IMG/VR virus record: IMGVR_UViG_2541047691_000017
Reading direction: 5' to 3' (one strand)
Source: a virus
Taxonomy: Duplodnaviria > Heunggongvirae > Uroviricota > Caudoviricetes
DNA: 40,851 nt
Part shown: piece by piece, positions 1 through 40,851 of the stretch
Position numbering within the stretch: position 1 is the first letter of the stretch
Layout: the number at the start of each line of letters is the position of its first letter
Made by a program: the position numbers and the translations under genes
Notes under the pieces: generated by a model
Databases searched by the model: none
Seen by the model: only the letters and a program-made list of their open reading frames with translations
Told to the model about the DNA's origin: nothing

Positions 1-516
1 ATGAAATTTAAAAAATGTCTTCTGCCTGTGGCAATGTTAGCGTCATTCACTCTGGCAGGATGCCAGTCAAATGCTGATGATCATGCCGCCGATGTTTATC
101 AAACCGATCAACTGAATACCAAACAAGAAACTAAAACCGTTAATATTATTTCCATTCTTCCCGCAAAAGTTGCCGTAGACAACGCCCAAAATAAACGGAA
201 CGCACAAGCCTTCGGCGCGCTTATTGGCGCTGTCGCTGGCGGTGTTATCGGCCACAACGTCGGGTCTGGCAGCAATTCCGGAACGACGGCAGGTGCAGTT
301 GGCGGCGGAGCTGTAGGCGCGGCAGCGGGTTCTATGGTGAATGATAAAACCTTAGTGGAAGGTGTTTCTTTAACATATAAGGAAGGCACCAAAGTGTATA
401 CCTCCACCCAGGTGGGTAAAGAGTGCCAGTTTACGACAGGTTTAGCCGTTGTTATTACCACGACGTATAACGAAACGCGTATTCAGCCAAATACCAAATG
501 TCCTGAAAAGAGCTAA
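1..516 (+). CDS. Outer-membrane lipoprotein with glycine-zipper region (SlyB/YcfJ-like), probably host
   Basis: ATG at window position 1; signal peptide with lipobox LAGC; Gly/Ala-rich zipper (GALIGAVAGGVIGHNVGSG...); stop at 514-516. Family assignment from memory. Confidence 0.55.
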   Translation: MKFKKCLLPVAMLASFTLAGCQSNADDHAADVYQTDQLNTKQETKTVNIISILPAKVAVDNAQNKRNAQAFGALIGAVAGGVIGHNVGSGSNSGTTAGAVGGGAVGAAAGSMVNDKTLVEGVSLTYKEGTKVYTSTQVGKECQFTTGLAVVITTTYNETRIQPNTKCPEKS

Positions 517-531
517 TAATCAGGAGGAGTC

Positions 532-1071
532 ATGAAGAAAGTTTTTCTTTGCGCCATCTTAGCCTCCTTAAGCTATCCGGCTATCGCCTCATCATTGCAG
601 GATCAACTCTCGGCTGTCGCAGAAGCGGAACAGCAAGGTAAAAATGAAGAGCAAAGGCAGCATGACGAATGGGTCGCGGAGCGCAACAGGGAAATCCAGC
701 AAGAGAAGCAACGTCGCGCAAACGCCCAGGCCGCGGCTAATAAAAGAGCGGCAACGGCAGCAGCGAATAAGAAAGCTCGTCAGGATAAACTGGACGCCGA
801 AGCCACTGCGGACAAAAAACGCGATCAAAGTTATGAAGATGAGCTACGTAGCTTAGAGATTCAGAAACAAAAACTGGCGCTGGCGAAAGAAGAAGCCCGC
901 GTCAAGCGCGAAAACGAATTTATCGATCAGGAACTGAAGCACAAAGCTGCGCAAACCGATGTGGTGCAATCTGAAGCTGACGCAAACAGAAATATGACTG
1001 AAGGCGGTCGCGATCTGATGAAAAGCGTGGGTAAAGCAGAAGAGAATAAATCAGATAGCTGGTTTAACTAA
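532..1071 (+). CDS. Secreted, charged coiled-coil protein of unknown function, probably host
   Basis: RBS AGGAGG upstream of ATG 532; N-terminal signal peptide (ends AIASS); Lys/Glu/Ala/Gln-rich body; 179 aa. Confidence 0.45.
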   Translation: MKKVFLCAILASLSYPAIASSLQDQLSAVAEAEQQGKNEEQRQHDEWVAERNREIQQEKQRRANAQAAANKRAATAAANKKARQDKLDAEATADKKRDQSYEDELRSLEIQKQKLALAKEEARVKRENEFIDQELKHKAAQTDVVQSEADANRNMTEGGRDLMKSVGKAEENKSDSWFN

Positions 1072-1110
1072 ACGATGTTAGTAACTTCAAACCTATAATT
1101 CTTTAGGATA

Positions 1111-1141
1111 AAAAAACCCTCTGTAGTAACAGAGGGTTTTG
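1111..1141. terminator. Bidirectional rho-independent terminator between the host genes and the prophage lysis cassette
   Basis: A6 run, 7-bp perfect stem CCCTCTG/CAGAGGG with 6-nt loop, then TTTT; can terminate the plus-strand gene ending 1071 and the minus-strand Rz gene ending 1290. Confidence 0.6.
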
Positions 1142-1289
1142 TTCATTCATAGTGCAGGGTCAAATCATTTCCACTCAATTATTTACGACAACCATAACCA
1201 ATTGAGTGATAACATTTTTCCAAATCTCAATTTTTCCCGTACCGTTTTATATACCGTCACCGGAAATCAGTACCATGAAAAATGCCATG

Positions 1290-1772
1290 CTATCTGGTCA
1301 AAGTGTCGTACTGTTTTTCGCAGACTCTTCCGGCTTCGGCTGCCCGGTCAGCATACTCTGCCAGTTGTCTGTTTCTCTCGAGAGATTTGCTGAGCACGTC
1401 GGCAAGCAAAACTCCGGTGTCTGCGGCTGACGACCCAGCGCCGACAATGGCGTTATACTGCCTGAGCTGCTCACGGATGGCAAAGAGTTGTTGCTGCAAC
1501 CGGCCAGCGCTAGCGGCAGCATCAAGAGCATCATTGCGCGCCTGGTCGATCCTCTGCTGAGCTTCACGTTCATTGGTCACTTTCTCCTGTTCGTAGTACT
1601 GACGAACTTTGTCTTCTTCGGCTTTGCTGTCTTCTTCCGCCTGAGCATACCCGGCATCGTACTGGCGACTGCCGTGTATATTCCAGGCAACCACTCCTGA
1701 TATGACCAGAACAGCAAGCACTGCCACGATAAGAAACTGTTTCCAGTATGCTTTTACGAATGCCCAGATCAT
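1290..1772 (-). CDS. Rz: Rz-like i-spanin
   Basis: 160 aa; N-terminal transmembrane helix then coiled-coil periplasmic domain; directly downstream of the endolysin with an ATGA stop/start overlap at 1769-1772. Confidence 0.7.
1298..1534 (-). CDS. Rz1: Rz1-like o-spanin embedded in Rz in another frame
   Basis: ORF lies inside the Rz gene; encodes a signal peptide with lipobox LALAGC followed by a Ser/Pro-containing short mature peptide. Start chosen at the MMLLML methionines; exact start uncertain. Confidence 0.6.
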   Translation of the reverse strand: MMLLMLPLALAGCSNNSLPSVSSSGSITPLSALGRQPQTPEFCLPTCSANLSRETDNWQSMLTGQPKPEESAKNSTTL

Positions 1773-2398
1773 ACCGCCAGCACCTTACTGGCAGTGATGT
1801 ACCGCGCTCGCCGGTCGTCGATGCCGTTCCGGCCACCATTGATAATCAGAGTTACACGTGCAATATCGCCGGTATACTTCATGCATCCTTTGCTGGCGAA
1901 GAACCACGCCGCGCTACGAGCCGCATATTCGTCCTGCGCCAGCAGTTCAGGGCTCTCCAGCAGGTCAACCTTCAGACCGTTTCCGCAATCACGATAGTTA
2001 TTCAAACCGGTAATCTGGATAAGTCCGCGCCCTCGGTAATTCCAGCCATCACCAGGGGCATTGTTCCCCATGCGTTTGCTGTATACCAGATTTGCGATCG
2101 CGCGCTGGCGCTCAAGTGGCAATGGTGGTTCACCAGCACGGCGCCCCAGTGCATTAGCCTGCCCCTGAGTGAGACGCCCAGCCCGAACGAAGTTAGCCAG
2201 TCCGCTGACACTGTAGTTGAAATTCTCCTGCAACCTGGTGAAGCCCCCAGACTCATGCCCGACTTGAGCAATAAACATTGCCTGATCTTCTGCTTTGCTG
2301 ATACCAAACTCTTTCATCGCAGAAGTTATATGCGAGAACCAGCGTGCGGCCAGTGCCTCGCTGATACCAGCAGCTCGCTGGAATTGTTTAATCTCCAT
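1769..2398 (-). CDS. Endolysin, glycoside hydrolase family 19 (chitinase-like) type
   Basis: Start placed at internal ATG (MEIKQFQ..., codon 2396-2398) rather than the upstream read-through; motifs [12 protein letters not shown] and GRGLIQITG... resemble GH19 phage endolysins (from memory); sits in the lysis cassette. Confidence 0.8.
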
Positions 2399-2696
2399 GT
2401 TTAGACCTCGATACTTTAAAAATTTGAACGACGTTACCGCGCGTTTTAATAACCGCAGCCAGCATGACAGCGTTGATAATGACCTCAGATAAATCCACAG
2501 CCATTGGCGTACGTAACCAGATTGCATAGGCGACTCGAACAGGAATACTGGCCGCAGCAACAATCAGGAAATAAGCAAGCCATCCTCCCCACCTTCGATG
2601 TTGAGAGCCGTTACGCCGGAATGTGACAACGCGAATTGCTATGCCAGTGCAAATAACTGCATTAGTGATAAGCAAAAAAAACTCATGCGTTACCAT
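2388..2696 (-). CDS. Holin-like small membrane protein (second of pair)
   Basis: 102 aa with 2-3 hydrophobic helices; immediately upstream of the endolysin; overlaps the preceding membrane-protein gene by 14 nt. Confidence 0.5.
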
Positions 2697-3087
2697 CGTC
2701 TTTTCTCCCCGGAATTAACTCGCGTGGATTATCGGAACGGTGATAGAGCCATATACCAATACGCACAGCGACAATTGCTGACACGAATGCGCCTGCAGAG
2801 AAAACAATCCCTTTTTCAAAAGAGTCCTGCGTGATGGTAGGGATCAGGCTGGCTATGCCGATAAGAATTGATGCTGCTGGTTTGTAAAAGAGAAGGCCGC
2901 AAAGAAAGCTGAGCATCGACAGGAGCACCCGGCGACGGATGGGGTACTCTACTGCAGAGGTAACAAAAATTACCGCCCCAGCCAAAGCCCCTAAAGCAAC
3001 CTCCGGAGGGACACCTGCAATAACTGCAGCAAGAGAACCAAAACTAAGCAACTGATTTAATTGCTCACTTGTTACTTGAGCAGACAT
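2683..3087 (-). CDS. Holin-like membrane protein (first of pair)
   Basis: 134 aa, several hydrophobic helices; RBS AGGAG before ATG at 3085-3087; first gene of the lysis cassette. Confidence 0.5.
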   Translation of the reverse strand: MSAQVTSEQLNQLLSFGSLAAVIAGVPPEVALGALAGAVIFVTSAVEYPIRRRVLLSMLSFLCGLLFYKPAASILIGIASLIPTITQDSFEKGIVFSAGAFVSAIVAVRIGIWLYHRSDNPRELIPGRKDDGNA

Positions 3088-3367
3088 ACTTTCTCCTGTT
3101 TACTATCTATAAGCCAGTCAATTATTGATGACTAAACCCGCATAGTAAACCATATATGAATCATTATTGTTCCATATCATATATCTCAATAAAAGTACTA
3201 ATGATTTTACAGAACGAGCCAGCAGAGTGGGGGCAGTTGTACAGGAACCATAGACTTAATTTTGTATTTAATAATGCTATGGTGTAATAAACCTGAACAT
3301 GTATTTAAAATACGTACTGATTCATGATAGAATTCAAAGATAACTTTTCACCAACCCGTTTTTGATA

Positions 3368-3394
3368 CCCGCAATATTTTGCGGGCTTTTTTTT
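3368..3394 (+). terminator. Plus-strand intrinsic terminator abutting the tailspike stop codon
   Basis: Stem CCCGCAA/TTGCGGG, loop TATT, then T8; the U-tract is on the plus strand only, so it is not a canonical terminator for the minus-strand tailspike. Confidence 0.4.
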
Positions 3395-6300
3395 AACGTT
3401 CTTCCAGAGACTGAACCCGCTCTTTTATCTTATCCATTTCTCTGCGCTGCCATGCTGCCTCGATATAGAATAAGAGATCAGGTCTGACCCCCCATCTAGA
3501 TCCTGCTGGCGTTATTTCAACGCGCTCAATGATGTCTTCTATTACCATCACTGGATTATCATCCTCATCAACAATGATGCTCCCGTCATTATCAGTCAGC
3601 GGCATTTCCCTTTGGCCAGTAATGACGTCATCATATACTGCGGGATAATCGTCATAGCAAAGAAAGGCATAGCGGCATGTTGTGCTTTCTTCTTCCATGA
3701 GTCCGTGAGAAATAAGAACATCACGAAGTTGCTGCGCGATTACACCATGATGTATCCTCGCCCCTTCTTCCCCCTTTATAGCGACAGCGTTCAGCCATTT
3801 ATAAGCGATATACCTGACGTCACCCCAGGCATCCAGCAATGCTTCGTCAGGAGAGACCGGCTCTGTCTTTAATGTTCCGTCACTGGTAACCACAGGATTG
3901 GAGCCAAGATAAACTGTCGAGAACCTGTTTCCCGGACCACCAAGAGCATTTACATTATCAAGATAAGGTTTAACATCTCCGTTCTCAAAAAGATGTTCGA
4001 GTGCGTTATATACCGCGCGACGTGGAGTACTGCTTCCGGAACCATGCAACGTTATCATTGCACCATCTGCTGAAGACGTTGTTTCACCGCCGCTAACGAT
4101 TAATCTCTGAGCGGTAACATCATCAGACGGTACTTTCTTCGCAATAATGGCGTAATTACCCTCAAGTTTGACTTCCGCGCGAACTTGTCCTGATGTACCT
4201 GCATGGACAGTCAGTGACTGGACGGCAACATCATCTGTGAAATCAACGGGTACAGGAACCGTCCTCACGCCTGACGTCGACATAAAAGTAGGAAGCGTTC
4301 TGTTAGGAGTGGCTCCGTAGACAAAATCCCTTGAAACAAATTCTTCCTGTTTAATTTTCACCCTGAAACAATACAAATCAGCCGGGTGACCATCGTGAAC
4401 ATAAGGATATTTTCTGTTGTTATCCCCTATGCTCCATGGGTTTAGAAAGTCTTCCCCACCGAAAATGTAGTACAGCCAGTTGTCTTTGATACAAACTGAA
4501 CCAACACCAACCGCAGAGTTAACTATTCCGCCCTGATAAATCTGATCAGTAACATTAACCCACTCTACATTATCCAGACTCCACTCATTGACGTTAACTC
4601 TGGTCATAAATGTTCTTGGATAATTTCCTGCATAACGGTTATCAGGTTCTCCTCCTTCCCACTCACCAAATGCGCGCTCACTGCCAAAAATAATCAGCTC
4701 ATCGCCAACTTTGGCAAAAGGAAGGTTTGAGTGATGAACATTATTTGGGAAGCGAAGAGAATTCCATGATGTACCTAAATCAGAGCTTCTGTGCAATGAA
4801 CTACCGGGTTGAGTACTTAATGTCCCCCTGGTCGTCAGATACAGAATGCCATCATAATATTTTACACATGGCTCAGATGCATTCGCCTCATATTCTGCAG
4901 GTATGCGTCTGCGAACAAAGCTACCAGGAGAACCGAAAGCATCAGAGAAATAGAGTATCCCAAGCTCGCGTGGACCAATATCACCATTATGGTAGCCAAC
5001 AGCAAAACTGTTATCGCTAATCGTCGCAAAACTGTGAATCTCAGTAACAGGAGTGCTTCCGTCAACAAAAGAAGGAATAGTTCCAAGACTGGTTTTTCTC
5101 CATGGTGACGAGTGAAATGATGTACCAAAACTCCAGTATCTACCCTCGTTATTCTGATCCACATCCTGGGTATTTTGCGTCGTAACTGTAAAAGTATTTT
5201 TATCAATAACAGTAGTCACCGTCATATTCCCGGTAACACCTGTAACACCAGAGTTTGAGAAGTTGACAAAATCACCAGCAAATAATCCGTGATCAGTAAT
5301 GCGAATATAAGCGACTTGCTGATTTGCTGCTTTCGTTATACCACCATAAACGCGAAGGCTGCGACTCATTGGGCGATCCCACAACTCTGCAACCTGCAGT
5401 TTATTTCCGCTCACGGTCCGCGTCTCAATTACAGCAAAAAGGCGATTTCTGACAACCCCCATACTCATGCAGTGATAGTTAACTGTGGGATAGTTTTCAT
5501 GTAAATCTGTAAGCCATTCCGGCGTTGTCCAGGTCTTCCCGTCATCTCCTGAGCGAACCCATGCAACATGGAGGTTATTTACACCATGGCGGTCTCCAGC
5601 CATAAAAGGCGCATAGATGACATTGTCATATACAAACGTTTTATCCTGCGTCCAGGCGTTGTACCACGGTGTATCTGTAATTTTAAATAACTCTCCCTGG
5701 ATAAAATCTTCAGAAGCATAAAAAAGAGGCTGGCCCGGTATTCTCTCAAATAAAAAACGAGCATTTTTAAATCGACTGACATCCGGAAGAGTTGATACTT
5801 TAAAAGTAAGCCCTAATCCGTCAATTTTATAACCTGGAGATGAGGCTTCAAGGCACGCGCTTATTGCAGTGGAATCGTCATTTATACCATCACCAACAGC
5901 TCCAAAATCTTTGGGGCTAATAGCATCACGCATTTTATCCTGGAACGTTCGGTACACAGCCCCAGAACCATACTGAATAAACCAACCAAAACCACCAACA
6001 ACCCCGGAGATTGCAGCATCGACATAATTACGCATTGAGCGATTATTTACAGCGTCCTGCTCAAATGATGGATCTGCAAGGTTAGAAATTTTGTTTTGCT
6101 TTGCATCGTAATATTTTGCAAGCAAAGATGGTTTCATCAATGCACGTCTGAACCACCCAAAACATTGCTGGATCAGCATCGTCAGGTAGTCAAAGGCATC
6201 TTCATGCACTTCGGGGAAAAATTTTCCCTGATTGCGAAGGTCTGTCTCCTGCACTACATCAAGCACACGATCTATCGTAATTCGCCATCCAGTAGCAAGC

Positions 6301-6512
6301 GGAGACGGAAGAACCACAGAACCGCCACTATAAGTGCCCGCCCCAGTTACCGTATAACCGGTATCCAGAACCAATTCTGTTACGTTTCCGTTCAGGTCAG
6401 ACACCTGAACAACCAGGTCTGATTTTCTGAAAACTCGAAAAGTATACGGAAACGATGTCGTAACGCCGTTACCGGTGTATTCGTTGTGGTCAACTTCGGT
6501 TGAGACCGTCAT
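3393..6512 (-). CDS. Tailspike/tail fiber: T7 gp17-like N-terminal adaptor, central domain with two Asp-box motifs, C-terminal intramolecular-chaperone (peptidase S74-like) domain
   Basis: 1039 aa. N-terminus (NEYTGNGVTTSFPYTFRVF...VVQV...LVLDTGYTV) fits the T7-type tail fiber adaptor pattern. Asp boxes SGDDGKTW (5529..5552) and SSDLGTSW (4764..4787) checked against the DNA. C-terminal roughly 160 aa resemble the autocleaving chaperone of endosialidase-type tailspikes, candidate cleavage near VVTS/DGTLK. All from memory. Confidence 0.85.
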   Translation of the reverse strand: MTVSTEVDHNEYTGNGVTTSFPYTFRVFRKSDLVVQVSDLNGNVTELVLDTGYTVTGAGTYSGGSVVLPSPLATGWRITIDRVLDVVQETDLRNQGKFFPEVHEDAFDYLTMLIQQCFGWFRRALMKPSLLAKYYDAKQNKISNLADPSFEQDAVNNRSMRNYVDAAISGVVGGFGWFIQYGSGAVYRTFQDKMRDAISPKDFGAVGDGINDDSTAISACLEASSPGYKIDGLGLTFKVSTLPDVSRFKNARFLFERIPGQPLFYASEDFIQGELFKITDTPWYNAWTQDKTFVYDNVIYAPFMAGDRHGVNNLHVAWVRSGDDGKTWTTPEWLTDLHENYPTVNYHCMSMGVVRNRLFAVIETRTVSGNKLQVAELWDRPMSRSLRVYGGITKAANQQVAYIRITDHGLFAGDFVNFSNSGVTGVTGNMTVTTVIDKNTFTVTTQNTQDVDQNNEGRYWSFGTSFHSSPWRKTSLGTIPSFVDGSTPVTEIHSFATISDNSFAVGYHNGDIGPRELGILYFSDAFGSPGSFVRRRIPAEYEANASEPCVKYYDGILYLTTRGTLSTQPGSSLHRSSDLGTSWNSLRFPNNVHHSNLPFAKVGDELIIFGSERAFGEWEGGEPDNRYAGNYPRTFMTRVNVNEWSLDNVEWVNVTDQIYQGGIVNSAVGVGSVCIKDNWLYYIFGGEDFLNPWSIGDNNRKYPYVHDGHPADLYCFRVKIKQEEFVSRDFVYGATPNRTLPTFMSTSGVRTVPVPVDFTDDVAVQSLTVHAGTSGQVRAEVKLEGNYAIIAKKVPSDDVTAQRLIVSGGETTSSADGAMITLHGSGSSTPRRAVYNALEHLFENGDVKPYLDNVNALGGPGNRFSTVYLGSNPVVTSDGTLKTEPVSPDEALLDAWGDVRYIAYKWLNAVAIKGEEGARIHHGVIAQQLRDVLISHGLMEEESTTCRYAFLCYDDYPAVYDDVITGQREMPLTDNDGSIIVDEDDNPVMVIEDIIERVEITPAGSRWGVRPDLLFYIEAAWQRREMDKIKERVQSLEER

Positions 6513-6616
6513 GTTAAATCTCCAGATAGTCGCAGCACCCGTTGCGCCGCATATCTGGTTATTCTATTACCTGGAAAACCACATATGGATAGAAAGGCTG
6601 TAAATACGAATAGATA

Positions 6617-6631
6617 TTACCTTTCAGGTAA
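6617..6631. promoter_or_regulatory. Operator-like palindrome TTACC-TTTCA-GGTAA
   Basis: Exact TTACC-N5-GGTAA; upstream of the LexA box and the 6708 gene. Confidence 0.6.
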
Positions 6632-6668
6632 TTTGCAAAACGTGCTGGATAGCAAACAAATTATTTGC

Positions 6669-6688
6669 TACTGTATAAATATACAGTT
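6669..6688. promoter_or_regulatory. LexA box (SOS box)
   Basis: TACTGTATAAATATACAGTT matches the CTGT-N8-ACAG consensus (TACTGTATATATATACAGTA) at 18 of 20 positions; lies 20 nt upstream of ATG 6708. Confidence 0.75.
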
Positions 6689-6707
6689 ATTGCATGGAGA
6701 AGATAAG

Positions 6708-6965
6708 ATGCAGCAGTATCACTATCCACTGGAAGACGGATTTACCGAAAGGATTCACACGCCGGGAGGCGTCAGGTCACTGGTGGAGGGATCGCACTTG
6801 ATGAAATTACTCCGGGATCTCGATAAGGATGGATTTAATGTCGATGGCCCACTTGCCGAACTGACTGCACTGATTAACTACGTCACCAGCTCACAGATGT
6901 CTATGCAGGATCTGCAAACACATCTCGACTATTGTGCCGAACAATTACGAAAACAAACCAGATAA
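6708..6965 (+). CDS. Small antirepressor-like protein, standalone paralog of the antirepressor C-terminal domain
   Basis: 85 aa from ATG 6708 (MQQYHYP...). Aligns by eye with the C-terminus of the 7283..7933 product (IHTPGGV..SHLMKLL..DG.NVDGPLAELT..Y...DLQTH vs IHSPSGV..SLLMNLL..DGHDVSGAAAELT..Y...DIQTH). The longer listed ORF start at 6585 would place the LexA box inside the coding region. Confidence 0.6.
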   Translation: MQQYHYPLEDGFTERIHTPGGVRSLVEGSHLMKLLRDLDKDGFNVDGPLAELTALINYVTSSQMSMQDLQTHLDYCAEQLRKQTR

Positions 6966-6996
6966 GATTTGAAATTACCAAGTGGAGTGCTTATGT

Positions 6997-7011
6997 TTAC
7001 CTTTGAGGTAA
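6997..7011. promoter_or_regulatory. Operator-like palindrome TTACC-TTTGA-GGTAA
   Basis: Exact TTACC-N5-GGTAA between the 6708 gene and the antirepressor gene. Confidence 0.55.
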
Positions 7012-7101
7012 ATTTACATCGCACTCCTCTTGTGCCATAGTAATCGGGCACTGGCAAAATCCAGTGCCGGGATTGGTCTCCCGGATTACTAAGTGGCGCA
7101 T

Positions 7102-7124
7102 ACCACGCCAGACGTGGTTTTTTT
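7102..7124 (+). terminator. Weak intrinsic terminator
   Basis: Stem ACCACG/CGTGGT around a 5-nt loop followed by T7; downstream of the 6708..6965 gene. Confidence 0.3.
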
Positions 7125-7282
7125 ATGCGTATAGCACAGTCATGCCAGAATTATGGTGGGCTGAATGGGGGTCCGAAAGGACGCCGGTACCACTTAGGCC
7201 GGTAAGACCAACTCCGTTCAGTTCACCACCATCTGATTGGTCTCAGCGGTGGTGATGTAATTCGCTAAGTGGAGACGCCATA

Positions 7283-7933
7283 ATGAACGCTCAACTCATC
7301 CCCGTATTCAACGGCACTATATCCAACGAAACCGCTCTTCTCGTTAATGCCCGTGATTTACACACTTTCCTCGATGTGGGTAAGCGATTTGCTTCGTGGA
7401 TTGTCGAACGAATTTCTGAATATGGTTTCGTTGAAAATCAAGACTTTATGATTATTTCCCAAGTTCGGGAAAAAATAGGCAGAGGCCGTCCTGCAAAAGA
7501 CTACCACCTCACCCTCGATACAGCCAAAGAGCTGGCGATGGTCGAGCGTAACGAAAAAGGTCGTCAGGTACGACGCTACTTCATTGAATGCGAGAAACGT
7601 TTAAGACAACAAGAAACAAAAGTGGAGAAGGTCTTGTCAGGCTTCATGCCCGCCATTATGGAGGCGATCAAGCTGGAAGACAAAAAAGAATACAGTGCCC
7701 CACTGAAGCCCGGCTACCGTAGCCTGATTCATTCGCCGTCTGGTGTTCTCGGCCTGACGGAGAACTCACTGCTGATGAATCTGCTGAACCAGTTACAGGA
7801 CGACGGGCACGACGTATCGGGCGCGGCGGCGGAGCTGACCACCATGTTCTGCTACATCGTCGGTGTGAGCAAATGCCTGCGTGATATCCAGACCCACGCG
7901 GAGTACATCAACGACAAGGCAGGGTTCTTCTGA
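7283..7933 (+). CDS. Phage antirepressor (AntA/AntB-type N-terminal domain plus C-terminal domain)
   Basis: 216 aa; N-terminus (ARDLHTFLDVGKRFASWIVERISEYGFVENQDFMI) fits the AntA/AntB antirepressor domain pattern from memory; RBS GGAG before ATG. Confidence 0.7.
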   Translation: MNAQLIPVFNGTISNETALLVNARDLHTFLDVGKRFASWIVERISEYGFVENQDFMIISQVREKIGRGRPAKDYHLTLDTAKELAMVERNEKGRQVRRYFIECEKRLRQQETKVEKVLSGFMPAIMEAIKLEDKKEYSAPLKPGYRSLIHSPSGVLGLTENSLLMNLLNQLQDDGHDVSGAAAELTTMFCYIVGVSKCLRDIQTHAEYINDKAGFF

Positions 7934-7999
7934 CGGGCGGCGGCACAGGGATGTGCTTCTGACATAATCATTTGCGGTGTGATGTAGATTCACGTAAGA

Positions 8000-8014
8000 T
8001 TACCTTAAAGGTAA
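8000..8014. promoter_or_regulatory. Operator-like palindrome TTACC-TTAAA-GGTAA upstream of the 8041 cassette
   Basis: Exact TTACC-N5-GGTAA, 26 nt upstream of ATG 8041 and before its AGGAGG RBS. Confidence 0.55.
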
Positions 8015-8040
8015 ACCATGGGTTTACATGAGGAGGAGAT

Positions 8041-8250
8041 ATGGGATTTTGGTTCGCTCGTACAAAAACGAGGGATAATGCACCCAGCCCTCAGGCAAAA
8101 AATGCAGAAGTTCCGGCGTCAGCGCAGGTTAACAAGCGTGGTGGAGTATATATCTCATCACAGCAAATTTCTGAGCTTCCTGAGGTTAAGGAGATGCGTC
8201 GTCTCGCTGCTGCAATTGTTAAACAGGATCTTGCCACTGTAAGGAAATAG
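8041..8250 (+). CDS. Small hydrophilic protein of unknown function, first gene of accessory cassette
   Basis: 69 aa; strong RBS (AGGAGG) before ATG 8041; stop TAG overlaps the GTG start of the next gene (TAGTG). Confidence 0.55.
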   Translation: MGFWFARTKTRDNAPSPQAKNAEVPASAQVNKRGGVYISSQQISELPEVKEMRRLAAAIVKQDLATVRK

Positions 8251-9116
8251 TGTTGTTAGCTCTTCTAATTATCCCCATTCTGGTTAGTGGTTATATTATG
8301 ATAACCGCTAACCAGTATCATTATTTCCGTTTATACCGACATGAAGGCCAGCTTCTTTATATGAAAGTAGCTGCATTAGGTACATATTGCCTTGTTGCAT
8401 CAGTAATAATTGCAGCCGCTATAAAATATAAATGGCCTGATTTTCACCTAGTTCACGATATGGTGGAAACTTTTAATGTAACATCAAAACCAGAAACAGA
8501 TAGAATTTACATGTGGCTGCTTCTTCTCTCAGCCACATCCATTTGCTTCTCTTTGTGTTATGTGTCTGTTGTGTGGGTGAAAGATTTTCTTCTTGGTTGT
8601 TTTTATAAACGTGATATTTACGAGCAAAAAACAGAGGCAATGAAGGCCAGAGTACTGCGAAAAACTTACTCGCAAGGTTCTTTAGACTTACTATTGCTTG
8701 ATGCTATTGAATCGGATCCTAAACGACCAATGTTGATTACTTTATCATCAAACAAAGTGTATGTTGGAATAATAAATGGTTCTGGTGAACCAACGGAAAA
8801 TCAGGGTCCGCATCAGCACATATCTTTTGTTCCTTTAATGTCAGGATACAGGAACAAAGAAAACTTATCTGTCACATTCACTAATGCTTATCCAGGAGAA
8901 ATACAGGTCAAGCGGACTGCAGCAATAAGAGGAATTAGCAGAAAGAAAGTGCTAGGACTTGAGATCATGGTGTCTATTGACGAAATAAGTTATATATCAT
9001 GGTTTGATTTTGAAGTATATAAAGCAACAAATAACAAAGTAGAATCCAGGGGGCACGTTATTCGTGTTACCAAAAATGGAAGAAATATATATCAAAGAAA
9101 TAGCAAAAAAGAATAG
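8250..9116 (+). CDS. Membrane-anchored protein of unknown function (three predicted N-terminal TM helices, about 170-aa soluble C-terminal domain)
   Basis: 288 aa; GTG start with AAGGA RBS 5-6 nt upstream, translationally coupled to 8041..8250; markedly AT-rich relative to neighbours; followed by a strong terminator. Confidence 0.6.
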   Translation: MLLALLIIPILVSGYIMITANQYHYFRLYRHEGQLLYMKVAALGTYCLVASVIIAAAIKYKWPDFHLVHDMVETFNVTSKPETDRIYMWLLLLSATSICFSLCYVSVVWVKDFLLGCFYKRDIYEQKTEAMKARVLRKTYSQGSLDLLLLDAIESDPKRPMLITLSSNKVYVGIINGSGEPTENQGPHQHISFVPLMSGYRNKENLSVTFTNAYPGEIQVKRTAAIRGISRKKVLGLEIMVSIDEISYISWFDFEVYKATNNKVESRGHVIRVTKNGRNIYQRNSKKE

Positions 9117-9136
9117 CCCGCGCTGCGGGCTTTTTT
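9116..9136 (+). terminator. Strong rho-independent terminator after the accessory cassette
   Basis: Stem GCCCGC/GCGGGC with 3-nt loop, then T6, immediately after stop codon 9114-9116. Confidence 0.75.
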
Positions 9137-9208
9137 GTGGACGAAACAAAAGTCAGTGCTACACTCATTGACGCCACATTGAGGTGGCTTATAGATGGAA
9201 ATGTCACA

Positions 9209-9370
9209 ATGAAAAAAGCATTTGCTGCACTGTTCGTTTTGTTGTCTCTGGTAGCTTCAACTCAGGCCTTTGCCGGTCGTTGTCAGCACGACAGCGACAC
9301 TGCTGCTGACGGCTCACGCTGCGGTGGGCGTTCTGCGGATTCCCGCCCAGGCGGCGGTGGCATTCGTTAA
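9209..9370 (+). CDS. Small secreted Cys-containing protein (53 aa)
   Basis: ATG 9209 gives MKKAFAALFVLLSLVASTQAFA signal peptide then a Gly/Ser/Asp-rich 31-aa mature peptide with Cys residues; the longer six-frame ORF start at 9137 lacks support. Confidence 0.4.
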   Translation: MKKAFAALFVLLSLVASTQAFAGRCQHDSDTAADGSRCGGRSADSRPGGGGIR

Positions 9371-9393
9371 AAACAAGGCCGCGAAAGCGGCCT

Positions 9394-9405
9394 GTGACAT
9401 GTCAC
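9394..9405. repeat. Palindrome GTGACATGTCAC, copy 1 of 3
   Basis: Perfect 12-bp palindrome; its TCA is the stop codon (reverse strand TGA) of the 9402..9698 gene; preceded by hairpin GGCCGC-GAAA-GCGGCC. Confidence 0.7.
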
Positions 9406-9698
9406 GTCCCTTTTCTGAATGATAGCCATTCGAAAAATGATGACATTCCACCGCAGACAATAGCAAAGATGATCCCACCAAAGAAGAGAAGGCCAGCCTG
9501 CCACCACTCCCACCGCCATACATCCACAGCGCCAACCATACCAACAATCGCTCCAACAAATGGAATATAGCTCACGATGAAAGCAATGGGGGCTGCAATT
9601 ATCCAGTGCAATCCCCACCATGATTCAAGCCCAGCCATAATTGCTGCCAACTGAAAAAGACCAACGACGATATAAACAATGAATCCTATAGCTTGCAT
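9402..9698 (-). CDS. Small inner-membrane protein (3 TM helices), unknown function
   Basis: Start at ATG 9696-9698 with RBS AGGTGA; about 98 aa, almost entirely hydrophobic helices; convergent with the 9209 gene. Confidence 0.5.
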   Translation of the reverse strand: MQAIGFIVYIVVGLFQLAAIMAGLESWWGLHWIIAAPIAFIVSYIPFVGAIVGMVGAVDVWRWEWWQAGLLFFGGIIFAIVCGGMSSFFEWLSFRKGT

Positions 9699-9894
9699 GT
9701 AGTCACCTAATTTACCCAGTAAAAATAAGAGGCCTCCCCTCAATAAGGCTTGCAACAAGAACTACTCCCTGCACAACAAAGATGAACCAGCAAATAGCTT
9801 GAGTCTGAGGGTTAAGAAAATATTTGTAGCGGTCAATAAATAACAATCCACCAGAAATTATCACACTCAAAATAATTAAAAACACAACACTTCC

Positions 9895-12369
9895 TTATTG
9901 CGGAGTGACATCCTGTGGTCGCCACCAGTATGTCTGGTTAAACTCTTTCTTCGAACGTTGCTCCATTTTACGCAAATAACCTGGTGAAAAATACTCCTGC
10001 ATCTGGTTAAAGATCATGTGATCGAGAGCCGCCTTTAAGTACCAGAGATTCGCACCTGGCATCAGACCTTTCCCCAGCTTAACCAGATCACCACCAGTCT
10101 GCTCATTCTTCCCTTCCACAGCATTTAACGGTATGCCCTGAGCAATCTTCACTACGTCATCAACCAGACCAGCTACCGGGCCAAGCATCGACGCCAGCGC
10201 GCCGCTTCCGTACCTAGTGTGATCTGACAATAAAAAGTCACCGTAAAGGCCAAGACCACCACCTTTCAGTAGAGCACCAAGCCAAAATTTAGCAGCATCT
10301 TCTCCTGTCATCTCGCGAGGATTACGACCAGACGCAAGGTCGTTAAGTTGCTGCGACAAAGCGCCAAGAATGGTCGTACTGGCAATAAACGTCGCAATAT
10401 ATGCCGCACGCCCACCAGCCGACGGCATACCCATAGCGCGTGACCAGTGACGCATAACCACCGAGATAGGGAACGATTTAAACAGGAAAACACTTCTCGT
10501 TAATTCACCTTTCCATGTTCCACGCTGAATACCAGAACCGGTTATCAGTTGCTCACGTGCACCCGGTGTAATAACAGCCATATCAACTTCTTCAGTTACG
10601 GCACCGAGCAGTTTACGCATTGCCTCAAATTTCACGCGTTCAGGCTCACCAAGATGTTTAACTGCTGAATCAGGGATACGCATAATGCTTTCCGGTGTCA
10701 GCATCGTATTATTACCGTTCCCCCAGTCCTCCTGTTGCGCCAGCTTCCATACGCTCCAGTCTGTGTCAGTAATCCCTTTGCTTTTCAGGATACGAAAATC
10801 AGAATCATCGAGGCTACGAAGGTCTGGTGTCCGTGACACTACTTCTCCCAGGCTTCCCATCATGGTTACGCCATAGGCGCGCTTGTGCGCATCTGACCAT
10901 GCTGTAAGCCCACTGGCACGCATTACCACCGTTGCAGCCCAACGAGACACAGACGGCCCCATATTATCCATCGCCCAGCGGTTAACGCTGCCAAGTAGAG
11001 ATTCCATCGCCAGACCAGCGCGGCGCGCCCGCGCAAGTTCTGTACGGTTCGTTGGGTCCATAGCTTCAAGCTGGTTGCGGAATAACTGGTTCATTGGAAG
11101 GTTGGTAACCTTCGCAGACAGATACATGGTTCCAAGATCAGAGAACGATGACAGCAACGCGGATCCGAGTCTGCTGGCAACCAGCCAGTTGCGGATATTG
11201 TCAGACCATCGCGCGATGTGCGGATTCGCTACAGGCTGTGTCTTTCCGGAAATAAAGTTGTACAGATTCTCTGTGTTGTTCGCCAGCCGCTCGACTTTAC
11301 CGGTTTTACTCGGGTTAGCTGTTGCCGTTTCTGCCTTCACCTGATCAAGAAGAGAGCGGAAAACATGATCGGGGTTTGGGCCATATGTTTCCACCAGTGC
11401 AATATCTTTACTGATACCTTCCAGGTGACCGACCATGATTTCCCATAGAGAGCGATCGCCATAAAGTTGCTGATATTGCAGATAGGAATCTGCATCTTTG
11501 AAATGTATCTGTCGTGATGCATTACCCCGGTTAGCACGTGCGCCGGAAATTCGCATTCCGGTATCAGTAAGCTTATTCAGCCCACCAGTAGCGATCGTGT
11601 TATAAGCCTCTCCAAGAAATGCAGACAACTCGGCATCGTTCATCAGTTGTCCATCGACTCGGGTATAATATTTGCGATCCAGCTTACCTATAACATCGCT
11701 AACCCACTTATCCTTTGATACCGCCCCAACCTTTTCCATAGAATGATGTTGAGGGAGCCCCCAGTTTTCGAGATAGCCAATGTCCCCACCAGCATCATTA
11801 AACCGGCGGCGCAGTAGCTCTGTCACTTCTCTCCACGCCTTAGCACCTTTTCTTGCTTTAGCATTGCCAGTATTTTGCCCTCGCATTTCATATACCAGGT
11901 CACGCACGCCAGCTTCATCTTCAAACAGGCCAAAAAAGCGAGGATCAACTGCTTCAAATGCCTCCTGCAATTGACTCAATGCATAATCACGAGTGGCTTT
12001 TGTTCTGGATTCAACAGAGAGGAAATTCGATTTACCGTCTGCATTAAAAGCAATAGTACGGTTAAGAGCGCCAAGTTTCCCATCAGCCCCTTGATAGCTA
12101 TTGATAAATTTATCCAATCTCTGACGTGCGGCTATAGTGAGGGCCACACGACGTTTCTTTAATGCCGCTTCTCGCTGTAATTCTTCAGATGCCAATTGTG
12201 CTGCTCGATATAGCCGCTCTGATTCGGAAAGTTGTCGCCACGACATAGGGTCATCACGAGCAATGGAGCGCATATTTCGATAAATGCGGTCTTCAATGTT
12301 CTGTATTTCTCGCGCCGTTAACATGCGCTGCGCCGCCTGCTGAACCGCTTGTATACATTCCTGTCTCAT
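9895..12369 (-). CDS. Internal virion (ejection/core) protein, large
   Basis: 824 aa; last of a run of large co-oriented genes after the tail tubular genes, as with podovirus internal core proteins; no specific motif recognised. Confidence 0.55.
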   Translation of the reverse strand: MRQECIQAVQQAAQRMLTAREIQNIEDRIYRNMRSIARDDPMSWRQLSESERLYRAAQLASEELQREAALKKRRVALTIAARQRLDKFINSYQGADGKLGALNRTIAFNADGKSNFLSVESRTKATRDYALSQLQEAFEAVDPRFFGLFEDEAGVRDLVYEMRGQNTGNAKARKGAKAWREVTELLRRRFNDAGGDIGYLENWGLPQHHSMEKVGAVSKDKWVSDVIGKLDRKYYTRVDGQLMNDAELSAFLGEAYNTIATGGLNKLTDTGMRISGARANRGNASRQIHFKDADSYLQYQQLYGDRSLWEIMVGHLEGISKDIALVETYGPNPDHVFRSLLDQVKAETATANPSKTGKVERLANNTENLYNFISGKTQPVANPHIARWSDNIRNWLVASRLGSALLSSFSDLGTMYLSAKVTNLPMNQLFRNQLEAMDPTNRTELARARRAGLAMESLLGSVNRWAMDNMGPSVSRWAATVVMRASGLTAWSDAHKRAYGVTMMGSLGEVVSRTPDLRSLDDSDFRILKSKGITDTDWSVWKLAQQEDWGNGNNTMLTPESIMRIPDSAVKHLGEPERVKFEAMRKLLGAVTEEVDMAVITPGAREQLITGSGIQRGTWKGELTRSVFLFKSFPISVVMRHWSRAMGMPSAGGRAAYIATFIASTTILGALSQQLNDLASGRNPREMTGEDAAKFWLGALLKGGGLGLYGDFLLSDHTRYGSGALASMLGPVAGLVDDVVKIAQGIPLNAVEGKNEQTGGDLVKLGKGLMPGANLWYLKAALDHMIFNQMQEYFSPGYLRKMEQRSKKEFNQTYWWRPQDVTPQ

Positions 12370-12374
12370 TTAAT

Positions 12375-14177
12375 TTAACCTCTCAAGAAACACGCCACAG
12401 CGACATCAAACAGGCTGGAATCCTGTATTGCCTGCTCACTTTCCCTGTTCGCTTCATCCAGTGCTTCACGCGCACTGCGCGATTGTGGATTACCATCATC
12501 ATCCAGCACGGTGATTATCATGTCAGGTGATTCAAGCAGCGAGTCTTCAGCTATGCGCAGATCAATATCTCCTGCCGGATCTGCCATCATTTTTTGTTCT
12601 GTCTGTTGCAATATCTTACCGGGCTCAAAAGGAGCTACTTCTTCTGGCGTCCTGACCTCTGCTGTTTTATAGAATGAAACAGCCTGAGCATTAAGTTCAC
12701 TTTCTGCCTGCTGTCGTCGTGCCAGTTCTGCTCGAGCTTCAAAAAACTGACCTCCAGGCTCGTGCGGCGCCAACGCGTTACGAGAAAATTCCAGGCGTTC
12801 TTGTGCCTGCCGGATTCGTTGGTCAATATCGCGAAGTCTGGCCTGTTTATCTGATCGAGCACGAGATAAAGCCTTACCGCTACCGGTTGGCTCTTCTGCA
12901 AGAATTTGTGCGCGCTGTTCAGTGAGATTTTCAATAATTCGTTGGCTATTAGCGATTTCAGACTGGTAAACCTTTCTATCGCCACGCGACAAAAGCTGCG
13001 CGGCCTGTTCTTCAAGCAACCGATTTTCTATAGCGCGCGCCGTTACTCCATCATCTACAGATGACAGAGCCTCATTAACTGCCTGAGACAGCAGACTCTT
13101 GCGCCCAGGAATTTCACTGAAAGATGCAGACTCAACAATGCTGGCAACGTCTACAGGTCTCCCCTGGCTAACATCAGACATGGCTTTTCGCAGAGCCTGA
13201 ATGTGCGAATTACGCGAAAGCACGTTGATCGGAACGCCGGGAGCAATATCAATTTCAGCATGATGAGCGGCATTCGCCGCCAGTGCAGCATCAATATCAA
13301 CTGGTGAAAAATTTGGTGCGCTTGTAGACTCGCCGCGAGAGTTAATAAATCTGCCGACACCACCAAACGCCACCCCAAGAACAGCATCAATAGCAATTGC
13401 CTGTCGATCCAACACATCATACTGGTTAGCCATTTCGCTATAGCCACCATCACGAAGCGTTTTTGCAGTAAGCCCACGCTGTGCCATACCGAACGCAATA
13501 TTTGTACCTGCGGCATAGGCAATATCTGGCGTTGCACGTATTGCTGTTGCTGCGGCGCGTCGCACTGAACTTTCACCCGTCCGCGCAAGCTGAGCCGCCA
13601 CACCTTCCGCCAGCGCACCACCAGCACGTAACCCGAGGCTCATAGGGATCAGTGTTCCGGCACCAGCAGTAATACCCTGCACTAATCCCGCTTCCTGCGC
13701 CGTCCTGAAATCAACACCCTGTGCTGTCAACCGTTCAAACTCAGAAAAACCCTGTAGAGAAGTTACCGCCGCAGCACCTCCGACCGGACCACCGAGCGTT
13801 GTACCGACAACAGCCTGCCCGCCCATATCGAACAACCCATAAAGGACCTGCCCGGCGGTTCCGGTTGTCGCGGCATCAGGCGTCAGCCGCTTAACCTGCT
13901 GCTCTGCTAGTTTTCTCTGCTCAGCAATGTATGAAACTGAAGTGTCATTGAGCGAGGTGTTTTCGTTAACAAGCTGAGCAATCGGGGATACGATTTTATC
14001 CATCCCTGCCCATAGCAACTGATCTGGCTTTGCCACCAGCCCGGAGTACAAACCAGACAATGCCGCTCCTACAGCATTGTCGAAAAAACCAACATCGCTG
14101 TTAAAGCCAACTGGATTTGATGCTGCTTCGTCAAGCTGCTGATTCTGGTTTACTGGATTAAGGCCAAAGTAACTCAT
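12375..14177 (-). CDS. Internal virion (ejection/core) protein
   Basis: 600 aa, Gly/Ala-rich segments; position in the structural operon. Confidence 0.5.
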   Translation of the reverse strand: MSYFGLNPVNQNQQLDEAASNPVGFNSDVGFFDNAVGAALSGLYSGLVAKPDQLLWAGMDKIVSPIAQLVNENTSLNDTSVSYIAEQRKLAEQQVKRLTPDAATTGTAGQVLYGLFDMGGQAVVGTTLGGPVGGAAAVTSLQGFSEFERLTAQGVDFRTAQEAGLVQGITAGAGTLIPMSLGLRAGGALAEGVAAQLARTGESSVRRAAATAIRATPDIAYAAGTNIAFGMAQRGLTAKTLRDGGYSEMANQYDVLDRQAIAIDAVLGVAFGGVGRFINSRGESTSAPNFSPVDIDAALAANAAHHAEIDIAPGVPINVLSRNSHIQALRKAMSDVSQGRPVDVASIVESASFSEIPGRKSLLSQAVNEALSSVDDGVTARAIENRLLEEQAAQLLSRGDRKVYQSEIANSQRIIENLTEQRAQILAEEPTGSGKALSRARSDKQARLRDIDQRIRQAQERLEFSRNALAPHEPGGQFFEARAELARRQQAESELNAQAVSFYKTAEVRTPEEVAPFEPGKILQQTEQKMMADPAGDIDLRIAEDSLLESPDMIITVLDDDGNPQSRSAREALDEANRESEQAIQDSSLFDVAVACFLRG

Positions 14178-16687
14178 TGCGGAATATCTCCGGAGAATCT
14201 CTGACGCTTCTGTGTCAGATCAAGAACAACGGGAGAACCATCATCTTTTAGCAGATAACCAGTACCAAGTTTCACCAGGTACTGACTATCGCCGTAACTT
14301 TGCAAACCATACTGACCAGGCGGTGTTTTTATCCCTGTGCCAACAACTTGTTCATTCCAAGCCTGATTAACCTGCTTATCGAATTGCTCTGCAGACATTC
14401 CCCACGGCAAAAGAACATTCCCCATTCCGTTATAGTCATGCACGCCACCTGTAGCTACGTTAACAGCCTGTTTCCAGATATCATTGTCAATTTCGCCTGA
14501 TACCACGCCTTTTTTCGCCATCACACCAGCGTAATAGTCCTTTGCGATCTCGTATGCCATTGATGCCCCCTGAGCATCACCAGCAAATGCATTCTTCACC
14601 ATGTCAGAAAACTCAAGGCGAAGATCAGCATCTTTAGGCATCGGAATACCTTTCGCGTCATCAGTACCTTTACGAGCCGCCGCGCCAGCAAGAATTGTCT
14701 GCGCAGCGGTTTCTGGAGACACGGAAACATCCGGATTAAACCAGTTTTTTTCTGCCAAAATACCACCTGGCTTATCCATCAGTATCCCGGCAACGGCAGC
14801 AGATGGAGCGTTGGCACTGATCTGCTGTAGTGCTGACATATACACCTGCCCACCACCAGTGCTCTGCCTGATGGTATCGAGATATGCTGCCTGTTGGGAA
14901 ACGGGCGCATCACGAAAGAAAACACCGATCTGATTGGCCTCGTCTTTGGAAAAGAACGTCAGTGGAGTGCCATATGACTTAGCAAGGTCACTGACCTGAG
15001 CAGCACGCAAGGCAACGCTCTGTCCAAAGTTATCCTTATTGCTCATGTCGATAGGCTTTGCCTGTCCGGCGGCAAGAGAGAACTGTACAGGATCAGCCTG
15101 TCGCTGCTTTATCACCTGACTTGCAGCCGACACAACGTTGTCATAAAGAGCGGCTCGTGCCGCATAACCCTCCCCTGTCTCACCAGTATCCGGGCGTAAT
15201 TGCTCAACATATGCTGTAATGCTGCTTGTCGGCATGTTGCGGAAAGAGCCTATATACTGTCCGGCGATTTGCGTATTTCTGAACTCGGTATATCGCAGGT
15301 TTCCTTCTCTTACTCCATAAGCTGCAATAAAATCAGCCTCACCAGGTGGGTTAGGAAATTCAACGCCACGCATATACGCAGCTGTCGCATCGCGAACCTG
15401 GCTGTCAATCATCGTTTTATATTCAGCCTGCTGCTGCCGACGCAGTTGATCCGCCTGTCGCATAAAACTTGCCTGCGCCTCAGGAGATGCCGCATCGAAT
15501 GCTGCATTACCGGTATAGCGTTTGGTGTTGGTTGGAATTGTTGATAAACCAAGTGCTGCACTGACACCAGCAGTTAACTGCTGATCACTGTATGGCTGGC
15601 TACCGTTCTCATGATGGATAATGGCTGCACAAAGCGCCTTCAGGGTATCAGGATTAGATGCATCGAGAGGCTCATCAGCAGAAACGCCAAGTTGTTCGCA
15701 CACTGCTTTGATATACGACATAGTGTCATTTTTATCAGTAGGCGGTGCCCAGCGATTAATTATCTCGCTGACGGTATCAATACCCTGCCTCTGATACGAC
15801 ATCAGGTTCCGCCCTAATGCACGAATCCCGTGTTCAGGTGTTTCGAATTTAGCAAATCGACCATCATCACCGGTCTGGCCTACCCACGGATTAGTTTTGC
15901 TGTATTCGAGATTTCCTGGGTTATTGTTGCGTATGCCACGGGCACGCTCGGAAGAGTCACTATCTGCTACAGCACGGCGAGCTCCAGCAGCAGTATCACT
16001 TAACTCGCCATTACTTTGGATGAATGCGGTCGCATTGTTTGCCGACCACTGGGACAATGCAGCATCAGCAACCTTCTCTTTAAACTCGATTTTCTTGGCC
16101 TGGATTTGCTCGTCACTCCAGCCATGTGCAATGCCGTAATCCTCAATTTGCTGGAAAGTTTGCTTATTAGCCAATACGTATGCGGCGTTGTCGCCATACA
16201 ATGCTGCGGCATTTTTACCATTGTTCAGCAGCGTAGCCTGAAACTGGCCTTCTTCGTAGGCATTTATTTGCCCTATCTCGTGCCGCCCGGCCTGCGTAGT
16301 GAACTGAATGCGCTGCTGCTGCGCCTGCTGCATGAAAGCATTACGAGCCTGTTCATCCGGCAGCGACATAGCCAGTTGTTCGACCTGAGCATCAAACTGC
16401 TGCGTATACTCCTGACCTTTTCCAATAGCATTTTTCCCTTTCAGGTTAAGCAATCCTGTTTCAGGATTATTCAGCAGATCACTGCTTATCTGACTGAGGT
16501 TAAGAGATGCCTCCTGAGCCAGAGCGATATTGGCACGCTGTTTTGCCTGCCCCAAAACATCAATTGCCTCTGTCCCTGCCCGAACAAAAGCATCACCAAT
16601 ACCTGGCTGAGAAAACGTCTGCAAGCCTGCTGACTGAACTCCACGGCTCTGAACCTGACGGCCGGATACTGTTGGTACGACTGGCAT
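14174..16687 (-). CDS. Internal virion protein, possibly with a cell-wall-degrading domain
   Basis: Start placed at ATG 16685-16687 (MPVVPT..., RBS GGAGG) overlapping the upstream stop; contains motif IRNNNPGNLEY that I tentatively associate with virion-associated muralytic domains (memory only). Confidence 0.5.
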   Translation of the reverse strand: MPVVPTVSGRQVQSRGVQSAGLQTFSQPGIGDAFVRAGTEAIDVLGQAKQRANIALAQEASLNLSQISSDLLNNPETGLLNLKGKNAIGKGQEYTQQFDAQVEQLAMSLPDEQARNAFMQQAQQQRIQFTTQAGRHEIGQINAYEEGQFQATLLNNGKNAAALYGDNAAYVLANKQTFQQIEDYGIAHGWSDEQIQAKKIEFKEKVADAALSQWSANNATAFIQSNGELSDTAAGARRAVADSDSSERARGIRNNNPGNLEYSKTNPWVGQTGDDGRFAKFETPEHGIRALGRNLMSYQRQGIDTVSEIINRWAPPTDKNDTMSYIKAVCEQLGVSADEPLDASNPDTLKALCAAIIHHENGSQPYSDQQLTAGVSAALGLSTIPTNTKRYTGNAAFDAASPEAQASFMRQADQLRRQQQAEYKTMIDSQVRDATAAYMRGVEFPNPPGEADFIAAYGVREGNLRYTEFRNTQIAGQYIGSFRNMPTSSITAYVEQLRPDTGETGEGYAARAALYDNVVSAASQVIKQRQADPVQFSLAAGQAKPIDMSNKDNFGQSVALRAAQVSDLAKSYGTPLTFFSKDEANQIGVFFRDAPVSQQAAYLDTIRQSTGGGQVYMSALQQISANAPSAAVAGILMDKPGGILAEKNWFNPDVSVSPETAAQTILAGAAARKGTDDAKGIPMPKDADLRLEFSDMVKNAFAGDAQGASMAYEIAKDYYAGVMAKKGVVSGEIDNDIWKQAVNVATGGVHDYNGMGNVLLPWGMSAEQFDKQVNQAWNEQVVGTGIKTPPGQYGLQSYGDSQYLVKLGTGYLLKDDGSPVVLDLTQKRQRFSGDIPQ

Positions 16688-17232
16688 TATAATCCTCCGG
16701 GTAATCTGGTTCCTGCTGCTGCCCCGATTGGCGCAGGGGTGCTTTGAGTAAACGGACTCCACGTCCCACCAAACATCTGGTACGCACCGTATGCCTTCAG
16801 AGGCGCAGTGAGCAATGTTGTTGCTGCTCCCACATTCCCCTGTTTACGGGCTGAACTGGCTTCTGCTTTATAGTTGGCAGCCTGAACCTGATAACCGTAA
16901 GCCTCGCGTTGCGCGTTATTCACCGTCGTCAGAGAATCAAGAGCGCCAAACTGGGCAGTGTCGCCAAATATATCCAGCGCGTTACCTGTAGATAAATCAG
17001 CGCCGGTAGCCCCCATTGTCGCCGCCTGTGTACCAAGCCGCTGTCGGGTCTCTCTGCGCCGTTGCTCAGCTTCAGCGTTACCTCTGTTTATTGCATCATT
17101 TGCCTGAGCTGTGGCTATATCTGCGTTCGCTTCTGCAACCTTCGAGGCATACTTTCCCTGTTGGTACTGGGTGTATGCCTGAATGCCACTCATGGCGAGC
17201 ATTGCGCCACCAGCAATAACCGGATCGCACAT
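16687..17232 (-). CDS. Small internal virion protein (gp14-like position)
   Basis: 181 aa, Ala/Gln-rich; lies between the tail tubular B gene region and the large internal proteins. Confidence 0.45.
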   Translation of the reverse strand: MCDPVIAGGAMLAMSGIQAYTQYQQGKYASKVAEANADIATAQANDAINRGNAEAEQRRRETRQRLGTQAATMGATGADLSTGNALDIFGDTAQFGALDSLTTVNNAQREAYGYQVQAANYKAEASSARKQGNVGAATTLLTAPLKAYGAYQMFGGTWSPFTQSTPAPIGAAAGTRLPGGL

Positions 17233-17696
17233 TATTTTCTCTCCATGTGAAATCTGTGGAAATTAAGACCAAGAGCACCATAAGGCGCGGCTTCTTCAAG
17301 CCTGAATCCAAGCCAGTGCAGCCATGCTTTGGCAACATGGTTTCGCTCGTCGACATAGTTTTCCAGGCGCGGATAAACTGCCAGCATCTGCTGCAATACA
17401 GGGCGGCAGTGGCGAAGAAATGTCTTCTGATATTTTTCGATACGGCTGGTTCCGACCAGCCAGGGCGTACCATTGCCACCGATCATTGACGCCGGAGATA
17501 CGCCAAACATGGTTACCAGTTCTCCGTTCGCAAATCCTGACCAGGCCATAGTCGCAGTACGCAGACCAACACGCAGCGCATCTTCGGTAGTCATCAGTGA
17601 TACCGCATACAGTTCGTCAATATCAGCCTGACGAACATCCGGCAAAATCATCTGAAGATGCTCTTCGGTTGCGGGAATAACTTGAACATCGATCAT
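17232..17696 (-). CDS. Virion-associated protein of unknown function
   Basis: 154 aa; start/stop overlaps with neighbours indicate translational coupling inside the structural operon. Confidence 0.4.
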   Translation of the reverse strand: MIDVQVIPATEEHLQMILPDVRQADIDELYAVSLMTTEDALRVGLRTATMAWSGFANGELVTMFGVSPASMIGGNGTPWLVGTSRIEKYQKTFLRHCRPVLQQMLAVYPRLENYVDERNHVAKAWLHWLGFRLEEAAPYGALGLNFHRFHMERK

Positions 17697-20167
17697 CAGA
17701 ATCCCCCAACAGTAAGGCGAGGAATAACGGCAAGAACAGACAGCGGCAACGGATCAAGCTGACGGATTTTTACACGTCCGTTTTTGCCCCAGTTACTGTC
17801 CAGTTTCACTTCTACTTTTCCGGTAGCATCATCAACAGGATCATCGTAGAACTCGAATTCACGCTGTGGATATTCGTACCATTTACCGCCGGGCGTAGTC
17901 GCCCAGATGCCGCGACTGGCATTCACAACCAGAGTAACGGAGGGGATCACCTGTTTTTTGTCCAGCAGCGTTTCCTGTCCGTTAATGTTGATATCCAGTG
18001 TTTCGAATTCAGCAGTTATTGGCATGCCGATGTGCACTACAGCCCCCGGAGATTCCAGCGTGACGGCACCTCCGGAAACCACTTTCTGTGGTTCCACGTT
18101 CGCATCAGAGAGAATGTTTACGGTCTGGCCTTCAAGATGAGACAGGCCTCCAAATGTCCGGCGCGCCATCTGCCAGTTCGTGGTGGCCACATTCCTGAGG
18201 GATGGCGGGACGTTCCTGTTAGCACGAACCACTACAGCGGTATTGCTGGTTACAGAAATAATGTCGCAACGTAATTCTTTTGACACTTCATCGCCAGTAT
18301 CAGGATCAGTTCCGGTATAAGGGAACTGTAGTTGCGCGCCGACATCACTACTGGTGAAGTACGCACCACCAGAAACACTGATTGTATATTCCGCACGGTA
18401 ATCCCATTCACCAGAACCACCAGTGATGGTCATCGTTCTGTCAGACGTATTTCTTCCATCATAGCTAAGGCCAGAATCAACAAAGAAAGCATCTTCATCG
18501 CTGGTAAATAAACGGCTGGACAGTCGCTCGATGTATCTCACTGTTTGCCCGTTAACGGTTCGGTTAATGACGAAATACACCGCATCTTCATTGCCTTCGC
18601 TGATACTGCATGTGCTTTCATATTTTCCGGTACTGGACTGTGGTGCCCATGCAAAAACCTGTTGATCACGCAAATAGGTCATCACCAGTAATTTACCGTC
18701 ATCACGAATGCAGAAGGCGCTGGAGTAAGGGACAATAGAGAAGCACCAGTCAACAATGCTGTGCTTCTGAAAAAGATGATTGGCAAGGATAGTAAGGTCG
18801 TTCCCCTGATAGCCGTCAACATCGAATGAGTAGGCCAGATCACGGACAACACTGCCTTTCTCCTGGACGAACAGAGCAATATTCGCCACGGCAATTGGTG
18901 GGACATTGCTCGAACCATTTGATCCCTGAGAGCTGAATGCAAATGATGATGGAGTTAATACTTTGTTCTGGTCGCCGGTGATGACGTACTCACCTCCGGA
19001 AGTCAGTGCCACCAGCGAACCGACATCAATCAGGTGGCGGATCTCATTAACCTGACGCCCGGCATAGGTGTAGATAATTCTGTCGTCATCCTGCGTAGGA
19101 TTGCTTTTGCCAAAATCCTTATAATCCCCAGTACGGCTGGCCCAGATAGTCTGAGGGAACGCTGTCGATGCGGCGAAGTAAAGACGTTGTTGATAATAAA
19201 CAACCGTGCCAGGATAACCGTTAACACTGTTCCAGGCATATTTAGCCCATTTATAGCTGGCATTATCCTCGCCAACGACCTGCGAAGGGATATAGGAAAT
19301 CACCTCAGCAGTTGCAGTAGTGCCATTTACAGCAGTTATACGGGCAATGCCAAAACCACTGTGCAGATACTCCCACTCAATGCCAGTATCATCATCACCG
19401 GATCCGCCCCAGCCATCCCATGATGTGCCTTCTGTATGCGAAGGGCGCAAAGTGCCTGTTTTGCCTGCTGTAACGGCGCGATAGTAGTTACTGTCTGCAC
19501 GGCGAATATCGCCAATCGACGTACTCTTACTGGTTTCCCATACCGGCACAGAATCCACTGCAGGCTGTTCCAGATAGAACAATTTGCCTACCTGCTCCGC
19601 GCCAAAAATAGAGGCGCTTGCCGTTAACGTAATTGTCCCGGTGCTGGCGCTGGCATAAACCGTCACTGACTCATCAATATTGATATCTTCAAATGGCCCG
19701 TTCTTCGTTACCACATCAACCAGTTGCCAGTTGTCATGCGCATAGCGGCGCAGCTCTTTCGGCGGGTATGCCGGGTGAACCAGCGTAAGCACGTCGGCGC
19801 TTTGCGTGAATTTAATTCGGAACAGATCGGCTTCAGTATATGGCGTGGCAATTTCATAAATAACATTGCTGCTGTTCAGCACCAACGCACCATCTTTGAT
19901 AACGCGCATGTACTGGTGTCCGAACTCCAGAGCATAAGTCTGAACCGTCGAGAATTGGAACGGGATCAGGCGGCATTTCCGATTTGGGTATTTGGCGGCA
20001 CCGACAAAACGCGTACCAGGTCGATTCTCAACGCCGCCATACTGCCGCACGATAAAGTTATCGCACTTGCGCAATGCTACCTGGTACTTCGCCATGTCAA
20101 TACGCCCGTACAACGACGGTCCAATCTCACCACCGGCAAAGCTGGGCTGGATCCAACTGATAGCCAT
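17696..20167 (-). CDS. Tail tubular protein B (T7 gp12-like)
   Basis: 823 aa; N-terminus MAISWIQPSFAGGEIGPSLYGR resembles the start of T7-type gp12 as recalled (MALISQSIKNLKGGISQQPDILR); size and position match. Confidence 0.65.
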   Translation of the reverse strand: MAISWIQPSFAGGEIGPSLYGRIDMAKYQVALRKCDNFIVRQYGGVENRPGTRFVGAAKYPNRKCRLIPFQFSTVQTYALEFGHQYMRVIKDGALVLNSSNVIYEIATPYTEADLFRIKFTQSADVLTLVHPAYPPKELRRYAHDNWQLVDVVTKNGPFEDINIDESVTVYASASTGTITLTASASIFGAEQVGKLFYLEQPAVDSVPVWETSKSTSIGDIRRADSNYYRAVTAGKTGTLRPSHTEGTSWDGWGGSGDDDTGIEWEYLHSGFGIARITAVNGTTATAEVISYIPSQVVGEDNASYKWAKYAWNSVNGYPGTVVYYQQRLYFAASTAFPQTIWASRTGDYKDFGKSNPTQDDDRIIYTYAGRQVNEIRHLIDVGSLVALTSGGEYVITGDQNKVLTPSSFAFSSQGSNGSSNVPPIAVANIALFVQEKGSVVRDLAYSFDVDGYQGNDLTILANHLFQKHSIVDWCFSIVPYSSAFCIRDDGKLLVMTYLRDQQVFAWAPQSSTGKYESTCSISEGNEDAVYFVINRTVNGQTVRYIERLSSRLFTSDEDAFFVDSGLSYDGRNTSDRTMTITGGSGEWDYRAEYTISVSGGAYFTSSDVGAQLQFPYTGTDPDTGDEVSKELRCDIISVTSNTAVVVRANRNVPPSLRNVATTNWQMARRTFGGLSHLEGQTVNILSDANVEPQKVVSGGAVTLESPGAVVHIGMPITAEFETLDININGQETLLDKKQVIPSVTLVVNASRGIWATTPGGKWYEYPQREFEFYDDPVDDATGKVEVKLDSNWGKNGRVKIRQLDPLPLSVLAVIPRLTVGGF

Positions 20168-20775
20168 CAGGACAACCTCGCAATGGTAAACTCATCAACC
20201 GGTGGCTGTGGTTCCTGTGATTCATTCTGGCTATGCGAGCCAGCACTAAGAATCACGCGATTGTACATATTGAGGGCAAACGTACCGAGGTCTGCATTCC
20301 CAGTCAGCGCCATGTTAATAGCTGCCGCAAGACGCCAGGCCAACGCCTCCATAAAAATGGCATCAAACATGTTCACATCTGTAACGCGAGAGACATACTT
20401 GAGCCATGCCTGAGGCTGGTCTGTGTAGATCAACTTTCCTGTTCCGTTGGTGTCTGCACCAACTTCGTACTGAACGCGCATTGCTGCTGTTGGATTGCGT
20501 ACACCAGGAAGCATAATTTCAGTAATGCGCAGACAATCTGACGGGTACTGGTACGCATATTCCCAGTCAGGCGGTGGATTGCTCGTATCTGCAAGCGCCA
20601 CGCGTTTGGTAGCAAAGTTCCAGTCAAAATCAGAAAGCACAGCATCACGACAGGCCTCAAAGTGCAGCGAACATTCCCCCGCTTCCTTGCTGGCTTCCGT
20701 CAGGCTGTTAATGCTGCGGCTGTTGCCAATATTGGACAGCGCACGATTACAGATCTCTACTACAGAGGCCATCAC
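20167..20775 (-). CDS. Tail tubular protein A (T7 gp11-like)
   Basis: 202 aa; N-terminal region (EICNRALSNIGNSRSINSLTE) resembles recalled T7 gp11 (VNDILASIGEPPVSTLE); immediately upstream of the gp12-like gene. Confidence 0.6.
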   Translation of the reverse strand: MMASVVEICNRALSNIGNSRSINSLTEASKEAGECSLHFEACRDAVLSDFDWNFATKRVALADTSNPPPDWEYAYQYPSDCLRITEIMLPGVRNPTAAMRVQYEVGADTNGTGKLIYTDQPQAWLKYVSRVTDVNMFDAIFMEALAWRLAAAINMALTGNADLGTFALNMYNRVILSAGSHSQNESQEPQPPVDEFTIARLS

Positions 20776-21101
20776 TCACCTCCGTTACCGTACAGAGTTT
20801 CAGCCGCTGATTTTTCTACATCCCCGGAAACAGGAGCGATCGCCATATCAGTGATCTGCAGATCGGCGCTGCGATTAACGCCATCGTTAGTTTCTCTGGC
20901 AGACAGGCCTCGAATAACAGCCTTTGCAGTTATCATCACTTCCGTTCCGACGCCCTTAGGTTGCGCCTTCAGCTTATTCAATGTGTCGTTATTAAGAGTG
21001 ATGCACAGCCCCCACGGGTATTCATCGCGAGTTCTGGTTTCTCCGCTCTCATCCTGGTAGCTGTCAGTGCCGGTTTTGAGGTTTACGAGTTCCATATACA
21101 C
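20772..21101 (-). CDS. Hypothetical virion protein
   Basis: 109 aa ORF coupled (ATGA overlap) to the gp11-like gene; start could also be the internal ATG at 21095. Confidence 0.4.
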   Translation of the reverse strand: MYMELVNLKTGTDSYQDESGETRTRDEYPWGLCITLNNDTLNKLKAQPKGVGTEVMITAKAVIRGLSARETNDGVNRSADLQITDMAIAPVSGDVEKSAAETLYGNGGE

Positions 21102-21145
21102 TCCTGCAATAAAGGGGCCGAAGCCCCTTGTCTGATCCGCGAGGC

Positions 21146-21481
21146 TTACACGCCCAGTTCTTTACGCTTATCTGCGATCTTCTCGCGGAGCGTTTCGGCT
21201 TTGGCGTTATGGTGTGGCTTCTCGTTAAAGAGCAATTCGTACTCTTCACGGAGCTTATCCAGTTCACCATCATCTGACACATCGTTGATGATTTTGGTGC
21301 TGGTTGCTGCCATTGACACCTTTCCTGCAACTTTTGCTTTTGCCTGTCTGGCTGCATCGTTAACAGGTTCCAGTGCGCTACCAGGCTCACCTTCGTATTC
21401 GATTTCTGCCCCCTCCGGCCACAGAGTGTTATGGATATGAGAGAGGCGCAGAACGCGGTATCTTGGTTTCTCACCTGACAT
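21146..21481 (-). CDS. Hypothetical protein in structural operon
   Basis: Start at ATG 21479-21481 (MSGEKPRYRV...) with RBS AAGGTGA; charged C-terminal helix. Confidence 0.4.
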   Translation of the reverse strand: MSGEKPRYRVLRLSHIHNTLWPEGAEIEYEGEPGSALEPVNDAARQAKAKVAGKVSMAATSTKIINDVSDDGELDKLREEYELLFNEKPHHNAKAETLREKIADKRKELGV

Positions 21482-21491
21482 CGATATCACC

Positions 21492-21929
21492 TTAACCAGT
21501 TACTTTTGAACGGATCGGATACGGCGTATTGGCATCAACATCAAGACTGATACCCGCAGTGAATTCGCCAGCCGTTAGTGGGCCAGTTGCGACGGAGTAG
21601 TTAACACGCAGATATCGCTGAACACCGGCAGGCACCTTTGCAGAAACAACTCGTTTACCTGCTGTCAGGGCGGTCTTTGCCAGTGCACCACTATCATAAA
21701 TAGTGGTCCATGAGCTGTTATTCTCACTCGTCTGCAACTGGATGTTTACAGTTGCCTCACCACTTGCCGTGGCGGCTTCGTTAACCAGCACCCAAAACTC
21801 AAGCGGGTAACCCACGCCGATATCACGACGTTTTCCGTCAATTGGACCGAGATCGATTACGTCAGTAGAAGCCGCGGTATTCGTAACCGCCTGAGCTTCG
21901 GAGAACATCAACAGTTTGTCGGTGATCAT
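21492..21929 (-). CDS. Hypothetical capsid-associated protein (possible decoration/Ig-like protein)
   Basis: 145 aa directly downstream of the major capsid gene; RBS GGAG; Thr/Ala/Val-rich beta-type composition. Confidence 0.4.
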   Translation of the reverse strand: MITDKLLMFSEAQAVTNTAASTDVIDLGPIDGKRRDIGVGYPLEFWVLVNEAATASGEATVNIQLQTSENNSSWTTIYDSGALAKTALTAGKRVVSAKVPAGVQRYLRVNYSVATGPLTAGEFTAGISLDVDANTPYPIRSKVTG

Positions 21930-21980
21930 CTTCTTTCTCCATTAGTGGGTCTGTTACGACCCACAGGTTAATAACAGGCG

Positions 21981-22973
21981 TTACACCACGCGGGCTTCTG
22001 TTTCCAGAAGCGCATCAGTTTCACGGATTGGTACACCACGGAATGAAGTCCACCACTCGCCTTCAGTCTCTTTTACGCTGATAGCCAGAGATGTTTTCTC
22101 CAGAGACTGCAGATCAAGAGCCTGGCCTACAGTGCGGTTCATGTAGAACACCGGGCGGCCCATGCCACGGTTTGGAATGCGATGTAGTGCTTTAACCATC
22201 AACTTCGCAATATTTGCGGCAGAGGAAGGTTCTGAAAGATTGCTGACATCGATATTTGCAATGCGAACAACATAACGCCAGTCACGCAGAGCAAGTCCGT
22301 TGTCCCATTTGTAATGGGTGCGATAGCCTTCGTACTTGCCGCCATTAGCATCTTCCAGTGTCACCTGGCCTTTATCTTCCATCTGGATGCCAGCCTTCTG
22401 CCCTTTCGGGAAGATGCCATGCACGGTGTTTTCGCCCCACACCACTAACCAGATTGAGGTGTTATCTGTACCCGTGCCACCAGCATCAATGATGTTCTGA
22501 GCATTACCCGCAGACAGGCTGGAATAGCGGGAGGACAGTCCCATAAACTGCTGAGGATTAACGCTGGAATCACCATAAAACAGCGTCTGCGCCATCTGCT
22601 GATTCATCGCTTCAATAAATGCGCGGTCTTCAGAAAGGCGGAATTCGGCGGTATTGCCGTTCAGATCAGCCAGTGACTTATCGACTTCCGCATAGGTTTC
22701 CAGCATGCCAACGGAATCGGTTACCTGCACTGTGGTTGATTTGCTTGGCTGTACGCCATAGTTCAGCAAACGCCAGGTAGCTGAAGGTAAACCAGAACGA
22801 ATGGTGGTTCGGTGTCCGGTAGGAAGGTTCCCTTCGACAAAAGGCATATCCTGAAGGATCGGGTTAGTTTGACCGAGAAGCTCGATAATCTTATCGACTT
22901 TCCCGTTTGGATCGACGCGCTTACCCCAGTCAGCCAGCGTTAGCGCAGTTAAGCCTTTAACAGCCATTGTCAT
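21981..22973 (-). CDS. Major capsid protein
   Basis: 330 aa; follows the scaffold gene and precedes the tail tubular genes; size typical for podovirus HK97-fold capsid proteins. Assignment by position and size. Confidence 0.7.
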   Translation of the reverse strand: MTMAVKGLTALTLADWGKRVDPNGKVDKIIELLGQTNPILQDMPFVEGNLPTGHRTTIRSGLPSATWRLLNYGVQPSKSTTVQVTDSVGMLETYAEVDKSLADLNGNTAEFRLSEDRAFIEAMNQQMAQTLFYGDSSVNPQQFMGLSSRYSSLSAGNAQNIIDAGGTGTDNTSIWLVVWGENTVHGIFPKGQKAGIQMEDKGQVTLEDANGGKYEGYRTHYKWDNGLALRDWRYVVRIANIDVSNLSEPSSAANIAKLMVKALHRIPNRGMGRPVFYMNRTVGQALDLQSLEKTSLAISVKETEGEWWTSFRGVPIRETDALLETEARVV

Positions 22974-22981
22974 TTCCTCTC

Positions 22982-23683
22982 TTATTTGCCATAGAGCACT
23001 TCGGCCGCACTACGCTGGCCTTCATTACCACCGGTGACCATGCCATCTTCAGACATCGCCTTTCCGATTTTCACGAACGTTTTGACCAGATCAGGGTGAT
23101 TACCCAGCCCGGTGGTGTTCAGATATTCTTTGAGCTCAGGTGTCCCGAACTGGTCAAGCGCACGCTGTGCGGCGCTAAGGTTAGAAATCAACTTGTCGCC
23201 ACCGATTTCTTTGTCAGCTTTTACATCCGCAGCCCACTGCTCGGTTGTTTTCTGCCAGGCTTCTGCCTGGCGCTGCTGAACACCTGCCAGAATCTTCGGA
23301 TAAGCATCAACCAGCTTTTGCGCTTGCTCGTTGGTCAGGTTAAGTTCTCGCGCCACAGGCTCGAATTCCTTCAACGCTTCTGTATCCAGCTCTACGCCTT
23401 CGGCAGCCTGAAACTCGTACTTCTCAGGCGCACCCTCTGGTTTATCGCCGTCCTTTTTTTCATCCTGCTTATCGTTTTCAGGCTTTTTGTCATCAGCAGG
23501 TTTATCGCCATCAGCAACAGGTTGTGGCTTATCACCTTCCGATTGTGATGGATCACCAACTGGAGCAGGGTTATCACCTGCAGGCGCTGACGGTTCTGAC
23601 GCAGCCGGAGCTGCTCCACCATCGACTGGTTGCTCATTGCAAAGACGGCGATACAGCAAACGCTCAAATAAATTCATGATCAC
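22982..23683 (-). CDS. Scaffolding protein
   Basis: 233 aa, highly acidic with Pro/Ala/Asp/Lys low-complexity N-terminal half and helical C-terminal half; between portal and capsid genes. Confidence 0.6.
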   Translation of the reverse strand: MIMNLFERLLYRRLCNEQPVDGGAAPAASEPSAPAGDNPAPVGDPSQSEGDKPQPVADGDKPADDKKPENDKQDEKKDGDKPEGAPEKYEFQAAEGVELDTEALKEFEPVARELNLTNEQAQKLVDAYPKILAGVQQRQAEAWQKTTEQWAADVKADKEIGGDKLISNLSAAQRALDQFGTPELKEYLNTTGLGNHPDLVKTFVKIGKAMSEDGMVTGGNEGQRSAAEVLYGK

Positions 23684-23976
23684 TCCTGTTCACTGGCCTC
23701 TTTGGCCATCTTCAAATACTGTTCAGGGCAATGCGCCATAACGCGCTGAAACAGTTCCAGCGCCAGATTGCGTTGCCCCTCATTAAATGCCATTGCCATA
23801 GCATCCATCGGAGAGATAGCGGAAAACACCCGGCCTTTCTCCAGCACCGACCAGACAACGCGACGCCCCTGTTCACTGCTCATGACAAAGCGAATGTCAT
23901 CAATTTCACGCTGTGCCATGTCACGTTGCTTACGGGCGTTTTCTTCTTTCAGTTGATCGTCTTCGTAATCTGTCAT
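23680..23976 (-). CDS. Hypothetical small protein between portal and scaffold
   Basis: 98 aa; overlapping stop/start with both neighbours. Confidence 0.4.
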   Translation of the reverse strand: MTDYEDDQLKEENARKQRDMAQREIDDIRFVMSSEQGRRVVWSVLEKGRVFSAISPMDAMAMAFNEGQRNLALELFQRVMAHCPEQYLKMAKEASEQE

Positions 23977-25652
23977 TGTGATTGCCCACCCTGACCACTA
24001 ACTGCATTCGCCATAGCTGACAAAACACTCGGATCCGAAGTTTTAGCTTCGCTTAGCGTCTTGGCACCCTGTGCCGCCGCCATCCCCATCGCCATCATTT
24101 GTTGCTGCTGTTGTTGCTGTGCCCGTTGCTGGCGAGCCTGCTCAACCTGTTCCTGCGGAACAATGACGGTTGGAGACACTCCGGACATATCAGCGAATGC
24201 ATCGATCGCCTGATCAACGTTGAGTTTGTCGAGAGCTTCTGGTTTCGCTTGCGCAAGTTGACCAATGAAGTTAACCGTGGACGCCAGACTGGACAGGCCG
24301 ATAGACTTCTGCGCCTGAGCCATGACGGAAATGTATTCGACCTTCAGGGGCATACCTTCCATCACGTCTGGCGGTGGCGGCAGCATGTTTTTACGCACCA
24401 TCATCGAGAAAGAGCGGTCAATGAGAGGATTAAGACATTCGTCGTTCAGACGCTCCAGAACCGGCCCCAACATCAGAAGTTTTTCTTCTTTCATTTCGAT
24501 CACCGCTTCAACAGGCATCGAGCGGGTATTGATGTTCTGCAACATCATGAACAGATCGACAAAGTAGGCGCTGTTAATGATTTGACGAGTGTCCTGAATG
24601 TCTGCCACCAAATCTGCTGTACTGGGGTTAACCAGATAAGCAGGCCTGAAACCATCCTGACCAGTAATCTGATCGATATACGTGATGTCGCCAGGAAGAA
24701 GGGAGGCACGCTGATTCTTGAGGGAAGTCGGAGCAACCATCGGCGGATTGGTGGCTTTATCAATCAACTGCGACTTGCGCTTCTGGAGAAGCTGCAATGC
24801 CTTAACAGGTCCAAGCGCCAGCATACCCGGGCATGATGATCCATAAACATCTTCGCCGTTAACTTCCCAGCGCGGAGCCATAATTGGAAACTCATCGAAT
24901 CCGGACTCACGCAACAACTTGTCGTTATCGCCACCAACCTCGTAATAAACCGATTTGAATGGCTTGTTCTTGCTATCCAGCTTCGATGTATCGCGGTCAA
25001 TGTTCGGGTAAACCGAATGCATCACTTCAATCCACTTCTCGTAGGTGCCGCTTTCCCACATGCTTTTTACGGATTCGCTGACGTTATTTAGCCCGAACTC
25101 CTGAACAAGCTGACGAACAGTCATAGAGAACTTGCGAAAACAGGTGTCCACACTGCCACGAGGTGAGTTAGCCAGGTAGTAACTGCCTATCGGGAATGGC
25201 ATTGTGCGAATGATGTCCTCGTCATCCTCCAGCACTGCCATTGCACCAGTGCTGTATGTGCCGAGGCTTCCGTATAACTGCGGAAGAGACTGGTAGAGAT
25301 TCGACTTATTGAACATATCGTTCATGCGGTTCTGCACCACCTCAAGCCACAACTTAACAGGGCCATAATCCATCATTTCAGGATCTGGCGTAGCCAGGCG
25401 AAACCACGGACGCGCGGGGCTTGTGATGCCTGACATCATGCCGCTGGCGAGAGTGCGCGCCGCCATAGTCCCGGTCGAATCAATAATACGTGTATTGCGT
25501 CGATCGTTACGGTTTACCTCAGAAGTCAGAAAGCGGGAACCACGCGGGTTGATGTAATCACTCAACTCGCGCCAGTGCGGCTCGAACGACTGACGCTCGC
25601 TTTCAAGTTGTGCGAACTGTTTGTTCAATCGCTCTTTAGTTGTTTCCGCCAT
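23973..25652 (-). CDS. Portal (head-to-tail connector) protein
   Basis: 559 aa; RBS GGAG; Gln/Ala-rich C-terminal tail; placed after terminase and before scaffold/capsid. Confidence 0.75.
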   Translation of the reverse strand: MAETTKERLNKQFAQLESERQSFEPHWRELSDYINPRGSRFLTSEVNRNDRRNTRIIDSTGTMAARTLASGMMSGITSPARPWFRLATPDPEMMDYGPVKLWLEVVQNRMNDMFNKSNLYQSLPQLYGSLGTYSTGAMAVLEDDEDIIRTMPFPIGSYYLANSPRGSVDTCFRKFSMTVRQLVQEFGLNNVSESVKSMWESGTYEKWIEVMHSVYPNIDRDTSKLDSKNKPFKSVYYEVGGDNDKLLRESGFDEFPIMAPRWEVNGEDVYGSSCPGMLALGPVKALQLLQKRKSQLIDKATNPPMVAPTSLKNQRASLLPGDITYIDQITGQDGFRPAYLVNPSTADLVADIQDTRQIINSAYFVDLFMMLQNINTRSMPVEAVIEMKEEKLLMLGPVLERLNDECLNPLIDRSFSMMVRKNMLPPPPDVMEGMPLKVEYISVMAQAQKSIGLSSLASTVNFIGQLAQAKPEALDKLNVDQAIDAFADMSGVSPTVIVPQEQVEQARQQRAQQQQQQQMMAMGMAAAQGAKTLSEAKTSDPSVLSAMANAVSGQGGQSQ

Positions 25653-25666
25653 TTCAATGACTCCGG

Positions 25667-25873
25667 TTACTGACCAAGTAGCGTTTTACCGCTGGTATTA
25701 GCGGTTGATGTGTCGCCCTGAGAACCGGTAAGCAGCGTAGAACTACGACCAGCAGCAGCGCGACGGCGACGAGTTTCTTCGTCGCGGGCATCAACAACGG
25801 CGGCATCCTGCTCCTGTGGTGCTGCCTGAACTTCTGGTGTTGCAGGCACTGATGGTGAGCTACCCATGCACAT
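25667..25873 (-). CDS. Small hypothetical protein upstream of portal
   Basis: 68 aa, Ala/Thr/Gln-rich; stop 15 nt before the portal RBS. Confidence 0.3.
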   Translation of the reverse strand: MCMGSSPSVPATPEVQAAPQEQDAAVVDARDEETRRRRAAAGRSSTLLTGSQGDTSTANTSGKTLLGQ

Positions 25874-25941
25874 ATCAATGACTCCGTACGCAATTAAATT
25901 ATTACCAATTTAACCACATGTGATTTATTTATCGTAGATAC

Positions 25942-25978
25942 TTGACATTTAACGCACTAATTATTACCTTTCAGGTAA
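25942..25978 (+). promoter_or_regulatory. Putative promoter (-35 TTGACA) with downstream operator-like palindrome TTACC-TTTCA-GGTAA (25964..25978)
   Basis: TTGACA at 25942-25947; palindrome identical to the 6617 site; no clean -10 hexamer at standard spacing, so promoter strength is uncertain. Confidence 0.45.
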
Positions 25979-26300
25979 GCAAAGAGTTCATTCCGGTTAT
26001 TAACCTGACTGGCTTGTCGTTAAATTGAACAGGTGGGGTGAGCTTTTATTTTGAGCAGTACGGTGTATGGCACATGCGCCGATAGCGGTCTGGATACGTT
26101 TAAGGGGCACCCTCCCTTGCTATGGCAAACGAACCAGGTAGCCGGAATGTGCAAGTCGAGCGGTTTTATTCCGCGCACGGGGATTCACCATCCCGGCGAT
26201 TCGGTGTGACACCTCGGAAGAGACGAGGGTGCAACGATGAGAGCATTTATGGAGCCGCGACAAAGTGTGGTGCCTTAACAGGCTAAGTGCTCTCAGCGTT

Positions 26301-26377
26301 GTGGCATTAGCTCAGTTGGACAGAGCAACCGCCTTCTAAGCGGTTGGTCGCAGGTTCGAATCCTGCATGCCACGCCA
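26301..26377 (+). tRNA. tRNA-Arg (anticodon UCU), argU-like
   Basis: 77 nt folded by hand: 7-bp acceptor stem GTGGCAT/ATGCCAC, D-arm GCTC/GAGC, anticodon stem ACCGC/GCGGT with loop CTTCTAA (anticodon TCT), T-arm GCAGG-TTCGAAT-CCTGC, encoded CCA. Confidence 0.9.
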
Positions 26378-26420
26378 GAATCACGCCTAAGGACCGTGAT
26401 GCCAGAAGTTCCAGGGGCTT

Positions 26421-26463
26421 GGCGGTGATGGTTTCCCTTGAAGGACTATCACCGCCATTTTTA
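26421..26463 (+). terminator. Intrinsic terminator downstream of tRNA-Arg
   Basis: Stem GGCGGTGAT...ATCACCGCC followed by ATTTTTA. Confidence 0.55.
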
Positions 26464-26540
26464 CAGCAGGACGCCATTGCGATGACTTCATGCTGTAAAC
26501 CAGTACAGCCACGGGAGGCATAACTCATTGCCTCCAGTTC

Positions 26541-26563
26541 GCCCGGTTCGCCGGGCATTTTTT
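26541..26563 (+). terminator. Hairpin plus T-run (terminator or attenuator) just before the Gp49-like gene
   Basis: Stem GCCCGG/CCGGGC, loop TTCG, then ATTTTTT; lies 17 nt upstream of the RBS of the 26580 gene. Confidence 0.45.
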
Positions 26564-26579
26564 AAGGTGAGAATAGACT

Positions 26580-26951
26580 ATGAGTGACAAAGACATTGAA
26601 TCTGAAATTCAGGCTAAAGGTTTAGCCGCGCCGCGCGTTACGCCAGACCATATCGAGAGCATTATTGCTCAGGAGGCATATTTCACAGCAGAAGATGGTG
26701 TCTTTGGCGTGGCCATAAAAGCGAAACATACTGGCGGAGAGGTAAACTACCAGCCGAACGAATCACTTTCTCTGCTGACGTTCTGCGTTCTGGTGCTGCG
26801 CAACGGCTTCACCGTCACCGGAGAGAGCGCCTGTGCAAGCCCAGAAAACTTTGATGCGGAAATTGGTCGGAAGATTGCCCGGCAGAATGCTGTAAACAAA
26901 ATCTGGATGCTTGAAGGTTACTTGCTGAAGCAGAAGTTAAGCGAGCAATAA
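26580..26951 (+). CDS. Gp49-like phage protein of unknown function
   Basis: 123 aa; RBS AAGGTGAG; resembles the small Gp49-like family seen as accessory genes in enterobacterial phages (memory only). Confidence 0.5.
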   Translation: MSDKDIESEIQAKGLAAPRVTPDHIESIIAQEAYFTAEDGVFGVAIKAKHTGGEVNYQPNESLSLLTFCVLVLRNGFTVTGESACASPENFDAEIGRKIARQNAVNKIWMLEGYLLKQKLSEQ

Positions 26952-26955
26952 CACC

Positions 26956-26967
26956 GTGACATGTCAC
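26956..26967. repeat. Palindrome GTGACATGTCAC, copy 2 of 3 (14-mer CGTGACATGTCACA)
   Basis: Perfect palindrome 5 nt after the stop of the 26580 gene; same 14-mer as at 29220..29233. Confidence 0.7.
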
Positions 26968-26972
26968 AAACA

Positions 26973-26998
26973 GCCAGCCGATGAGCTGGCTTTGTTTT
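26973..26998. terminator. Terminator between convergent Gp49-like gene and large terminase
   Basis: Stem GCCAGC/GCTGGC, 6-nt loop, then TTTGTTTT on the plus strand. Confidence 0.5.
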
Positions 26999-27041
26999 AT
27001 CCTCACCAGAGGATATCTCCGTCATTATCCCCGCTAACGGA

Positions 27042-28517
27042 TTAAGCATAGGGATCGTAATCTGTAATGGCCTTGCCTTGCTGGTTCTGCTGCCCGGGAA
27101 TTCGCAGGCGCTTTGACACCGGGAACGCAAACGTCAGCAGTAGCGCATCGCCTTTACCAGGAGAACGCCCAAGCCGCTCCTTGATATCTTCCTTCGGTTC
27201 GATAACGATTTTACCGTCCACTCGAACTTTGTACTCTGCCGCCGACAGGTCGTCCGCTGTTTCCTGGTCATCAAGCATGCCGCCCAGCCTCAGCCATGTC
27301 TTGCATGAGTTGAACATCTCCCCACGCTTGTTGAGCATCTGCTGGTCAGTAGACGCGCCACCGAACGGAACAAGTTGCCATGTACGACCCCAGCCGTCAC
27401 CGATTGACTTCAAACCGGTTCCGTAACCGAAGTCGATGAACACCGCGTCAGCCTGATACTGGTCTTCAAAGTCAGCGATACGCTTCGCCATAATCAGATC
27501 GTCGGTAGTCTTGTTGCCAGTCCACAGCACCTTACTGTGTAGCCCCTGCCGCAGGTATATCACAGCGTCATCAACGCCGGAGTATGCCGGGTCAACGCCG
27601 ATTATCACCGGAGCATGTGCCACCTGCGCAGCAGTTACCACCCGTTTCATTGCCTCGTCAGTAAGACCGGTAGGGATAAACTGCAATTCAGATGCATCAG
27701 GGAATATGCCACGCACACGGATTTTAACGAAGTCGCTATCTTCCCCGTAGTCATCAACCCATTTCTGCAACTGCTGTTTGTTGGTGCCTTCCACCGTCCT
27801 GCTGTCAATCTGCGCAGTTTTCCAGCGGTGTTTGTATTTGCGGAAACATTCACGGAAACGCCCGGTGTTACGTGTAGGGTTTCCGAAAGCCACCCAGATA
27901 ATCTCAGTGTCTTCGTCCGTTAGCGCACCCTCGGCAACTTCCCACACCAGATCCGCAATGTTCGACGCTTCATCAAATACCACGATGATGCGTTTACGCT
28001 CGTTGTGTAGTCCGGCGAATGCCTCAGTGTTGTGCTCAGACCAGGGGATTGCGTCAGCTCGCCACCGCTTGTCGTGCCCAGGGTCATTGCTGTACATCGC
28101 GGTAGCGGTACAGGTAAACCAGTCTTTCGTGATAGCAAGGTTTGACCACTTGATAATTTCCGGCCAGGTCTTCGTTCGTAGCTGGTTGTCGGTGTTGGCG
28201 GTCACCACGACCTTACAATCCTCGCAAGTGGACATGCCCCAGTTGATCAGCATTGAGATGAATGCGGATTTACCAATACCGTGACCAGAAGCACGTGCCA
28301 GCATAAGCGGCTGATATCGCGTCTCTGGATTCTGCAGGTGATCACGTATCTCTCGGAACGCATCGGCCTGCCACTGACGTGGACCGGTGGCATGTGCCAG
28401 TTCAGTACCCTCTTCCCCCCACGGGAACGCATAGAGGGCATAGCCAAGCGGATCGTGAGTGAACCCTGCAATATCCTCGATTAACTGCTCTTCAGGAGAT
28501 AACGCTGTATCTGTCAC
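27042..28517 (-). CDS. Terminase large subunit
   Basis: 491 aa; Walker A-like motif (ARASGHGIGKS) in the N-terminal ATPase region; overlaps the small-subunit gene. Confidence 0.85.
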   Translation of the reverse strand: MTDTALSPEEQLIEDIAGFTHDPLGYALYAFPWGEEGTELAHATGPRQWQADAFREIRDHLQNPETRYQPLMLARASGHGIGKSAFISMLINWGMSTCEDCKVVVTANTDNQLRTKTWPEIIKWSNLAITKDWFTCTATAMYSNDPGHDKRWRADAIPWSEHNTEAFAGLHNERKRIIVVFDEASNIADLVWEVAEGALTDEDTEIIWVAFGNPTRNTGRFRECFRKYKHRWKTAQIDSRTVEGTNKQQLQKWVDDYGEDSDFVKIRVRGIFPDASELQFIPTGLTDEAMKRVVTAAQVAHAPVIIGVDPAYSGVDDAVIYLRQGLHSKVLWTGNKTTDDLIMAKRIADFEDQYQADAVFIDFGYGTGLKSIGDGWGRTWQLVPFGGASTDQQMLNKRGEMFNSCKTWLRLGGMLDDQETADDLSAAEYKVRVDGKIVIEPKEDIKERLGRSPGKGDALLLTFAFPVSKRLRIPGQQNQQGKAITDYDPYA

Positions 28518-29110
28518 TGATTGCCATCCTGACGTTCTTTCAGTCTCTTCCTGGCTGCCGCTATGCGATCAGCAATTGTCACATTCACATTAACATCCAG
28601 GCGTTCTTTGAATGCGTTGACGTCGACGTGCTTACCAATCAGTTCGAGGTTCTTCACCTTGTCAGGCCATTTAATTTTTTTGAGGATTGTCTCTATCGAA
28701 TCCTCGTTCATGTTCATGATGGTCGATGACAGATCAAAGCCGCTAAGCGTAGTGCGCCAGATTTTCGGCCACTCTCGGATTGGCTTAAGGCTACCATCGT
28801 CGTTGAGGATGTCGATCACGTCCATCTGGTCGATCTCCACCAAGCGCATGAGAACGTAATCAGCACTGACGCGCATTCGTTTGTTGCGCTCCTCCATCAA
28901 CTCGGCAATCCGTTTTTGAATGCGTTCATCGCGCATCATGACACTGGCTTTAACTGCCGCTGTATTTGGGGAGAATCCTGCGTTAATCGCTGCCTGAGTC
29001 TGGTTTTCAGGCGTTTTGATGTATGACTGGCAATAAGCCTCCTGCATTGCTGTTAGTGGCTTAAATTGCGTTGATTTGCGTTTATAGGCTTTAGGTTCAG
29101 CAGGCATCAT
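28514..29110 (-). CDS. Terminase small subunit
   Basis: Immediately upstream of and overlapping the large subunit; start set at the MMPAEPK methionine (29108-29110), could extend to 29188; basic N-terminal region. Confidence 0.6.
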   Translation of the reverse strand: MMPAEPKAYKRKSTQFKPLTAMQEAYCQSYIKTPENQTQAAINAGFSPNTAAVKASVMMRDERIQKRIAELMEERNKRMRVSADYVLMRLVEIDQMDVIDILNDDGSLKPIREWPKIWRTTLSGFDLSSTIMNMNEDSIETILKKIKWPDKVKNLELIGKHVDVNAFKERLDVNVNVTIADRIAAARKRLKERQDGNQ

Positions 29111-29220
29111 AACCACCGTGGTAATAGTTACCGTTGTGGTAATAGTACCATGCAAAATAAAGCCGCCATAGTTGGCGGCAGTATTCAAACCCCATCAAAT
29201 TCATCATGCATAATCTACTC

Positions 29221-29232
29221 GTGACATGTCAC
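29221..29232. repeat. Palindrome GTGACATGTCAC, copy 3 of 3 (14-mer CGTGACATGTCACA)
   Basis: Perfect palindrome; its TCA (29229-29231) is the stop codon of the 29229..29570 gene. Confidence 0.7.
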
Positions 29233-29570
29233 ACTATTAATTTCGTTTCATGCCAGCCTTTAGTCACCCAGCATTGCGAGTCACCATCACACGGGCATGA
29301 ATTCACAGGAACTCTCTCGCCGCACTTACCGCAACGTTTTCTGCTGATCGATTTTATACGCCCGTGCACGCGTGCATCATCCTGGCGGATCAGTAACGCT
29401 ATATACTCACCAAATTCGTAAGGCGCACGCCCGGGGCGACGCGTGGCACAGTTACGCTCCAGCATTTCAATTTCCTGAGCATCAAGCACAATTTCCAGCT
29501 TACGCACACCAGATGCAGCTTGTCTGGCTCTCTGAGCGGCTTTGCGCTCTGCTGCTGATTTAGCCATCAA
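29229..29570 (-). CDS. Small basic protein with Cys-rich C-terminus (possible zinc-binding regulator)
   Basis: 113 aa; N-terminus Lys/Arg/Ala-rich; C-terminal C-x2-C-x9-C-x-C arrangement (RCGKCGERVPVNSCPCDGDSQCW); last gene before the terminase genes. Confidence 0.45.
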   Translation of the reverse strand: MMAKSAAERKAAQRARQAASGVRKLEIVLDAQEIEMLERNCATRRPGRAPYEFGEYIALLIRQDDARVHGRIKSISRKRCGKCGERVPVNSCPCDGDSQCWVTKGWHETKLIV

Positions 29571-29841
29571 TATTCACCTTTATAGCGAACACCTTTACCG
29601 GTTTATCGCCGAAGTGCGGATGTGTGATTGTCTTGATTTCATATCCGTCATACGGGACGTCAATTCTGCGGCTGGAATCGTCGCGCTTCGGATATCCCTT
29701 TGTGATAATCAGGCGGTCATACTCGCGGAACATAATTCGCTTATTCCAGTAGTCATTACACAGGCGATACTCTTCCGTTTTCTCTCCGCGAATCATGGCA
29801 TCGAAGTATTCACCTTTAACGGCAAGTTGCAGGTTAGCCAC
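29560..29841 (-). CDS. Hypothetical protein (possibly ASCH/PUA-like)
   Basis: 93 aa ORF with overlapping start/stop to neighbours; family guess is weak. Confidence 0.35.
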   Translation of the reverse strand: MANLQLAVKGEYFDAMIRGEKTEEYRLCNDYWNKRIMFREYDRLIITKGYPKRDDSSRRIDVPYDGYEIKTITHPHFGDKPVKVFAIKVNIDG

Positions 29842-30121
29842 GACCTTCCTCCTTTGGCTTGTGAATTTGTATCGTCATGCCGCTTTGAGTGGTGACTACA
29901 ACGACAGAACCAGGCTGAAGACTGTTAAGATTGAATGCTTCGTAAAACGAAGCCAAGGCCAGCGCTTTTTTATTCTTTCGGTTCCACCAACGCCATCCAT
30001 TGCTACAGGCTACACTGACAATCCACTGTCCACTCCTGTAAGCCATATAAAACCAGATGAGCAAAACCTGAATGAATGCTATCCAGTCAATAATCGTATA
30101 TTTCGCGAAGGAGACCATCAA
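29834..30121 (-). CDS. Hypothetical small protein with hydrophobic N-terminus
   Basis: 95 aa; coupled to neighbours in the gene block between replication and terminase genes. Confidence 0.35.
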   Translation of the reverse strand: MMVSFAKYTIIDWIAFIQVLLIWFYMAYRSGQWIVSVACSNGWRWWNRKNKKALALASFYEAFNLNSLQPGSVVVVTTQSGMTIQIHKPKEEGRG

Positions 30122-30690
30122 TTAACCTCCTGCGGCGGTTCCGGTAGAGGCATCCAGTACAAGGCGTTCCCTAACCACGATAAAGTGCCGTCGCTCAACT
30201 CCACGTATTCCCCTTGTACCTGTCCTGCCATATACTCGCCGTGCTTTGAATAAATTAAAATCCAATCATCTTGAGCGGGCATTCGCTCACTACAGCTTAT
30301 CCAACCATCCGGAGTTACCGGATAGTTGCCCGACAGCTCGTTCAACTTGTAAGTTTGGCTTACAGGTTCGGCTTCCAGTTCTGCAATGCGCTTCTCTGCA
30401 GCTTCCAGCTCAACGCGCAGCTTCCCTACCGTTAGCGCAATTTCCTCGTTCTCCTGGTCGCGGCGTTTGATGTATTGCTGGTTTCTTTCCCGTTCATCCA
30501 GCAGCGCCAGCACGGTTTCTGGTCCGGTCAGAAATTTGAAGGCGTTGAGCGCATCAATATCCACACCGTAATCCTTAAGTTCCTGTTCACTTAACAAATC
30601 ATCATCAACTGGCAACATTAACAGGCGTTCCATTGCCGGAATTGCACGTTCTGCCGCCTCACGCAGTGCCTGATAGTTAATTTTGGTCAT
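30118..30690 (-). CDS. Phage protein with C-terminal DUF551-like domain
   Basis: 190 aa; C-terminal motif W...YWMPLPEPP is typical of the DUF551 family (from memory); coiled-coil central part. Confidence 0.5.
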   Translation of the reverse strand: MTKINYQALREAAERAIPAMERLLMLPVDDDLLSEQELKDYGVDIDALNAFKFLTGPETVLALLDERERNQQYIKRRDQENEEIALTVGKLRVELEAAEKRIAELEAEPVSQTYKLNELSGNYPVTPDGWISCSERMPAQDDWILIYSKHGEYMAGQVQGEYVELSDGTLSWLGNALYWMPLPEPPQEVN

Positions 30691-30691
30691 A

Positions 30692-30991
30692 TCACATCCC
30701 CCTGAAGCCGTTGCATTTACGTAAAAAATCGCAGATATAGCCCTTCATTTTTTCGTGCCAATCTCGATCATTCCCATTGCACCAACCATCAGGTGGAGTC
30801 CAGTTTTCTATCAGAGCAGCCATTTTCTTTGCTTTCGCCGGAGTAGCTGTTGCGGTATCGCAGTAATGACGAGTGTCAACCAACGTATCCATACCATCGA
30901 TATCAAGTACGCAAAACCATGTGTGATTCGGCATTTCAACAGATGGTATTTGTTGCCCACGTCGACGTTTATCAATAAGACATACAGTCAC
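30692..30991 (-). CDS. Hypothetical protein
   Basis: 99 aa ORF, Cys/Trp-containing; 1-nt gap to the next gene. Confidence 0.35.
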   Translation of the reverse strand: MTVCLIDKRRRGQQIPSVEMPNHTWFCVLDIDGMDTLVDTRHYCDTATATPAKAKKMAALIENWTPPDGWCNGNDRDWHEKMKGYICDFLRKCNGFRGM

Positions 30992-31590
30992 TGGTTGCCT
31001 CCTTTGCGAAGCTGGGCAGCAAAGTCAACTAACCACTCAGTCATTTCAACCTTCCCTACCAGGTCTGAACCAGGGTGCATACAGCAATCACTCTGCGCCG
31101 CTTTGAAATCCTTATACTCATATTCTTGGGCCACCAGATTTTTTGCAGCTTCTATAGCAGCATCCACCCCCTGCGCCCGAATTTCAGCCAGGAAAGCATC
31201 GGTGGCTGGCATATTTCCTGTTGCCTTCATGGCCTCCAAAATAACCAGAACGCCATCTCGCCCAACCACCTCAGCGATAACCTCGGTGTTGTCGCCAACA
31301 ACATCGCAGAATGCCTGAACTGCCTTACGAGCCAGCTCATTCTCCGCCGCCAGCACCGAAAACTTCTCGTGCGCCAACTTAACAGCCGAATCAGCCTGCT
31401 TAATTGACTCAGTCGCTCTCTGGTGGTCTTCGGCCAGCGCATTAGCACGCACCAGTTGCACTTCCAGTTGCGTTGCCAAATCGCTGATCAGCTTTGCCAC
31501 ACTGCGCATATCAACGGCACCACATTCTGCTTTCAGTTCCGAAGCCATCTCATGCCCGGCGGAAACTAACCCTTTGATATTACTTTCCAT
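30988..31590 (-). CDS. Hypothetical coiled-coil protein (Ea22-like position)
   Basis: 200 aa, helical/acidic; overlapping stop/start with downstream gene. Confidence 0.4.
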   Translation of the reverse strand: MESNIKGLVSAGHEMASELKAECGAVDMRSVAKLISDLATQLEVQLVRANALAEDHQRATESIKQADSAVKLAHEKFSVLAAENELARKAVQAFCDVVGDNTEVIAEVVGRDGVLVILEAMKATGNMPATDAFLAEIRAQGVDAAIEAAKNLVAQEYEYKDFKAAQSDCCMHPGSDLVGKVEMTEWLVDFAAQLRKGGNQ

Positions 31591-31651
31591 CTTTACCCTC
31601 GCTTATCCACATAACTTATTGATTACATTGATAACTAAAAAGATCGTCGAT

Positions 31652-31999
31652 TCAGAACTCTTCGATGTTCCAGCCACCACCAGCTTTCTTTGGTTTAACC
31701 GTTACCCCGATGATTCGGAACGGATACTGATCTGCGGCGACTTTGGTTTTCACCCTGGCGTCGTCGGTCCAGAATCCCCCTTTCACTTCGTGCAGTTCCA
31801 TCTCTCCGGTGGCGAGCATCACAGCGAAATCTGGCGTATAGAACGTGTTGTCAGCTAACCGCAGCTTGATACCCTCAAATCGATACCAGACGATTTCTCC
31901 TGCACGTTTACGCATCTCAAGGTGCTGACAATACGCAGATTCTGTTTTGTTCATCTGGCCTGTTTTGAGTCGACCAAGAGCCTGTATCTGTTTTCTCAT
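31652..31999 (-). CDS. Putative small nuclease-fold protein (DUF1064/VRR-NUC-like)
   Basis: 115 aa; motif TPDF...ELHEVKG reminiscent of small PD-(D/E)XK phage proteins; operator-like palindrome immediately upstream. Confidence 0.4.
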   Translation of the reverse strand: MRKQIQALGRLKTGQMNKTESAYCQHLEMRKRAGEIVWYRFEGIKLRLADNTFYTPDFAVMLATGEMELHEVKGGFWTDDARVKTKVAADQYPFRIIGVTVKPKKAGGGWNIEEF

Positions 32000-32002
32000 G
32001 AT

Positions 32003-32017
32003 TTACCCCTGAGGTAA
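32003..32017. promoter_or_regulatory. Operator-like palindrome TTACC-CCTGA-GGTAA
   Basis: Exact TTACC-N5-GGTAA, 4 nt upstream of the start codon of the 31652..31999 gene. Confidence 0.5.
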
Positions 32018-32064
32018 TTAAAAACCACATAAGACAAGAAATCAATAGATTTTAGAATATTTTA

Positions 32065-32079
32065 TTACCTCATAGGTAA
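32065..32079. promoter_or_regulatory. Operator-like palindrome TTACC-TCATA-GGTAA
   Basis: Exact TTACC-N5-GGTAA in the intergenic region downstream of the P-like gene. Confidence 0.5.
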
Positions 32080-32116
32080 TTATTGAGACATAAAAAAATG
32101 CGCTATCGCGCTGGTA

Positions 32117-32917
32117 TTACTTGATAAATCCTGCCGCCTTTCCCCGCCTGTATTCCTCCATCAGCCACTGCGCCGGTGTTATTCCCCCCAGGGTGGCGGC
32201 GTTAGGCATGCACCCGAAACTTCGCCCTGGCGGGTGGTAAACGTCTCTCCCTGTGTCCGGAGGTGTACTCATGGGCTCTGGCTTTGCCTGTATGCTGATC
32301 ACCGGATCGGGTATCTGCTGTCCGGAAGCCACCTTTTTCGCCCAATCATCGAGCAGCCTGCGCGCGTGTTTCTCAACCTCAATCTCGCTAAGCTGGCGCT
32401 GATACATTGCACGGCGGGTATCACATACGACCCAGTACATAACCGGATGCCGCCACGGGAATCTTTCGGGACCACCAGGATATAAACTTTTTTCCTTGCT
32501 GTACCGGTGAAACTCCGCCATCACATCGTCAATGGTGACGCCAAGAACCATCTTGCTGTCTTTACACCACTTGATAAATTGCCCTGGCGACGGCCAGAAC
32601 GGAGATTCGCTGGCGCGGGCGTGGCGCATACCAGCAGAAACCTGTTCACGGGTTCGGATCCCACCTTCGGCAAACGCAGCAATCCACTGCTGTTTTGCAG
32701 CAACTTCCTGCTCTGGCGTCTTCAGGTTGGTTACCACTGCCGCCGGAAACAGTTGTTTCAGCTGTTTGAAAAGGGCATCAACAAGCCTCTCTGCTGACAT
32801 GTTCACCACGTTGTCATTGTTGGTGTACTGATGCTCATAACCTGACATGCGAGAAAGGGCTTCTCCGTCACGGTTTTGTATCGCGGTAAAAACGTTGTTC
32901 ACAAGAAATCCTCCCAT
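32117..32917 (-). CDS. Replication protein, lambda P-like (DnaB helicase loader)
   Basis: 266 aa; central region (LFPAAVVTN...QQWIAAFAEGGIRTREQVSAGMRHARASESPFWPSPGQFIKWCK) aligns by eye with recalled lambda P (FPASLANR...RQWVLAFRENGITTMEQVNAGMRVARRQNRPFLPSPGQFVAWCR). Confidence 0.8.
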   Translation of the reverse strand: MGGFLVNNVFTAIQNRDGEALSRMSGYEHQYTNNDNVVNMSAERLVDALFKQLKQLFPAAVVTNLKTPEQEVAAKQQWIAAFAEGGIRTREQVSAGMRHARASESPFWPSPGQFIKWCKDSKMVLGVTIDDVMAEFHRYSKEKSLYPGGPERFPWRHPVMYWVVCDTRRAMYQRQLSEIEVEKHARRLLDDWAKKVASGQQIPDPVISIQAKPEPMSTPPDTGRDVYHPPGRSFGCMPNAATLGGITPAQWLMEEYRRGKAAGFIK

Positions 32918-33714
32918 GCTTCAGGGCTGTTCCAGTGCGGAACGTTGTTATCAGGTAATGTTGATTGCTTCTGTCTGCTAATCTGCAGCCGCCTTGCCAG
33001 CTTCTGCTCCCACTGTGCCTGATGGTATGCCTTACCCTCAGCCATCCAGTAAATTCTGAACTCTGCAAGTTCCTGTGCCGTTGGCAGACTGTCCAGGTAG
33101 ATCCCCTGCAATGAGCTTTTCCGAAGAAAGTCATCTGATGGCTGCCATTGTTCATGCATGACAAATTTGCCTAATTGCCCTGGCCCACCAGGAGGAACAA
33201 AGTTATTCATCACGGCGTTGTTTGCGCCGGGGTCATGAGGCACAGAATCCCCGGTTTTTGTCCTGCTCTCCCTCTCTTGGTTAAATGACTGGTTATATGA
33301 CTGGTTCTGGATCCCGTTTTTGGGATCATTCAACATCCCGTTTTTGGGATCATTCAACATCCCGTTTTTGGGTATATTCCCGCTTTCGGTAACATTACCG
33401 TTTTCGGGTTCATTGCCCCCCTCCCGGTTGCCTTTAATGTTCCCGTTTTTGGTTATATTAAGAGAGAAAACCCGCACTCTTTTTGTCGCTCCCTTTCTCT
33501 CTCCGGTATCTGAAATAAGCCCCATTTTCATGAGCGATATAAGCCCGGCCTGCACGGTTTTTTTATTCAGGCAAGTGTCTTTAACGAGGCGTTCTATGCT
33601 GGGGTAGCATAGGTTATATTCATCGGCTCTGTCAGCCATCGAGAGCAGTATGAGCTTTAATGACGAGCTACCTGGATCTGTCTCCCAGGCCCAATCTGTT
33701 GCATGTCTGCTCAT
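32899..33714 (-). CDS. Replication initiator, lambda O-like, with internal iteron-encoded peptide repeats
   Basis: 271 aa; N-terminal HTH-type domain; central PKNGMLND repeats encoded by the DNA iterons; immediately upstream of the P-like gene. Confidence 0.7.
   Translation of the reverse strand: MSRHATDWAWETDPGSSSLKLILLSMADRADEYNLCYPSIERLVKDTCLNKKTVQAGLISLMKMGLISDTGERKGATKRVRVFSLNITKNGNIKGNREGGNEPENGNVTESGNIPKNGMLNDPKNGMLNDPKNGIQNQSYNQSFNQERESRTKTGDSVPHDPGANNAVMNNFVPPGGPGQLGKFVMHEQWQPSDDFLRKSSLQGIYLDSLPTAQELAEFRIYWMAEGKAYHQAQWEQKLARRLQISRQKQSTLPDNNVPHWNSPEAWEDFL
33312..33459. repeat. Iterons (putative origin of replication) inside the O-like gene
   Basis: Two perfect 24-bp tandem copies TCCCGTTTTTGGGATCATTCAACA (33312-33359) followed by four or more degenerate units with core CCGTTTT(T/C)GG. 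Confidence 0.7.
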
Positions 33715-33729
33715 GATTAATCTCCGCTA

Positions 33730-33930
33730 TCAGCTTGAATGTTGTGGGGAGGAATTAATCATGATCTGCTTAATCTCTGCCCTGATACGACGGTTTGATT
33801 CCATGGTGCACTCAACACAGTGTCCGTTGTAAACCCAACGTTCACTGTCATGTCCGTGCTTACATGGTTTTCCGGTGTAGTAGCGTTTAAGTCCGCGCTT
33901 TGCGGCATCAATACGTGTAATGATTTCCAT
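33730..33930 (-). CDS. Small Cys/His-containing protein (cII-position gene, function unknown)
   Basis: Start at ATG 33928-33930 (MEIITRIDAAKRG...); contains C-x-H-G-H...C-x-x-C; between the Cro-like and O-like genes. Confidence 0.4.
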   Translation of the reverse strand: MEIITRIDAAKRGLKRYYTGKPCKHGHDSERWVYNGHCVECTMESNRRIRAEIKQIMINSSPQHSS

Positions 33931-34010
33931 GGTAAGCCCTGTTATTAGTATTGGGATTACGGTCATTTTGTGCTGACACAAAAAAAAGATCAACCAGATT
34001 TGGTTTTTTA

Positions 34011-34025
34011 TTACCTTTGAGGTGC
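34011..34025. promoter_or_regulatory. Degenerate operator-like site TTACC-TTTGA-GGTGC
   Basis: Left half exact, right half 3 of 5; in the intergenic region downstream of the Cro-like gene. Confidence 0.35.
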
Positions 34026-34036
34026 GAATAGATATG

Positions 34037-34058
34037 AAAAGACCGCCGGGTGGCGGTC
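34037..34058 (-). terminator. Intrinsic terminator downstream of the Cro-like gene (tR1-like position)
   Basis: Perfect stem GACCGCC/GGCGGTC with 4-nt loop; on the minus strand it is followed by TTTT. Confidence 0.6.
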
Positions 34059-34080
34059 TACAGAGGGTTGTGGCTGGATA

Positions 34081-34311
34081 TCATGAGTAGAAGAAGTATG
34101 CCAGTTCTGCTTTTGAGCGCAGCCATTGTCTTGTTTTACAGGCTTTAAAAAGCCCATTCATCAATACTTTACCTGGCATTTTGCGCTTACCTGTTAAGTG
34201 AGTCTGGATATAGTGACTCGTCGTTCCGGCTTCCTGTGCGAAGGCTTCACGCTCATCCGGAGTAAGTGCAAGCCAGTGCTTTTTGAAATCGAAATGTCCG
34301 TTATCGCTCAT
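34081..34311 (-). CDS. Cro-like HTH regulator
   Basis: 76 aa; HTH-like segment (REAFAQEAGTTSHYIQTHLTGKRKMP); divergent from the repressor gene across an operator-containing intergenic region; followed by terminator and replication genes. Confidence 0.6.
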   Translation of the reverse strand: MSDNGHFDFKKHWLALTPDEREAFAQEAGTTSHYIQTHLTGKRKMPGKVLMNGLFKACKTRQWLRSKAELAYFFYS

Positions 34312-34347
34312 AGCTATTGCCTGATATTTATTTCAGATAATAAATAT

Positions 34348-34362
34348 TCACCCATAAGGTAA
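34348..34362. promoter_or_regulatory. Operator site 1 in repressor/cro intergenic region (TCACC-CATAA-GGTAA)
   Basis: 9 of 10 match to TTACC-N5-GGTAA; forms a larger inverted repeat with the 34379 site (CACCCATAAGGTAAC ... GTTACCTATGGGGTG). Confidence 0.55.
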
Positions 34363-34378
34363 CAAAAATCAAGGATAG

Positions 34379-34393
34379 TTACCTATGGGGTGC
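34379..34393. promoter_or_regulatory. Operator site 2 (TTACC-TATGG-GGTGC)
   Basis: Left half exact, right half degenerate; mirror partner of the 34348 site. Confidence 0.5.
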
Positions 34394-34395
34394 AT

Positions 34396-34410
34396 TTACC
34401 TGTTGGGTAA
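34396..34410. promoter_or_regulatory. Operator site 3 (TTACC-TGTTG-GGTAA)
   Basis: Exact TTACC-N5-GGTAA, 56 nt upstream of the repressor start codon. Confidence 0.6.
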
Positions 34411-34465
34411 TATTGCTTTAAATTGAATCATCTACTGATTCATATACGAGGCGATTTTCCAGAAA

Positions 34466-35050
34466 ATGAAAAGTATCCAGGACGTCCGCAGGCAAAATCT
34501 CAACGACTTGATCGACCGTGAATTCAATGGTGTTCAGACGCGGATGGCAGAAAAACTTGGAACTCAGGCAAATCTGGTAAACCGCTGGGCTCTTGGCAAG
34601 AAGGTTATCGGCGACCAGGTTGCGCGAAAAATTGAAGCTGCCGCCAATAAACCCCGTAACTGGCTTGATATCGATCGCTCGCTTTCTCAGGAAGGTTTTC
34701 AGCCTGTCGGCCCAAGCGACATTGGCCAGCTGGCGGCTCACAACCTGGAACGCTGGATGAGCGAAAGCCGCGACCTTTCAACACAGGGAAAACTTCACCG
34801 CGCATCCGGCGTCGCCCAGGTGACAATCAGCCGCCTGTTAAACAATGAGGTCAGCGTTTCCATTTCCACCCTGGAGAATGTTGCATCCGCATTCGGGCGT
34901 CACGGCTATGAATTACTGATTCACCCGCACGACCCTGCGACCATCAACTATGACCGCTCGCGCTACGCATTGTTACCCGAAACCGAGAAAGCAAAGATCG
35001 AAAGTTACATTGAATTTGTCATCAACCAGAACGAAAAAAACAAACAATAA
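34466..35050 (+). CDS. Prophage repressor candidate: tandem-HTH (two XRE-type HTH domains) protein without an autocleavage domain
   Basis: 194 aa; HTH-like segments TRMAEKLGTQANLVNRWALGKK and ASGVAQVTISRLLNNEVSVSISTL; no Ala-Gly / Ser-Lys peptidase S24 module seen; divergent from Cro-like gene. Confidence 0.6.
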   Translation: MKSIQDVRRQNLNDLIDREFNGVQTRMAEKLGTQANLVNRWALGKKVIGDQVARKIEAAANKPRNWLDIDRSLSQEGFQPVGPSDIGQLAAHNLERWMSESRDLSTQGKLHRASGVAQVTISRLLNNEVSVSISTLENVASAFGRHGYELLIHPHDPATINYDRSRYALLPETEKAKIESYIEFVINQNEKNKQ

Positions 35051-35107
35051 AATCATATTTTTCAGTAAGTAAGCCGCCTTCTGGCGGCTTTTTTATTGCC
35101 TATACTA

Positions 35108-35122
35108 TTACCTAATGGGTAA
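35108..35122. promoter_or_regulatory. Operator-like palindrome TTACC-TAATG-GGTAA (OL-like)
   Basis: Exact TTACC-N5-GGTAA upstream of the early-operon promoter. Confidence 0.55.
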
Positions 35123-35141
35123 TTTTTTTAACTCATATCTA

Positions 35142-35184
35142 TTGACATCAAACCAAATACGCATAATTATTACCTAAACGGTAA
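35142..35184 (+). promoter_or_regulatory. Putative early promoter (-35 TTGACA at 35142-35147) with overlapping operator TTACC-TAAAC-GGTAA (35170..35184)
   Basis: TTGACA followed by AT-rich -10 candidates and an exact operator palindrome; precedes the rightward recombination operon (pL-like position). Confidence 0.55.
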
Positions 35185-35203
35185 CAGACCGAGGTAACAA
35201 GTT

Positions 35204-35356
35204 ATGCAGTGGAAAATCATCAACGGTTGGTGCTGCGTTACTGCATGCGGATTCATGAGCTGGAAGTTCCGCACCTTACAGGAAGGCATTAAGTGGGCTT
35301 TCGTCAGCAAAGAAGCTCGCGATGTGGCCAACGATAACGAGATATGGGAGGTCTGA
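35204..35356 (+). CDS. Small hypothetical protein (50 aa), first gene of early operon
   Basis: ATG 35204 with GAGG RBS; Trp/Cys-containing; below the 60-aa ORF-track cutoff, translated manually. Confidence 0.3.
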   Translation: MQWKIINGWCCVTACGFMSWKFRTLQEGIKWAFVSKEARDVANDNEIWEV

Positions 35357-35358
35357 TA

Positions 35359-35658
35359 ATGAACGTTAATCAGCAGAAAAATCTTCAAAAAATCATGCTG
35401 GCATTCGACAAGGACTACCGCCTGTCAGAACAGCTATATGACCGACAAGTTGAACTGATCGAGAGCATCCGGCTTCATCAACTAGCCTCAACTTTCGACG
35501 CTGTAACAGGTAAAGGCGTTCGCCAGGAAGTACTGGAGGCCGCTAAAGACAGTCCAGAGTTCGAAGAACTGATGGATTCCTACCGGCGCGAGGCAATGGC
35601 AATTATAGCGCGCTGGGATCTGGCGGATCAGCTTGATGGGCAGAGGGACGCGGCATGA
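35359..35658 (+). CDS. Hypothetical early protein
   Basis: Start ATG 35359 (MNVNQQKNLQK...), GGAGG RBS; ATGA overlap with the exonuclease gene. Confidence 0.45.
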   Translation: MNVNQQKNLQKIMLAFDKDYRLSEQLYDRQVELIESIRLHQLASTFDAVTGKGVRQEVLEAAKDSPEFEELMDSYRREAMAIIARWDLADQLDGQRDAA

Positions 35659-36554
35659 TGCGGAACGCTGGAATCATGGATAGAACAAAATACATCGGAG
35701 GAAGCGATGTTGCAGGGATTCTTGGAGTTAGCCCATGGCGCACCCCGCTTGAGGTTTATCTGGATAAGGTCCAGCCACGTGTCAAACCAGTAGACCCAAG
35801 CAAGCAGAAAGTTTTCACGCGTGGCCAGCGTATGGAGCCATACGTAATAGACCTGCTTTCTGAGGAAACAGGGATGGAAATCGTTCATCGCGGAAACCGC
35901 TATATCCACCGTGATTACGATTTTATTGCAGCTGAGATCGATGCAGAAGCAGCGTCAGGCGAGAACATTGAGATCAAAACAGTTAGTCCGTTCAAAGCCA
36001 AAGAATGGGGAGAAATCCAGACAGATGCAATTCCTGTGCATTACACGGCCCAGGCCATGCACGGGTTGATGGTTACAAACAAACAGGTATGCGTTTTCGG
36101 TGTGCTTATCGGTGGCGACGACTTCCGAATCTATCGGGTTGAGCGTGATGAAGAAACTATCCAGGCGATCTTAGAAAAAGAAATCGCTTTCTGGGACCGA
36201 GTGAAAAATCTTAACCCGCCGGAAGCTACCAGCGTAAGCGATGTATCGCTGATGTTTGAGAAAGATGCCGGGACAAGTATCGAGGCTGACGGAAAGGCAC
36301 TCGCACTATTCAACGATCTACGAGACATGAAGTCACGCAGAAAATCACTGGAAGAAGAAATAGCTATATCAGAAGAGAAGCTGAAGATGTACATGCAAGA
36401 GCACTCAGTCCTGACCCTGGACGGAAAGCCGCTCTGCACATGGAAATCTCAGATCAGCAACAGATTCGACCAGAAGCTATTCCAGTCAGTACACCCTGAG
36501 TTATTCGAAAAATTCAAAACAACAACGACACAACGCGTCTTCAGAATGAAGTAA
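35655..36554 (+). CDS. YqaJ/lambda-Exo-type recombination exonuclease
   Basis: 299 aa; N-terminal motif GGSDVAGILGVSPWRTPLEVYLDK typical of YqaJ-like viral recombinase exonucleases; immediately upstream of RecT. Confidence 0.75.
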   Translation: MMRNAGIMDRTKYIGGSDVAGILGVSPWRTPLEVYLDKVQPRVKPVDPSKQKVFTRGQRMEPYVIDLLSEETGMEIVHRGNRYIHRDYDFIAAEIDAEAASGENIEIKTVSPFKAKEWGEIQTDAIPVHYTAQAMHGLMVTNKQVCVFGVLIGGDDFRIYRVERDEETIQAILEKEIAFWDRVKNLNPPEATSVSDVSLMFEKDAGTSIEADGKALALFNDLRDMKSRRKSLEEEIAISEEKLKMYMQEHSVLTLDGKPLCTWKSQISNRFDQKLFQSVHPELFEKFKTTTTQRVFRMK

Positions 36555-36563
36555 GGAGAAAAA

Positions 36564-37586
36564 ATGTCTATCAATGCACTTAAGGCAGCGGCTACCGGTA
36601 ACCAAGTTGCACATCATAATGAGAAACCAACAACTCTGGCCGGACTTCTGGCAGACCCAAAAATTAAAGCTCAGATGGCTTTGGCACTTCCAAAGCACAT
36701 GACAGCAGACCGTCTGGCGCGCATAGCAACCACAGAGATCAGAAAGGTTCCAAAACTTGCATCATGCGACCAAGCCAGCTTCCTGGGGGCAATTATGCAA
36801 TGTGCCCAATTGGGTCTTGAACCAGGCGGAGCTCTTGGACACGCTTACCTGATACCGTTCGACAAACGCCAGAAAGTAAATGGAAGATGGGAAACCGTAT
36901 CTACAGAAGCACAGCTTATTATCGGCTATCGCGGAATGATTGACCTTGCCCGCCGCTCTGGGCAGATCCTGAGTATCTCGGCTCGTACCGTACATACAAA
37001 CGACAAATTCAGCTACTCATACGGCCTGGAAGAAACGCTCGAGCATTTACCTTGCGAAACAGGTGACCGCGGAGAATTAACGCACGTTTACGCCGTTGCA
37101 CGACTGAAAGATGGCGGAGTCCAATTTGAAGTTATGAGCCGGGCAGACGTTGAGAAAGTTCGTGCACTGAGCAAAGCCGGTAGCAGTGGCCCATGGGTTG
37201 ATCACTTCGATGAGATGGCTAAAAAAACAGTAATTCGCCGACTGTTCAAATATCTTCCTGTTTCTATTGAAATGCAGAAGGCTGTTGTTATGGATGAGCG
37301 CGCTGAAGCTGGACTTAGCCAAGATAACGCAGCTGTTATCACTGGTGAATATTCCGTAGTTGACGATGAGCGTCAACACCTGTCGCCAATTTCAGATTCA
37401 GAACGAGAAGAAGCTCGAGAATATATCATCGCGATACTTAATAGCCTGGATCCATCTGCTGAAGATGCAAAAACGATGTTCAAGCGCGCTGAAAATGAAA
37501 TTAACACCATGGCTGAAAAGCTCGGTGATGAATATCACCAAAAATTCATGATGACGCTTAACGATATGCGTCCAGAATTCGAGTAA
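36564..37586 (+). CDS. recT: RecT-family single-strand annealing recombinase
   Basis: 340 aa; long stretches match recalled RecT (HMTAERxxRIATTEIRKVP, QLGLEPGxALGHAYLxPF, QLIIGYRGMIDLARRSGQI, HVYAVARLKDGG.QFEVM, GPWV.H..EMAKKT.IRRLFKYLPVSIE). Confidence 0.85.
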   Translation: MSINALKAAATGNQVAHHNEKPTTLAGLLADPKIKAQMALALPKHMTADRLARIATTEIRKVPKLASCDQASFLGAIMQCAQLGLEPGGALGHAYLIPFDKRQKVNGRWETVSTEAQLIIGYRGMIDLARRSGQILSISARTVHTNDKFSYSYGLEETLEHLPCETGDRGELTHVYAVARLKDGGVQFEVMSRADVEKVRALSKAGSSGPWVDHFDEMAKKTVIRRLFKYLPVSIEMQKAVVMDERAEAGLSQDNAAVITGEYSVVDDERQHLSPISDSEREEAREYIIAILNSLDPSAEDAKTMFKRAENEINTMAEKLGDEYHQKFMMTLNDMRPEFE

Positions 37587-37635
37587 CCACCACCGCGGCG
37601 CAACGCGCGCCGCACTGCAACCAAGAGAGGTATTT

Positions 37636-37884
37636 ATGAAAGGTGCATTAGGTAAGAAGGAACTCCTGGCGGTGGTGCCACTGTCATGGAGCACTATCGA
37701 CCGTATGGAGCGCGCAGGTGAATTTCCTAAACGCTGGTATATCACTGACAAACGCTGCGCATGGAACCGTGACGAAGTTGAGCGTTGGCTTGATGAACGT
37801 CAGGCAGCAAGCCCGGCAGAGTTCCAGGGTAAAAAACCTCCTGTTCAGCAACGTGTATATCGTCCCGTGAGCAACGCTGCATGA
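37636..37884 (+). CDS. AlpA/Xis-family small DNA-binding protein (excisionase-like)
   Basis: 82 aa; pattern LSWSTIDRMERAGEFPKR...WNRDEVERWL fits AlpA-type regulators commonly paired with P4-type integrases. Confidence 0.55.
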   Translation: MKGALGKKELLAVVPLSWSTIDRMERAGEFPKRWYITDKRCAWNRDEVERWLDERQAASPAEFQGKKPPVQQRVYRPVSNAA

Positions 37885-37993
37885 GTGCGCTGCTAAGGCA
37901 CTGGAGCAAATGGTCAGGATGGTACTTATTCCTGGACTCTGTTTCAGCATGGCTTTATCTGCTGGCATTAATTTTCAGAGAGGGTTGGATTAA

Positions 37994-38293
37994 GTGAGAA
38001 AGTTAAGCCGACTTGAAAAATATCACATGAATAAGGTTTCAATGCGTAGTCCGTCAAAGATTGTCGCCGTTACTCCTGCGGCGATAGAGATCGAAAAACG
38101 CGCGATTGAAAGAGAAAAAAAAGGGCAGTTCCGCATTGCCGCTCACCTTTGGCTTCAGTGTATGGATGTTGCTTCTGGTGATGTTGAGCGAGCAAGGATT
38201 GCGGTTCGCAGGGACCAATGTATCACAAAAGGTAACGGCCTTCGCCGTGGCGACTATAGCGGCATAGGATGTTGTGGGGTGGTTTATGACTAA
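37994..38293 (+). CDS. Small regulator-like protein, possibly PerC-family
   Basis: GTG start at 37994 with GAGGG RBS (alternative ATG 38027); segment KKGQFRIAAHLWLQCMDVA...RARIAVRRDQC loosely recalls PerC/Pch-type activators. Weak. Confidence 0.35.
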   Translation: MRKLSRLEKYHMNKVSMRSPSKIVAVTPAAIEIEKRAIEREKKGQFRIAAHLWLQCMDVASGDVERARIAVRRDQCITKGNGLRRGDYSGIGCCGVVYD

Positions 38294-38936
38294 GAAATAC
38301 ACACTAATCTATGCAGATCCACCCTGGGTATACCGGGACAAAGCCGCAGATGGTAATCGCGGTGCCGGTTTTAAATATCCGGTTATGAGTGTGCTTGATA
38401 TCTGCCGCCTTCCTGTGTGGGATTTGGCCGATGAAAACTGTCTGTTGGCCATGTGGTGGGTGCCAACACAACCACTCGAAGCACTAAAAGTTGTTGAAGC
38501 CTGGGGATTCCGTCTGATGACCATGAAGGGCTTCACGTGGATAAAATGTGGTAGTCGACAACAAGATAAACTGGTTATGGGTATGGGTCACATGACTCGC
38601 GCCAATAGTGAAGATTGCCTGTTTGCAGTAAAGGGAAAACTACCTCCGCGCATTAATGCAGGGATCGTTCAGTCATTTACCGCACCGCGGCTTGAGCATT
38701 CAAGAAAACCAGATGTCGTTCGTGAAAAACTTGTGCAATTGTTAGGCGATGTTTCTCGCATTGAACTGTTCGCCCGCCAGTCGTCTCATGGCTTCGATGT
38801 TTGGGGTAATCAGTGCGAAGACCCGGCAGTGCAACTACACCCTGGATACGCGTTGGCTATTGGCGGATTAACAAATGCATTCAGCAATGCTCCGCTGTCA
38901 CCAACAGACAACCAGGGGCGGGAGCGTTCAGCATGA
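38286..38936 (+). CDS. MT-A70-family N6-adenine DNA methyltransferase (orphan)
   Basis: Start at ATG 38286 ([14 protein letters not shown]...); catalytic DPPW motif near the N-terminus; no adjacent restriction gene; ATGA overlap with the phosphatase gene. Confidence 0.75.
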
Positions 38937-39592
38937 ACCTATATCAACGCATCAATGGCGCTGACTGGTGCAATATCTTCGTCGTCGGCGATCTGCATGG
39001 GTGCTACACGCTGCTGATGAACGAACTCGACAAAGTTTCATTCGACCCGGCGCGCGATTTGCTTATTTCCGTTGGTGACCTTGTTGACCGCGGCGCTGAA
39101 AACGTCGAATGCCTGGATTTGATTACTATGCCGTGGTTCCGAGCTGTTCGTGGCAACCATGAGCAGATGATGCTGGATGCACTGGTCAACGGCGGAAGTT
39201 TCGGACATTGGATGTCAAACGGCGGTGGATGGTGGCGCCAACTTGATTCTGAGCAGGATGTGCAACTCAAATACCTTCTGCCAAAGGTTACCAACCTCCC
39301 GATGATTATCGAACTGGTTACCGGCAATAAGAAGGTCGTCATCTGCCACGCAGACTACCCCCACAACGAATACGCATTCGATAAGCCAGTACCGGAAGAA
39401 ATGGTGATATGGAATCGTGAGCGGGTTAGCGACGCGCAGGACGGTATTGTCTCGGAGATAACCGGTGCCGATTTGTTCATCTTCGGTCATACGCCAGCAC
39501 ATCACCCACTAGTGTATGCAAACCAGATGTACATCGACACCGGCGCAGTGTTCTGCGGAAATCTGACGCTTACCAAAGTCCAGGAAGGATAG
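38933..39592 (+). CDS. Ser/Thr protein phosphatase (lambda PPase / metallophosphoesterase family)
   Basis: Start ATG 38933 (MNLYQRING...); motifs VVGDLHG, GDLVDRG, GNHE characteristic of lambda-type phosphoprotein phosphatases. Confidence 0.8.
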
Positions 39593-39594
39593 AA

Positions 39595-40851
39595 TTATTT
39601 ATTACTGTCTTCCATCCACTTCTCAAACTTCGACGGGGAGAACGGAATCAGATCCGTATGCTCCCCGTTAATCCAGGAATCAATCATATCGGCCCACTGC
39701 TGCAACATGTAGGCGCGCTGTCTGGCGTATTCCGCTTTGTTATATACGGCGCGCACACCTTTCTGCTCATGTGCCAGAGCCTTTTCAATCCAGTCTGAAG
39801 GATAACCAGCCTCATGCAACAACGTACTGGCTGTACGGCGCATATCATGTACAGTGAAGTCCTGAATATACTCACCATCTTCATTTATTATTTTCACCGT
39901 TCTGTCGATCAGAGAGTTCAGTGCGGCATTAGATAATGGCTTCCGGAAATTGTAACGACCAGGAACCAGATATTCACTTCCACCAGCGCACATCTGCAAC
40001 CCAACCAATATATCCTGTGCCTGTTTTGGCAGGTAAATAACGTGCGCCCGGCTTCCCTTCATGCGGTCTGAAGGAATTGTCCATGTCCATTTTTTAAAAT
40101 CTATTTCGTCCCACGTTGCATTGGTGAATTCGCCTTTACGAACCATAGTGATAAGCACCAGTTTTAAAGCCATTTTCATAGTGCCCATAGCACCAATGGC
40201 ATCCAGCGTGCGGAAGAAAAGACCAATTTCTTCTGGTGTCAGCGTTCGCTCTCGTGGTTTAAATATGGCGATAGACGAAGGCTTAATATCAGCCGCAGGA
40301 TTAAACAAACCATGACCGCGGTCATTGGCGTGACGGTATACGCTGCTGATGATCTCCCTGGCCTGCACTGCTGTTGCCCGGCCACCGCGTTCGACAATCC
40401 GGTCACACAAATCACGAACCATCGATGTGGTAATTTCAGCCATCATTTTGTTGCCAAGAACCGGAAGTATGTCACGGTCGATCACCGCCTGCTTCATTGC
40501 GCGGGTACTGTCAGCCAGGATGACGTGTTTCATATAACTGTCGGTATGTACCGCAAACGTCTCGGCACCACGAATCTTTTTGATACCGTCACGTTTAGCC
40601 GCAGCCGGCGACTGGCCTGCTTTAAGCAGCTTCTTTGCAGCAATCAGTTCTTCCCGCGCTTCTGCCAGGCTGATACCGTCACGCCCATACTGCCCGATTA
40701 CCAGTGTTTCGCGGCGACCGTTGATACGGTAGTCATAGCGAAACGAGACCGTACCTGACGTAAGCACAGCTACATACAGCCCGTCACGATCGGAGACCTT
40801 GTACAGTTTGTCCTGCGGCTTGAGGTTTTTTAATTTTGTATCGGTAAGCAC
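39595..40851 (-). CDS. int: Tyrosine recombinase/integrase, P4-type; N-terminus at the window edge (may be slightly truncated or start with GTG)
   Basis: 418 aa; N-terminal arm-binding-type region (KLKNLKPQDKLYKVSDRDGLYVAV...FRYDYR) and C-terminal catalytic residues (R...HDMRRTASTLL...AVYNKAEY); convergent with the early operon. Confidence 0.85.
   Translation of the reverse strand: MLTDTKLKNLKPQDKLYKVSDRDGLYVAVLTSGTVSFRYDYRINGRRETLVIGQYGRDGISLAEAREELIAAKKLLKAGQSPAAAKRDGIKKIRGAETFAVHTDSYMKHVILADSTRAMKQAVIDRDILPVLGNKMMAEITTSMVRDLCDRIVERGGRATAVQAREIISSVYRHANDRGHGLFNPAADIKPSSIAIFKPRERTLTPEEIGLFFRTLDAIGAMGTMKMALKLVLITMVRKGEFTNATWDEIDFKKWTWTIPSDRMKGSRAHVIYLPKQAQDILVGLQMCAGGSEYLVPGRYNFRKPLSNAALNSLIDRTVKIINEDGEYIQDFTVHDMRRTASTLLHEAGYPSDWIEKALAHEQKGVRAVYNKAEYARQRAYMLQQWADMIDSWINGEHTDLIPFSPSKFEKWMEDSNK

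Follow-up and report, generated by a model that had tools for sequence, protein, structure and literature searches.

Identity and boundaries of the prophage

The analysis of the 40,851-nucleotide window (the whole stretch of DNA under study) reveals that positions 1163-40851 very probably (roughly 93%) constitute one prophage that looks intact, belongs to the genus Uetakevirus (epsilon15/phiV10 type), carries a P4-type integrase and is integrated at guaA. The prophage, ~39.7 kb in size, occupies the site between yfgI and guaA on an E. coli chromosome of the ExPEC/K1 type. Gene content was confirmed with Pfam, PHROG and PDB searches, and the combination of a T7-like tail with lambda-like early genes is real, with every gene class listed in the original prediction found where it had been placed. 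What the prediction missed is that this architecture is the ordinary, published Uetakevirus design and not a new mosaic; the whole arrangement was described previously (Hardies 2016 and the phiV10, epsilon15 and ZX5 papers). Only one part is unfamiliar, a short membrane-protein cassette of two genes at 8041-9116.

In the whole-genome comparison proposed with the prediction, the megablast matches were temperate, short-tailed members of Uetakevirus, collinear with the prophage. Identity to phiv142-3, vB_EcoP_ZX5, HEMP4 and phiV10 was 97-98% across ~80% of the prophage length, and the prophage is near-identical to, and collinear with, phiv142-3, ZX5, HEMP4, PAS61 and phiV10. In the structural half, Uetakevirus genomes matched 76-83% of the sequence, and in the early half 63-79%, both at 97-98% identity (megablast); because of this identity the gene pattern is not attributable to chance. 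The type members phiV10 and epsilon15 share the whole architecture, from terminase, portal, capsid, adaptor, nozzle and internal virion proteins (IVPs) through the variable region, tailspike, lysis and att/int segments to recombination, immunity and replication, P4-type integrase included, although epsilon15 shows merely 76-84% nucleotide identity, in patches.

Homology to free-phage genomes begins exactly at 1163, where the attL core (AATCATTTCCACTCAAT, 1163..1179, no strand) marks the left end of the prophage, so the start originally given (1145) was 18 bp off. Positions 1-1071 are host DNA (yfgH, yfgI), and the junction from yfgI to the lysis cassette is also present in 477 of 5426 complete E. 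coli genomes. On the right side, the element extends to the integrase gene (39595..40851, minus strand), which ends at the window edge. This gene is of the P4 type, as predicted (Pfam Arm-DNA-bind_3 3.7e-20, Phage_int_M and Phage_integrase 1.4e-19), and the phiV10 integrase carries the annotation cd00801 INT_P4. While attR falls outside the window, paired cores flank the equivalent prophage in IHE3034, where the second copy lies 191-207 nt beyond the integrase start and overlaps the guaA 3' end. Both attP and guaA integration have been published (PMC9782041), and integration would proceed through the P4-type tyrosine integrase at a 17-bp attB core in the 3' end of guaA.

It is highly improbable that the region is not one phage genome but two neighbouring elements, with a remnant of T7-like structural genes lying beside a lambdoid prophage. 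Such a composite would fit the early accessory genes, which have patches of 92-98% nucleotide identity with hundreds of lambdoid and Stx phages that the structural genes lack, and the published difference between the terminase and capsid lineage and the tail lineage (PMC4819975). It is effectively refuted, however, by independently isolated or induced phages of 39.1-39.9 kb (phiV10, phiv142-3, ZX5 and HEMP4) that are collinear with the whole region, by the single integrase in the region and by the one att core pair around the IHE3034 equivalent; the size also suits one capsid-load of a Uetakevirus. The prediction of one element was thus borne out.

A Uetakevirus prophage that is defective, i.e., a cryptic remnant with excision or particle formation lost, is unlikely. 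The attL core does have one mismatch to the published core attgagtgggaatgatt (attP/attB of phiV10, epsilon15 and ZX5), attR is not within the window, and related prophages carry frameshifts, such as the MT-A70 gene and the ead/Ea22 fragment of IHE3034. Nevertheless, the structural, lysis, replication, integrase and MT-A70 open reading frames are all of full length when set against phiV10 and ZX5, with every essential gene equal in length to its counterparts; the prophage showed neither IS elements nor truncations, and close relatives are inducible (ZX5).

Head, tail and ejection genes

The prediction of a T7-like virion module held for the tail, portal and core but not for the major capsid protein and terminases, which, judging from their sequences, belong to a different, non-T7 lineage. 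The head gene block (20772..25652, minus strand) was assigned from Pfam families and comprises a gp10-type staple (20772-21101; Gp10-like 8e-52), a 114-aa open reading frame, the Bbp16 cement (21492-21929; 7.5e-49), a GP7-family major capsid protein (21981-22973; 2e-149), the protease/scaffold (22982-23683), a Bbp19-like protein (23680-23976; Phage_Bbp19) and the portal (23973-25652), all on the minus strand. The portal matches PF12236 (Head-tail_con) at 2.7e-187, the same family as T7 gp8, which was searched too, whereas the major capsid protein is PF20911 (GP7) versus PF21703 in T7. The capsid would thus be built on a GP7 fold, stapled by the gp10-type protein and cemented by Bbp16. The large (27042-28517; Terminase_2 1.4e-29) and small (28514-29188) terminase subunits, both on the minus strand, correspond to the annotated phiV10 p01/p02. 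ARAGORN identified a phage-borne tRNA-Arg(UCU) at 26301..26377 on the plus strand, likewise annotated in phiv142-3 and IHE3034.

The tail tubular A/B-like genes named in the prediction were recovered as an adaptor in the tubular A position (202 aa; 20167..20775, minus strand; phrog_394 tail protein) and a nozzle homologous to tubular B (823 aa; 17696..20167, minus strand). Both are sequence homologues of solved proteins: the adaptor matches the Carin-1 connector (8ck1_E, 3.9e-26) and the LME-1 adaptor (9efk_T, 3e-5), and the nozzle matches the Carin-1 "Tail Nozzle" (8ck1_A, 1.8e-217) and LME-1 (9efk_M, 6.5e-16; by profile search, 9efk at 4e-53 and the nozzle 23sh_T at 1e-6). The tails of Carin-1 (8CK1) and Legionella phage LME-1 (9EFK) closely resemble that of T7 (PMC12407071). 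In hhalign, the nozzle family profile gave a weak alignment to the central domain of T7 gp12 (E 1.3e-4, probability 54%), in the region published as conserved (PMC4819975). Since the adaptor and nozzle fall below the Pfam T7 models PF17212 and PF25675, the T7 relationship rests on the solved homologues, this weak profile match and the literature; the AF2 model of the nozzle had a pLDDT of 38.9.

Several internal virion proteins were present, as predicted, all on the minus strand and assigned by Pfam or PHROG. These include a gp13-like protein (17232..17696; phrog_308 internal virion protein 3e-62; sub-threshold against Pfam Phage_T7_Gp13, E 0.088), a 181-aa T7 gp14-family core/ejection protein (16687..17232) that clears the T7_gp14 gathering score (31.2 versus 27 bits, with T7 gp14 itself searched as a control), and three large ejection proteins (9895..16687; PHROGs 684, 1145 and 992). 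The latter are gp17-like (9895-12369), gp16-like (12375-14177) and gp15-like (14174-16687/16762), in the last of which aa 274-423 form a muralytic domain, and PDB matches to this set include 9vvp_L Gp29 (4e-38) and the endolysin 7q47 (3e-17). In epsilon15, gp17 is IVP-D and gp15/16 are IVP-C candidates (Hardies 2016).

The order of portal, adaptor, nozzle, gp13, gp14, large IVPs and fibre is syntenic with genes 8 and 11-17 of T7 (Autographiviridae), with the portal and gp14 in the same Pfam families and the same fibre N-terminal fold. Unlike T7, this phage is temperate and lacks a phage RNA or DNA polymerase, its capsid protein, scaffold/protease and terminases come from other families, and IVP-C and IVP-D are split up and too diverged to be detected directly. 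By homology, the T7-gp8-family portal would carry a dodecameric adaptor and then a hexameric nozzle, and a trans-envelope channel would be built from ejected proteins, namely the gp14-family member and the three large internal ones, of which one is muralytic.

Tailspike, antirepressor region and lysis cassette

The 1039-aa tailspike (3393..6512, minus strand; Pfam End_N_terminal, End_beta_propel, End_beta_barrel, End_tail_spike and Peptidase_S74) is by sequence a K1F-type endosialidase, a putative K1 polysialic acid depolymerase, as in ZX5. It comprises a T7-gp17-like particle-binding part (aa 1-204), an endosialidase (aa 205-876) and an S74 chaperone (aa 877-1039). The full domain set, including the C-terminal chaperone, is shared with K1F endoNF (1V0E), which aligns across 672 aa (E=0), and the alignment shows that the SEPC, TRGT and GSERA motifs, which we take to contain the catalytic residues E581, R596 and R647, are kept. 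In contrast to the K1F and CUS-3 endosialidases, the particle-binding N-terminus is an epsilon15/Carin-1 type module (Carin-1 Dpo31, 1e-35), which many tailspikes with other specificities in enterobacterial prophages also have. As for the predicted T7-type tail fiber adaptor, a Foldseek search with the AF2 model of aa 1-204 brought back only N-termini of T7-like fibres, T7 gp17 among them, and the model superposes on the gp17 N-terminus with an rmsd of 1.9 A over 83 columns. Six trimeric tailspikes would dock through this gp17-like beta-sandwich, and the distal endosialidase would cleave the polysialic-acid K1 capsule. The tailspikes of phiV10 and epsilon15 are instead O-antigen-specific and are followed by O-antigen-modifying genes (oac; O-antigen polymerase and inhibitor), whereas no conversion gene occurs here.

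The antirepressor region was confirmed to lie as in P22, where the immI antirepressor gene is likewise between the ejection-protein genes and the tailspike. An operon on the plus strand (6709..7933) contains an 85-aa phiV10p24-like gene (6709-6966) and an AntA-domain antirepressor (7283-7933; Pfam AntA 7e-28; phrog_377 anti-repressor Ant 3e-65). It differs from P22 immI in that no Arc/Mnt-type regulators were found in the Ant region and the operon runs opposite to the late genes. Just 5' of it lies a LexA-box-like palindrome (TACTGTATAAATATACAGTT; 6668..6687, plus strand) of putative regulatory function, kept in IHE3034, phiv142-3 and ZX5 and with three changes in phiV10. LexA-controlled antirepressors are known from the Gifsy phages and 186 (Tum), and here too a predicted LexA box precedes the operon and the repressor is non-cleavable; SOS induction would most likely act through this Ant operon. 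The accessory cassette follows (8041..9116, plus strand), with a 69-aa open reading frame (8041-8250), a gene for a 288-aa protein with three predicted TM segments (8250-9116), the start of which overlaps the stop of the first frame, and a bidirectional terminator at its end (9115-9131).

The K1 prophage CUS-3 has an endosialidase tailspike, and together with an Ant region in the P22 immI position this feature might suggest a P22-like (Lederbergvirus, CUS-3-type) K1 prophage, a reading with next to no probability. It is refuted by the family assignments of the portal (T7 gp8 family), capsid protein (epsilon15 GP7 family), nozzle and adaptor (Carin-1 and LME-1 homologues) and tailspike N-terminus (epsilon15/Carin-1/T7 type, not a P22 head-binding domain). 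Integration at guaA and nucleotide identity to Uetakevirus genomes also stand against it and agree with the Uetakevirus assignment.

The lysis cassette is terminal, after the tailspike, as predicted, and occupies the prophage end (1290..3087, minus strand). It consists of two holin-family membrane proteins (2388-2696 and 2683-3087; Phage_holin_3_7 5e-27 and Phage_holin_8 1.4e-11), a GH19 endolysin (1769..2398; Pfam Glyco_hydro_19, with RefSeq annotation in IHE3034) and an Rz-like spanin (1290..1772; Pfam DUF2514 1.2e-42; phiV10 p30/p30a annotation) with an embedded Rz1-like frame (1298-1573); this set would serve host lysis.

Early genes and comparison with related phages

The immunity region (34081..35050, both strands), with promoter-like and terminator-like sites, contains a gene in the cro position (34081-34311, minus strand) and an HTH repressor (34466-35050, plus strand; Pfam HTH_3) that lacks a peptidase S24 domain. 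The predicted repressor was thus verified, while the predicted cro is so named by position only. The repressors of ZX5, phiV10 and phiv142-3 are reported to be identical in sequence, and that of ZX5 was shown experimentally to block lytic genes (ZX5 paper). Across the repressor region, nucleotide identity to these three phages is at least 90%, and this repressor, without an autocleavage domain, would silence the divergent early promoters.

Of the predicted O/P-like replication genes, the P-family protein stands (32117-32917, minus strand; Pfam Phage_lambda_P 1.5e-56), whereas the "O" gene is an HTH_36 + DnaT initiator (32899-33714, minus strand; DnaT 1e-15) and not a lambda O homologue. Five repeats within the initiator gene (33312-33459) are iteron-like, and replication would use this initiator, with iterons in its own gene, together with the lambda-P-type helicase loader. 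The exonuclease and RecT were confirmed as YqaJ (35655-36554; 5e-23) and RecT (36564-37586; 4e-57), which form a recombination/excision block (35655..37884, plus strand) with an AlpA-family protein (37636-37884; Phage_AlpA). A further plus-strand block (37994..39592) encodes a PerC-like protein, a methyltransferase of the MT-A70 type (38274-38936) and, within 38813-39592, a Metallophos (NinI-like) phosphoesterase.

As in lambda and lambdoid phages, the P-family loader occurs with iterons inside the initiator gene, the repressor is transcribed with the leftward recombination operon, and int adjoins att. The differences from lambda are the initiator type, the absence of an S24 domain and YqaJ/RecT in place of Exo/Bet; no N or Q homologue was recognised in the prophage. 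The accessory "nin/ea-like" genes (29229..31999, minus strand; phrog_536 regulator, ASCH, DUF4752, Ead/Ea22+DUF551, DUF7739 and DUF1064) show patches of 92-98% nucleotide identity to >500 lambdoid and Stx phage records, with Ea22/nin-type genes being exchanged between those phages and this type at the nucleotide level.

ZX5 (MW722083) and phiv142-3 (MN187550) share 97-99% nucleotide identity over about 78-80% of the prophage, along with gene order, attP core and guaA site. ZX5, a free short-tailed phage that is induced by mitomycin C and has a K1 host (ZX5 paper), carries the same 1039-aa endosialidase tailspike and at least 90% nucleotide identity over 1163-7256 but a different antirepressor allele, whereas phiv142-3 has a 709-aa tail fibre whose distal part is unlike that of this prophage. 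Relative to both phages, the prophage carries the extra cassette (8016-9105), the Metallophos gene (38939-39611), another ea/nin set (about 29.6-31.3 kb) and an epsilon15-type YqaJ/RecT allele (35659-37582), which is 83.8% identical in nucleotide sequence to that of epsilon15.

Identity and boundaries of the prophage

The original prediction, which described a T7-like virion module under lambdoid control of immunity, replication, and recombination, was confirmed as an observation and supported in its interpretation, and the arrangement proves to be the genome organization already established for Uetakevirus prophages. The combination of a T7-type tail and ejectosome with lambdoid-style lysogeny control is already published for epsilon15-like phages, with prior descriptions that comprise the T7 tail/IVP homology of the group (Hardies 2016, PMC4819975), the K1 endosialidase variant ZX5 (PMC9782041), and the genomes of epsilon15 and phiV10.

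Megablast comparison of the structural half returned phiv142-3 (97.6% identity over 83%), HEMP4 (97.2% over 82%), phiV10 (97.3% over 76%), and ZX5 (99.1% over 64%), and the early half matched PAS61, phiv142-3, HEMP4, and ZX5 at 97-98% over 63-79%; Salmonella epsilon15 and Enterobacter Tyrion gave patchy matches only, at 76-84%. Alignments at or above 90% to phiv142-3 and ZX5 covered 31,040-31,756 of 39,689 nt with an identity of 97-98%, corresponding to an intergenomic similarity of ~77%. The ICTV places phages in one genus when nucleotide similarity to its members exceeds 70% across the genome, and by this comparison the prophage is assigned to the genus Uetakevirus (epsilon15/phiV10-like). 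A similarity of ~77% to the nearest phages also lies below 95%, so the prophage is a new mosaic variant, distinct at species level. The Uetakevirus gene order is kept collinear throughout, including the GP7 capsid, the gp10 staple, the Bbp16-like cement, and the terminal lysis cassette.

The left boundary was located by examining the transition from chromosome to phage. The host genes yfgH and yfgI are encoded at 1-1071, and megablast of 1-3400 gave 99.9% identity to chromosomes of ExPEC strains, among them APEC O18 and IHE3034. Local BLAST placed the start of homology to the complete phiV10, phiv142-3, and ZX5 genomes exactly at 1163, where an attL core (1163-1179, AATCATTTCCACTCAAT) adjoins yfgI and carries one mismatch to the 17-bp core attgagtgggaatgatt that is the experimental attP/attB of phiV10, epsilon15, and ZX5 at the guaA 3' end (PMC9782041). 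In IHE3034, an E. coli with an equivalent prophage, two perfect copies of the core flank the element, the second lying 191-207 nt beyond the start of the integrase gene, where it overlaps the guaA stop; the guaA side of the insertion is seen only in IHE3034, and the attR position of the present prophage falls just beyond the window end. The departure of the attL core from the canonical form is a single base, G to A; both copies that flank the prophage of IHE3034 are free of mismatches.

A composite of two adjacent elements had been named as a reading that would overturn the prediction. The att cores, the single integrase, the size of ~39.7 kb, and the free phage genomes of 39.1-39.9 kb that are collinear with the prophage, together with the start of homology at 1163, argue against such a composite, and the readings as a composite element or as a P22-like phage were both discarded. 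The prophage also looks intact, since the ORF lengths of every essential gene equal those in phiV10 and ZX5, the latter reported to form a short-tailed (podovirus) particle (PMC9782041). No large ORF is left unaccounted for and no RNA polymerase family match was found among the ORFs scanned, so the prophage, lacking the phage-encoded single-subunit RNA polymerase that marks Autographiviridae, is not an autographivirus. Of 5426 complete E. coli genomes, 477 (~9%) share the junction of yfgI with the phage lysis genes, indicating a prophage of this kind at the site, and the element carries little weight as a discovery.

A T7-like tail and probable T7-like ejection apparatus joined to a non-T7 capsid

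The late genes lie on the minus strand and begin with the small (28514-29188) and large (27042-28517) terminase subunits, followed by the portal (23973-25652), a Bbp19-like protein and a protease/scaffold between portal and capsid genes, the GP7-family capsid protein (21981-22973), the Bbp16 cement, and the gp10 staple. The adaptor (20167-20775), the nozzle (17696-20167), internal proteins of 154 aa and 181 aa, and three large proteins of ~837/862, 600, and 824 aa (16762-9895) come next, and the tailspike (3393-6512) and a lysis cassette of two holin-family genes, a GH19 endolysin, and Rz/Rz1 (3087-1290) close the series. Between the portal and terminase genes sits a phage-borne tRNA-Arg(UCU) gene (26301-26377, plus strand); the 83-aa ORF that bears the name p04 in the phiV10 annotation (26307-26558, minus strand) overlaps it in the opposite orientation and is unlikely to be a real gene.

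The virion module was searched with T7 itself run as a control. The portal matched Pfam PF12236 at 2.7e-187, the same family in which the T7 gp8 control scored 2.8e-113, and the 181-aa protein passed T7_gp14 (PF24072) with 31.2 bits against a cutoff of 27; the 154-aa protein remained sub-threshold against Phage_T7_Gp13 (E 0.088). Pfam at E<=10 gave no PF17212 (Tube) match for the adaptor and no PF25675 (Phage_nozzle) match for the nozzle, and NCBIfam returned no matches for ten structural proteins. PDB sequence searches related both tail proteins to phages with solved T7-like tails, the adaptor to the Carin-1 connector 8ck1_E (3.9e-26) and the LME-1 adaptor 9efk_T (3e-5), and the nozzle to the Carin-1 "Tail Nozzle" 8ck1_A (1.8e-217). 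The nozzle further matched the LME-1 nozzle 9efk_M at 6.5e-16 by sequence and 4e-53 by profile, and the LME-1 tail (12 portal, 12 adaptor, 6 nozzle, and 6x3 fibre subunits) is described as closely T7-like and nearest to Carin-1 (PMC12407071).

Comparison of the nozzle with T7 was extended by a profile of 30 sequences, drawn from a library-wide HMMER search of 18,272 representatives, which aligned to residues 350-466 of T7 gp12 (hhalign E 1.3e-4, probability 54%). This segment lies inside the region 354-556 that Hardies et al. found conserved between epsilon15 gp12 and T7 gp12, with a strong HMM match (Hardies 2016, PMC4819975). A word-indexed homologue search for the nozzle listed only relatives of at least 82% identity, and the AF2 model, built on a 16-sequence alignment at 82-91% identity, reached a mean pLDDT of 38.9, was unusable, and was kept out of the fold search.

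The tailspike N-terminus was sub-threshold against Phage_T7_tail (PF03906; 15.8 bits against 25.2, E 0.012). Its AF2 model (aa 1-204) contains a beta-sandwich at aa 8-87 with a pLDDT of ~90, and a Foldseek search of the PDB with this model placed T7-like fibre or tailspike N-termini at ranks 1-19 and 21-25, including those of T7 (gp17 in 7ey7_a, superposed across 83 columns with an rmsd of 1.9 A, and the entries 7boz, 7ey9, and 8dsp, each at probability 1.00) and those of Carin-1, PhiM1, LME-1, Kp7/Kp9, P-SCSP1u, HRP29, and E1004. Although the sequence score is sub-threshold, the matching fold thus identifies the modeled N-terminal docking domain as gp17-type.

For the ejection proteins, gene position and protein sizes fit the T7 gp15/gp16 type; direct sequence similarity to gp15 or gp16 of T7 was not detected, and PDB sequence searches with the 600-aa and 824-aa proteins returned nothing. 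Residues 274-423 of the 862-aa ORF form a muralytic domain (9vvp_L Gp29, 4e-38; endolysin 7q47, 3e-17), which parallels the lytic transglycosylase found in T7 gp16, and in epsilon15 gp17 has been assigned as IVP-D (PMC4819975). The IHE3034 prophage at the same site carries different and larger ejection genes, encoding a 1129-aa DUF919 protein and a 915-aa protein (11963-18099 of the IHE3034 locus, against 9396-16880 here), which suggests that the ejection-protein block is a swappable module within this prophage group.

The claim of a T7-type virion stands for the portal, tail, and core, as supported by the portal family, the gp14 score, and the fibre N-terminal fold, with the adaptor and nozzle probably T7-like through their Carin-1 and LME-1 homologues, and these results are at odds with the alternative that the tubular and internal proteins are not T7-type. 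Family membership nevertheless separates the head, since the capsid protein belongs to PF20911 (GP7) against PF21703 in T7 and TerL lacks a T7-type domain; the capsid protein, staple, cement, and terminases are not T7-type. This agrees with the placement of epsilon15 by Hardies et al., who grouped its capsid and terminase with siphoviruses (PMC4819975).

A predicted endosialidase tailspike

Beyond the docking domain, aa 205-1039 of the tailspike hold all endosialidase domains and the S74 chaperone, with all five Pfam domains far above their cutoffs. The architecture is of the endoNF type, consisting of an N-terminal extension, a beta-propeller with an inserted beta-barrel, a stalk, and the S74 intramolecular chaperone, and 672 residues aligned with the K1F endoNF structure 1v0e at E=0. 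The SEPC, TRGT, and GSERA motifs, which we take to hold E581, R596, and R647, are conserved. The tailspike is, on its domains and motifs, predicted to be a full K1F-type endosialidase, and the phage would accordingly be directed at the K1 polysialic-acid capsule. At 1039 aa it has the length of the ZX5 tailspike, to which it is at least 90% identical in nucleotides and for which the authors describe a "T7-like N-terminus + endosialidase + chaperone" layout in a phage whose host is O87:H52:K1 (PMC9782041).

The N-terminal module is common to tailspikes of enterobacterial prophages that bear other distal domains (PF12708, PF27114, and PF18668). Whereas phiV10 and epsilon15 carry an O-antigen-modifying gene after the tailspike, the present prophage has none. 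The region can be labeled a putative K1-capsule-targeting temperate Uetakevirus in an ExPEC background, which is relevant to K1 phage therapy, endosialidase tools, and prophage typing.

Immunity, antirepressor, and a candidate induction circuit

The cro/repressor pair of the original prediction held in part. The repressor (34466-35050, plus strand) is supported by its HTH domains but lacks the S24 autocleavage domain, and the cro assignment of the gene at 34081-34311 is by position only, as its 76-aa product gave no Pfam family match. The repressor region is at least 90% identical in nucleotides to those of ZX5, phiV10, and phiv142-3, whose repressors are reported to be identical in sequence (PMC9782041). 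The ZX5 repressor shuts off lytic transcription, overexpression of the antirepressor tips ZX5 toward lysis, and mitomycin C induces the lysogen (PMC9782041).

A plus-strand insert (6585-9370) between the ejection genes and the tailspike contains an AntA-domain antirepressor gene (7283-7933, plus strand), and this position, that of P22 immI, bears out the proposed P22-like placement. Arc/Mnt ribbon-helix-helix regulators were not detected, and the small ORFs beside ant had no Pfam match. Within the ant operon phrog_450 was matched twice, by the first small gene (6585-6965, aa 42-126) and by the C-terminal part of the antirepressor (7283-7933, aa 133-214), indicating that the same domain occurs twice in the operon. 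The ant region of the IHE3034 prophage carries a YafO toxin gene.

A near-consensus LexA-box-like site, TACTGTATAAATATACAGTT (6668-6687, plus strand), precedes the leading gene of the ant operon by approximately 20 nt; it is kept in IHE3034, phiv142-3, and ZX5 and has three changes in phiV10. This site, combined with a repressor that has no S24 domain, suggests LexA-Ant-mediated SOS induction. By analogy with the induction circuits of Gifsy and 186-type phages, the most likely induction route would be LexA cleavage followed by Ant expression and inactivation of the repressor, and we flag this as a plausible circuit. The ZX5 paper makes no mention of LexA (PMC9782041).

A two-gene accessory cassette

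The same insert contains a segment (8016-9105) of 39% GC that local BLAST found to be absent from phiV10, IHE3034, phiv142-3, and ZX5, and for which megablast against the phage nucleotide collection gave no matches; among the complete E. coli genomes of the collection, none aligned over the full length of 6500-9900, the best covering 88%. It encodes a translationally coupled pair on the plus strand (8041-9116), in which a 69-aa ORF (8041-8250) with a strong Shine-Dalgarno sequence is followed by a 288-aa protein predicted to contain 3 TM segments, the TAG of the former overlapping the GTG of the latter, and a bidirectional terminator (9115-9131) follows the pair. A 74-aa ORF (8018-8242) was considered as the partner of the 288-aa gene and rejected, as the ORF at 8041-8250 in the overlapping frame carries the conserved motif.

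The cassette received no Pfam, PADLOC, or NCBIfam assignment and matched only phrog_3630, listed as "unknown." Its family is small (28 clusters, all in Enterobacterales), and the pair recurs in the same slot of an epsilon15-like prophage of Providencia and beside the integrase of a lambdoid prophage of Citrobacter, with the C-terminal motif of the 69-aa ORF (…YI.S.EI.ELPEV.EM.R.A..IV) kept in both copies. The two genes travel together among the accessory slots of prophages that are not related, a behaviour typical of prophage morons. In P22 the slot held here by the cassette is occupied by sieA, and with this analogy in mind we tentatively flag the pair as a candidate for phage exclusion or defence; it is possible, if rather doubtful, that it is an undescribed superinfection-exclusion or anti-phage module of the prophage. 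PADLOC found nothing meaningful among the accessory ORFs, with two weak coiled-coil-like matches to a 200-aa ORF (30988-31590).

Replication, recombination, and exchange with lambdoid phages

The early region opens with ea/nin-type accessory genes (29229-31999), and nucleotide patches at 92-98% within 29200-32100 recur in 531 phage records, for the most part from Stx-converting, lambdoid, or P22-like phages, which shows directly that genes are exchanged with the lambdoid pool. Replication genes follow (32117-33714), and only the P part of the proposed O/P-like pair was upheld, with an unambiguous lambda P-family helicase loader matching PF06992 at 1.5e-56; the initiator (32899-33714, minus strand) has HTH_36 and DnaT domains only and is not a lambda O homologue. 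The initiator gene holds five iteron-like direct repeats of ~19 nt, TCCCGTTTTTGGGATCATT, at 33312-33459, spaced by 24, 24, 36, and 45. Dyad symmetry is found within every copy, and all fall where the gene encodes the linker that joins HTH_36 to DnaT. Repeats inside the initiator gene match the ori-in-O layout of lambda, suggesting that they act as iterons.

The exonuclease and RecT genes that had been predicted are present (35655-37586, plus strand) as separate YqaJ and RecT genes, the allele type of epsilon15, whereas phiV10 and other E. coli relatives have RecE/RecT of the phiV10 type. The segment 35659-37582 is 83.8% identical in nucleotides to epsilon15 and 99.7% to Phi05_1387 B and, by local BLAST, absent from phiV10, IHE3034, phiv142-3, and ZX5; the recombination module is a clean swap with sharp boundaries.

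Genes for AlpA, PerC, an MT-A70 methylase, and a Metallophos phosphoesterase, in this order on the plus strand, lie between RecT and the integrase (39595-40851, minus strand). The integrase is of the P4 type as proposed, with the Arm-DNA-bind_3 architecture (PF13356, 3.7e-20), a central PF22022 domain (5e-12), and a catalytic PF00589 domain (1.4e-19). The adjoining segment 38939-39611 is absent from phiV10, IHE3034, phiv142-3, and ZX5, and where the Metallophos gene sits here, phiV10, ZX5, and IHE3034 have a DUF1382 gene instead. The ORF in question, within 38813-39592 (plus strand) and adjoining the integrase, encodes a calcineurin-like phosphoesterase (Pfam Metallophos, 1.8e-15) that also matches phrog_246, a NinI-like Ser/Thr phosphatase.

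Follow-up and report, generated by a model that had tools for sequence, protein, structure and literature searches.

The closest described counterpart of the tailspike considered here is the ORF7 product of the temperate phage vB_EcoP_ZX5 (MW722083), which is classified as a Uetakevirus. The accessible part of the ZX5 report (Li et al. 2022; PMC9782041) states a three-domain architecture for ORF7, as in the tailspike here, labels its N-terminus as a member of the T7 gp17 family, gives the host as O87:H52:K1, and describes a phage that both plaques and lysogenises; the same part annotates domains without a test of K1 dependence, enzymology, residue analysis or mosaic mapping. A second counterpart is SiaK1 of CUS-3 (CP000711), a P22-like Lederbergvirus that, like the present prophage, is temperate and has K1 hosts, and in whose GenBank record endo-alpha-sialidase activity is backed by direct-assay (IDA) evidence (PMID 16689790). 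The structural reference is endoNF (gp17) of K1F, a lytic T7-like phage (PDB 1v0e, 3gvl, 3gw6), the N-terminus of which is a true T7 gp17-family domain. Lastly, the closest solved relative of the virion-binding N-terminus comes from the marine podophage Carin-1 (Dpo36/Dpo31; 8ck1, 28lx; fibre chain 8ck1_B), where D1 of Dpo31 is a beta-sandwich located at the virion base, a coiled coil comes next, and the C-terminal D4 is released; the catalytic domain there has a different depolymerase fold, not that of an endosialidase.

An intact tailspike gene in a Uetakevirus prophage

The window, i.e. the whole stretch of viral DNA that was analysed (40,851 nucleotides; IMG/VR record IMGVR_UViG_2541047691_000017), contains the following gene.

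3393..6512, minus strand: complete tailspike gene from the ORF listing (ATG start, 1039 amino acids plus stop codon)

The 1039-residue tailspike proposed by an earlier, sequence-only reading of this DNA was thus borne out as an intact reading frame. The gene is 100% identical at the nucleotide level to locus APECO18_RS08325 of APEC O18, annotated as 'endosialidase catalytic beta-propeller domain-containing protein', and the identical chromosomal gene (100%) is found in the K1 strains APEC O18 and IHE3034. About 72 complete genomes have the gene at full length. Identity to ORF7 of ZX5 is 99.8% over the whole gene, the seven nucleotide differences translating to five amino acid differences, none of which is at a catalytic residue. 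With a near-identical gene published in ZX5, the type of tailspike is already known.

The prophage and ZX5 have in common a Uetakevirus backbone, the downstream lysis genes and the guaA attachment core; at 1163-1179 the window has the ZX5 att core, and the integrase lies on the guaA side. The two differ in the moron and ejection-protein regions (7000-17200), which are rearranged. Identity of the whole prophage with that of APEC O18 was considered and rejected, as collinearity is limited to 2-6974 and to blocks beyond 17228. Since the window shows no capsule genes, the K1 status of the host is inferred from the identical genes in known K1 strains. The preferred reading, with a probability of about 0.93, is of a tailspike that both binds and destroys its receptor, belonging to a temperate podophage of the epsilon15-like group (Uetakevirus) that resides as a prophage in K1-capsulated E. 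coli, integrated at the guaA 3' end.

Endosialidase catalytic region

The features of the catalytic region and stalk are as follows.

4350..5699, minus strand: six-bladed catalytic beta-propeller, aa 272-721 (Pfam End_beta_propel, E 1.4e-233)
5118-5366, minus strand: beta-barrel inserted in the propeller, aa 383-465 (Pfam End_beta_barrel, E 3e-46)
3885..4349, minus strand: stalk domain, aa 722-876 (Pfam End_tail_spike, E 8e-78; aligned to endoNF)
5529-5552 and 4764-4787, minus strand: Asp boxes SGDDGKTW (aa 321) and SSDLGTSW (aa 576), from the translation
5586-5588, 4872-4874, 4827-4829 and 4674-4676, minus strand: active-site codons H309, E547, R562 and R613, mapped onto endoNF H350, E581, R596 and R647

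All four endosialidase Pfam domains were found within aa 205-876. The End_beta_propel match spans profile positions 1-367 of 367, whilst End_N_terminal (E 6e-32), End_beta_barrel and End_tail_spike were each matched over the full profile, and the endoNF structures 1v0e and 3gvl match aa 205-876 with E=0; an NCBIfam profile search gave no meaningful match. With E-values of the domain matches running from 1e-10 down to 0, the features are not a chance pattern. By its domain content, the tailspike is a full-length GH58-type endosialidase. The domain order is that of endoNF, to which the propeller is 70%, the stalk 56% and the chaperone domain 54% identical.

The likeness to endoNF extends to individual residues. 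Both Asp boxes that had been picked out from the letters are present, they are the only two matches to the pattern S-x-D-x-G-x-x-W in the whole protein, and they align with the corresponding boxes of endoNF. His350 of endoNF, which we take to be an active-site residue, has its conserved counterpart in H309. Among the stalk residues presumed to bind polysialic acid, the tailspike keeps R803 and S814 but has Met819 in place of endoNF Q853, a methionine that is also found in CUS-3. The residues Glu581, Arg596 and Arg647, named as the active-site triad of endoNF (PMC2955717), are all retained as E547, R562 and R613.

Comparison with CUS-3 SiaK1 revealed 99.0% identity over aa 234-1029, with eight amino acid differences across the propeller, barrel, stalk and chaperone regions. 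On the strength of this identity and of the K1 host of ZX5, the tailspike is predicted to have endosialidase activity on polysialic acid; homology to endoNF points the same way. A shift in specificity, in which plain alpha-2,8 polysialic acid would have given way as substrate to, say, the alternating alpha-2,8/2,9 polymer of K92 type or to the O-acetylated form alone, could be read into the methionine at the Q853 stalk position and into the genes that follow the tailspike: CUS-3 has neuO at this point whereas the window prophage has holin genes, and a blastn search downstream of the tailspike gene for neuO, a neuO-type acetyltransferase or its heptanucleotide repeats found none, so that the relation to capsule acetylation may differ from that in CUS-3. 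Yet the characterised K1 endosialidase of CUS-3, 99% identical in the catalytic and stalk regions, carries the same methionine, the accessible account of ZX5 has it isolated on a K1 strain, and the classic K1 strains IHE3034 and APEC O18 hold the identical gene, and a shifted specificity is accordingly considered extremely improbable.

The GH58-type domains, the conserved active site, the identity to CUS-3 and the K1 host of ZX5 together lend support to the earlier suggestion of an endosialidase-like, capsule-degrading receptor-binding protein, possibly specific for polysialic acid. That suggestion had also described the combination of domains as one known from lytic K1-specific phages. The combination is real but is not confined to lytic phages, and its occurrence in a temperate setting is not new, because the temperate phages CUS-3 (P22-like) and ZX5 (Uetakevirus) have both been published.

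C-terminal chaperone domain

3396..3884, minus strand: C-terminal intramolecular chaperone/peptidase S74 domain, aa 877-1039 (Pfam Peptidase_S74; 3gw6)
3882-3884 and 3867-3869, minus strand: codons of Ser877, before which cleavage is predicted, and of its partner Lys882 (endoNF alignment)

A self-cleaving, chaperone-like C-terminus had been proposed for the protein, and this assignment was upheld by profile and structure matches alike, with the Ser/Lys processing pair conserved. The Pfam Peptidase_S74 match lies at aa 877-937 (E 1.8e-10), and the solved endoNF chaperone domain 3gw6 matches aa 870-1038, i.e. 169 residues that take in the whole C-terminus, with E 1e-51 (E 2e-93 in a separate comparison). 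Ser877 and Lys882 align with Ser911 and Lys916 of endoNF, the lysine lying five residues downstream of the serine in each; Lys916 presumably has a role in endoNF processing, following the MEROPS description of family S74. In the 3gw6 structure Ser911 is replaced by alanine, as would fit a mutant that does not cleave itself, whereas the tailspike keeps the serine. By homology to endoNF and CUS-3 SiaK1, the tailspike would assemble into a homotrimer, its folding guided by the C-terminal chaperone domain, which is then predicted to cut itself off by Ser877/Lys882 autoproteolysis, with release at Ser877.

The state of these residues also bears on whether the gene is instead a decaying remnant in a cryptic prophage, endosialidase-like but non-functional. 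Such decay would fit with the presence of two frameshifted or partial genes elsewhere in the APEC O18 version of the prophage, and with the rearrangement relative to ZX5 at 7000-17200. Against this, the 1039-codon frame is uninterrupted, the catalytic and processing residues are all conserved, and the protein is five residues from that of a phage reported, in the accessible part of its description, to plaque and lysogenise. Additionally, the gene is found untruncated and at full length on 21 IMG/VR contigs, with 4-37 nucleotide differences. Decay of the gene is therefore judged very unlikely.

N-terminal adaptor and its predicted docking partners

5925..6512, minus strand: N-terminal virion-binding adaptor, aa 1-196 (identity to epsilon15-group N-termini; 8ck1/28lx match)
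6258-6488, minus strand: adaptor beta-sandwich D1, aa ~9-85 (AlphaFold model)
20167-20775, minus strand: tail connector/adaptor protein, 202 aa (8ck1_E 'Connector Protein', E 4e-26; PHROG tail protein family)
17696-20167, minus strand: tail nozzle, 823 aa (8ck1_A 'Tail Nozzle', E 2e-217; PHROG tail protein family)

The adaptor is 96% identical at the amino acid level to the N-terminus of the EC.W1-9 tailspike, and its residues 1-166 are 63-71% identical to those of Salmonella E15-like phages, SPN1S and O157 typing phage 10. The Carin-1 proteins (8ck1/28lx) match with E 1e-35. The AlphaFold model of the N-terminus has a mean pLDDT of 63 and is confident only at aa 9-85 (pLDDT 85-91), a region that corresponds to D1; the helices that follow probably form a trimeric coiled coil. 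When this model was used in a Foldseek search, chain 8ck1_B was recovered with E 8e-12 and 47% identity, and all 18 matches at E<=1e-3 were chains from podophage tail, nozzle or fibre assemblies. These included the T7 gp17 N-terminal chains 7boz, 7ey9 and 7ey7, and also 8dsp, with E-values of 1e-4 to 1e-3 (7boz_a, 1e-4).

The sequence-only reading had described this region as T7 gp17-like, and the possibility that it is a genuine member of the gp17 family, attaching the spike exactly as in K1F, was weighed on these and further comparisons. The Foldseek matches to gp17 N-terminal chains (E 1e-4, probability 1.0) speak for it, as do an hhalign alignment to T7 gp17 that is collinear (aa 12-163 against gp17 residues 11-157), albeit with E 0.008 and a probability of 5%, and the T7 order of the tail genes, in which a T7 gp14-family protein lies immediately downstream of the connector and nozzle genes. 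Conversely, Pfam Phage_T7_tail (PF03906) scores 15.7 bits, below its gathering threshold of 25.2 (E 0.013); the adaptor and the K1F gp17 N-terminus are ~20% identical and give no significant local alignment; none of the 133 tblastn matches of the N-terminus is to a T7-like phage; and the sequence relatives are instead epsilon15, phiV10, SPN1S, BPP-1 and Carin-1. The sub-threshold Pfam score, the low K1F identity and the epsilon15-group relatives therefore place the adaptor in the T7 gp17 fold class but in a different family, and gp17-family membership in the strict sense appears unlikely. What stands of the gp17 proposal is a distant homology at the level of the fold, the adaptor being of the epsilon15/Carin-1 type.

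An adaptor of a Uetakevirus tailspike also agrees with its surroundings, in that epsilon15-group similarity at the N-terminus goes together with a Uetakevirus backbone and guaA integration. A T7-like fold, seen in a model that is confident only at aa 9-85, is likewise accompanied by homologues of the nozzle and connector, for which Carin-1 entry 8ck1 also holds counterparts. The connector and nozzle (17696..20775) are thus the predicted docking partners of the adaptor, and the trimer would dock onto the connector-nozzle junction through aa 1-196, with their beta-sandwich and coiled coil. Because the N-terminal model is confident only at aa 9-85, this putative docking geometry rests on homology to the Carin-1 tail in 8ck1.

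Mosaic structure of the gene and relation to CUS-3

Mapping against CUS-3 and Uetakevirus tailspikes divides the gene and its 3' side as follows, below the adaptor.

5815..5924, minus strand: lineage-specific linker, aa ~197-233, the first part of the End_N_terminal domain (42% amino acid identity to CUS-3)
3422..5814, minus strand: tract near-identical to CUS-3 siaK1, gene nt 699-3091, aa 234-1030 (megablast, 99.5%)
3113..3421, minus strand: 3' flank peculiar to the lineage, made up of the intergenic region and the final ~30 nt of the gene (from blastn comparison with CUS-3, EC.W1-9 and ZX5)

The gene is a mosaic, in which the Uetakevirus adaptor is followed by a short linker peculiar to the lineage, then by a 2.39-kb tract essentially identical to the CUS-3 endosialidase gene, and lastly by a 3' end that is again lineage-specific. 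From the remainder of the End_N domain, the tract runs through the propeller and its barrel insertion and the stalk into the chaperone domain, of which it covers most. Outside it the proteins differ: the P22 gp9-type head-binding N-terminus of CUS-3 is unrelated to aa 1-195 of the tailspike, and there are further differences in the first ~38 residues that follow the adaptor and in the final 10. Identity of the linker reaches no more than 46% with other endosialidase loci and 55% with another Uetakevirus tailspike, and the linker is always joined to the Uetakevirus adaptor of this lineage. Below 3112, blastn homology to the Uetakevirus backbone resumes; in the phage collection the 3' flank occurs only in ZX5 and two Phi05 records. 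Neither the linker (aa 196-233) nor the 3' flank had a closer relative outside the lineage when its origin was sought in the same collection.

The Uetakevirus prophage and the CUS-3 prophage co-reside in the same genomes, their copies in APEC O18 lying ~167 kb apart. Against the CUS-3 copy in APEC O18, the tract has seven nucleotide differences, with none between gene nt 781 and 2972 (2,192 identical nt). Moreover, at all five SNPs that separate the APEC O18 CUS-3 copy from the CUS-3 copies of RS218 and IHE3034, the APEC O18 copy matches the Uetakevirus gene. A diverged fusion of Uetakevirus adaptor and endosialidase, which would be a sign of an older fusion overwritten by CUS-3 sequence, was sought in IMG/VR and not found, all 21 full-length copies being near-identical. 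We give even odds to the idea that the endosialidase module is actively exchanged between these unrelated prophages on one chromosome in K1 ExPEC lineages. Such an exchange would have one crossover within the End_N_terminal domain, at gene nt ~699-728, and another at ~3078-3091, where the final helix of the chaperone domain is encoded.

Significance

The gene is a marker of K1-capsule specificity in its prophage and thereby of a K1-type E. coli host with the potential to be neuroinvasive or avian-pathogenic. Endosialidases serve as polysialic-acid reagents and anti-capsule therapeutics, where this allele adds nothing beyond CUS-3 SiaK1. The addition to prior knowledge is the mosaic mapping, and the sole added value is evolutionary, namely that a depolymerase module is near 100% identical in two temperate podophage families on one chromosome. 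If exchange with CUS-3 is indeed the cause, the locus would represent a natural, datable swap of a receptor-binding module between podophage families inside a lysogen.

Domain content and functional residues

The tailspike is encoded by an intact single ORF of 1039 aa (window 3393..6512, minus strand), and it is unlikely that this represents a decayed gene. Five Pfam domains run end to end along the protein.

Pfam domains of the tailspike (aa coordinates; gene on the minus strand)
aa 205-271, End_N_terminal, E 6e-32
aa 272-721, End_beta_propel, E 1.4e-233
aa 383-465, End_beta_barrel (inserted), E 3e-46
aa 722-876, End_tail_spike, E 8e-78
aa 877-937, Peptidase_S74, E 1.8e-10

Among solved structures, the endosialidase of lytic phage K1F (endoNF; PDB 1v0e, 3gvl) matches aa 205-876 with E=0, and the crystal structure of its chaperone domain (3gw6) matches aa 757-1038 with E 2e-93; the propeller shares 70% identity with endoNF, the stalk 56% and the chaperone domain 54%. 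The two Asp boxes of the sequence-only reading were borne out by exact translation, SGDDGKTW at 5529-5552 and SSDLGTSW at 4764-4787. These are the only two matches to S-x-D-x-G-x-x-W in the whole tailspike, and both align with the corresponding boxes of endoNF. The endoNF active-site triad, Glu581/Arg596/Arg647 (PMC2955717), aligns with E547, R562 and R613, and a shifted substrate specificity appears unlikely. Ser911 of endoNF aligns with Ser877; the deposited 3gw6 chain has Ala in place of the processing serine, as a non-cleaving mutant should, and the tailspike retains Ser. Lys916, the partner of this serine in endoNF processing, corresponds to Lys882, and His350, a further active-site residue, to H309. 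Given these domain matches and conserved catalytic and processing residues, the protein has, at the level of sequence, every feature expected of a phage endosialidase whose C-terminal chaperone cleaves itself off, in support of the endosialidase-like and autochaperone-like interpretations made previously.

Affinity of the N-terminal adaptor

The N-terminus had been likened to T7 gp17, a T7-like label also used for ORF7, the tail fibre of temperate phage vB_EcoP_ZX5, in the ZX5 paper (PMC9782041). The AlphaFold model of the adaptor, built from 25 homologues, is confident only at a beta-sandwich at aa 9-85. Foldseek comparison of the model with the PDB returned 18 hits at E<=1e-3, all of them chains from podophage tail, nozzle or fibre assembly entries, headed by 8ck1_B of marine podophage Carin-1 (E 8e-12, 47% identity). 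The modelled sandwich is comparable to D1 of the Carin-1 tailspike Dpo31. In the published description this D1 (residues 8-87) is a beta-sandwich sitting at the base of the virion; a coiled coil comes next, and the C-terminal domain is released. Membership of the true T7 family would accord with the T7 gp17 chains among the Foldseek hits (7boz, 7ey9, 7ey7, 8dsp) and with a gp17 profile alignment that is collinear over aa 12-163 but weak (E 0.008, probability 5%); however, it is unlikely, since Pfam Phage_T7_tail scored 15.7 bits, under its 25.2 threshold, and none of 133 tblastn hits of aa 1-209 among 50,697 phage records was to a T7-like phage. Nor did the N-terminus align significantly in pairwise comparison with T7 or K1F gp17. 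The tblastn relatives were instead Salmonella E15-like phages, SPN1S, O157 typing phage 10 and TL-2011b, with BPP-1 and Pseudomonas, Xanthomonas and Pelagibacter podophages more distant. The T7 comparison therefore holds for fold class and distant homology but not for family: the adaptor is, as modelled, of the T7 gp17 fold class, and belongs to an epsilon15/Carin-1 family outside PF03906.

A prophage tail protein of 823 aa matches the 'Tail Nozzle' chain of 8ck1 (E 2e-217) and another, of 202 aa, its 'Connector Protein' chain (E 4e-26); their genes are followed by those for internal virion proteins, one a T7 gp14-family member. The adaptor probably docks at a place equivalent to that of T7 gp17.

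Published relatives and mosaic structure of the gene

The gene is 100% identical at the nucleotide level to one in APEC O18, named 'endosialidase catalytic beta-propeller domain-containing protein' in RefSeq; IHE3034 and further isolates, mostly from humans or birds, have an essentially identical copy. Matches covering at least 80% of it occur in 72 of 5,426 complete E. coli genomes. Identity to ORF7 of ZX5 (genus Uetakevirus) is 99.8% (7 nt and 5 aa differences, none catalytic). The ZX5 paper gives the host as O87:H52:K1 and the integration site as the guaA 3' end, and it divides ORF7 into three parts: an N-terminus like that of T7 tail fibres, a middle portion of endosialidase type and, at the C-terminus, an endosialidase chaperone (PMC9782041). 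A 2017 review presents CUS-3 (P22-type N-terminus) versus K1F (T7-type N-terminus) as the textbook case of endosialidase module exchange. The earlier finding is thus right but, given ORF7, the RefSeq annotation and this review, not new; its restriction of the architecture to lytic phages was wrong, as temperate ZX5 carries the same layout.

Segments of the tailspike gene (gene coordinates; gene on the minus strand)
nt 1 to ~585 (aa 1-195), adaptor, 95-100% identity per 60-nt window to the EC.W1-9 tailspike N-terminus
nt ~586-698 (aa 196-233), linker, no close match
nt 699-3091 (aa 234-1030), CUS-3-like tract, 99.5% identity to CUS-3 siaK1
last ~30 nt (aa 1030-1039) plus 280 nt intergenic, lineage-specific 3' segment, to window 3112 where backbone homology restarts

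In phage EC.W1-9 this N-terminus goes with a different catalytic domain. The linker is invariably joined to this adaptor; no other endosialidase locus exceeds 46% identity to it in the corresponding region, and another Uetakevirus tailspike reaches 55%. Within the phage collection searched, the 3' flank is confined to ZX5 and two Phi05 records. In IMG/VR the fusion forms one near-clonal lineage (21 full-length copies, 4-37 nt differences), with no diverged version. A 277-aa Kluyvera cryocrescens protein has the same adaptor (78% identity), an End_N_terminal-like start and an aberrant ending; it could be a related fusion, truncated or frameshifted, from another genus.

Possible exchange with CUS-3

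APEC O18, IHE3034, N1, N21 and N54 each carry both the Uetakevirus gene and a CUS-3-type tailspike accompanied by its Ant gene (100% match), the two lying ~167 kb apart in APEC O18 and IHE3034. Over the shared tract, the window gene shows 7 differences from the APEC O18 CUS-3 copy, none within gene nt 781-2972, and 12 from the RS218 and IHE3034 copies. All five SNPs separating the APEC O18 CUS-3 allele from that of RS218 match the Uetakevirus gene. This pattern fits a transfer that took place very recently, or conversion still going on, between prophages resident in the same genome, although five linked SNPs in one genome prove neither and give no direction.

The acyltransferase gene 3' of CUS-3 siaK1, at the neuO position of the CUS-3 record, is annotated at 777 nt in APEC O18 (753-1529 of the CUS-3 region) and 336 nt in IHE3034 (814-1149), which fits phase variation via the heptanucleotide repeat noted in that record. 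No equivalent follows the Uetakevirus tailspike.

Genomic context

The window starts in host genes yfgH and yfgI, followed by the att core of ZX5 with one mismatch (1163-1179), an Rz-like gene, a GH19 endolysin, two holins and the tailspike. Beyond lie a plus-strand moron/antirepressor block, T7-like tail and ejection genes, head genes, terminase, a lambda-like replication/immunity region and the integrase at the guaA end. A tRNA-Arg (anticodon TCT; 26301-26377, plus strand) is encoded within the prophage, with the portal region on one side and the terminase region on the other. Window 7000-17200, holding the moron block and, at 9895-16762, the large ejection-protein genes, is non-collinear with the APEC O18 and ZX5 prophages, in contrast to the 99.9% identical tailspike/lysis end, which makes the backbone of the prophage mosaic as well; the closest genome for this region is APEC BEN5202 (99.9% over 89%).

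Just past the tailspike stop codon (3393-3395) lies a perfect hairpin of terminator type, CCCGCAATATTTTGCGGG, with a run of eight T after it (3368-3385, plus strand). It is oriented antisense to the tailspike, on whose strand it reads as an A-run and hairpin without a U tract. Its effect would thus be to keep plus-strand transcripts from entering the gene antisense, not to end the tailspike transcript ahead of the holin genes. Divergent from the tailspike start, a small ORF (6585-6965, plus strand; called in RefSeq for APEC O18 as 6708-6965 only) is paralogous to the C-terminal region of the neighbouring AntA-type antirepressor ORF at 7283-7933 (plus strand; 44% identity over 78 aa, E 8e-16).

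Implications

Domain content, catalytic and processing residues, identities and mosaic junctions were computed here. By analogy with endoNF, CUS-3 and Carin-1, the chaperone domain would drive trimer folding and next be cleaved off before Ser877, aa 1-196 would fix the trimer at the connector-nozzle junction, and the propeller would cut alpha-2,8 polysialic acid, letting the phage through the K1 capsule. The earlier observation is confirmed, and its reading as a capsule-degrading receptor-binding protein is supported. The tailspike is an already published and RefSeq-annotated endosialidase, to which the possible exchange between prophages adds a modest side result.

Follow-up and report, generated by a model that had tools for sequence, protein, structure and literature searches.

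Dispersed TTACC-N5-GGTAA palindromes as probable repressor operators in a phiV10/epsilon15-like prophage

The window, that is, the whole 40,851-nt stretch of DNA analysed, was identified as a phiV10/epsilon15-like (Uetakevirus) prophage at guaA. Genes and sequence elements are listed below by position in the window, with strand where one applies; operators and promoters are putative.

6617-6631, operator in the tailspike/ant divergent gap, exact copy, 15 nt upstream of the proposed ant -35
6671-6686, LexA box CTGTATAAATATACAG, overlapping the proposed ant -10 (TACTGT, 6669-6674)
6708-6965, plus strand, ant, small SPC32H-type antirepressor (PDB 5D50_E, E 4e-47; phrog_450)
6997-7011, operator abutting the isrK promoter -35, exact, also meeting the end of a -10-like TATGTT
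7048-7233, plus strand, isrK sRNA (7048-7124) and C4 antisense RNA (7149-7233), leader of the second antirepressor
7283-7933, plus strand, AntA-type antirepressor with an Ant-like C-terminal domain (Pfam AntA; phrog_377, phrog_450)
8000-8014, operator at the head of the cargo cassette, exact
8041-9370, plus strand, three-gene cargo cassette, function unassigned (phrog_5739, 3630, 3117)
25964-25978, operator between gp3/portal (minus strand) and the tRNA unit, exact
26301-26377, plus strand, tRNA-Arg(UCU), followed by a terminator at 26420-26457
29110-29124, terS operator 2, one mismatch, overlapping the terS ribosome-binding site
29128-29142, terS operator 1, exact, abutting an extended -10 TGgTACTAT (29150 to 29142, minus strand)
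32003-32017, P_mid downstream operator, exact, 3 nt before the DUF1064 ATG
32017-32045, minus strand, P_mid promoter, TTGATT (32045 to 32040)-17-TTTAAT (32022 to 32017), same layout as P_L
32065-32079, P_mid upstream operator, exact
34011-34025, half-degenerate operator after the cro terminator and upstream of p42/replication genes, weak score
34081-34311, minus strand, cro-like gene for a small HTH protein of 76 aa (phrog_35 transcriptional repressor), divergent from rep
34348-34362, cro-proximal O_R operator, TCACC..GGTAA, one mismatch
34379-34393, middle O_R operator, two mismatches, not significant by score alone
34396-34410, rep-proximal O_R operator, exact
34466-35050, plus strand, rep, encoding the prophage repressor (HTH domain for DNA binding at the N-terminus, HTH-like/tetramerisation domain at the C-terminus)
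35108-35122, P_L upstream operator, exact
35142-35170, plus strand, P_L-like early-left promoter recognised from sequence, TTGACA-17-AATTAT
35170-35184, P_L downstream operator, exact

In an unbiased search over every 5-mer palindrome (gap 0 to 9), TTACC-N5-GGTAA ranked first in the window, as it did in phiV10 and SPC32H. Exact copies (TTACCNNNNNGGTAA) were found at 6617, 6997, 8000, 25964, 29128, 32003, 32065, 34396, 35108 and 35170, ten in total against 0.02-0.04 expected, and matches with at most one mismatch numbered 12 (0.59 expected). All ten exact and both one-mismatch copies were non-genic; with a non-genic share of 7.7% of the window, this corresponds to P of about 8e-12 for the exact copies. 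In 98 kb of flanking IHE3034 chromosome, no exact copy and seven one-mismatch copies were present. An earlier note on this DNA had regarded the motif as real, with a chance expectation well below one, and had proposed a host scan and a test of intergenic enrichment; both came out in its favour. Its list of 12 sites held for nine exact copies and for 34348, and missed the exact 29128 and one-mismatch 29110 sites at terS, both in the window. The remaining two entries, 34011 and 34379, carry two mismatches each, with right half GGTGC in both; since two-mismatch matches occur at the background rate (of 25 in the window, 2 are non-genic, with about 1.9 expected), these statistically weak sites rest on homology, that is, on conservation.

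Twelve related phages and prophages carry the motif at corresponding positions, the conservation set including phiV10, epsilon15, SPC32H, Tyrion, Klebsiella BUCT711 and six further Enterobacterales prophages; a Pseudomonas phage having only a distant match to the Rep N-terminal domain lacks it. Half-sites, -35, -10/operator junction and spacing were invariant in the footprint, while the flanks varied. The extended operator reads a-TTACC-T-n-W-n-A-GGTAA-t, and half-site centres are 10 bp apart within each 15-bp palindrome. The rep-proximal O_R operator (GGTAATAT) was invariant in six phages, 34379 aligned with perfect copies in epsilon15, SPC32H and the Klebsiella phage, and 34011 aligned with NNACC-N5-GGTAAT, again invariant in six phages. 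Seven dispersed sites are labelled 'protein_bind: repressor, lysogeny' in the epsilon15 GenBank record (AY150271.2), each coinciding with a motif match. Because sites in epsilon15 and SPC32H are already annotated, the TTACC-N5-GGTAA system is a correct rediscovery, leaving the basic epsilon15/SPC32H picture unchanged. The study associated with the epsilon15 sites is reportedly that of Kropinski et al. (2007, Virology 369:234), and the Rep-Ant-LexA switch of SPC32H is said to be described by Kim & Ryu (2013, J Virol) and Kim et al. (2016, PNAS; PDB 5D50, 5D4Z).

Rep matched SPC32H Rep (PDB 5D50_A) over its full length (residues 1-190, E 4e-42) and was 100% identical to the repressors of phiV10 and ZX5. 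Its recognition helix NLVNRW was invariant across the genus and its tetramerisation domain resembles a DNA-looping domain; Pfam gave HTH families only and no S24 peptidase (autocleavage) domain. Overexpression of the identical ZX5 protein shut down lytic transcription and abolished free phage, holin and endolysin mRNA being cut by >99.9%. Literature summaries describe SPC32H Rep as a tetramer on palindromic sites that is disassembled by Ant. The features of the Uetakevirus Rep-Ant system were found here, namely a full-length Rep orthologue, including the C-terminal Ant-binding/tetramerisation domain, an Ant orthologue, a LexA box and operators at matching promoters. Enrichment, conservation, geometry and protein homologies together point to Rep binding at these sites, and it is very probably to this palindrome that the main repressor binds at almost all promoters. 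The earlier proposal of one regulon under the tandem-HTH repressor agrees with the match to 5D50_A and with the seven repressor labels of epsilon15, Rep binding being argued from its homologs.

Two promoters, P_L and P_mid, appear to be bracketed by operator pairs of one geometry: one operator lies 19 nt upstream of the -35 and the other at about -7 to +8. Members of each pair (35108/35170 and 32003/32065) are 62 bp apart, centre to centre at P_L, or about six helical turns, and spacing was 61-63 bp in every genome having both copies. The 35108 and 35170 sites flank the TTGACA of the early operon, as the earlier note had stated. P_mid reads toward the DUF1064 gene, with a promoter sequence invariant in six phages. 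The last T of the P_L -10 is the first T of operator 35170, and such a junction was seen at five or six promoters. A consensus promoter scanner gave no excess of promoter-like sites over shuffles, and several promoter assignments rest on weak hexamers. What is new here, as read from the DNA, is the fixed 61-63 bp pairs predicted to bracket two promoters, the -10/operator junction, and the putative operators on terS, tRNA, isrK/C4/AntA and cargo.

At terS, both 29110 and 29128 lie immediately upstream of the start codon (ATG at 29107). The 25964 site, which confirms the operator claimed at the tRNA unit, is preceded on the plus strand by a TTGACA (25942-25947, 16 nt upstream) invariant in six phages. 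A further conserved copy of the motif precedes the integrase ATG by 43 bp, slightly beyond the window end. The regulon had been described as comprising the switch, the early operon and accessory units; these stand, and it is larger than first stated because terS and integrase also carry operators. Some copies, such as 29110 and 34011, might act instead as stoperator-like roadblocks to elongating RNA polymerase. The former lies between the putative terS promoter and start codon, the latter after the cro terminator, and both are just downstream of upstream-operon terminators, where read-through would enter late or replication genes; elongation-stopping dispersed repressor sites are known in cluster A mycobacteriophages. 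We consider this improbable, as the sites are palindromes, with no orientation bias to look for, and for the most part fall on promoter-like elements, such as the extended -10 abutting 29128 and a TTGATC -35-like element following 34011.

Three sites (34348, 34379 and 34396) lie in the divergent gap between rep and the cro-like gene, as claimed, and 34348 falls inside the -35/spacer of the putative promoter of the cro-like gene, TTGTTA-17-TATTAT (34365 to 34337). The 76-aa HTH protein, rather than Rep, could be the main reader of the palindrome. Its gene is divergent from rep across the triple operator, its HTH is weakly similar to that of the Rep N-terminal domain, and it is 58-84% identical across the genus with AGTTSHYIQ-HLT invariant, so that its co-variation with the motif is as good as that of Rep; since it is conserved at least as well as Rep, comparative data do not single out Rep as the reader. 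We hold little belief in this reading, since the epsilon15 record names the repressor as the protein bound at the sites, the summaries on SPC32H place tetrameric Rep on palindromic sites, overexpression of the identical Rep silences lysis genes, and the recognition helices of the two proteins differ. Exclusive use of the operators by the Cro-like protein is unlikely; in the softer form, in which both proteins read them as lambda CI and Cro do, sharing is less likely than not.

The perfect LexA box before ant was conserved in six phages. The 6617 operator may not repress ant alone because it lies upstream of the ant -35 and not over the core promoter. Following ant, the isrK promoter (TTTACA at 7013, a 17-nt spacer and TG-CATAGT at 7041) precedes the isrK and C4 RNAs (Rfam RF01394, 67.7 bits; RF01695, 61.2 bits). 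The C-terminus of the AntA-type protein and Ant share 40% identity, in agreement with the small antirepressor paralog noted before. At the cargo promoter (TTGCGG at 7972-17-TAAGAT at 7995-8000), the -10 and operator 8000 again share a T, last in the former and first in the latter. PADLOC gave no match on the 8041-9370 cassette, which no other sequenced Uetakevirus phage carries. Several motif copies are directly followed by variable cargo, this cassette being one example, and the genes after the post-ant site differ in Tyrion and the Klebsiella phage, which would suit module-boundary or recombination sequences at cassette junctions with no regulatory role. This is very unlikely: the perfect dyad, 10-bp half-site spacing, fixed -35/-10 register and 61-63 bp pairs fit protein binding at promoters, as does the triple array in the rep/cro gap, and recombination could follow secondarily from the repeats. 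An artefact of chance or composition, for which the background rates of one- and two-mismatch versions in host DNA and coding sequence might speak, is practically out of the question, as a chance origin of the exact copies is refuted by their count, non-genic location, the host control and conservation in 12 genomes.

The explanation we favour with good confidence is that TTACC-N5-GGTAA is the operator of an SPC32H-type Rep, with dispersed silencing by Rep and induction through LexA and Ant. On each 15-bp palindrome, the N-terminal HTH domains of two Rep subunits would bind as a dimer. By analogy with its homologs, the Rep tetramer would consist of two such dimers; one tetramer could therefore hold two operators, and may bridge the 62-bp pairs. 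In the lysogen, Rep would directly silence almost every transcription unit, the operator-bearing units being the switch, P_L, P_mid, terS, tRNA-Arg, isrK/C4/AntA, cargo, the ant/tailspike gap and integrase. Following LexA cleavage in the SOS response, the ant promoter would be freed and Ant would pull Rep off the DNA. More tentatively, and with clear doubt, a flat single-repressor architecture may be envisaged, in which one Rep tetramer clamps each key promoter through a 62-bp operator pair, Rep directly silences every unit (late terS via its extended -10, integrase, tRNA, both antirepressor units and cargo), derepression by Ant fires the whole genome at once without a late-activator cascade, and operator promoters serve as plug-in sockets for cargo.

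Epsilon15 shares the 15-17 bp dyad ATTACC-N5-GGTAAT and its map positions at terS, upstream of gp3, in the ant/tailspike gap, at P_L and upstream of RuvC/DUF1064. In contrast, Rep is only 42% identical to epsilon15 Rep, extra operators occur here at the isrK/C4/AntA unit (6997) and cargo (8000), and no operator was found before the lysis cassette of this prophage, where epsilon15 has one; the O_R copies carry no label in the epsilon15 record, nor does the second site (35969) in the 62-bp pair that precedes RuvC. SPC32H has homologous Rep and Ant, a LexA box on the ant promoter and 10 exact motif copies at the same positions, but lacks the second antirepressor (AntA-Ant fusion behind isrK and C4 RNAs) found here. 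In P1, one repressor, C1, likewise uses many dispersed operators, 22 over the genome, with an asymmetric 17-bp consensus ATTGCTCTAATAAATTT (PMC8546580) as opposed to the perfect dyad here. An antirepressor under C4 antisense RNA, in P1 that of immI (c4-ant), is common to both, the C4 match here preceding the AntA gene. The repressors would belong to different families; the best structural relative of Rep is 5D50. P1 has a late activator, Lpa, under C1 control, whereas in this prophage an operator lies directly on terS. Cluster A mycobacteriophages (L5) similarly have >20 repressor sites genome-wide that silence the prophage globally; these are asymmetric 13-mers, monomer-bound and orientation-dependent, at which elongation is stopped, whereas the sites here are palindromic and on promoters. 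As in lambda, three operators lie between divergent repressor and cro-like genes and operators overlap early promoters. Confinement to a lambda-type O_L/O_R was rejected, exact copies also lying at 6617, 6997, 8000, 25964, 29128, 32003 and 32065. With operators at at least nine regions as against two in lambda, the distributed network proposed in the earlier note is upheld, and Rep differs further in having no S24 autocleavage domain, with induction expected to proceed by antirepressor.

About 9% of complete E. coli genomes, including ExPEC IHE3034 and APEC O18, carry a prophage of this family at guaA, and relatives are used as O157 reporter phages. The operator map offers a testable wiring diagram of their lysis-lysogeny switch, indicating the units that Rep could silence directly. 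Two antirepressor routes, LexA-controlled Ant and isrK/C4-controlled AntA-Ant, would converge on one repressor. The strictly conserved 62-bp operator pairs would make it simple to test the 'trans' model of tetramer binding that was reportedly proposed from the SPC32H structures.

Exact copies of the palindrome TTACC-N5-GGTAA (TTACCNNNNNGGTAA) were counted in the window and in dinucleotide-preserving shuffles of it, giving 10 matches against 0.02 expected. With up to one mismatch allowed, 12 matches were obtained against 0.59 expected. De novo palindrome scans covered the window, phiV10 and SPC32H, and in all three the motif ranked first among all 5-mer palindromes with gaps of 0-9. According to a curated gene map, in which non-genic DNA makes up 7.7% of the window, all 10 exact and both one-mismatch copies are non-genic (P about 8e-12 for the exact copies). 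As a real-DNA control, 98 kb of chromosome next to the prophage in IHE3034 were scanned; exact copies were not found there, and one-mismatch copies numbered 7. Given this excess over expectation, the non-genic placement and the lack of exact copies in the host flank, the exact copies are genuine beyond doubt, and the earlier note was right to describe a real repeated palindrome. Two-mismatch matches occurred at background level in host DNA and window coding sequence alike; degenerate sites therefore need other support, and extension of the regulon by two-mismatch scanning was dropped.

Twelve sites had been listed before. Nine are exact, 34348 carries one mismatch (TCACC), and 34011 and 34379 carry two each, with GGTGC as their right half. 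These last two were rescued by aligned conserved copies, 34379 aligning with perfect copies in Salmonella and Klebsiella phages and 34011 with an invariant NNACC-N5-GGTAAT. Two further copies had been overlooked: one at 29128, exact and 20 nt upstream of terS, and one at 29110, with a single mismatch and 2 nt upstream. The terS start is taken as 29107, in agreement with the start in epsilon15, SPC32H and Tyrion; from there it is 18 residues to the beginning of the Pfam terminase domain. With these additions the observation is confirmed and becomes slightly larger. As the window stops at the integrase start codon, the guaA att site and an additional conserved motif copy, 43 bp upstream of the integrase ATG, lie just outside; in the IHE3034 copy this operator reads ATACCTTTAAGGTAA (L008:1085-1099, L008 being the IHE3034 locus). 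In epsilon15, phiV10, SPC32H and Tyrion the first lysis-cassette gene is preceded by an operator, either an exact copy or one with a TCACC half, whereas this prophage has none in the gap between tailspike and lysis cassette (3088-3392). An O-antigen acetylase gene is also missing from that gap.

The window opens with the host genes yfgH (1-516; mislabelled by PHROGs as a DNA methyltransferase) and yfgI (532-1071), and an att core with one mismatch is present at 1163-1179. The remainder, a podovirus prophage of the phiV10/epsilon15 type (genus Uetakevirus), is integrated at the guaA 3' end and shares 99.9% identity with the copy carried by E. coli IHE3034 and APEC O18. Phage lysis genes joined to yfgI were detected in about 477 of 5,426 complete E. 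coli genomes.

Operator facts on epsilon15 and SPC32H were taken from the GenBank record and from citing papers. The epsilon15 record (AY150271.2) contains seven 'protein_bind: repressor / lysogeny' features (12-27, 2931-2947, 19895-19911, 32479-32494, 32554-32570, 32616-32632 and 35906-35922), each of which coincides with a TTACC-N5-GGTAA match, and the sites are dispersed genome-wide, as in the window. The proposal of dispersed repressor operators is thus correct, and such operators had already been annotated for the type phage of the group. No operators are listed in the phiV10 record. Exact copies numbered 8 in phiV10, 11 in epsilon15, 10 in SPC32H, 9 in Enterobacter phage Tyrion and 9 in Klebsiella phage BUCT711. 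The layout around rep, the repressor gene, was repeated in six more prophages from one-genome-per-species data (Superficieibacter, Erwinia dacicola, K. pneumoniae, two Citrobacter and Scandinavium); the exact motif was not found in a Pseudomonas siphovirus with a distant NTD match only. Intergenic alignments give a classic footprint: the half-sites, the adjoining -35 and -10 elements and the spacings do not change, whereas variation is confined to the N5 spacer and the flanks. Phages of the E. coli group have a T-rich or mixed spacer, those of the Salmonella group a spacer of A and T only.

The 194-aa protein encoded at 34466-35050 (Rep) matches SPC32H Rep (PDB 5D50 chain A) over residues 1-190 (E 4e-42). 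It contains two HTH-like regions, and an S24 peptidase domain was not found using Pfam. The repressors of phiV10 and vB_EcoP_ZX5 have the same amino-acid sequence as Rep (100% identity); on overexpression of the ZX5 repressor, free phage was lost and holin/endolysin transcripts went down by 99.97-99.99% (PMC9782041). SPC32H Ant (5D50 chain E) has its counterpart in the 85-aa ORF at 6708-6965 (E 4e-47), and a perfect LexA box (CTGTATAAATATACAG) at 6671-6686 is kept in six phages. The same arrangement, with the LexA box upstream of ant, is reported for SPC32H: ant is under LexA control, and its product inactivates a Rep that cannot be cleaved (Kim & Ryu 2013, as summarised in PMC7380047). PMC9638917 describes SPC32H Rep as binding palindromic DNA sites as a tetramer, with DNA-binding dimers formed across the tetramer's two dimers, and the tetramer as broken up by tetrameric Ant. 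The Rep tetramerisation domain resembles a domain driving DNA looping in another repressor (PMC9986798).

That Rep reads the motif is very probable on four grounds: the epsilon15 annotation, the reported binding of SPC32H Rep to palindromes, the effect of overexpressing the ZX5 repressor, and a recognition helix (N36-L-V-N-R-W41) that is constant across relatives with Rep identities down to about 42%. Because the motif, this helix and the HTH of the divergently encoded Cro-like protein (34081..34311, minus strand) are all invariant in the genus, covariation between motif and repressor gives no contrast. By analogy with lambda, it is possible that the operators are common to Rep and the Cro-like protein. 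At 58-84% identity, the Cro-like protein varies even less than Rep. That it is the exclusive reader is unlikely given the evidence for Rep. Outside the genus, a genome scan for relatives of the Rep NTD yielded five distant loci (Paraburkholderia, Hydrogenovibrio, Thiomicrospira), matched via an MKSIxDxRR N-terminus; their recognition helices differ and the motif was not found at any of them, so they were set aside. A word-indexed protein search for such relatives returned fragments only. The earlier interpretation, with Rep as regulator, is supported.

The following putative promoters were assigned at the operators (P_L, early-left promoter; P_mid, minus-strand promoter before the DUF1064 gene).

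P_L: TTGACA (35142), 17 nt, AATTAT (to 35170); the last T of the -10 is the first T of operator 35170
P_mid, minus strand, operator pair 32065/32003: operator, 19 nt, TTGATT, 17 nt, TTTAAT; the last T of the -10 is the first T of the operator
8000 operator: TTGCGG, 17 nt, TAAGAT; shared -10/operator junction
6997 operator: TTGAAA, 17 nt, TATGTT; shared -10/operator junction
terS operator: extended -10 TGgTACTAT (TGtTACTAT in Salmonella phages); shared junction
cro-like promoter: TTGTTA, 17 nt, TATTAT; operator 34348 within the -35/spacer
ant promoter, best reading: TGGATA (6646), 17 nt, TACTGT (6669); LexA box over the -10, operator 15 nt upstream of the -35

Owing to the shared T, operator 35170 covers about -7 to +8 of P_L; operator 35108 ends 19 nt before the -35. 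The layout of P_mid is identical. In both pairs the two operators are 62 bp apart centre to centre, the spacing is 61-63 bp in every related genome having both copies, and the aligned pairs are free of indels except for one base in the Klebsiella phage. As 62 bp is about six helical turns, placing both operators of a pair on the same face and bracketing the promoter, we infer that a single Rep tetramer would bridge them through its two DNA-binding dimers. At 25964, AATTAT precedes the operator and an invariant TTGACA lies only 16 nt before it, so the left half of the operator probably serves as the -10. This promoter points at tRNA-Arg(UCU) (26301-26377, plus strand), followed by a strong terminator (26420-26457), in line with the tRNA unit previously placed downstream of this operator. 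The 6997 operator also abuts the -35 of a TG-extended isrK promoter, the predicted start of which, 7048, is the first base of the Rfam isrK match. Distances between the three operators in the rep/cro-like gap are 31 and 17 bp. It is uncertain whether Rep represses ant directly, since the operator in front of ant is placed 15 nt upstream of the -35 and the LexA box, not the operator, is over the -10. A consensus promoter scanner gave no excess of promoter-like sites over shuffles; the assignments are based on conservation and register rather than on score.

The tRNA-Arg region (26301-26558) is on the plus strand, opposite to the structural genes, and the tRNA overlaps an ORF annotated as p04 in phiV10 (26307-26558, minus strand here), which is probably not a gene. 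SPC32H annotates a tRNA in the same relative orientation.

Downstream of the 6997 and 8000 operators, the following features were identified.

7048-7124: isrK-family sRNA, preceding the AntA-domain protein
7149-7233: P1-type C4 antisense RNA, preceding the AntA-domain protein
7283-7933, plus strand: AntA-domain protein, C-terminal 80 residues 40% identical to the LexA-controlled Ant
8041-9370: cargo cassette of three genes (69, 288 and 77 aa; phrog_5739, 3630 and 3117)

Because of this 40% identity, the two differently controlled antirepressors probably target the same Rep. No other sequenced Uetakevirus phage has the cargo cassette, and its genes are only 27-34% identical to those in unrelated phages; PADLOC and Pfam gave no matches for it. 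With an operator on its putative promoter, it would be silent in the lysogen.

Two other repeated elements were noted. Tandem repeats at 33278-33414 (24 bp x2.6 at 100% identity, 18 bp x2.9 and 12 bp x2.4), inside a DnaT-like replication gene (32899-33714, minus strand), look like origin iterons. The sequence ATGTGGTT occurs a few bases upstream of a GGTAAT/TTACC half-site at 6561-6584, 25895-25919 and 32017-32030 (minus strand), in front of the tailspike, gp3/portal and P_mid, in blocks (nearly) invariant in six phages; the block before the tailspike holds a lone TTACC half-site and a TAGAAT -10-like hexamer. As a second motif this 8-mer was rejected: 3 copies against 1.6 expected do not amount to enrichment, and neither SPC32H nor the Klebsiella phage keeps it exactly. 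The blocks could be a late-promoter element or the site of another regulator.

In every testable feature the system is a member of the epsilon15/SPC32H Rep-Ant-LexA family. It resembles the P1 C1 regulon in having one repressor and many dispersed operators, and in the P1-type C4 antisense RNA preceding the second antirepressor; however, the operator and repressor families differ, P1 having 22 operators with an asymmetric 17-mer consensus (PMC8546580). The global reach recalls the L5 operator/stoperator network, but L5 is set apart by its asymmetric, monomer-bound, orientation-dependent sites (PMC9283540). With lambda the divergent repressor/cro layout is shared, whereas the two-operator restriction and the autocleaving repressor are missing.

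Dispersed operators are known, having been annotated for epsilon15 and being implicit in the SPC32H work; this prophage was previously unannotated in this respect. Offered as hypotheses, what may be new are the operator pairs that bracket a promoter at a strictly conserved 62-bp spacing, the -10/operator junction shared by several promoters, the operator-controlled extended -10 at terS, and the presence of operators at the isrK/C4/AntA unit and at a cargo cassette lacking in other sequenced members. Finally, among the window and four loci of relatives (L002, L003, L004 and L005), Rep proteins with an overall identity of only 42-45% have an unchanged recognition helix and operator. Cross-repression might therefore occur between phages of E. 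coli, Salmonella, Klebsiella and Enterobacter, and immunity specificity may be set by something else, such as Ant-Rep pairing or the N5 spacer.

Follow-up and report, generated by a model that had tools for sequence, protein, structure and literature searches.

Small and large antirepressor genes in an epsilon15-like prophage of E. coli: a putative LexA-controlled Ant and a candidate RNA-gated relative

How a temperate phage whose repressor carries no cleavage domain may respond to DNA damage, and why it should carry two genes that share one antirepressor-like domain, are the questions raised by this locus. The DNA analysed (40,851 nucleotides, referred to here as the window) belongs to an epsilon15-like (Uetakevirus) temperate podophage, a prophage of E. 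coli; a search of 5,426 complete E. coli genomes finds sequence similar to the region in 889, among them STEC and avian pathogenic strains. The initial annotation had described a small gene behind an SOS box as an unusual, separately controlled copy of the C-terminal domain of a full-length antirepressor. In our analysis the core formed by Ant, Rep and the LexA box appears to be the one already known from Salmonella phage SPC32H, with no part of it new, while the new detail appears to be the adjoining second antirepressor, in which a copy of the Ant domain stands behind an antisense-RNA gate. The features of the core are as follows.

6617..6631, no strand: O1, operator-type palindrome TTACCTTTCAGGTAA in the ant/tailspike intergenic region, upstream of the ant promoter
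6646..6674, plus strand: putative ant promoter, TGGATA (6646..6651), 17-nt spacer, TACTGT (6669..6674)
6669..6688, no strand: LexA (SOS) box TACTGTATAAATATACAGTT, 18/20 match to the consensus, unique in the window
6708..6965, plus strand: ant, 85-aa small antirepressor, SPC32H Ant ortholog, with Shine-Dalgarno GGAG at 6696..6699 and ATG at 6708
34466..35050, plus strand: rep, 194-aa repressor with two HTH-type regions and no S24 domain, matching 5D50 chain A

The ant product matches chain E of PDB entry 5D50 ('Anti-repressor protein') over residues 2–84 with an E value of 4.1e-47 (phmmer) and is about 88% identical to the SPC32H Ant. This chain was the only solved relative found in the PDB search with Ant; entries 5D50 and 5D4Z hold the SPC32H Rep/Ant structure (Kim et al. 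2016). The Pfam and NCBIfam searches with Ant gave no significant family, only a sub-threshold match to DUF724, and PHROG 450 matches both the small Ant (9e-48) and the 216-aa protein encoded downstream of it (4.6e-36). More than 130 standalone Ant homologs of 85–86 aa were found in enterobacterial prophages; a word-indexed search of proteins with the small Ant as query retrieved close standalone homologs only and did not reach the fusion proteins, and the query with the C-terminal domain of the large protein gave 24 matches. Expression of the small Ant of SPC32H by itself reportedly induces the prophage. A longer reading of the gene, of 126 aa from position 6585, was rejected: it would start upstream of the LexA box, and both conservation and the 86-aa length of the crystallised SPC32H Ant favour the start at 6708. 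Gene callers often lengthen ant to this 126-aa frame, which spans its own LexA box. In nearly all records seen the small gene is labelled 'hypothetical protein', and PHROG 450 is listed as of unknown function. The practical value of the present assignment is mainly one of annotation, the unlabelled gene being the ortholog of a structurally solved antirepressor.

The partner of this protein can be named in the same way. Rep matches 5D50 chain A ('Repressor', the SPC32H Rep) end to end, over residues 1–190 (E 4e-42), at an overall identity to the SPC32H Rep of only about 42%. That the repressor lacks an autocleavage domain, as had been proposed, was borne out by profile searches, in which Pfam reported HTH_3 only, with no Peptidase_S24, and NCBIfam nothing further. 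The palindrome TTACCTnnnAGGTAA occurs, within one mismatch, in nine copies in the window against 0.04 expected; the copies lie on both sides of rep (34396..34410, 35108..35122 and 35170..35184) and before other operons, and the distribution in SPC32H is alike. We infer that this palindrome is the Rep operator. The O1-equivalent site is conserved in seven phages, is found upstream of ant in SPC32H and is annotated as a repressor binding site in the epsilon15 RefSeq record. In the window some 15 bp separate O1 from the likeliest ant –35 hexamer downstream of it. This is not where a classic occluding operator would be expected, and O1 may belong to the divergent tailspike gene instead.

The SOS box reported before the 85-aa frame was likewise found again. 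Set against the E. coli LexA consensus TACTGTATATATATACAGTA it has two mismatches in 20 positions, is the sole match at three or fewer mismatches in the 40.8-kb window (0 expected from 100 shuffles) and is also the sole A/T-rich CTGT-N8-ACAG site there. Its position is kept in seven epsilon15-like phages, the ant LexA box of SPC32H among them (alignment A1), and across the same alignment the hexamers TGGATA and TACTGT are invariant or nearly so. The –10 hexamer of the ant promoter would thus fall inside the LexA box; the promoter assignment is tentative because this pair is absent from the output of a simple promoter scan. Another candidate, a sigma-70 –35 hexamer TTGCAA flanking O1, was rejected, its –10 partner not being conserved in alignment A1.

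These features place the locus next to a system for which experimental data exist. According to a passage in PMC7380047 that refers to Kim and Ryu 2013, synthesis of the SPC32H Ant follows LexA self-cleavage, and the protein inactivates the repressor by binding to it; a passage in PMC9638917 states that the tetrameric Ant splits the Rep tetramer. The likeness to SPC32H extends to the epsilon15-like genome, the position of ant beside the tailspike gene, the LexA box over the ant promoter, the upstream operator palindrome and a repressor from one family, bearing two HTH-type regions but no cleavage domain. SPC32H differs in having a terminator directly after ant and no second antirepressor, and a search with Rfam models found neither IsrK nor C4 in it. 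LexA control of ant and the binding of Ant to Rep are accordingly carried over to the window phage from its published ortholog and may be expected to hold there by analogy. The proposal that the prophage is induced by a LexA-derepressed antirepressor therefore gains support from the homology of Ant and Rep to the SPC32H pair, but the Gifsy-type and 186-type phages with which it had been compared share the logic and not the protein family. Tum of 186, GfoA and GftA of the Gifsy phages and AntC of N15 all combine a non-cleavable repressor with a small protein encoded outside the immunity region under a LexA box; the likeness of Ant to Tum, GfoA and GftA, judged from the Pfam, NCBIfam and PDB searches with Ant, is functional only, and the Ant tetramer also differs in stoichiometry from the A2B2 complex of GfoA and GfoR. 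Nor is the arrangement an oddity: because in SPC32H, too, ant is preceded by this operator palindrome and a LexA box, it is rather a group norm, and the palindrome, the LexA box and the small ant adjoining the tailspike gene form a conserved core of the whole epsilon15-like group. The closest analogue of the window system is that of SPC32H.

What sets the window apart from SPC32H lies 3' of ant, where a 318-nt spacer separates it from the gene for the 216-aa protein.

6997..7011, no strand: O2, operator-type palindrome TTACCTTTGAGGTAA, abutting the –35 hexamer of the IsrK promoter
7013..7041, plus strand: predicted IsrK promoter, TTTACA, 17-nt spacer, CATAGT, with an upstream TG, from the promoter scan; implied start near 7048
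7048..7124, plus strand: IsrK-type sRNA (Rfam), with decoys b1 (7073..7079, TTGGTCT) and a1 (7089..7096, CTAAGTGG) and a terminator at 7102..7124
7149..7233, plus strand: C4-type antisense RNA (Rfam RF01695), with loops a' (7190..7197, CCACTTAG) and b' (7205..7211, AGACCAA)
7237..7274, plus strand: C4 target sites b2 (7237..7243, TTGGTCT) and a2 (7265..7272, CTAAGTGG) in the leader of the large gene
7283..7933, plus strand: large antirepressor, 216 aa, with an AntA N-terminus and an Ant-like 'type B' C-terminus
7343..7552, plus strand: AntA domain, residues 21–90 (Pfam PF08346, 97.4 bits against a cutoff of 27)
7679..7924, plus strand: Ant-like 'type B' domain, approximately residues 133–214 (match to 5D50_E, E 9.5e-14)

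Rfam models place an IsrK sRNA and a C4-type antisense RNA in this spacer. The isrK model (RF01394) matches over its positions 1–77, terminator included, with 67.7 bits against a gathering score of 50, and the C4 model with 61.2 bits against 45; the c4-a1b1 motif (RF03163), which overlaps IsrK at 7035..7087, scores 39.9 bits and so stays below its gathering score of 46.7. The start implied by the predicted promoter coincides with position 1 of the isrK match, and folding of the region 6960..7290 gives z = –6.1. O2 stands directly 5' of the –35 hexamer TTTACA, and its distance from the 5' end of IsrK is 37 nt in the window and four relatives and 34 nt in phiV10 (six loci). In the window and five related loci both RNAs score above the Rfam gathering thresholds. 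The a' and b' loops are exactly complementary to a1/b1 and to a2/b2 over 7–9 nt, and a2 overlaps the Shine-Dalgarno sequence GGAG (7271..7274) of the large gene. Across six loci a', a1 and a2, as well as b', b1 and b2, covary in four specificity types, with a2 always on the large-gene Shine-Dalgarno sequence, and in phiV10/TL-2011b, in Tyrion and in the metagenomic locus L005 altered loops are accompanied by altered targets. The large gene thus appears to be neither LexA-controlled nor simply operator-controlled, and sits behind the IsrK/C4 cassette. The cassette is dispensable, being missing from PAS61.

The homology between the 85-aa protein and the C-terminal domain of the large one, reported earlier, is firm: BLASTP aligns the small Ant ungapped with residues 135–212 at 40% identity over 78 residues (E 7e-16), and the profile–profile comparison (hhalign) gives a probability of 99.7% and an E value of 2.5e-26. 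The direction that had been read into this paralogy is, however, reversed. The large gene is missing from SPC32H, epsilon15 and PAS61 and frameshifted in phiV10, and its N-terminal domain is exchanged between unrelated families, AntA in the window and Bro-N in phiV10, TL-2011b, Tyrion and ZX5; PHROG 377 spans the entire large protein and PHROG 450 its C-terminal domain. It is the large gene that is an optional fusion with a variable N-terminus, and the small Ant that is the ancestral and characterised unit of the pair. That the 85-aa protein should instead be an unusual, shortened version of the 'real' antirepressor, perhaps modulating it or acting as its dominant-negative partner, and stand under combined LexA and operator control, is most improbable: the paralogy is real and mixed tetramers of small and large proteins are possible, but the small gene is the universal, highly conserved and experimentally characterised antirepressor and is carried alone by several phages, while the large one is the variable and sometimes defective partner.

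Taken together, these observations make it probable, in our judgement, that the prophage has a two-part immunity system, in which an SOS-controlled Ant acts against a non-cleavable Rep and an IsrK/C4-gated second antirepressor is optionally added. What the window contributes to this reading is sequence evidence, namely the homologies together with the LexA box, the RNA families, the joint variation of the three sets of sites and the joint occurrence with Rep. In the proposed mechanism Rep, itself non-cleavable, would bind the palindromes scattered before most operons, and the host LexA would occupy the SOS box overlapping the ant promoter. DNA damage would remove LexA and allow the 85-aa Ant to be made, which would bind Rep and strip it off the DNA, so that the prophage is induced. 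From the second promoter, abutted by a putative Rep operator, the IsrK sRNA, then the C4-type RNA and then the second antirepressor would be expressed. Pairing of the C4 a' and b' loops with a2 and b2 at the Shine-Dalgarno sequence of the large gene would block its translation in the window phage, and IsrK, bearing a1 and b1, could act as a decoy or an activator. The large protein itself would consist of an exchangeable N-terminal domain and an Ant-like module that likely binds Rep.

The large gene appears to be an optional, RNA-gated second antirepressor of the type of P1 immI or Gifsy-1 IsrK. The c4 mechanism of P1 and P7 has been published (PMC12197685). Both there and in the window a C4-family RNA lies between an upstream a1/b1 segment and a downstream a2/b2 segment covering the ribosome-binding site on the antirepressor side, loops and targets vary together between phages, and there are many scattered operators of the primary repressor, putative ones in the window; the operator-type palindrome at the predicted cassette promoter may be the counterpart of Op51 at P51, which is under C1 control. 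The differences are considerable. The immI region of P1 and P7 includes icd and ant1/2, whereas in the window no icd-like coupled upstream frame is found, only a 37-codon ORF (7142..7255) that overlaps C4 and stops 27 nt short of the large gene's ATG; here it is the Shine-Dalgarno sequence of the antirepressor itself that carries a2. The window antirepressor and P1 Ant are not related, a terminator closes the upstream a1/b1 segment, which thus forms a separate IsrK sRNA, and the phage is a podophage whose main route of induction would be the separate LexA-controlled Ant.

In the IsrK/orf45 (STnc1160)/AnrP locus of Gifsy-1, for which the IsrK mechanism has been published (Hershko-Shalev et al. 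2016, PMC4825925), the order of elements is the same: c4-a1b1/IsrK, C4 and an antirepressor gene, AnrP. There too a short ORF (orf45) overlaps C4, and read-through of the IsrK terminator is needed to reach the gene. The published model is one in which IsrK activates translation via orf45, rather than one in which C4 represses (PMC4825925). The antirepressors are not related: BLASTP of AnrP against the 216-aa protein gave no significant match, and AnrP has an ORF6N N-terminus where the window protein has AntA. No paralog of the AnrP C-terminus was found in Gifsy-1, including near its LexA box. We had considered paralogy between an SOS-controlled small and an RNA-gated large antirepressor as a general rule, and Gifsy-1 rejects it on both counts.

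The function of the large protein in the life of the phage can be read differently. It may be a weapon against the immunity of other prophages, of the P1/P7 or P22 immI kind, and not a second route of self-induction: an infecting phage would make the large protein before C4 accumulates and so inactivate the Rep of a related resident prophage, the C4 of which would block the large protein only where the a'/b' specificities agree. The window, phiV10, phiv142-3, ZX5 and others share a 100% identical Rep (the PAS61 Rep is identical as well). The C4 loops and their targets differ, the loops being CCACTTAG and AGACCAA in the window and phiv142-3 against CCTTTTAG and ACGCCAA in phiV10 and TL-2011b; a pattern of this kind makes P1 and P7 heteroimmune. 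The phiV10 record names the gene 'putative anti-immunity protein'. The homologous RNA cassette of Gifsy-1, on the other hand, does induce its own resident prophage. We consider this alternative possible but somewhat improbable; it is compatible with the two-part system and partly overlaps with it.

An experimental result is available for a close relative of the large protein, ORF4 of phage vB_EcoP_ZX5, which has the same genomic position and a 97.6% identical C-terminal domain, occurs alongside an identical Rep and differs in carrying Bro-N where the window protein has AntA. Overexpression of ORF4 as a GST-tagged protein lowered the number of lysogens from 10^9 to 10^6, about 1000-fold (PMC9782041). 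The anti-repressor phenotype that we ascribe to the large protein is taken from this ortholog and may be considered probable for the window on that analogy; the fall in lysogeny frequency during infection also agrees with an anti-immunity role. The ZX5 paper uses neither of the terms LexA and SPC32H, and its passages on this result leave the small Ant and the RNA cassette unmentioned (PMC9782041).

It is unlikely that the Ant-like C-terminal domain merely oligomerises and that the large protein acts through AntA or Bro-N elsewhere and not on Rep. The fold can mediate self-association, as the SPC32H Ant tetramer indicates, and many proteins of unclear function contain Bro-N or AntA domains; the identity to Ant of just 40%, together with the tetrameric state of Ant, leaves room for such a role. 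Against it, the N-terminus is exchanged while the C-terminal domain is kept, and in the phage collection a Rep homolog is encoded in every record that has this domain: it occurs in 32 of 50,697 phage records, and the host breakdown and the listed accessions fall within the 37 records with a Rep homolog. The domain also diverges in step with Rep, the Rep and C-terminal-domain identities being 98–100% and 97–99% in E. coli phages, 78% and 79% in Tyrion and 45% and 54% in Klebsiella phages. In a natural chimera (P0137) the N-terminal half comes from a small Ant and the C-terminal half from a type B domain, and the overexpressed ORF4 of ZX5 shows the anti-repressor phenotype. These data suggest that the C-terminal domain is likely a Rep-binding module.

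If the two-part system is taken a step further, one Rep-binding fold may be deployed twice under independent sensors, LexA and the SOS response acting on the small Ant and the C4/IsrK gate on the domain-swapped fusion. We lean slightly against this extended reading, plausible as it is. Were it true, phages with 100% identical Rep but differing C4 loops would be heteroimmune in the manner of P1 and P7. No terminator separates ant from IsrK in the window, and for this reason ant transcripts made upon SOS induction would include the a1/b1 decoy in the 3' part, where it could titrate the C4 RNA and, in a feed-forward step, tie the second antirepressor to the SOS signal.

The biological interest of the locus is moderate and lies in the use of one repressor-binding fold in two settings, once by itself under putative SOS control and once as the part that stays constant, at the C-terminus, in a candidate RNA-gated antirepressor with exchangeable N-terminal domains. 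It offers a clean natural system in which to ask which domain of the Bro-N and AntA 'antirepressors' sets the target specificity, and whether RNA immunity of the P1 type operates in podophages. Because similar sequence is so frequent in E. coli genomes, those of pathogens included, the induction switch may also be relevant to prophage induction by DNA-damaging antibiotics.

A third palindrome lies downstream of the large gene.

8000..8014, no strand: O3, operator-type palindrome TTACCTTAAAGGTAA, ahead of accessory genes

The accessory genes at 8041..9370 lie 3' of O3, and PADLOC gave no matches among those at 8041..9758. The position equivalent to O3 is occupied by a palindrome in phiv142-3 and TL-2011b as well.

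The core of this locus is a switch that has already been characterised, present here as an ortholog of the Rep/Ant system of SPC32H. The window is an epsilon15-like (Uetakevirus) E. coli prophage, the nearest phage records being phiv142-3, HEMP4, ZX5, TL-2011b and phiV10. Among genomes, the nearest match comes from the avian strain BEN5202, with 99.0% identity across 91% of the query, and the neighbouring gene there carries the annotation endosialidase tailspike. Between the tailspike and virion genes of the window lies a plus-strand island in which a small gene, ant, is followed by a large antirepressor gene.

Features of the ant island and its flanks (position, strand where assigned, description)
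3393..6512, minus strand: tailspike gene
6617..6631: O1, perfect palindrome TTACCTTTCAGGTAA, the first element of the plus-strand island
6669..6688: LexA box TACTGTATAAATATACAGTT, 18 of 20 consensus positions
6708..6965, plus strand: ant, 85 codons, GGAG upstream
6997..7011: O2, second copy of the palindrome
7035..7087: C4 a1/b1 target motif (Rfam, 39.9 bits, under the gathering score of 46.7)
7048..7124: IsrK sRNA, ending in an intrinsic terminator (Rfam, 67.7 bits; gathering score 50)
7149..7233: C4 antisense RNA (Rfam, 61.2 bits; gathering score 45)
7283..7933: large antirepressor gene, 216 aa
8000..8014: O3, third palindrome of the island
From 9895, minus strand: virion genes

The initial annotation had described a near-consensus SOS box upstream of an 85-aa ORF resembling the C-terminal domain of the large antirepressor, together with a repressor having no recognisable autocleavage domain, and every element of this observation was confirmed. 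The LexA box is the only one in the window and had no match in 100 shuffles. The ant product aligns without gaps to residues 135–212 of the 216-aa product (40% identity, E 7e-16), it matches the C-terminus of the large protein at the profile level (hhalign probability 99.7%, E 2.5e-26), and PHROG 450 matches both proteins. The repressor gene (rep, 34466..35050) gave helix-turn-helix matches only, and no S24 domain was found in its product by profile search (Pfam, NCBIfam). The combination of LexA and phage operator at the small gene had been considered unusual; both elements are, however, conserved ahead of ant in all seven phages aligned, so that the arrangement is the norm for the group. The best-conserved promoter-like pair is TGGATA-17-TACTGT. 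If this is the promoter, its -10 hexamer falls within the LexA box, and O1 and the -35 hexamer downstream of it are about 15 bp apart, which makes the effect of O1 on ant uncertain. The Shine-Dalgarno sequence, conservation and a crystallised 86-aa ortholog all back the 85-aa start. Gene callers often lengthen ant to a 126-aa ORF (6585..6965) starting upstream of its own LexA box, as in the protein cluster P0003 with its 833 members. The family of the small Ant, PHROG 450, carries the label 'unknown function' despite a member with a solved structure and a published function, and no model for the family was found in Pfam or NCBIfam.

The 85-aa protein is an ortholog of the SPC32H 'Anti-repressor protein'. 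It matches chain E of PDB 5D50, the SPC32H Ant crystallised in complex with the repressor (E 4e-47), and the window repressor shows homology along its full length to chain A, the SPC32H Rep (E 4e-42). The SPC32H ant occupies the same place beside the tailspike gene; upstream of it come the same palindrome and a LexA box whose position in the alignment is also shared. Kim and Ryu in 2013 reportedly observed that Rep stays uncleaved during SOS and that a point mutation in the LexA box renders Ant constitutive. In all respects that can be judged from sequence, the small gene, the LexA box and Rep agree with the SPC32H system. One account of the published mechanism describes LexA self-cleavage leading to the production of Ant, which inactivates the repressor by protein–protein contact (PMC7380047), and another describes tetrameric Ant binding two Rep dimers and thereby splitting the Rep tetramer that binds DNA (PMC9638917). 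With Tum and GfoA the resemblance is one of function only.

The sequence TTACCTnnnAGGTAA, within one mismatch, occurs nine times in the window against 0.04 expected.

Palindromes in the window (start positions) and pairs with 62-bp spacing
6617, 6997, 8000: in the ant island
34396, 35108, 35170: on both sides of rep
25964, 32003, 32065: ahead of other operons
32003..32079, 35108..35184: pairs in the window
33604..33680, 35972..36048: pairs in SPC32H (L001)

Because of this excess, of the same distribution in SPC32H and of the epsilon15 RefSeq record, where the palindromes (including one upstream of gp19, the ant homolog) are annotated as repressor binding sites, the palindrome is very probably the Rep operator. 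The paired sites start exactly 62 bp apart, or about six helical turns, both in the window and in SPC32H; such spacing would suit one Rep tetramer spanning two sites, in agreement with the published tetramer binding mode. O3 stands ahead of accessory genes at 8041..9370, which encode 69, 288 and 77 aa; a gene of 117 aa on the minus strand comes next. The accessory genes within 8000..9758 all belong to PHROGs of unknown function and gave no match in PADLOC, and the 288-aa protein has hydrophobic N-terminal segments; those behind O3 may be Rep-controlled morons or serve an exclusion function.

The evidence points to the large protein being a second antirepressor of modular build. At the N-terminus it has an AntA domain in the window and phiv142-3 and Bro-N in phiV10, TL-2011b, Tyrion and ZX5, the AntA-coding DNA being 80–83% identical to antirepressor genes found in Stx phages. 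All these phages keep the Ant-like domain at the C-terminus, with 97–99% identity among those of E. coli. The cassette is optional: SPC32H, epsilon15 and the E. coli phage PAS61 have the small ant only, the Rep of PAS61 being 100% identical to that of the window. The large gene of phiV10 (L007, 3279..3958) is frameshifted within the Ant-like domain and annotated as two ORFs; this cassette may be decaying.

Rather than providing oligomerisation only, which is the main alternative, the C-terminal domain is, we infer, a Rep-binding module. The Ant fold was found in 32 of 50,697 phage records and, judging by the host breakdown and listed accessions, these fall within the 37 that encode a Rep homolog. 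The divergence of the domain follows that of Rep (identities for Rep and the domain, respectively: 98–100% and 97–99% in E. coli phages, 78% and 79% in Tyrion, 45% and 54% in Klebsiella phages). ZX5 has a Rep identical to that of the window and a C-terminal domain 97.6% identical; overexpression of its large protein brought the lysogens down from 10^9 to 10^6 and also decreased repressor transcripts (PMC9782041). The terms LexA and SPC32H are absent from that paper, and its relevant passages mention neither the small Ant nor the RNAs (PMC9782041). The metagenomic 84-aa protein P0137 is a natural chimera of an N-terminal half from the small SOS-type Ant and a C-terminal half from the fusion-type domain, which indicates recombination between the two paralog lineages. 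Paralogy between SOS-controlled and RNA-gated antirepressors was rejected as a general rule, since in Gifsy-1 none was found between the former and the C-terminus of the latter. Standalone 95-aa proteins of the fusion type, 62–65% identical to the C-terminal domain of the window protein, occur in three loci from Klebsiella and relatives (L002-L004, 5665..6873), with an AlpA-like gene on one side and a HicAB pair on the other; the setting is a prophage remnant near citrate synthase or, in L003, the edge of an epsilon15-like prophage.

The 318-nt spacer between ant and the large gene holds RNA elements that the initial annotation had missed, IsrK and C4, and the segment as a whole folds strongly (z = -6.1). 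The C4 recognition loop a', CCACTTAG (7190..7197), is the exact complement of CTAAGTGG, which is present in IsrK (7089..7096) and again in the large-gene leader (7265..7272), where it overlaps the Shine-Dalgarno GGAG (7271..7274). Loop b', AGACCAA (7205..7211), likewise has two complements, TTGGTCT at 7073..7079 in IsrK and at 7237..7243 in the leader. The loops of phiV10/TL-2011b, Tyrion and a metagenomic relative have other sequences, and their target sites are altered to match, the sole exception being a single mismatch at the a1 (IsrK) site of Tyrion; the a2 (leader) site lies on the ribosome-binding site in every phage compared. Three-way covariation of this kind is the hallmark of the c4 mechanism of P1/P7. 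There, antisense RNA shuts off the ribosome-binding site that precedes the antirepressor gene, and heteroimmunity arises where the loops differ (PMC12197685). Gifsy-1 has the same RNA cassette ahead of its antirepressor AnrP, and IsrK there switches on both the translation of AnrP and the induction of the prophage (PMC4825925). The spacer agrees with the C4 and IsrK families in its RNAs but has no icd, and the large protein is related neither to P1 Ant nor to AnrP. O2 directly adjoins the -35 hexamer predicted for IsrK; its distance to the 5' end of IsrK is 37 nt in the window and in four relatives, and 34 nt in phiV10. This position may be likened to that of Op51 in P1. In the window no terminator was found downstream of the ant stop codon before that of IsrK, unlike SPC32H, where one directly follows ant; SOS-driven transcripts should therefore carry the a1/b1 decoy, and it may be speculated that this could couple the two antirepressor routes. 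In phiV10 (L007) the IsrK promoter region differs, with loss of the -35 TTTACA. TL-2011b (L008) carries about 0.9 kb of extra DNA with an additional operator palindrome between ant and the IsrK cassette (2988..4076) and, further downstream (6931..6998), a segment that scores 44.8 bits for the sar antisense RNA of P22 (gathering score 43).

In the lysogen, Rep would most probably occupy the scattered operators while LexA holds ant off and the C4 RNA prevents the large gene from being translated. With LexA removed by DNA damage, Ant would accumulate and strip Rep from the DNA. The RNA-gated gene would offer a second input, either a different induction signal, as in Gifsy-1, or an anti-immunity function in superinfection, as in P1, P7 and P22. 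The occurrence of identical Rep with different C4 loops among the phages favours a role in heteroimmunity. The part comprising the small gene, LexA box and Rep is already known from SPC32H. The deployment of one repressor-binding fold twice, combined in a podophage with an RNA gate of the P1 type, appears to have no description in the literature searched, and gives the locus moderate, not high, interest.

The 1039-aa tailspike resembles an endosialidase (K1 capsule depolymerase) and has a C-terminal chaperone-like segment; its counterpart in the near-identical BEN5202 prophage is annotated with an endosialidase catalytic domain. Relatives of the window share the N-terminal adaptor of this protein and have quite different tailspikes. 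A tRNA-Arg gene (anticodon TCT, 26301..26377) is located near the start of the late region, as it is in SPC32H.

Follow-up and report, generated by a model that had tools for sequence, protein, structure and literature searches.

A prophage of Escherichia coli carries a two-gene cassette that encodes a small soluble protein and a membrane protein with a predicted Hfq/Sm-like domain. The cassette lies in the window, the 40,851-nucleotide stretch of tailed-phage DNA analysed here (IMG/VR record IMGVR_UViG_2541047691_000017), and sequence comparison identifies it as a horizontally mobile 'moron', an accessory module with two components that temperate phages and plasmids carry. We give roughly even chances to the reading that it is a membrane-acting, toxin-antitoxin (TA)-like module of anti-phage defence or exclusion at the inner membrane. 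This reading has the best support, which comes from the sites where members of the family lie (the P2 A-Q hotspot, the neighbourhood of prophage integrases, one defence island and a position adjoining a bSEFIR gene) and from the family's listing in two previous surveys.

The original prediction had proposed two genes at this position, and both reading frames are present as described:

8041..8250, + strand: small partner gene, ATG start, soluble protein of 69 amino acids (phrog_5739)
8250..9116, + strand: large gene, inner-membrane protein of 288 amino acids if read from GTG 8250 or 287 from TTG 8253 (phrog_3630)

Both genes are real, conserved and under purifying selection. The dN/dS of the large gene was 0.078-0.088 against alleles that are about 10% divergent, and alleles of the small gene differ by synonymous changes only, which fall at third codon positions of the frame that starts at 8041 and not of the overlapping open reading frame at 8018. 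The PHROGs families to which the two genes belong have no annotated function. Sequence comparison found the large gene intact in all E. coli copies; an apparent N-terminal truncation in some strains proved to be an annotation difference only. As had been claimed, the second gene is AT-rich, with a GC content of 0.361 (0.291 at third codon positions) compared with 0.489 for the window.

Gene content across the family identifies the two genes as an obligate pair. A homologous small gene with a common motif stands upstream of the large gene in every examined locus that has upstream DNA, including 26 of 28 IMG/VR loci (the other two have no upstream DNA). These paired loci, in genomes, phages and plasmids, span Enterobacterales, Brachymonas, Turneriella and Acidobacteria, and the overlap or adjacency of the two genes is conserved across them. 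The small protein has a conserved core, V-x-x-x-G-x-V-x-I, followed by a helix, E-V-K-E-M-R-R-L-A-x-x-I-V. Scans of 14 small partners against Pfam, NCBIfam and PADLOC returned nothing meaningful, and no Pfam or PDB match was found among 14-21 small proteins, with only chance-level hits in a PDB profile search. We considered and rejected a MazE/AbrB looped-hinge for the motif V-G-R-G-x-V-x-I-P-S-E-E-I: the hhalign probability was 0.1% for MazE and 0.7% for AbrB, the latter alignment laying the motif on AbrB VDELGRVVIPIE. A few entries for one homologue of the small partner in public sources bear evidently spurious names.

Translation of the pair is probably coupled, and two elements of the mRNA bear on this:

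8029..8037, + strand: Shine-Dalgarno sequence of the small gene, GAGGAGGAG, read from the sequence
8243..8327, + strand: predicted mRNA structure, in which 8243-8252 pairs with 8318-8327 around an inner 15-bp hairpin at 8280-8315

The small-gene stop overlaps the large-gene start as TAGTG with AAGGA closely upstream, as the original prediction had noted in proposing coupling; the GTG start that it chose fared less well. Because TTG 8253 is invariant in eight sequences whereas GTG 8250 is not conserved among relatives, the true start is probably the TTG, 2 nucleotides past the small-gene stop. Folding of positions 8236-8330 gave a minimum free energy of -32.5 kcal/mol (z = -7.1), with none of 200 shuffled sequences as stable. 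The predicted stem covers the ribosome-binding site and start of the large gene, an arrangement that fits obligatory coupling of the large gene to the small one. In close relatives, 93% of cells in the structure are paired, with one compensatory pair and shuffles scoring equally; covariation is uninformative here because these relatives are too similar.

The AlphaFold2 (AF2) model of the large protein (pLDDT 88.5, pTM 0.79) and the conservation of the family together outline three regions:

8250..8369, + strand: first transmembrane helix (TM1) and juxtamembrane motif, LLIPILVSGY ... Y-x-L-H/Y-R-x-x-G-Q-x-L-Y, from the conservation profile, hydropathy and family alignments
8352..8597, + strand: TM2 (residues 35-60), a variable predicted periplasmic loop and TM3 (residues 86-116), from hydropathy windows and AF2 helices
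8727..9014, + strand: predicted cytoplasmic Sm/LSm/Hfq-fold beta-barrel, residues about 160-255

Hydropathy marks three hydrophobic segments (residues 1-22, 35-60 and 86-116) that coincide with AF2 helices, in line with the three N-terminal transmembrane helices first proposed, and the distribution of charge suggests an N-out/C-in topology. TM1 and its juxtamembrane motif show the highest conservation outside the Sm domain. That soluble domain had been considered unassignable; structure prediction instead gives it an Sm/LSm/Hfq fold, in which an N-terminal helix leads into five antiparallel beta-strands whose strongly bent sheet makes a small barrel, and with the conserved motifs K-V-Y-V-G, E-P-x-E, P-L-M-S-G-Y-R-x-K and F-T-N-x-Y.

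The likeness to Hfq, archaeal SmAP and eukaryotic LSm is one of fold. No LSM or Hfq profile of Pfam or NCBIfam matched the large protein or 79 family members, a PDB sequence search with the large-protein profile gave chance-level matches only, and a fold search of BFVD returned only small phage Sm-like proteins and was uninformative. Unlike Hfq, SmAP and LSm, the Sm domain of the cassette is fused to three transmembrane helices and paired with a small partner, and our literature search turned up no membrane-anchored Sm protein of such architecture, either solved or described. The overall plan of the large protein also resembles that of MscS-type mechanosensitive channels, which combine three N-terminal transmembrane helices with a small cytoplasmic beta-domain belonging to the Sm-like superfamily in about 286 residues. 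We rejected an MscS-like channel, as the likeness is one of plan only, with no MS_channel profile match and no fold match over the TM3-beta domain.

The family of the large protein comprises no fewer than 2,364 clusters at 50% identity (E <= 1e-3), nearly all matches being 240-340 amino acids long and full-length. Its members are found in prophages of Enterobacterales, in P2-like and Pseudomonas phages, on IncC resistance plasmids and in genomes of Acidobacteria and Leptospirae, and the cassette family occurs in prophages of ETEC, STEC and ExPEC strains. In E. coli TUM1881 and Tig228 the P2 A-Q hotspot carries no cargo other than this pair. A Klebsiella P2-like phage has it beside a bSEFIR gene, and four lambdoid lineages have it immediately outside int; one defence island holds it together with genes for a McrA-like SRA-HNH protein, a KAP NTPase and UvrD. 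Qualitatively, then, the pair is enriched in the P2 A-Q hotspot, at integrase-proximal prophage ends and in one defence island. The P2 hotspot holds non-defence cargo too. Elsewhere the pair is carried on IncC plasmids, and several chromosomal copies are isolated two-gene islets among housekeeping genes, with no defence neighbours.

Neither profile searches nor hhalign linked the cassette to a known family of defence proteins, toxins, antitoxins or channels. The two proteins and 79 family members were without a match in Pfam, NCBIfam and PADLOC, consistent with the earlier remark that no family could be named; in PADLOC-DB v2.0.0 there were no matches at E <= 1 for the two proteins and none that was relevant for the 79 members or the P2, phiES15 and SEN5 homologues. 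Every public source labels the large protein 'hypothetical' or 'uncharacterized'. Two published tables include the family. Rousset 2022 lists it in Table S5B as the uncharacterised P2-hotspot systems #43 (93 loci) and #57 (75 loci) (PMC9122126), and #57 has both the large protein, LLIIPLLVSGY ... KKTYVG ... ISGYRDKD, and the small partner, VEVVGRGAI.... In Table S5 of DefensePredictor (2026), WP_000212611.1, the large protein of an E. coli P2-like pair in which it accompanies WP_000094764, carries the label 'Predicted novel defense gene' and log-odds of ~5.1 (PMC13092281). These copies belong to P2-like phages and not to a Uetakevirus slot, and their identity to the window protein is 27-35%. 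The family was neither named nor structurally assigned in the two papers (PMC9122126, PMC13092281), and it is absent from their tables of tested systems (Tables S2A/S2B of PMC9122126; Tables S6-S8 of PMC13092281). Our literature search found no functional experiment on any family member, and neither the protein accessions nor the subject of Sm- or Hfq-like domains in phage defence led to a published characterisation.

Since the Klebsiella P2-like phage has the pair beside a TIR-like gene, we suspected kinship with the validated AC1 2TM+1TM+TIR system (Rst_2TM_1TM_TIR). Its '2TM' component (AC1 protein 2) reached an hhalign probability of only 0.2% against the family profile, and AC1 protein 1 (126 amino acids) was judged unrelated by inspection only. 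The TIR-like neighbour is a stand-alone bSEFIR, and most family loci have no TIR gene.

The native position of the cassette bears on when it may be expressed. The original prediction had assigned the phage to the P22-like group, whereas its relatives, phiV10, phiv142-3 and TL-2011b, identify the host prophage as Uetakevirus-like (epsilon15/phiV10-type). Here the cassette occupies a cargo slot with the following borders:

7972..8000, + strand: weak sigma-70-like slot promoter, TTGCGG, 17-nucleotide spacer, TAAGAT, read from the sequence
8000..8014, no strand assigned: putative operator palindrome TTACCTTAAAGGTAA of the prophage CI-type repressor, one of 12 sites in the window and kept in relatives
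9115..9137 (stem 9115-9131), no strand assigned: intrinsic terminator, AGCCCGC-GCT-GCGGGCT and a T-run, the right border of the slot, from a terminator scan of both strands

We infer the slot promoter, as it falls under the threshold of a consensus scan; in phiv142-3 and TL-2011b the same layout (TTGCAG-17-TACTAT) directly abuts the operator. Sites matching TTACC-N5-GGTAA with at most one mismatch number 12 in the window compared with 0.59 expected, and other copies lie in the cI/cro intergenic region, where they flank a TTGACA-16-TAATTA promoter. The repressor itself would be the 194-amino-acid protein encoded at 34466..35050. In related phages, flanks that are 96-98% identical enclose different cargo, either a small gene with a YafO toxin (TL-2011b) or a small gene with a DUF2335 membrane protein, and homology with phiv142-3, TL-2011b and EC.W1-9 restarts exactly at the terminator. 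Because relatives with different cargo retain the operator site and the terminator, these comparisons identify the operator-promoter and the terminator as parts of the slot and not of the cassette. The operator-linked upstream region and strong terminator that had been credited to the two genes are therefore both real, but they are not the cassette's own. The horizontal acquisition first suggested by AT-richness is further supported by this exchange of cargo between near-identical flanks.

Since the operator directly adjoins the -10 element of the promoter that serves the slot, we predict that the cassette is repressed in a stable lysogen and would be switched on with ant when repression fails or when a naive cell is infected. 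Such repression would argue against a classical lysogen-expressed exclusion gene in this phage, and it is a caveat to the defence or exclusion function originally proposed, which gains from the genomic contexts and the two published listings. Also weighing against that function are the lack of homology to known families, the non-defence cargo of the P2 hotspot and the chromosomal copies among housekeeping genes. Silence in the lysogen would be unusual for a prophage-borne defence.

An operator placed as it is at ant and the early promoters would also suit an accessory of the lytic cycle, expressed only after derepression and acting in lysis timing, membrane energetics or the countering of host defences, and the terminator scan found none between ant and the cassette. 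We think this quite unlikely, as the content of the slot is dispensable and swapped in close relatives, and as the same pair also occupies sites outside int, the P2 hotspot, plasmids and chromosomal loci free of phage genes, positions that typify lysogenic-conversion genes rather than lytic ones.

The surroundings recall the immI/sieA region of P22 and immI of P1 (c4-icd-ant). The cassette sits beside an antirepressor gene, between virion genes and tailspike, its promoter is under predicted repressor control, and the ant leader, 0.8-1 kb upstream of the cassette, contains matches in Rfam to isrK, an Hfq-binding RNA, and to C4 antisense RNA. Unlike those regions, it belongs to a Uetakevirus-like phage, and its proteins are unrelated to SieA, SieB, Mnt and Arc. 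Together with the predicted Sm/Hfq fold, these RNAs could indicate a membrane-tethered Hfq-like chaperone that uses them to control ant or host genes. This seems very improbable to us: the pair recurs in many elements with wholly different neighbourhoods (the P2 hotspot, integrase-proximal sites, plasmids, Acidobacteria), the Rfam scan covering the cassette's own locus, and Pfam, with its Hfq and LSm families, has no match to either of the two proteins. The co-location with isrK and C4 is best explained by the slot adjoining immI.

Proximity to an immI-type ant region, the predicted inner-membrane location and the strongly conserved TM1 might also point to non-lethal superinfection exclusion, in which the membrane protein would block translocation of incoming phage DNA, like SieA, T4 Imm and P1 Sim, and the Sm ring and partner would be structural. 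If expressed early with ant, the pair would shield the replicating phage from superinfection, and a SieB gene neighbours it in some P2 loci and, in some lambdoid prophages, is present at another position of the prophage. We nevertheless consider this explanation unlikely. Neither protein resembles the SieA, SieB, Imm or Sim families (there was no Pfam match, SieB PF14163 included, and no annotated PHROG match), known exclusion proteins have neither an obligate coupled small partner nor a cytoplasmic ligand-type domain, and the alternative cargo of the slot is toxin-like.

That cargo, in particular the YafO-type pair in the same slot of TL-2011b, suggests instead an addiction module of membrane toxin and small antitoxin that stabilises prophage or plasmid and has no dedicated anti-phage role. 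As in type II TA modules, a small gene comes first and is translationally coupled to a larger one downstream, an order conserved across loci, and the presence of the pair on IncC conjugative plasmids and in isolated chromosomal islets would suit such a role. However, the small protein has no recognisable DNA-binding or antitoxin fold (AbrB/MazE, RHH or HTH), with hhalign probabilities below 1% for MazE and AbrB, and the pair is concentrated at phage defence hotspots and includes a predicted defence gene. Addiction without a role in defence therefore strikes us as rather unlikely, although the two readings overlap because many TA systems double as defence.

The defence or exclusion module that we favour would resemble membrane-effector abortive-infection or TA-like pairs such as RexAB, the transmembrane effectors of CBASS or Pycsar and Butters gp30/31-type systems. 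In common with these, it is a small mobile operon accessory to prophages that encodes a multi-TM protein and a soluble partner, the transmembrane helices being fused to a small beta-barrel or sensor-type domain in the cytoplasm. In contrast to these, it has no homology to known systems, as seen in PADLOC, and no signal-producing enzyme in the operon; an Sm fold serving as effector or sensor module was not found in the searchable defence literature.

How such a module might act can be outlined from its predicted parts. The small gene would be translated first, and its ribosomes would open the mRNA stem that hides the large-gene start, so that the partner is always made with, and before, the membrane protein. 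The large protein is predicted to insert through its three helices with the Sm-fold domain facing the cytoplasm. By analogy with the behaviour of Sm domains, these could form a ring under the membrane and gather the highly conserved TM1 helices, while the small partner might hold the assembly inactive in the manner of an antitoxin or lid, or serve as a sensor. Infection may then remove or engage the partner, or a ligand (RNA, single-stranded DNA or a nucleotide) may bind conserved loop residues of the Sm domain, and the activated complex might leak ions or block entry of phage DNA, aborting the infection. That the large protein forms rings, binds a ligand, acts as a pore or is toxic is in each case put forward here by inference. 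A more specific version, which we hold only tentatively and regard as doubtful, is that the membrane-anchored Sm ring directly senses either a nucleotide or nucleic acid of the phage (early RNA, or the ends of injected single-stranded DNA) and thereby gates a pore made of its own TM1 helices, with the co-translated partner as safety catch; this would be the first Sm/Hfq-fold domain in bacterial immunity.

Whatever its cargo does, the repressor-controlled slot of these Uetakevirus-like phages, which is well defined and swaps toxin-like pairs, offers a convenient natural system in which to study the exchange and regulation of defence cargo. Should the module protect against phages, a large and widely distributed family that PADLOC, Pfam and NCBIfam miss completely would join the defence repertoire, and its presence in ETEC, STEC and ExPEC prophages and on IncC plasmids means that it could affect host range in phage therapy. 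We found no characterised counterpart of a membrane-tethered Sm/Hfq-like barrel with an obligate partner, so the architecture could reveal a new coupling of nucleic-acid or ligand sensing to membrane disruption. If the Sm ring does act as the sensor, the family, with its clusters spread across several phyla, would represent a widespread and mechanistically new class of sensor-effectors.

Two open reading frames (ORFs) and a strong ribosome-binding site were located in the sequence:

8041..8250, + strand, small gene, ORF of 69 aa starting with ATG
8250..9116, + strand, large gene, ORF of 288 aa starting with GTG
8029-8037, strong Shine-Dalgarno sequence of the small gene, GAGGAGGAG

Coordinates and starts agree with the original prediction, and both genes are real. 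The large gene has a dN/dS of 0.078-0.088 relative to E. coli alleles that are ~10% divergent; the small gene carries 1-3 changes between E. coli alleles, all of them synonymous; they occupy third codon positions when read in the 8041 frame but not in the overlapping 8018 ORF. Divergence from three E. coli alleles (L020-L022) is mosaic, with 8000-8500 nearly identical and a dS of ~0.5 across 8519-9116, which suggests that the large gene recombined internally. The dS is 0.02-0.07 over the small gene and roughly the first 250 nt of the large gene, and ~0.5 over the Sm-domain half. The predicted AT-richness of the second gene held up in a composition check, its GC content being 0.361 (GC3 0.291) compared with 0.489 for the window and 0.50-0.54 for the ant (antirepressor), portal and terminase genes.

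Neither protein could be assigned to a named family, as anticipated for the second: neither matched Pfam, NCBIfam or PADLOC, and PHROGs places both in families of unknown function. In an exhaustive profile search with the large protein, 2,364 clusters (50% identity) reached E <= 1e-3 and 934 of them E <= 1e-10; members are nearly all 240-340 aa and align end to end, and none of 79 diverse members had a meaningful Pfam or PADLOC match. A confident AlphaFold2 model built from the family alignment (pLDDT 88.5, pTM 0.79) comprises the following parts:

residues 1-22, 35-60 and 86-116, hydrophobic transmembrane (TM) helices (AlphaFold2 and hydropathy)
after the third TM helix, two cytoplasmic helices (AlphaFold2)
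residues ~160-255, small beta-barrel with an Sm fold (AlphaFold2)

The model recovers the three N-terminal TM helices first proposed from sequence and gives a predicted fold to a soluble domain that had been considered unassignable. Charge distribution suggests an N-out/C-in topology. Conservation peaks in TM1 and the juxtamembrane segment (LLIPILVSGY ... G-Q-x-L-Y) and again in the Sm domain, at residues of its loops and strands (K169, Y171, G173, P181, E183, P195, S198, G199, Y200, R201 and Y214); TM2, TM3 and the linkers vary across the family.

Database searches detected no family for the small protein. Its gene lies immediately 5' of the large gene in every locus with upstream DNA, usually overlapping it or separated by a few bases. 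These loci include the P2-like phages SEN4/5 and ST15-OXA48phi14.1, Cronobacter phiES15, IncC plasmids, metagenomic contigs and genomes of Symbiopectobacterium, Arsenophonus, Yersinia, Brachymonas, Turneriella, Acidobacteria and Bryobacterales; among IMG/VR loci, the small gene is upstream in 26 of 28. The partners share a core (alignments A6 and A7) in which a beta-hairpin-like V-x-V-x-G-R-G-x-V-x-(I/V) motif precedes a helix. Given this constant upstream position and common core, the two genes are, by gene order and alignment, an obligate pair across several phyla.

The genes had been described as translationally coupled, with a GTG start and ribosome-binding site for the second. The small-gene stop does overlap that GTG (TAGTG), with AAGGA just upstream. 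Across eight aligned relatives, however, GTG 8250 was not conserved and TTG 8253 was invariant, and most database homologues begin MLALL..., so the large gene probably starts at TTG 8253. The junction mRNA (8236-8330) has a predicted stability of -32.5 kcal/mol (z = -7.1; none of 200 shuffles was as stable) and two main elements:

8280-8315, 15-bp mRNA hairpin (predicted fold)
8243-8252 paired with 8318-8327, outer mRNA stem burying the ribosome-binding site and start of the large gene (predicted)

The start codon of the phiES15 homologue is likewise buried in a predicted fold (z = -4.3). Covariation was uninformative for the junction structure, the relatives compared all being close; on thermodynamic grounds, we read the fold as enforcing translational coupling.

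In E. coli P2-like prophages, no cargo other than the pair lies between DinI/gpA and portal gene Q; this interval is the P2 defence hotspot (A-Q) defined by Rousset et al. 2022 (PMC9122126). The pair occupies this hotspot in a Klebsiella P2-like phage as well, where it adjoins a bSEFIR gene. It lies just outside the integrase gene in lambdoid prophages (Citrobacter, Pectobacterium and Cronobacter) and metagenomic contigs, and in Providencia it fills a tailspike-proximal slot resembling that of this prophage. One member resides in an island with genes for an SRA-HNH McrA-like enzyme, NUDIX, HNH, Endonuclease_1, UvrD and a KAP NTPase, and on Salmonella IncC plasmids the pair adjoins an AAA ATPase gene. 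Some copies in chromosomes stand alone as islets surrounded by housekeeping genes.

Arsenophonus symbionts contain decayed copies, with premature stops after 46-62 codons of the large gene in three loci (L012, L014 and L016); related Arsenophonus copies are intact. The pattern has the look of gene decay in symbionts with reduced genomes. In a Bryobacterales MAG (L019, 5605-7241), a weak 227-aa homologue has a 4-nt overlap with the start of a Kir-type potassium-channel gene (IRK_C, Ion_trans_2), which may hint at a connection to ion flux or be coincidence. Two metagenomic contigs carrying P0028 (L027 and L028) have a short gene for a resolvase-like serine recombinase just 5' of the pair; a recent proposal treats small serine recombinases as markers of defence loci (PMC13552941).

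The conserved pair, its coupling through overlap and RNA structure, the predicted TM and Sm architecture and the defence-type positions are the basis on which we propose, with roughly an even chance of being right, a membrane-acting defence or exclusion module of toxin-antitoxin-like build. The same build would also suit a pure addiction module, which we consider unlikely; the defence-type positions favour the membrane-acting module. The original prediction of an undescribed defence or exclusion candidate therefore survives as the best reading, although it is unproven.

Two surveys list the family but omit it from their cloned sets, so it is known as an unnamed candidate. Of the systems in Table S5B of Rousset et al. 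2022, #43 (93 loci, one protein) belongs to the large-protein family and #57 (75 loci; '2 TM in protein 1') comprises large and small proteins; neither was among those cloned (PMC9122126). WP_000212611.1, the larger of the two proteins in the E. coli P2-borne pair, is a 'Predicted novel defense gene' in Table S5 of DefensePredictor (log-odds ~5.1; stringent cut-off 4) and is absent from its cloned/validated tables S6-S8 (PMC13092281). The validated AC1 system, '2TM + 1TM + TIR' (PMC9122126), was rejected as a family member on a comparison of its protein 2 (hhalign probability 0.2%). Every public source labels the large protein 'hypothetical' or 'uncharacterized', and a few small-partner entries (P2-like pair) bear evidently spurious names.

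The setting is not the P22-like one that had been supposed. Known phages matched the cassette flanks only, and these were phiv142-3 (genus Uetakevirus), TL-2011b, EC.W1-9, HEMP4 and phiV10; by these matches, the host prophage is Uetakevirus-like (epsilon15/phiV10-like). Backbone homology stops just past ant (~7957) and restarts exactly at the terminator stem (9115). In TL-2011b, the slot contains a 59-aa gene that overlaps one for a YafO-family toxin, in EC.W1-9 a 108-aa gene that overlaps one for a DUF2335 membrane protein, and in phiv142-3 two tiny ORFs. The slot (7957-9115) is precisely bounded, from operator-promoter to shared terminator, with its two-gene content swapped among relatives; in some E. 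coli prophages, a further gene of 167 aa follows the pair (L020, 8140-8643). The cassette occurs in 30 of 5,426 E. coli genomes, always on the chromosome (30 of 30). All five genomes inspected have it in the same slot of the same prophage type with differing tailspikes, and in the four loci with a flank extending to the prophage end, yfgI or yfgH adjoins the prophage. Immediately 3' of the slot terminator, a backbone gene that all relatives share (9209-9370, +) specifies a protein of 53 aa whose N-terminus resembles a signal peptide and whose tail is rich in Gly and Arg; elsewhere it bears the annotation 'transmembrane anchored protein', and it lacks a Pfam match. Within the prophage, a tRNA-Arg gene (anticodon TCT; 26301-26377, +) separates the portal-proximal from the terminase-proximal gene block.

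Candidate regulatory elements are distributed as follows:

8000-8014, palindrome TTACCTTAAAGGTAA preceding the cassette, directly after a -10-like hexamer and kept in all slot relatives
6617, palindrome preceding the small Ant-C-terminal paralogue
6997, palindrome preceding ant
25964, 29110, 29128, 32003 and 32065, further palindromes
34348 and 34396, strict sites between the CI-like repressor gene (34466..35050) and the cro-like gene
35108 and 35170, palindromes flanking a TTGACA-16-TAATTA promoter
7048-7124, + strand, isrK Rfam match (gathering-level, 67.7 bits)
7149-7233, + strand, C4 antisense RNA Rfam match (gathering-level, 61.2 bits)

The window contains 12 TTACC-N5-GGTAA sites against 0.59 expected, and a looser copy was read by eye in the repressor/cro-like intergenic region. 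Palindromes lie immediately after the -10 element at what seem to be all early and accessory promoters and also occur near the terminase-proximal regulator gene; one repressor seems to silence the prophage promoter by promoter. From this network and the retention of the 8000-8014 palindrome in relatives, we infer that the prophage repressor uses the palindrome as its operator, that the weak slot promoter (TTGCGG-17-TAAGAT) is repressed in the lysogen and that operator and terminator are features of the slot. Both elements exist, as predicted, but they would not be the cassette's own, being common to relatives with other cargo.

This regulation is the main tension for the defence reading: in this phage, the immunity repressor apparently controls the cassette, which may therefore be active only upon induction or infection. 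Such control would also accommodate a lytic-cycle function, an alternative we rate marginally below addiction. A terminator search found none between ant and the cassette, so read-through from the ant promoter is possible. As pure speculation, a superinfecting phage's antirepressor or the SOS response could remove the repressor and let the cassette act, a guard-like logic.

IsrK is an Hfq-binding sRNA, and an RNA-chaperone role for the Sm protein tied to the neighbouring C4 and IsrK RNAs is conceivable but very improbable. Both RNAs lie in the leader between the operator-bearing promoter (~6969-6997) and ant (7283), which also has a terminator-like hairpin (7102-7118); this is the P1/P7-type immI (c4-ant) arrangement, here in a Uetakevirus-like prophage. 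Upstream, an 85-aa phrog_450 gene (6709-6965, +) homologous to the C-terminal third of Ant, with the operator copy at 6617 before it, could encode a regulator or a truncated paralogue of the antirepressor.

Sm domains normally assemble into hexameric or heptameric rings. In the proposed membrane-acting module, an Sm ring beneath the membrane would draw the highly conserved TM1 helices together, creating a potential pore or interaction surface, and the near-invariant loop residues (E-P-x-E, S-G-Y-R-x-K) would form a candidate ligand site; Sm/Hfq RNA pockets and WYL sensors are the analogues. The small partner might hold the assembly inactive or act as the sensor, and once triggered the module would either leak ions (abortive infection) or keep DNA from entering. 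A specifically non-lethal exclusion variant is unlikely, if slightly less so than addiction. The literature searched, to which access was incomplete, contained nothing relevant on Sm-like or Hfq-like domains in phage defence; to our knowledge, within that access, the Sm fold, the universal partner gene and the regulatory setting are new here. The cassette would belong among prophage-borne membrane-effector pairs, with an unusual fold.

Follow-up and report, generated by a model that had tools for sequence, protein, structure and literature searches.

Genes for a predicted exported mini-protein and small membrane proteins at the 3′ boundary of the late operon in an epsilon15-like Escherichia coli prophage

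One of the closest described counterparts of the locus reported here is sieA, the superinfection exclusion gene of phage P22. SieA is a protein of the inner membrane with three transmembrane segments and a cytoplasmic motif, FxRYPxEAxxFNK, near its C-terminus, and it acts on gp16 and gp20 (PMC10883804). P22 holds sieA and immI in the region equivalent to the accessory region, between ejection-protein genes and tailspike gene, that we describe below; there, sieA points towards gene 16 and is transcribed from a promoter of its own.

Sp and Imm of T4 and Sim of P1, all small phage proteins located in the envelope, keep a genome from entering once its phage has adsorbed. A mechanism of this kind is the one we propose for the proteins of the present locus; the resemblance is conceptual only, and the proteins found here have no Pfam or PHROGs match to these families. 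Another small envelope-acting protein to be considered is the lysozyme inhibitor Ivy, which is periplasmic, carries a disulfide-closed CKPHDC loop and also inhibits lytic transglycosylases.

The stretch of DNA that we analysed (40,851 nucleotides; IMG/VR record IMGVR_UViG_2541047691_000017), here referred to as the window, is a K1-specific epsilon15/phiV10-like (Uetakevirus) E. coli prophage. Its tailspike is an endosialidase, and its internal virion proteins are of 862 aa (with a transglycosylase-type domain), 600 aa and 824 aa.

Layout of the accessory region

The ORFs for a 53-aa peptide and a 98-aa membrane protein are placed in an accessory region, with the ejection-protein genes on one side and the tailspike gene on the other. 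Because accessory genes of any kind tend to insert in this hot spot, position by itself says little. The following features were identified:

1769-3087: complete lysis cassette (Phage_holin_8, Phage_holin_3_7 and GH19 endolysin), about 6 kb off, past the tailspike gene
9115..9137 (strong terminator at 9115-9131), + strand: intrinsic terminator, AGCCCGCGCTGCGGGCT then TTTTTT, which ends the unit of the upstream 288-aa gene
9209..9370, + strand: gene for the 53-aa precursor of an exported mini-protein; signal peptide at codons 1-22 (9209-9274), mature part 31 aa
9377-9392 (element 9376..9393), - strand: GC-rich hairpin GGCCGC-GAAA-GCGGCC, -15 to -17 kcal/mol
9394..9405, no strand assigned: palindrome GTGACATGTCAC, which shares bases with the 98-aa gene's TGA stop codon
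9402..9698, - strand: gene for the 98-aa three-helix inner-membrane protein; ATG start, Shine-Dalgarno AGGTGA at 9703-9708
9712..9885, - strand: 57-aa two-helix membrane ORF; GTG start, GGAAG Shine-Dalgarno; not annotated in RefSeq
9895..12369, - strand: gene for the 824-aa virion (ejection) protein, with which the series of large late-operon genes ends; epsilon15-gp17/phiV10-gp20-like; phrog_684, virion structural protein
29229-29570: regulator gene of the phage (phrog_536)

The 98-aa gene is the tail of the late operon and runs in the same direction as the last ejection-protein gene, which precedes it; it lacks a promoter and a terminator of its own, and neither a promoter-like site nor a terminator turned up ahead of it. 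The 57-aa ORF, which the initial annotation had missed, sits between the 824-aa and 98-aa genes and starts 9 nt past the stop of the former. It is conserved in Klebsiella (dN/dS 0.19) and truncated to 38 aa in Cronobacter. No promoter-like site was found between this ORF and the 98-aa gene, and a supposed terminator at 9726-9742 was rejected as not stable (z = +1). An Rfam scan of positions 8900-10000 returned no match reaching threshold.

The T-run of the hairpin, TGTTTTTA (9375-9368), lies on the minus strand; thus, the hairpin serves above all to end late-operon transcription, and the peptide gene, running head-on, shares it. Three exact copies of the palindrome GTGACATGTCAC were counted in the window against 0.09 expected, and each of 16 fetched loci has one copy, at the end of the late operon wherever its position was examined. 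The same hairpin and palindrome occur in epsilon15, phiV10, Klebsiella and Cronobacter. Hence, although the two genes do face each other across a hairpin and one copy of the palindrome, as first noted, these elements are a conserved late-operon terminator module of the phage group and are not specific to the two genes.

The predicted exported peptide and its cassette

The 53-aa precursor (WP_000708858.1 in RefSeq) has the sequence MKKAFAALFVLLSLVASTQAFA followed by GRCQHDSDTAADGSRCGGRSADSRPGGGGIR. Its signal peptide reads MKK, then AFAALFVLLSLVAS, then TQAFA ahead of a G, that is, a KK n-region, a hydrophobic core and an A-F-A cleavage motif, which are the sequence features of Sec export and of signal peptidase I processing, cleavage being predicted. 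There is no lipobox, and the Cys stands at +3, not +1, in most family members. The AF2 model has a helix at 2-23, followed by coil. The mature part is hydrophilic and has two cysteines, Cys25 and Cys38, with 12 residues between them (C-QHDSDTAADGSR-C), so that the loop contains a His, three Asp and the two Cys. Its core is nearly invariant (C-x-H-x3-D-x-A-x-DGSRCG-x-R-x2-D-x-R-x-GG), with 22 of the 25 core residues common to the window and Mesorhizobium peptides.

As dN/dS over the 25-codon core is about 0-0.04 with saturated synonymous sites, the ORF is a real gene, and it is under strong purifying selection. The ORF given in the initial annotation for a secreted Cys-containing peptide is confirmed. 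Full-length matches were obtained to phrog_14503 (E=2.3e-40), labelled only as "membrane associated protein", and to phrog_3117 (E=4.1e-36). The database name "transmembrane anchored protein" is doubtful; from its sequence features the peptide is most likely cleaved and soluble in the periplasm. Sec would export it and signal peptidase I would cut it, after which one disulfide loop would form by oxidation in the periplasm.

Upstream of the peptide gene, the following elements were read from the sequence:

9138..9196, + strand: promoter and leader region of the peptide gene, with two candidate promoters and a small stem
TGGACG(9138-9143)-16 nt-TGcTACACT(9157-9165), + strand: candidate promoter P1
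TTGACG(9168-9173)-16 nt-TATAGA(9190-9195), + strand: candidate promoter P2
9173-9188, + strand: small stem GCCAC/GTGGC in the leader

Of the two candidates, P2 is the TTGACG-type promoter originally suggested for this gene. Its hexamers are indeed present, but it is the -10 element of P1 that keeps its position in the homologues from Klebsiella, Cronobacter and Pectobacterium, and a consensus promoter scan flagged neither P1 nor P2. Four enterobacterial lineages retain the P1 -10 position and the stem, Pectobacterium showing a single compensatory change (CCGC/GCGG). From a promoter of its own, the peptide would be made in the lysogen.

The upstream terminator insulates the peptide gene from the 288-aa gene, and it is kept with the cassette in TL-2011b and IHE3034 despite their differing upstream genes. 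What precedes the identical cassette differs: in TL-2011b it is a YafO toxin gene, in IHE3034 a 210-aa gene and in the window the 288-aa gene. The GC content of the peptide gene is 0.57 vs 0.31-0.40 in its flanks. The gene thus combines two marks of a moron, deviant base composition and occurrence as the same unit in different neighbourhoods. As to signals of its own, the flanking terminator and the hairpin are clear, and the promoter-like hexamers are partly conserved. With terminator, promoter-like region, ORF and hairpin, the peptide gene behaves as a self-contained accessory cassette (moron). As a putative promoter-ORF-terminator unit of deviant composition, with varied neighbours, between phage genes, it resembles lambda-type morons such as bor and lom. 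There is no sequence relation to them, and whereas bor/lom-type products are a lipoprotein or an outer-membrane barrel, the predicted product here is a 31-aa soluble periplasmic peptide.

The membrane proteins and the comparison with SieA

The membrane protein had been described as polytopic, of roughly 98 aa, in a region ending at 9758. The three helices stand, but position 9758 is the TTG of a longer, 118-aa ORF; the true CDS is 9402-9698, and the RefSeq entry and all homologues start at MQAIG. The AF2 model (pLDDT 91) has helices at 2-28, 32-59 (with a kink at Pro46) and 65-97, in agreement with hydropathy and charge bias, and the predicted topology is N-out, C-in. The C-terminal tail (...SSFFEWLSFRKGT) is positively charged, with a net charge of +2.2. 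The gene has a dN/dS of 0.027, and its product matches phrog_3075 over its full length (E=1.6e-54). Fusions of the domain to RDD, DUF805 and MORN in distant relatives offered no hint of its function.

The initial annotation had placed this protein in the slot where P22-like phages carry sieA. The accessory region by the ejection genes is equivalent in the two phages, and the 98-aa protein shares with P22 SieA three helices (its membrane location being predicted) and a position beside the last ejection-protein gene and before the tailspike gene of a temperate short-tailed phage. It is, however, no relative of SieA, and the genetic set-up differs. Aligning P22 SieA with a 30-sequence alignment of the 98-aa family by hhalign gave a probability of 0.2% over 4 aligned columns, the motif FxRYPxEAxxFNK is absent from the 98-aa protein and from the family alignment, and 98 aa falls short of the 162-164 aa of SieA and of the range of about 160-200 aa expected for such proteins. 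Moreover, while sieA converges with gene 16 and is served by its own promoter, the 98-aa gene runs in the direction of the ejection genes and lacks one. It is the peptide gene that has the convergent layout and so corresponds to sieA in orientation. The neighbouring 288-aa protein was also considered as a SieA or SieB relative, and comparisons with P22 SieA and P22 SieB gave nothing.

The slot of the 98-aa gene is held by unrelated small membrane proteins in other phages: gp18 (64 aa) in epsilon15 and gp21 (46 aa) in phiV10. Both lie directly after the gp17/gp20-type gene and are followed by the same palindrome and terminator; they differ from the 98-aa protein in having two helices instead of three and in being unrelated to it in sequence. 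At least four unrelated types of small membrane protein were found in this slot, which in epsilon15-like phages always holds some small membrane protein; in the window, the 57-aa ORF falls in this slot as well.

As the initial annotation had it, neither protein was recognisable; profile searches agreed. None of the Pfam, NCBIfam and PADLOC libraries yielded an informative family for the peptide, the 98-aa protein or their neighbours; PADLOC-DB at E<=1 gave no defence-model match for the peptide or for the 98-aa, 57-aa and neighbouring 288-aa proteins. PHROGs matches for the peptide and the 98-aa protein were to families without assigned function only, and no PDB chain matches either. A literature search found nothing on the peptide name, the peptide sequence motif or DUF6804. 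In phiv142-3, the equivalent genes orf11 and orf12 are not among the genes up-regulated in serum.

Distribution and possible functions

Among 5426 E. coli genomes, the peptide was found in 429, the membrane protein in 216 and both in 144, from which about 285 genomes have the peptide without an adjacent membrane gene and about 72 the reverse. TL-2011b, IHE3034, Klebsiella L008, Pectobacterium and Mesorhizobium carry only the peptide; E2865, YDC107_2, Yersinia, Salmonella and Alphaproteobacteria carry only the membrane protein. The two genes therefore do not form an obligate pair and travel independently, and the earlier suggestion of a secreted factor with a membrane partner is not sustained, each gene being widespread without the other.

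Both families are large, reach the Alphaproteobacteria and lie partly outside prophages. The peptide family, for which Pfam has no entry, numbers over 700 sequence clusters from Alpha- and Gammaproteobacteria. In about seven prophage settings, the peptide gene is next to the gene for the last ejected or internal virion protein and the tailspike region: the window, IHE3034 (with a DUF919 protein), Klebsiella, Mesorhizobium, Pectobacterium (next to a MuF_C protein), three loci in Cronobacter that have two different sets of ejection genes, and a prophage with a polyvalent LPD22/ART protein. Core-chromosome homologues lie between bacA and ffh and between greA and carB. For the 98-aa family, a gap of 1 nt or 35 nt separates the gene from the last ejection-protein gene before it in prophages of other lineages in Cronobacter and Salmonella, and in a metagenome-assembled genome of a distant member of the Pseudomonadota it directly adjoins a gp17-like gene. 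In Alphaproteobacteria it adjoins a mutS or resolvase gene, usually with a DUF6804 gene next, outside prophages.

The reading that we favour, although tentatively, is that the peptide, 98-aa and 57-aa genes are three independent small envelope-protein accessory genes at the 3′ boundary of the late operon, not a two-component system, and that their roles are most likely separate ones in exclusion. Each protein would work separately in the envelope, acting on DNA delivery by incoming short-tailed phages. The peptide would do so in the periplasm; the 98-aa and 57-aa proteins would be made from the last part of the late transcript, insert in the inner membrane and act there. It is their position that points to superinfection exclusion. 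The P22 precedent, in which an exclusion gene lies beside ejection genes and its product acts on gp16 and gp20, supports this role, as does the peptide gene adjoining ejection-protein genes in about seven prophage settings. Against it, neither protein has homology to a known exclusion protein (SieA; PADLOC, Pfam, NCBIfam), and a gene expressed only late in infection would make a poor exclusion gene. A bolder form of the favoured reading, which we regard as rather doubtful, makes the peptide a minimal, broadly acting exclusion peptide that blocks the periplasmic stage of genome delivery by rival phages and represents a new, very widespread class of disulfide-looped periplasmic mini-proteins of about 28-31 aa, carried for this purpose by temperate short-tailed phages next to their ejection-protein genes. 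Its target might be the ejection conduit, at a conserved part or at the transglycosylase, or else an envelope factor conserved in hosts.

That both families also occur outside prophages points to a general function in the envelope and not to one directed at phages. Somewhat unlikely, yet the best-surviving of the alternatives, is that the peptide is prophage cargo that serves host fitness (lysogenic conversion) and is not anti-phage, its Cys-closed, His/Asp-rich loop binding a metal ion or inhibiting a conserved cell-wall enzyme. This would suit the loop composition, the homologues in core chromosomes and a core so similar across Gamma- and Alphaproteobacteria that it fits a conserved host target or metal site; in a Methylobacterium prophage, moreover, a second gene for a small exported Gly/His-rich peptide lies directly upstream. 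The loop also invites comparison with Ivy, as it begins C-Q-H-D and would likewise be a disulfide-closed, His-Asp-containing loop in the periplasm, where a possible target is the transglycosylase-type domain of an incoming phage's 862-aa protein. However, the peptide has 12 residues between its cysteines vs 4 in Ivy, its loop being three times longer and the peptide itself five times smaller, and Pfam at E<=1 gave no match to Ivy, Excalibur or a metal-binding family, nor is there a PDB relative. Generic cargo would also have no need of the recurrent ejection-gene neighbours.

For the 98-aa and other membrane proteins of the slot, a service to the phage's own late programme was considered, in which they would shield the producer membrane from newly made, membrane-active ejection proteins or aid the storage of these for packaging. 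The tight same-strand linkage to the last ejection-protein gene in several lineages (gaps of 1-35 nt), the overlap of epsilon15 gp18 with the gp17 stop, the variety of membrane protein types in the one slot and the lack of a promoter for the 98-aa gene are all consistent with it. Such a service is nevertheless improbable, since family members also occur outside prophages with no ejection genes nearby, many related prophages lack the gene (IHE3034 and TL-2011b have a different gene directly after the peptide gene), and one distant prophage has the gene pointing towards the gp17-like gene and not co-transcribed with it.

The 98-aa protein is small, with three membrane helices, a basic C-terminal tail and predicted late expression, and it has a weak Pfam match (E=0.027) to Phage_holin_5_2 (Hol44), all of which could suggest a holin, antiholin or lysis-timing protein. 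We consider this very unlikely: the match scores 15.2 bits against a cut-off of 29.2 and is given by only 1 of 40 family members, the window already has its complete lysis cassette elsewhere, the gene never adjoins an endolysin gene in the loci examined, and some homologues are chromosomal, outside prophages. A holin identity was accordingly rejected. A functional pair of peptide and 98-aa protein, such as a ligand and its receptor or a toxin and its immunity protein, is hardly credible, for although the genes are adjacent and convergent in the 144 E. coli genomes with both and in Cronobacter and Klebsiella ATCC 13883, they form different transcription units on opposite strands, and single-gene lineages abound as counted above.

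The analysis corrects the local annotation with respect to the start of the 98-aa gene, the unannotated 57-aa gene and the name "transmembrane anchored protein". The peptide gene is present in about 8% of complete E. coli genomes, with K1 extraintestinal and avian pathogenic strains among them, and the membrane protein gene in about 4%. Because its core is almost invariant from E. coli to Mesorhizobium and its gene recurrently neighbours ejection genes in unrelated short-tailed prophages, the peptide is worth testing as an exclusion or envelope factor; with 31 residues it can be synthesised, and it is a cheap and well-defined candidate for a new factor of either kind.

Prophage layout and features of the region

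The DNA around the finding showed 98–99% identity to Uetakevirus phages and prophages of E. coli (phiv142-3, HEMP4) and a partial match to phiV10. The gene order in annotated relatives runs from three genes for large internal virion/ejection proteins, through a short variable region, to the tailspike, two holins and a GH19 endolysin. The large internal proteins of the window have 862 aa (with PHROG matches of transglycosylase type), 600 aa and 824 aa (phrog_684, virion structural protein). As its tailspike is a full K1 endosialidase, the prophage is that of a K1-capsule-specific epsilon15-like phage. The features noticed in the initial annotation are real and were correctly described, apart from one end coordinate of the membrane-protein gene; they are listed here with their surroundings.

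1769-3087, lysis cassette
3393-6512, minus strand, tailspike gene (End_N_terminal, beta-propeller, beta-barrel, tail-spike and S74 chaperone domains)
8250-9116, plus strand, gene for a 288-aa protein, 5′ of the peptide cassette
9115-9131, strong terminator
9173-9188, stem GCCAC/GTGGC between candidate promoter elements of the peptide gene
9209-9370, plus strand, peptide gene
9377-9392, hairpin
9394-9405, palindrome GTGACATGTCAC
9402-9698, minus strand, gene for the 98-aa membrane protein
9712-9885, minus strand, 57-aa two-helix ORF

The 288-aa protein gene, with a low GC of 0.31–0.40, matches phrog_3630 (no function). By eye, its product has hydrophobic N-terminal segments resembling membrane helices; PADLOC, Pfam and NCBIfam gave no match, and no similarity to P22 SieA or SieB was found. 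In related prophages this gene is swapped for other cargo, either a YafO toxin gene or a 210-aa gene.

The predicted exported peptide and its cassette

The peptide ORF, present as initially described, matches two PHROG families, both without known function, and has no match in Pfam, NCBIfam, PADLOC or PDB. The first homology search returned 57 clusters, from Enterobacterales only; a profile search gave 742 matches at E ≤ 10, the best 120 of which all had E < 1e-14, and its relatives included Mesorhizobium and Methylobacterium, nearly all being 48–56 aa long. The mature core is near-invariant (C-x-H-x3-D-x-A-x-DGSRCG-x-R-x2-D-x-R-x-GG), with the signal peptide free to vary. Since the 25-codon core combines a pS of 0.5–0.8 with hardly any amino-acid change (dN/dS 0–0.04 among Escherichia, Klebsiella, Pectobacterium and Cronobacter), the constraint acts on the protein rather than on the DNA or RNA.

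At its N-terminus the precursor is built like a signal peptide for signal peptidase I (KK, a hydrophobic core and a predicted cleavage at AFA|G), and the lipobox is absent from most family members; thus, the database name "transmembrane anchored protein" is doubtful and, judging from the sequence, probably wrong. The AF2 model placed a helix at residues 2–23, followed by a mature part modelled as coil with one bridge.

The cassette is compact, and leads from the strong terminator through promoter-like hexamers and the leader stem to the ORF and the hairpin. The leader stem, with equivalents in the compared loci L007, L008 (Klebsiella) and L009, is retained in four genera with differing loops and one compensatory change (CCGC/GCGG in Pectobacterium), and it may form a 5′ stem-loop of the peptide mRNA. 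The GC of the peptide gene is 0.57, versus 0.31–0.40 alongside, and the same cassette stands behind different upstream genes in TL-2011b and IHE3034. In phiV10 (L002, 4000-4056) only the terminal codons of the peptide gene are left (...GGGGIR stop), joined to the hairpin and the palindrome; this deletion remnant shows that phiV10 once had the cassette.

The peptide gene adjoins the last ejected-protein gene, ahead of the tailspike region, in several prophage types, namely epsilon15-like prophages of E. coli and Klebsiella, three Cronobacter loci among which two different sets of ejection genes occur, the IHE3034 K1 prophage (where the neighbour is a DUF919 protein), a prophage with a polyvalent LPD22/ART internal protein of more than 2197 aa, and a Mesorhizobium prophage. 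In Pectobacterium it is flanked by a MuF_C protein gene and another late gene, and in other bacteria it occupies plain chromosomal settings (the bacA/ffh and greA/carB intervals). A Methylobacterium prophage (L041, 5850-5999) carries a second small exported-peptide gene directly 5′ of the peptide homologue; its 49-aa product consists of a signal peptide and the Gly/His/Arg-rich RGRTGSHRVGGTNSHGKGSHYYGGR, and the two genes form a tandem of predicted exported mini-proteins.

Membrane proteins and the end of the late operon

The gene for the three-helix membrane protein was confirmed, and its true CDS starts with ATG at 9698, preceded by AGGTGA; the initially given end at 9758 belongs to a longer TTG-started ORF used by neither RefSeq nor any homologue. 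The 98-aa product matches phrog_3075 (function unknown), and fold and PDB searches found no match. A holin identity was rejected, as it came from a weak, below-threshold family match given by 1 of 40 family members. The AF2 model, built with 30 sequences, reached a pLDDT of 91; it has three membrane helices connected by interfacial loops rich in Trp, and the second helix has a kink at the invariant Pro46. The three spans, together with a C-terminal tail of net charge +2.2 and two acidic loops across 40 family members, predict an N-out, C-in topology.

An exhaustive profile search for this family found 745 clusters at E ≤ 0.001, mostly of about 100 aa, some fused to RDD, DUF805 or MORN modules. 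In four further prophage lineages the gene comes immediately 3′ of the last gene for an ejection protein and shares its strand; the gap between them is 1 nt in Cronobacter and, in a Salmonella prophage whose terminase is T7-like, 35 nt. A distant Pseudomonadota prophage has the gene adjoining a gp17-like gene and convergent with it. Homologues in Microvirga, Ensifer and an uncultured alphaproteobacterium are located outside prophages and followed by a DUF6804 or DUF6804-like gene for a membrane protein of about 100 aa on the same strand (L028, 6308-6646; L032, 6302-6622; L030, 6304-6594), Pfam-confirmed in L028 and L032 and only similar-looking in L030. The arrangement suggests that, outside phages, the two genes make up a conserved membrane module.

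Between the 824-aa gene and the membrane gene, we identified the 57-aa ORF, which begins 9 nt past the stop of the former with GGAAG as Shine-Dalgarno sequence. Klebsiella ATCC 13883 carries it at full length (79% identity, dN/dS 0.19), and in Cronobacter it is shortened to 38 aa; RefSeq does not annotate it, and it is probably a real small gene.

As no promoter-like site was found in the window 5′ of the membrane gene and the hairpin supposed there is not stable, the gene is most simply read from the late transcript. In relatives, its slot is taken by unrelated small membrane proteins (epsilon15 gp18, phiV10 gp21 and a 66-aa Cronobacter protein).

The hairpin and palindrome between the peptide and membrane genes were both found as first described. 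With its T-run on the minus strand, the hairpin is primarily a terminator for the late operon and faces the peptide gene only secondarily; the palindrome and the 98-aa gene's stop codon overlap. Regardless of which gene comes last, the late operon closes with the succession of GTGACATGTCAC, GC hairpin and T-run in epsilon15, in phiV10 and in the prophages of Klebsiella and Cronobacter. The palindrome had one copy in 16/16 compared loci (Escherichia, Salmonella (epsilon15), Klebsiella and Cronobacter), at the late-operon end in those whose copy position was examined; copies include L025 9518-9529 and, in phiV10, L002 4045-4056. Palindrome and hairpin are a trait of the phage group, not of the peptide and membrane genes. 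The window has two further exact copies, both at module boundaries: one at 26956-26967, after a 123-aa ORF (26580-26951) and just before another terminator, and one at 29221-29232, where the phrog_536 "transcriptional regulator" gene that lies directly 5′ of the small terminase gene has its stop; a copy with 1 mismatch is at 23913-23924. One possibility is that a protein binds the element in connection with termination; another is that it marks a recombination boundary.

Independence of the genes and their likely role

The initial annotation had considered the peptide and the membrane protein as possible partners. Among 5426 complete E. coli genomes, the peptide gene was present in 429 and the membrane gene in 216, both being adjacent in 144; an HMM scan of 40 loci found them together only in close enterobacterial relatives, with one alone elsewhere, and they form separate transcription units on opposite strands. 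A pairing is therefore rejected.

It had also been proposed that the membrane protein fills the slot of sieA. SieA is a three-helix inner-membrane protein of 162–164 aa with a conserved cytoplasmic motif, and it acts on the ejection proteins gp16 and gp20 (PMC10883804). The 98-aa protein resembles it in helix count and neighbourhood only, whereas the conserved motif is absent and the profile comparison was negative. In addition, sieA in P22 follows gene 16 immediately, is encoded on the other strand and is driven by a promoter of its own; the 98-aa gene differs from it in orientation and regulation. Membership of the SieA family was thus discarded; by orientation and autonomy, the closer positional analogue of sieA is the peptide gene.

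Gene structure, conservation, predicted export and topology, gene independence and position were shown. We infer that the peptide would be made in the lysogen and reside in the periplasm as a disulfide-looped 31-aa product, and that the 98-aa and 57-aa proteins would be made from the late transcript and inserted in the inner membrane. Because of the recurrent ejection-gene neighbourhood and the P22 precedent, we rank first a reading in which the proteins would hinder, at the envelope, the delivery of genomes by incoming short-tailed phages. This reading is drawn from position only, and it is made weaker by the existence of non-phage homologues and by the region being a general accessory-gene hot spot. 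Its main rivals are a host-directed periplasmic function of the peptide, which might for instance bind metal or control a cell-wall enzyme, and a part played by the membrane proteins in the late programme of the phage itself.

Existing catalogues list these genes as hypothetical proteins and as PHROGs with no assigned function, and in kind they are prophage accessory genes for small envelope proteins. The part that merits experiment is the ultra-conserved peptide family.
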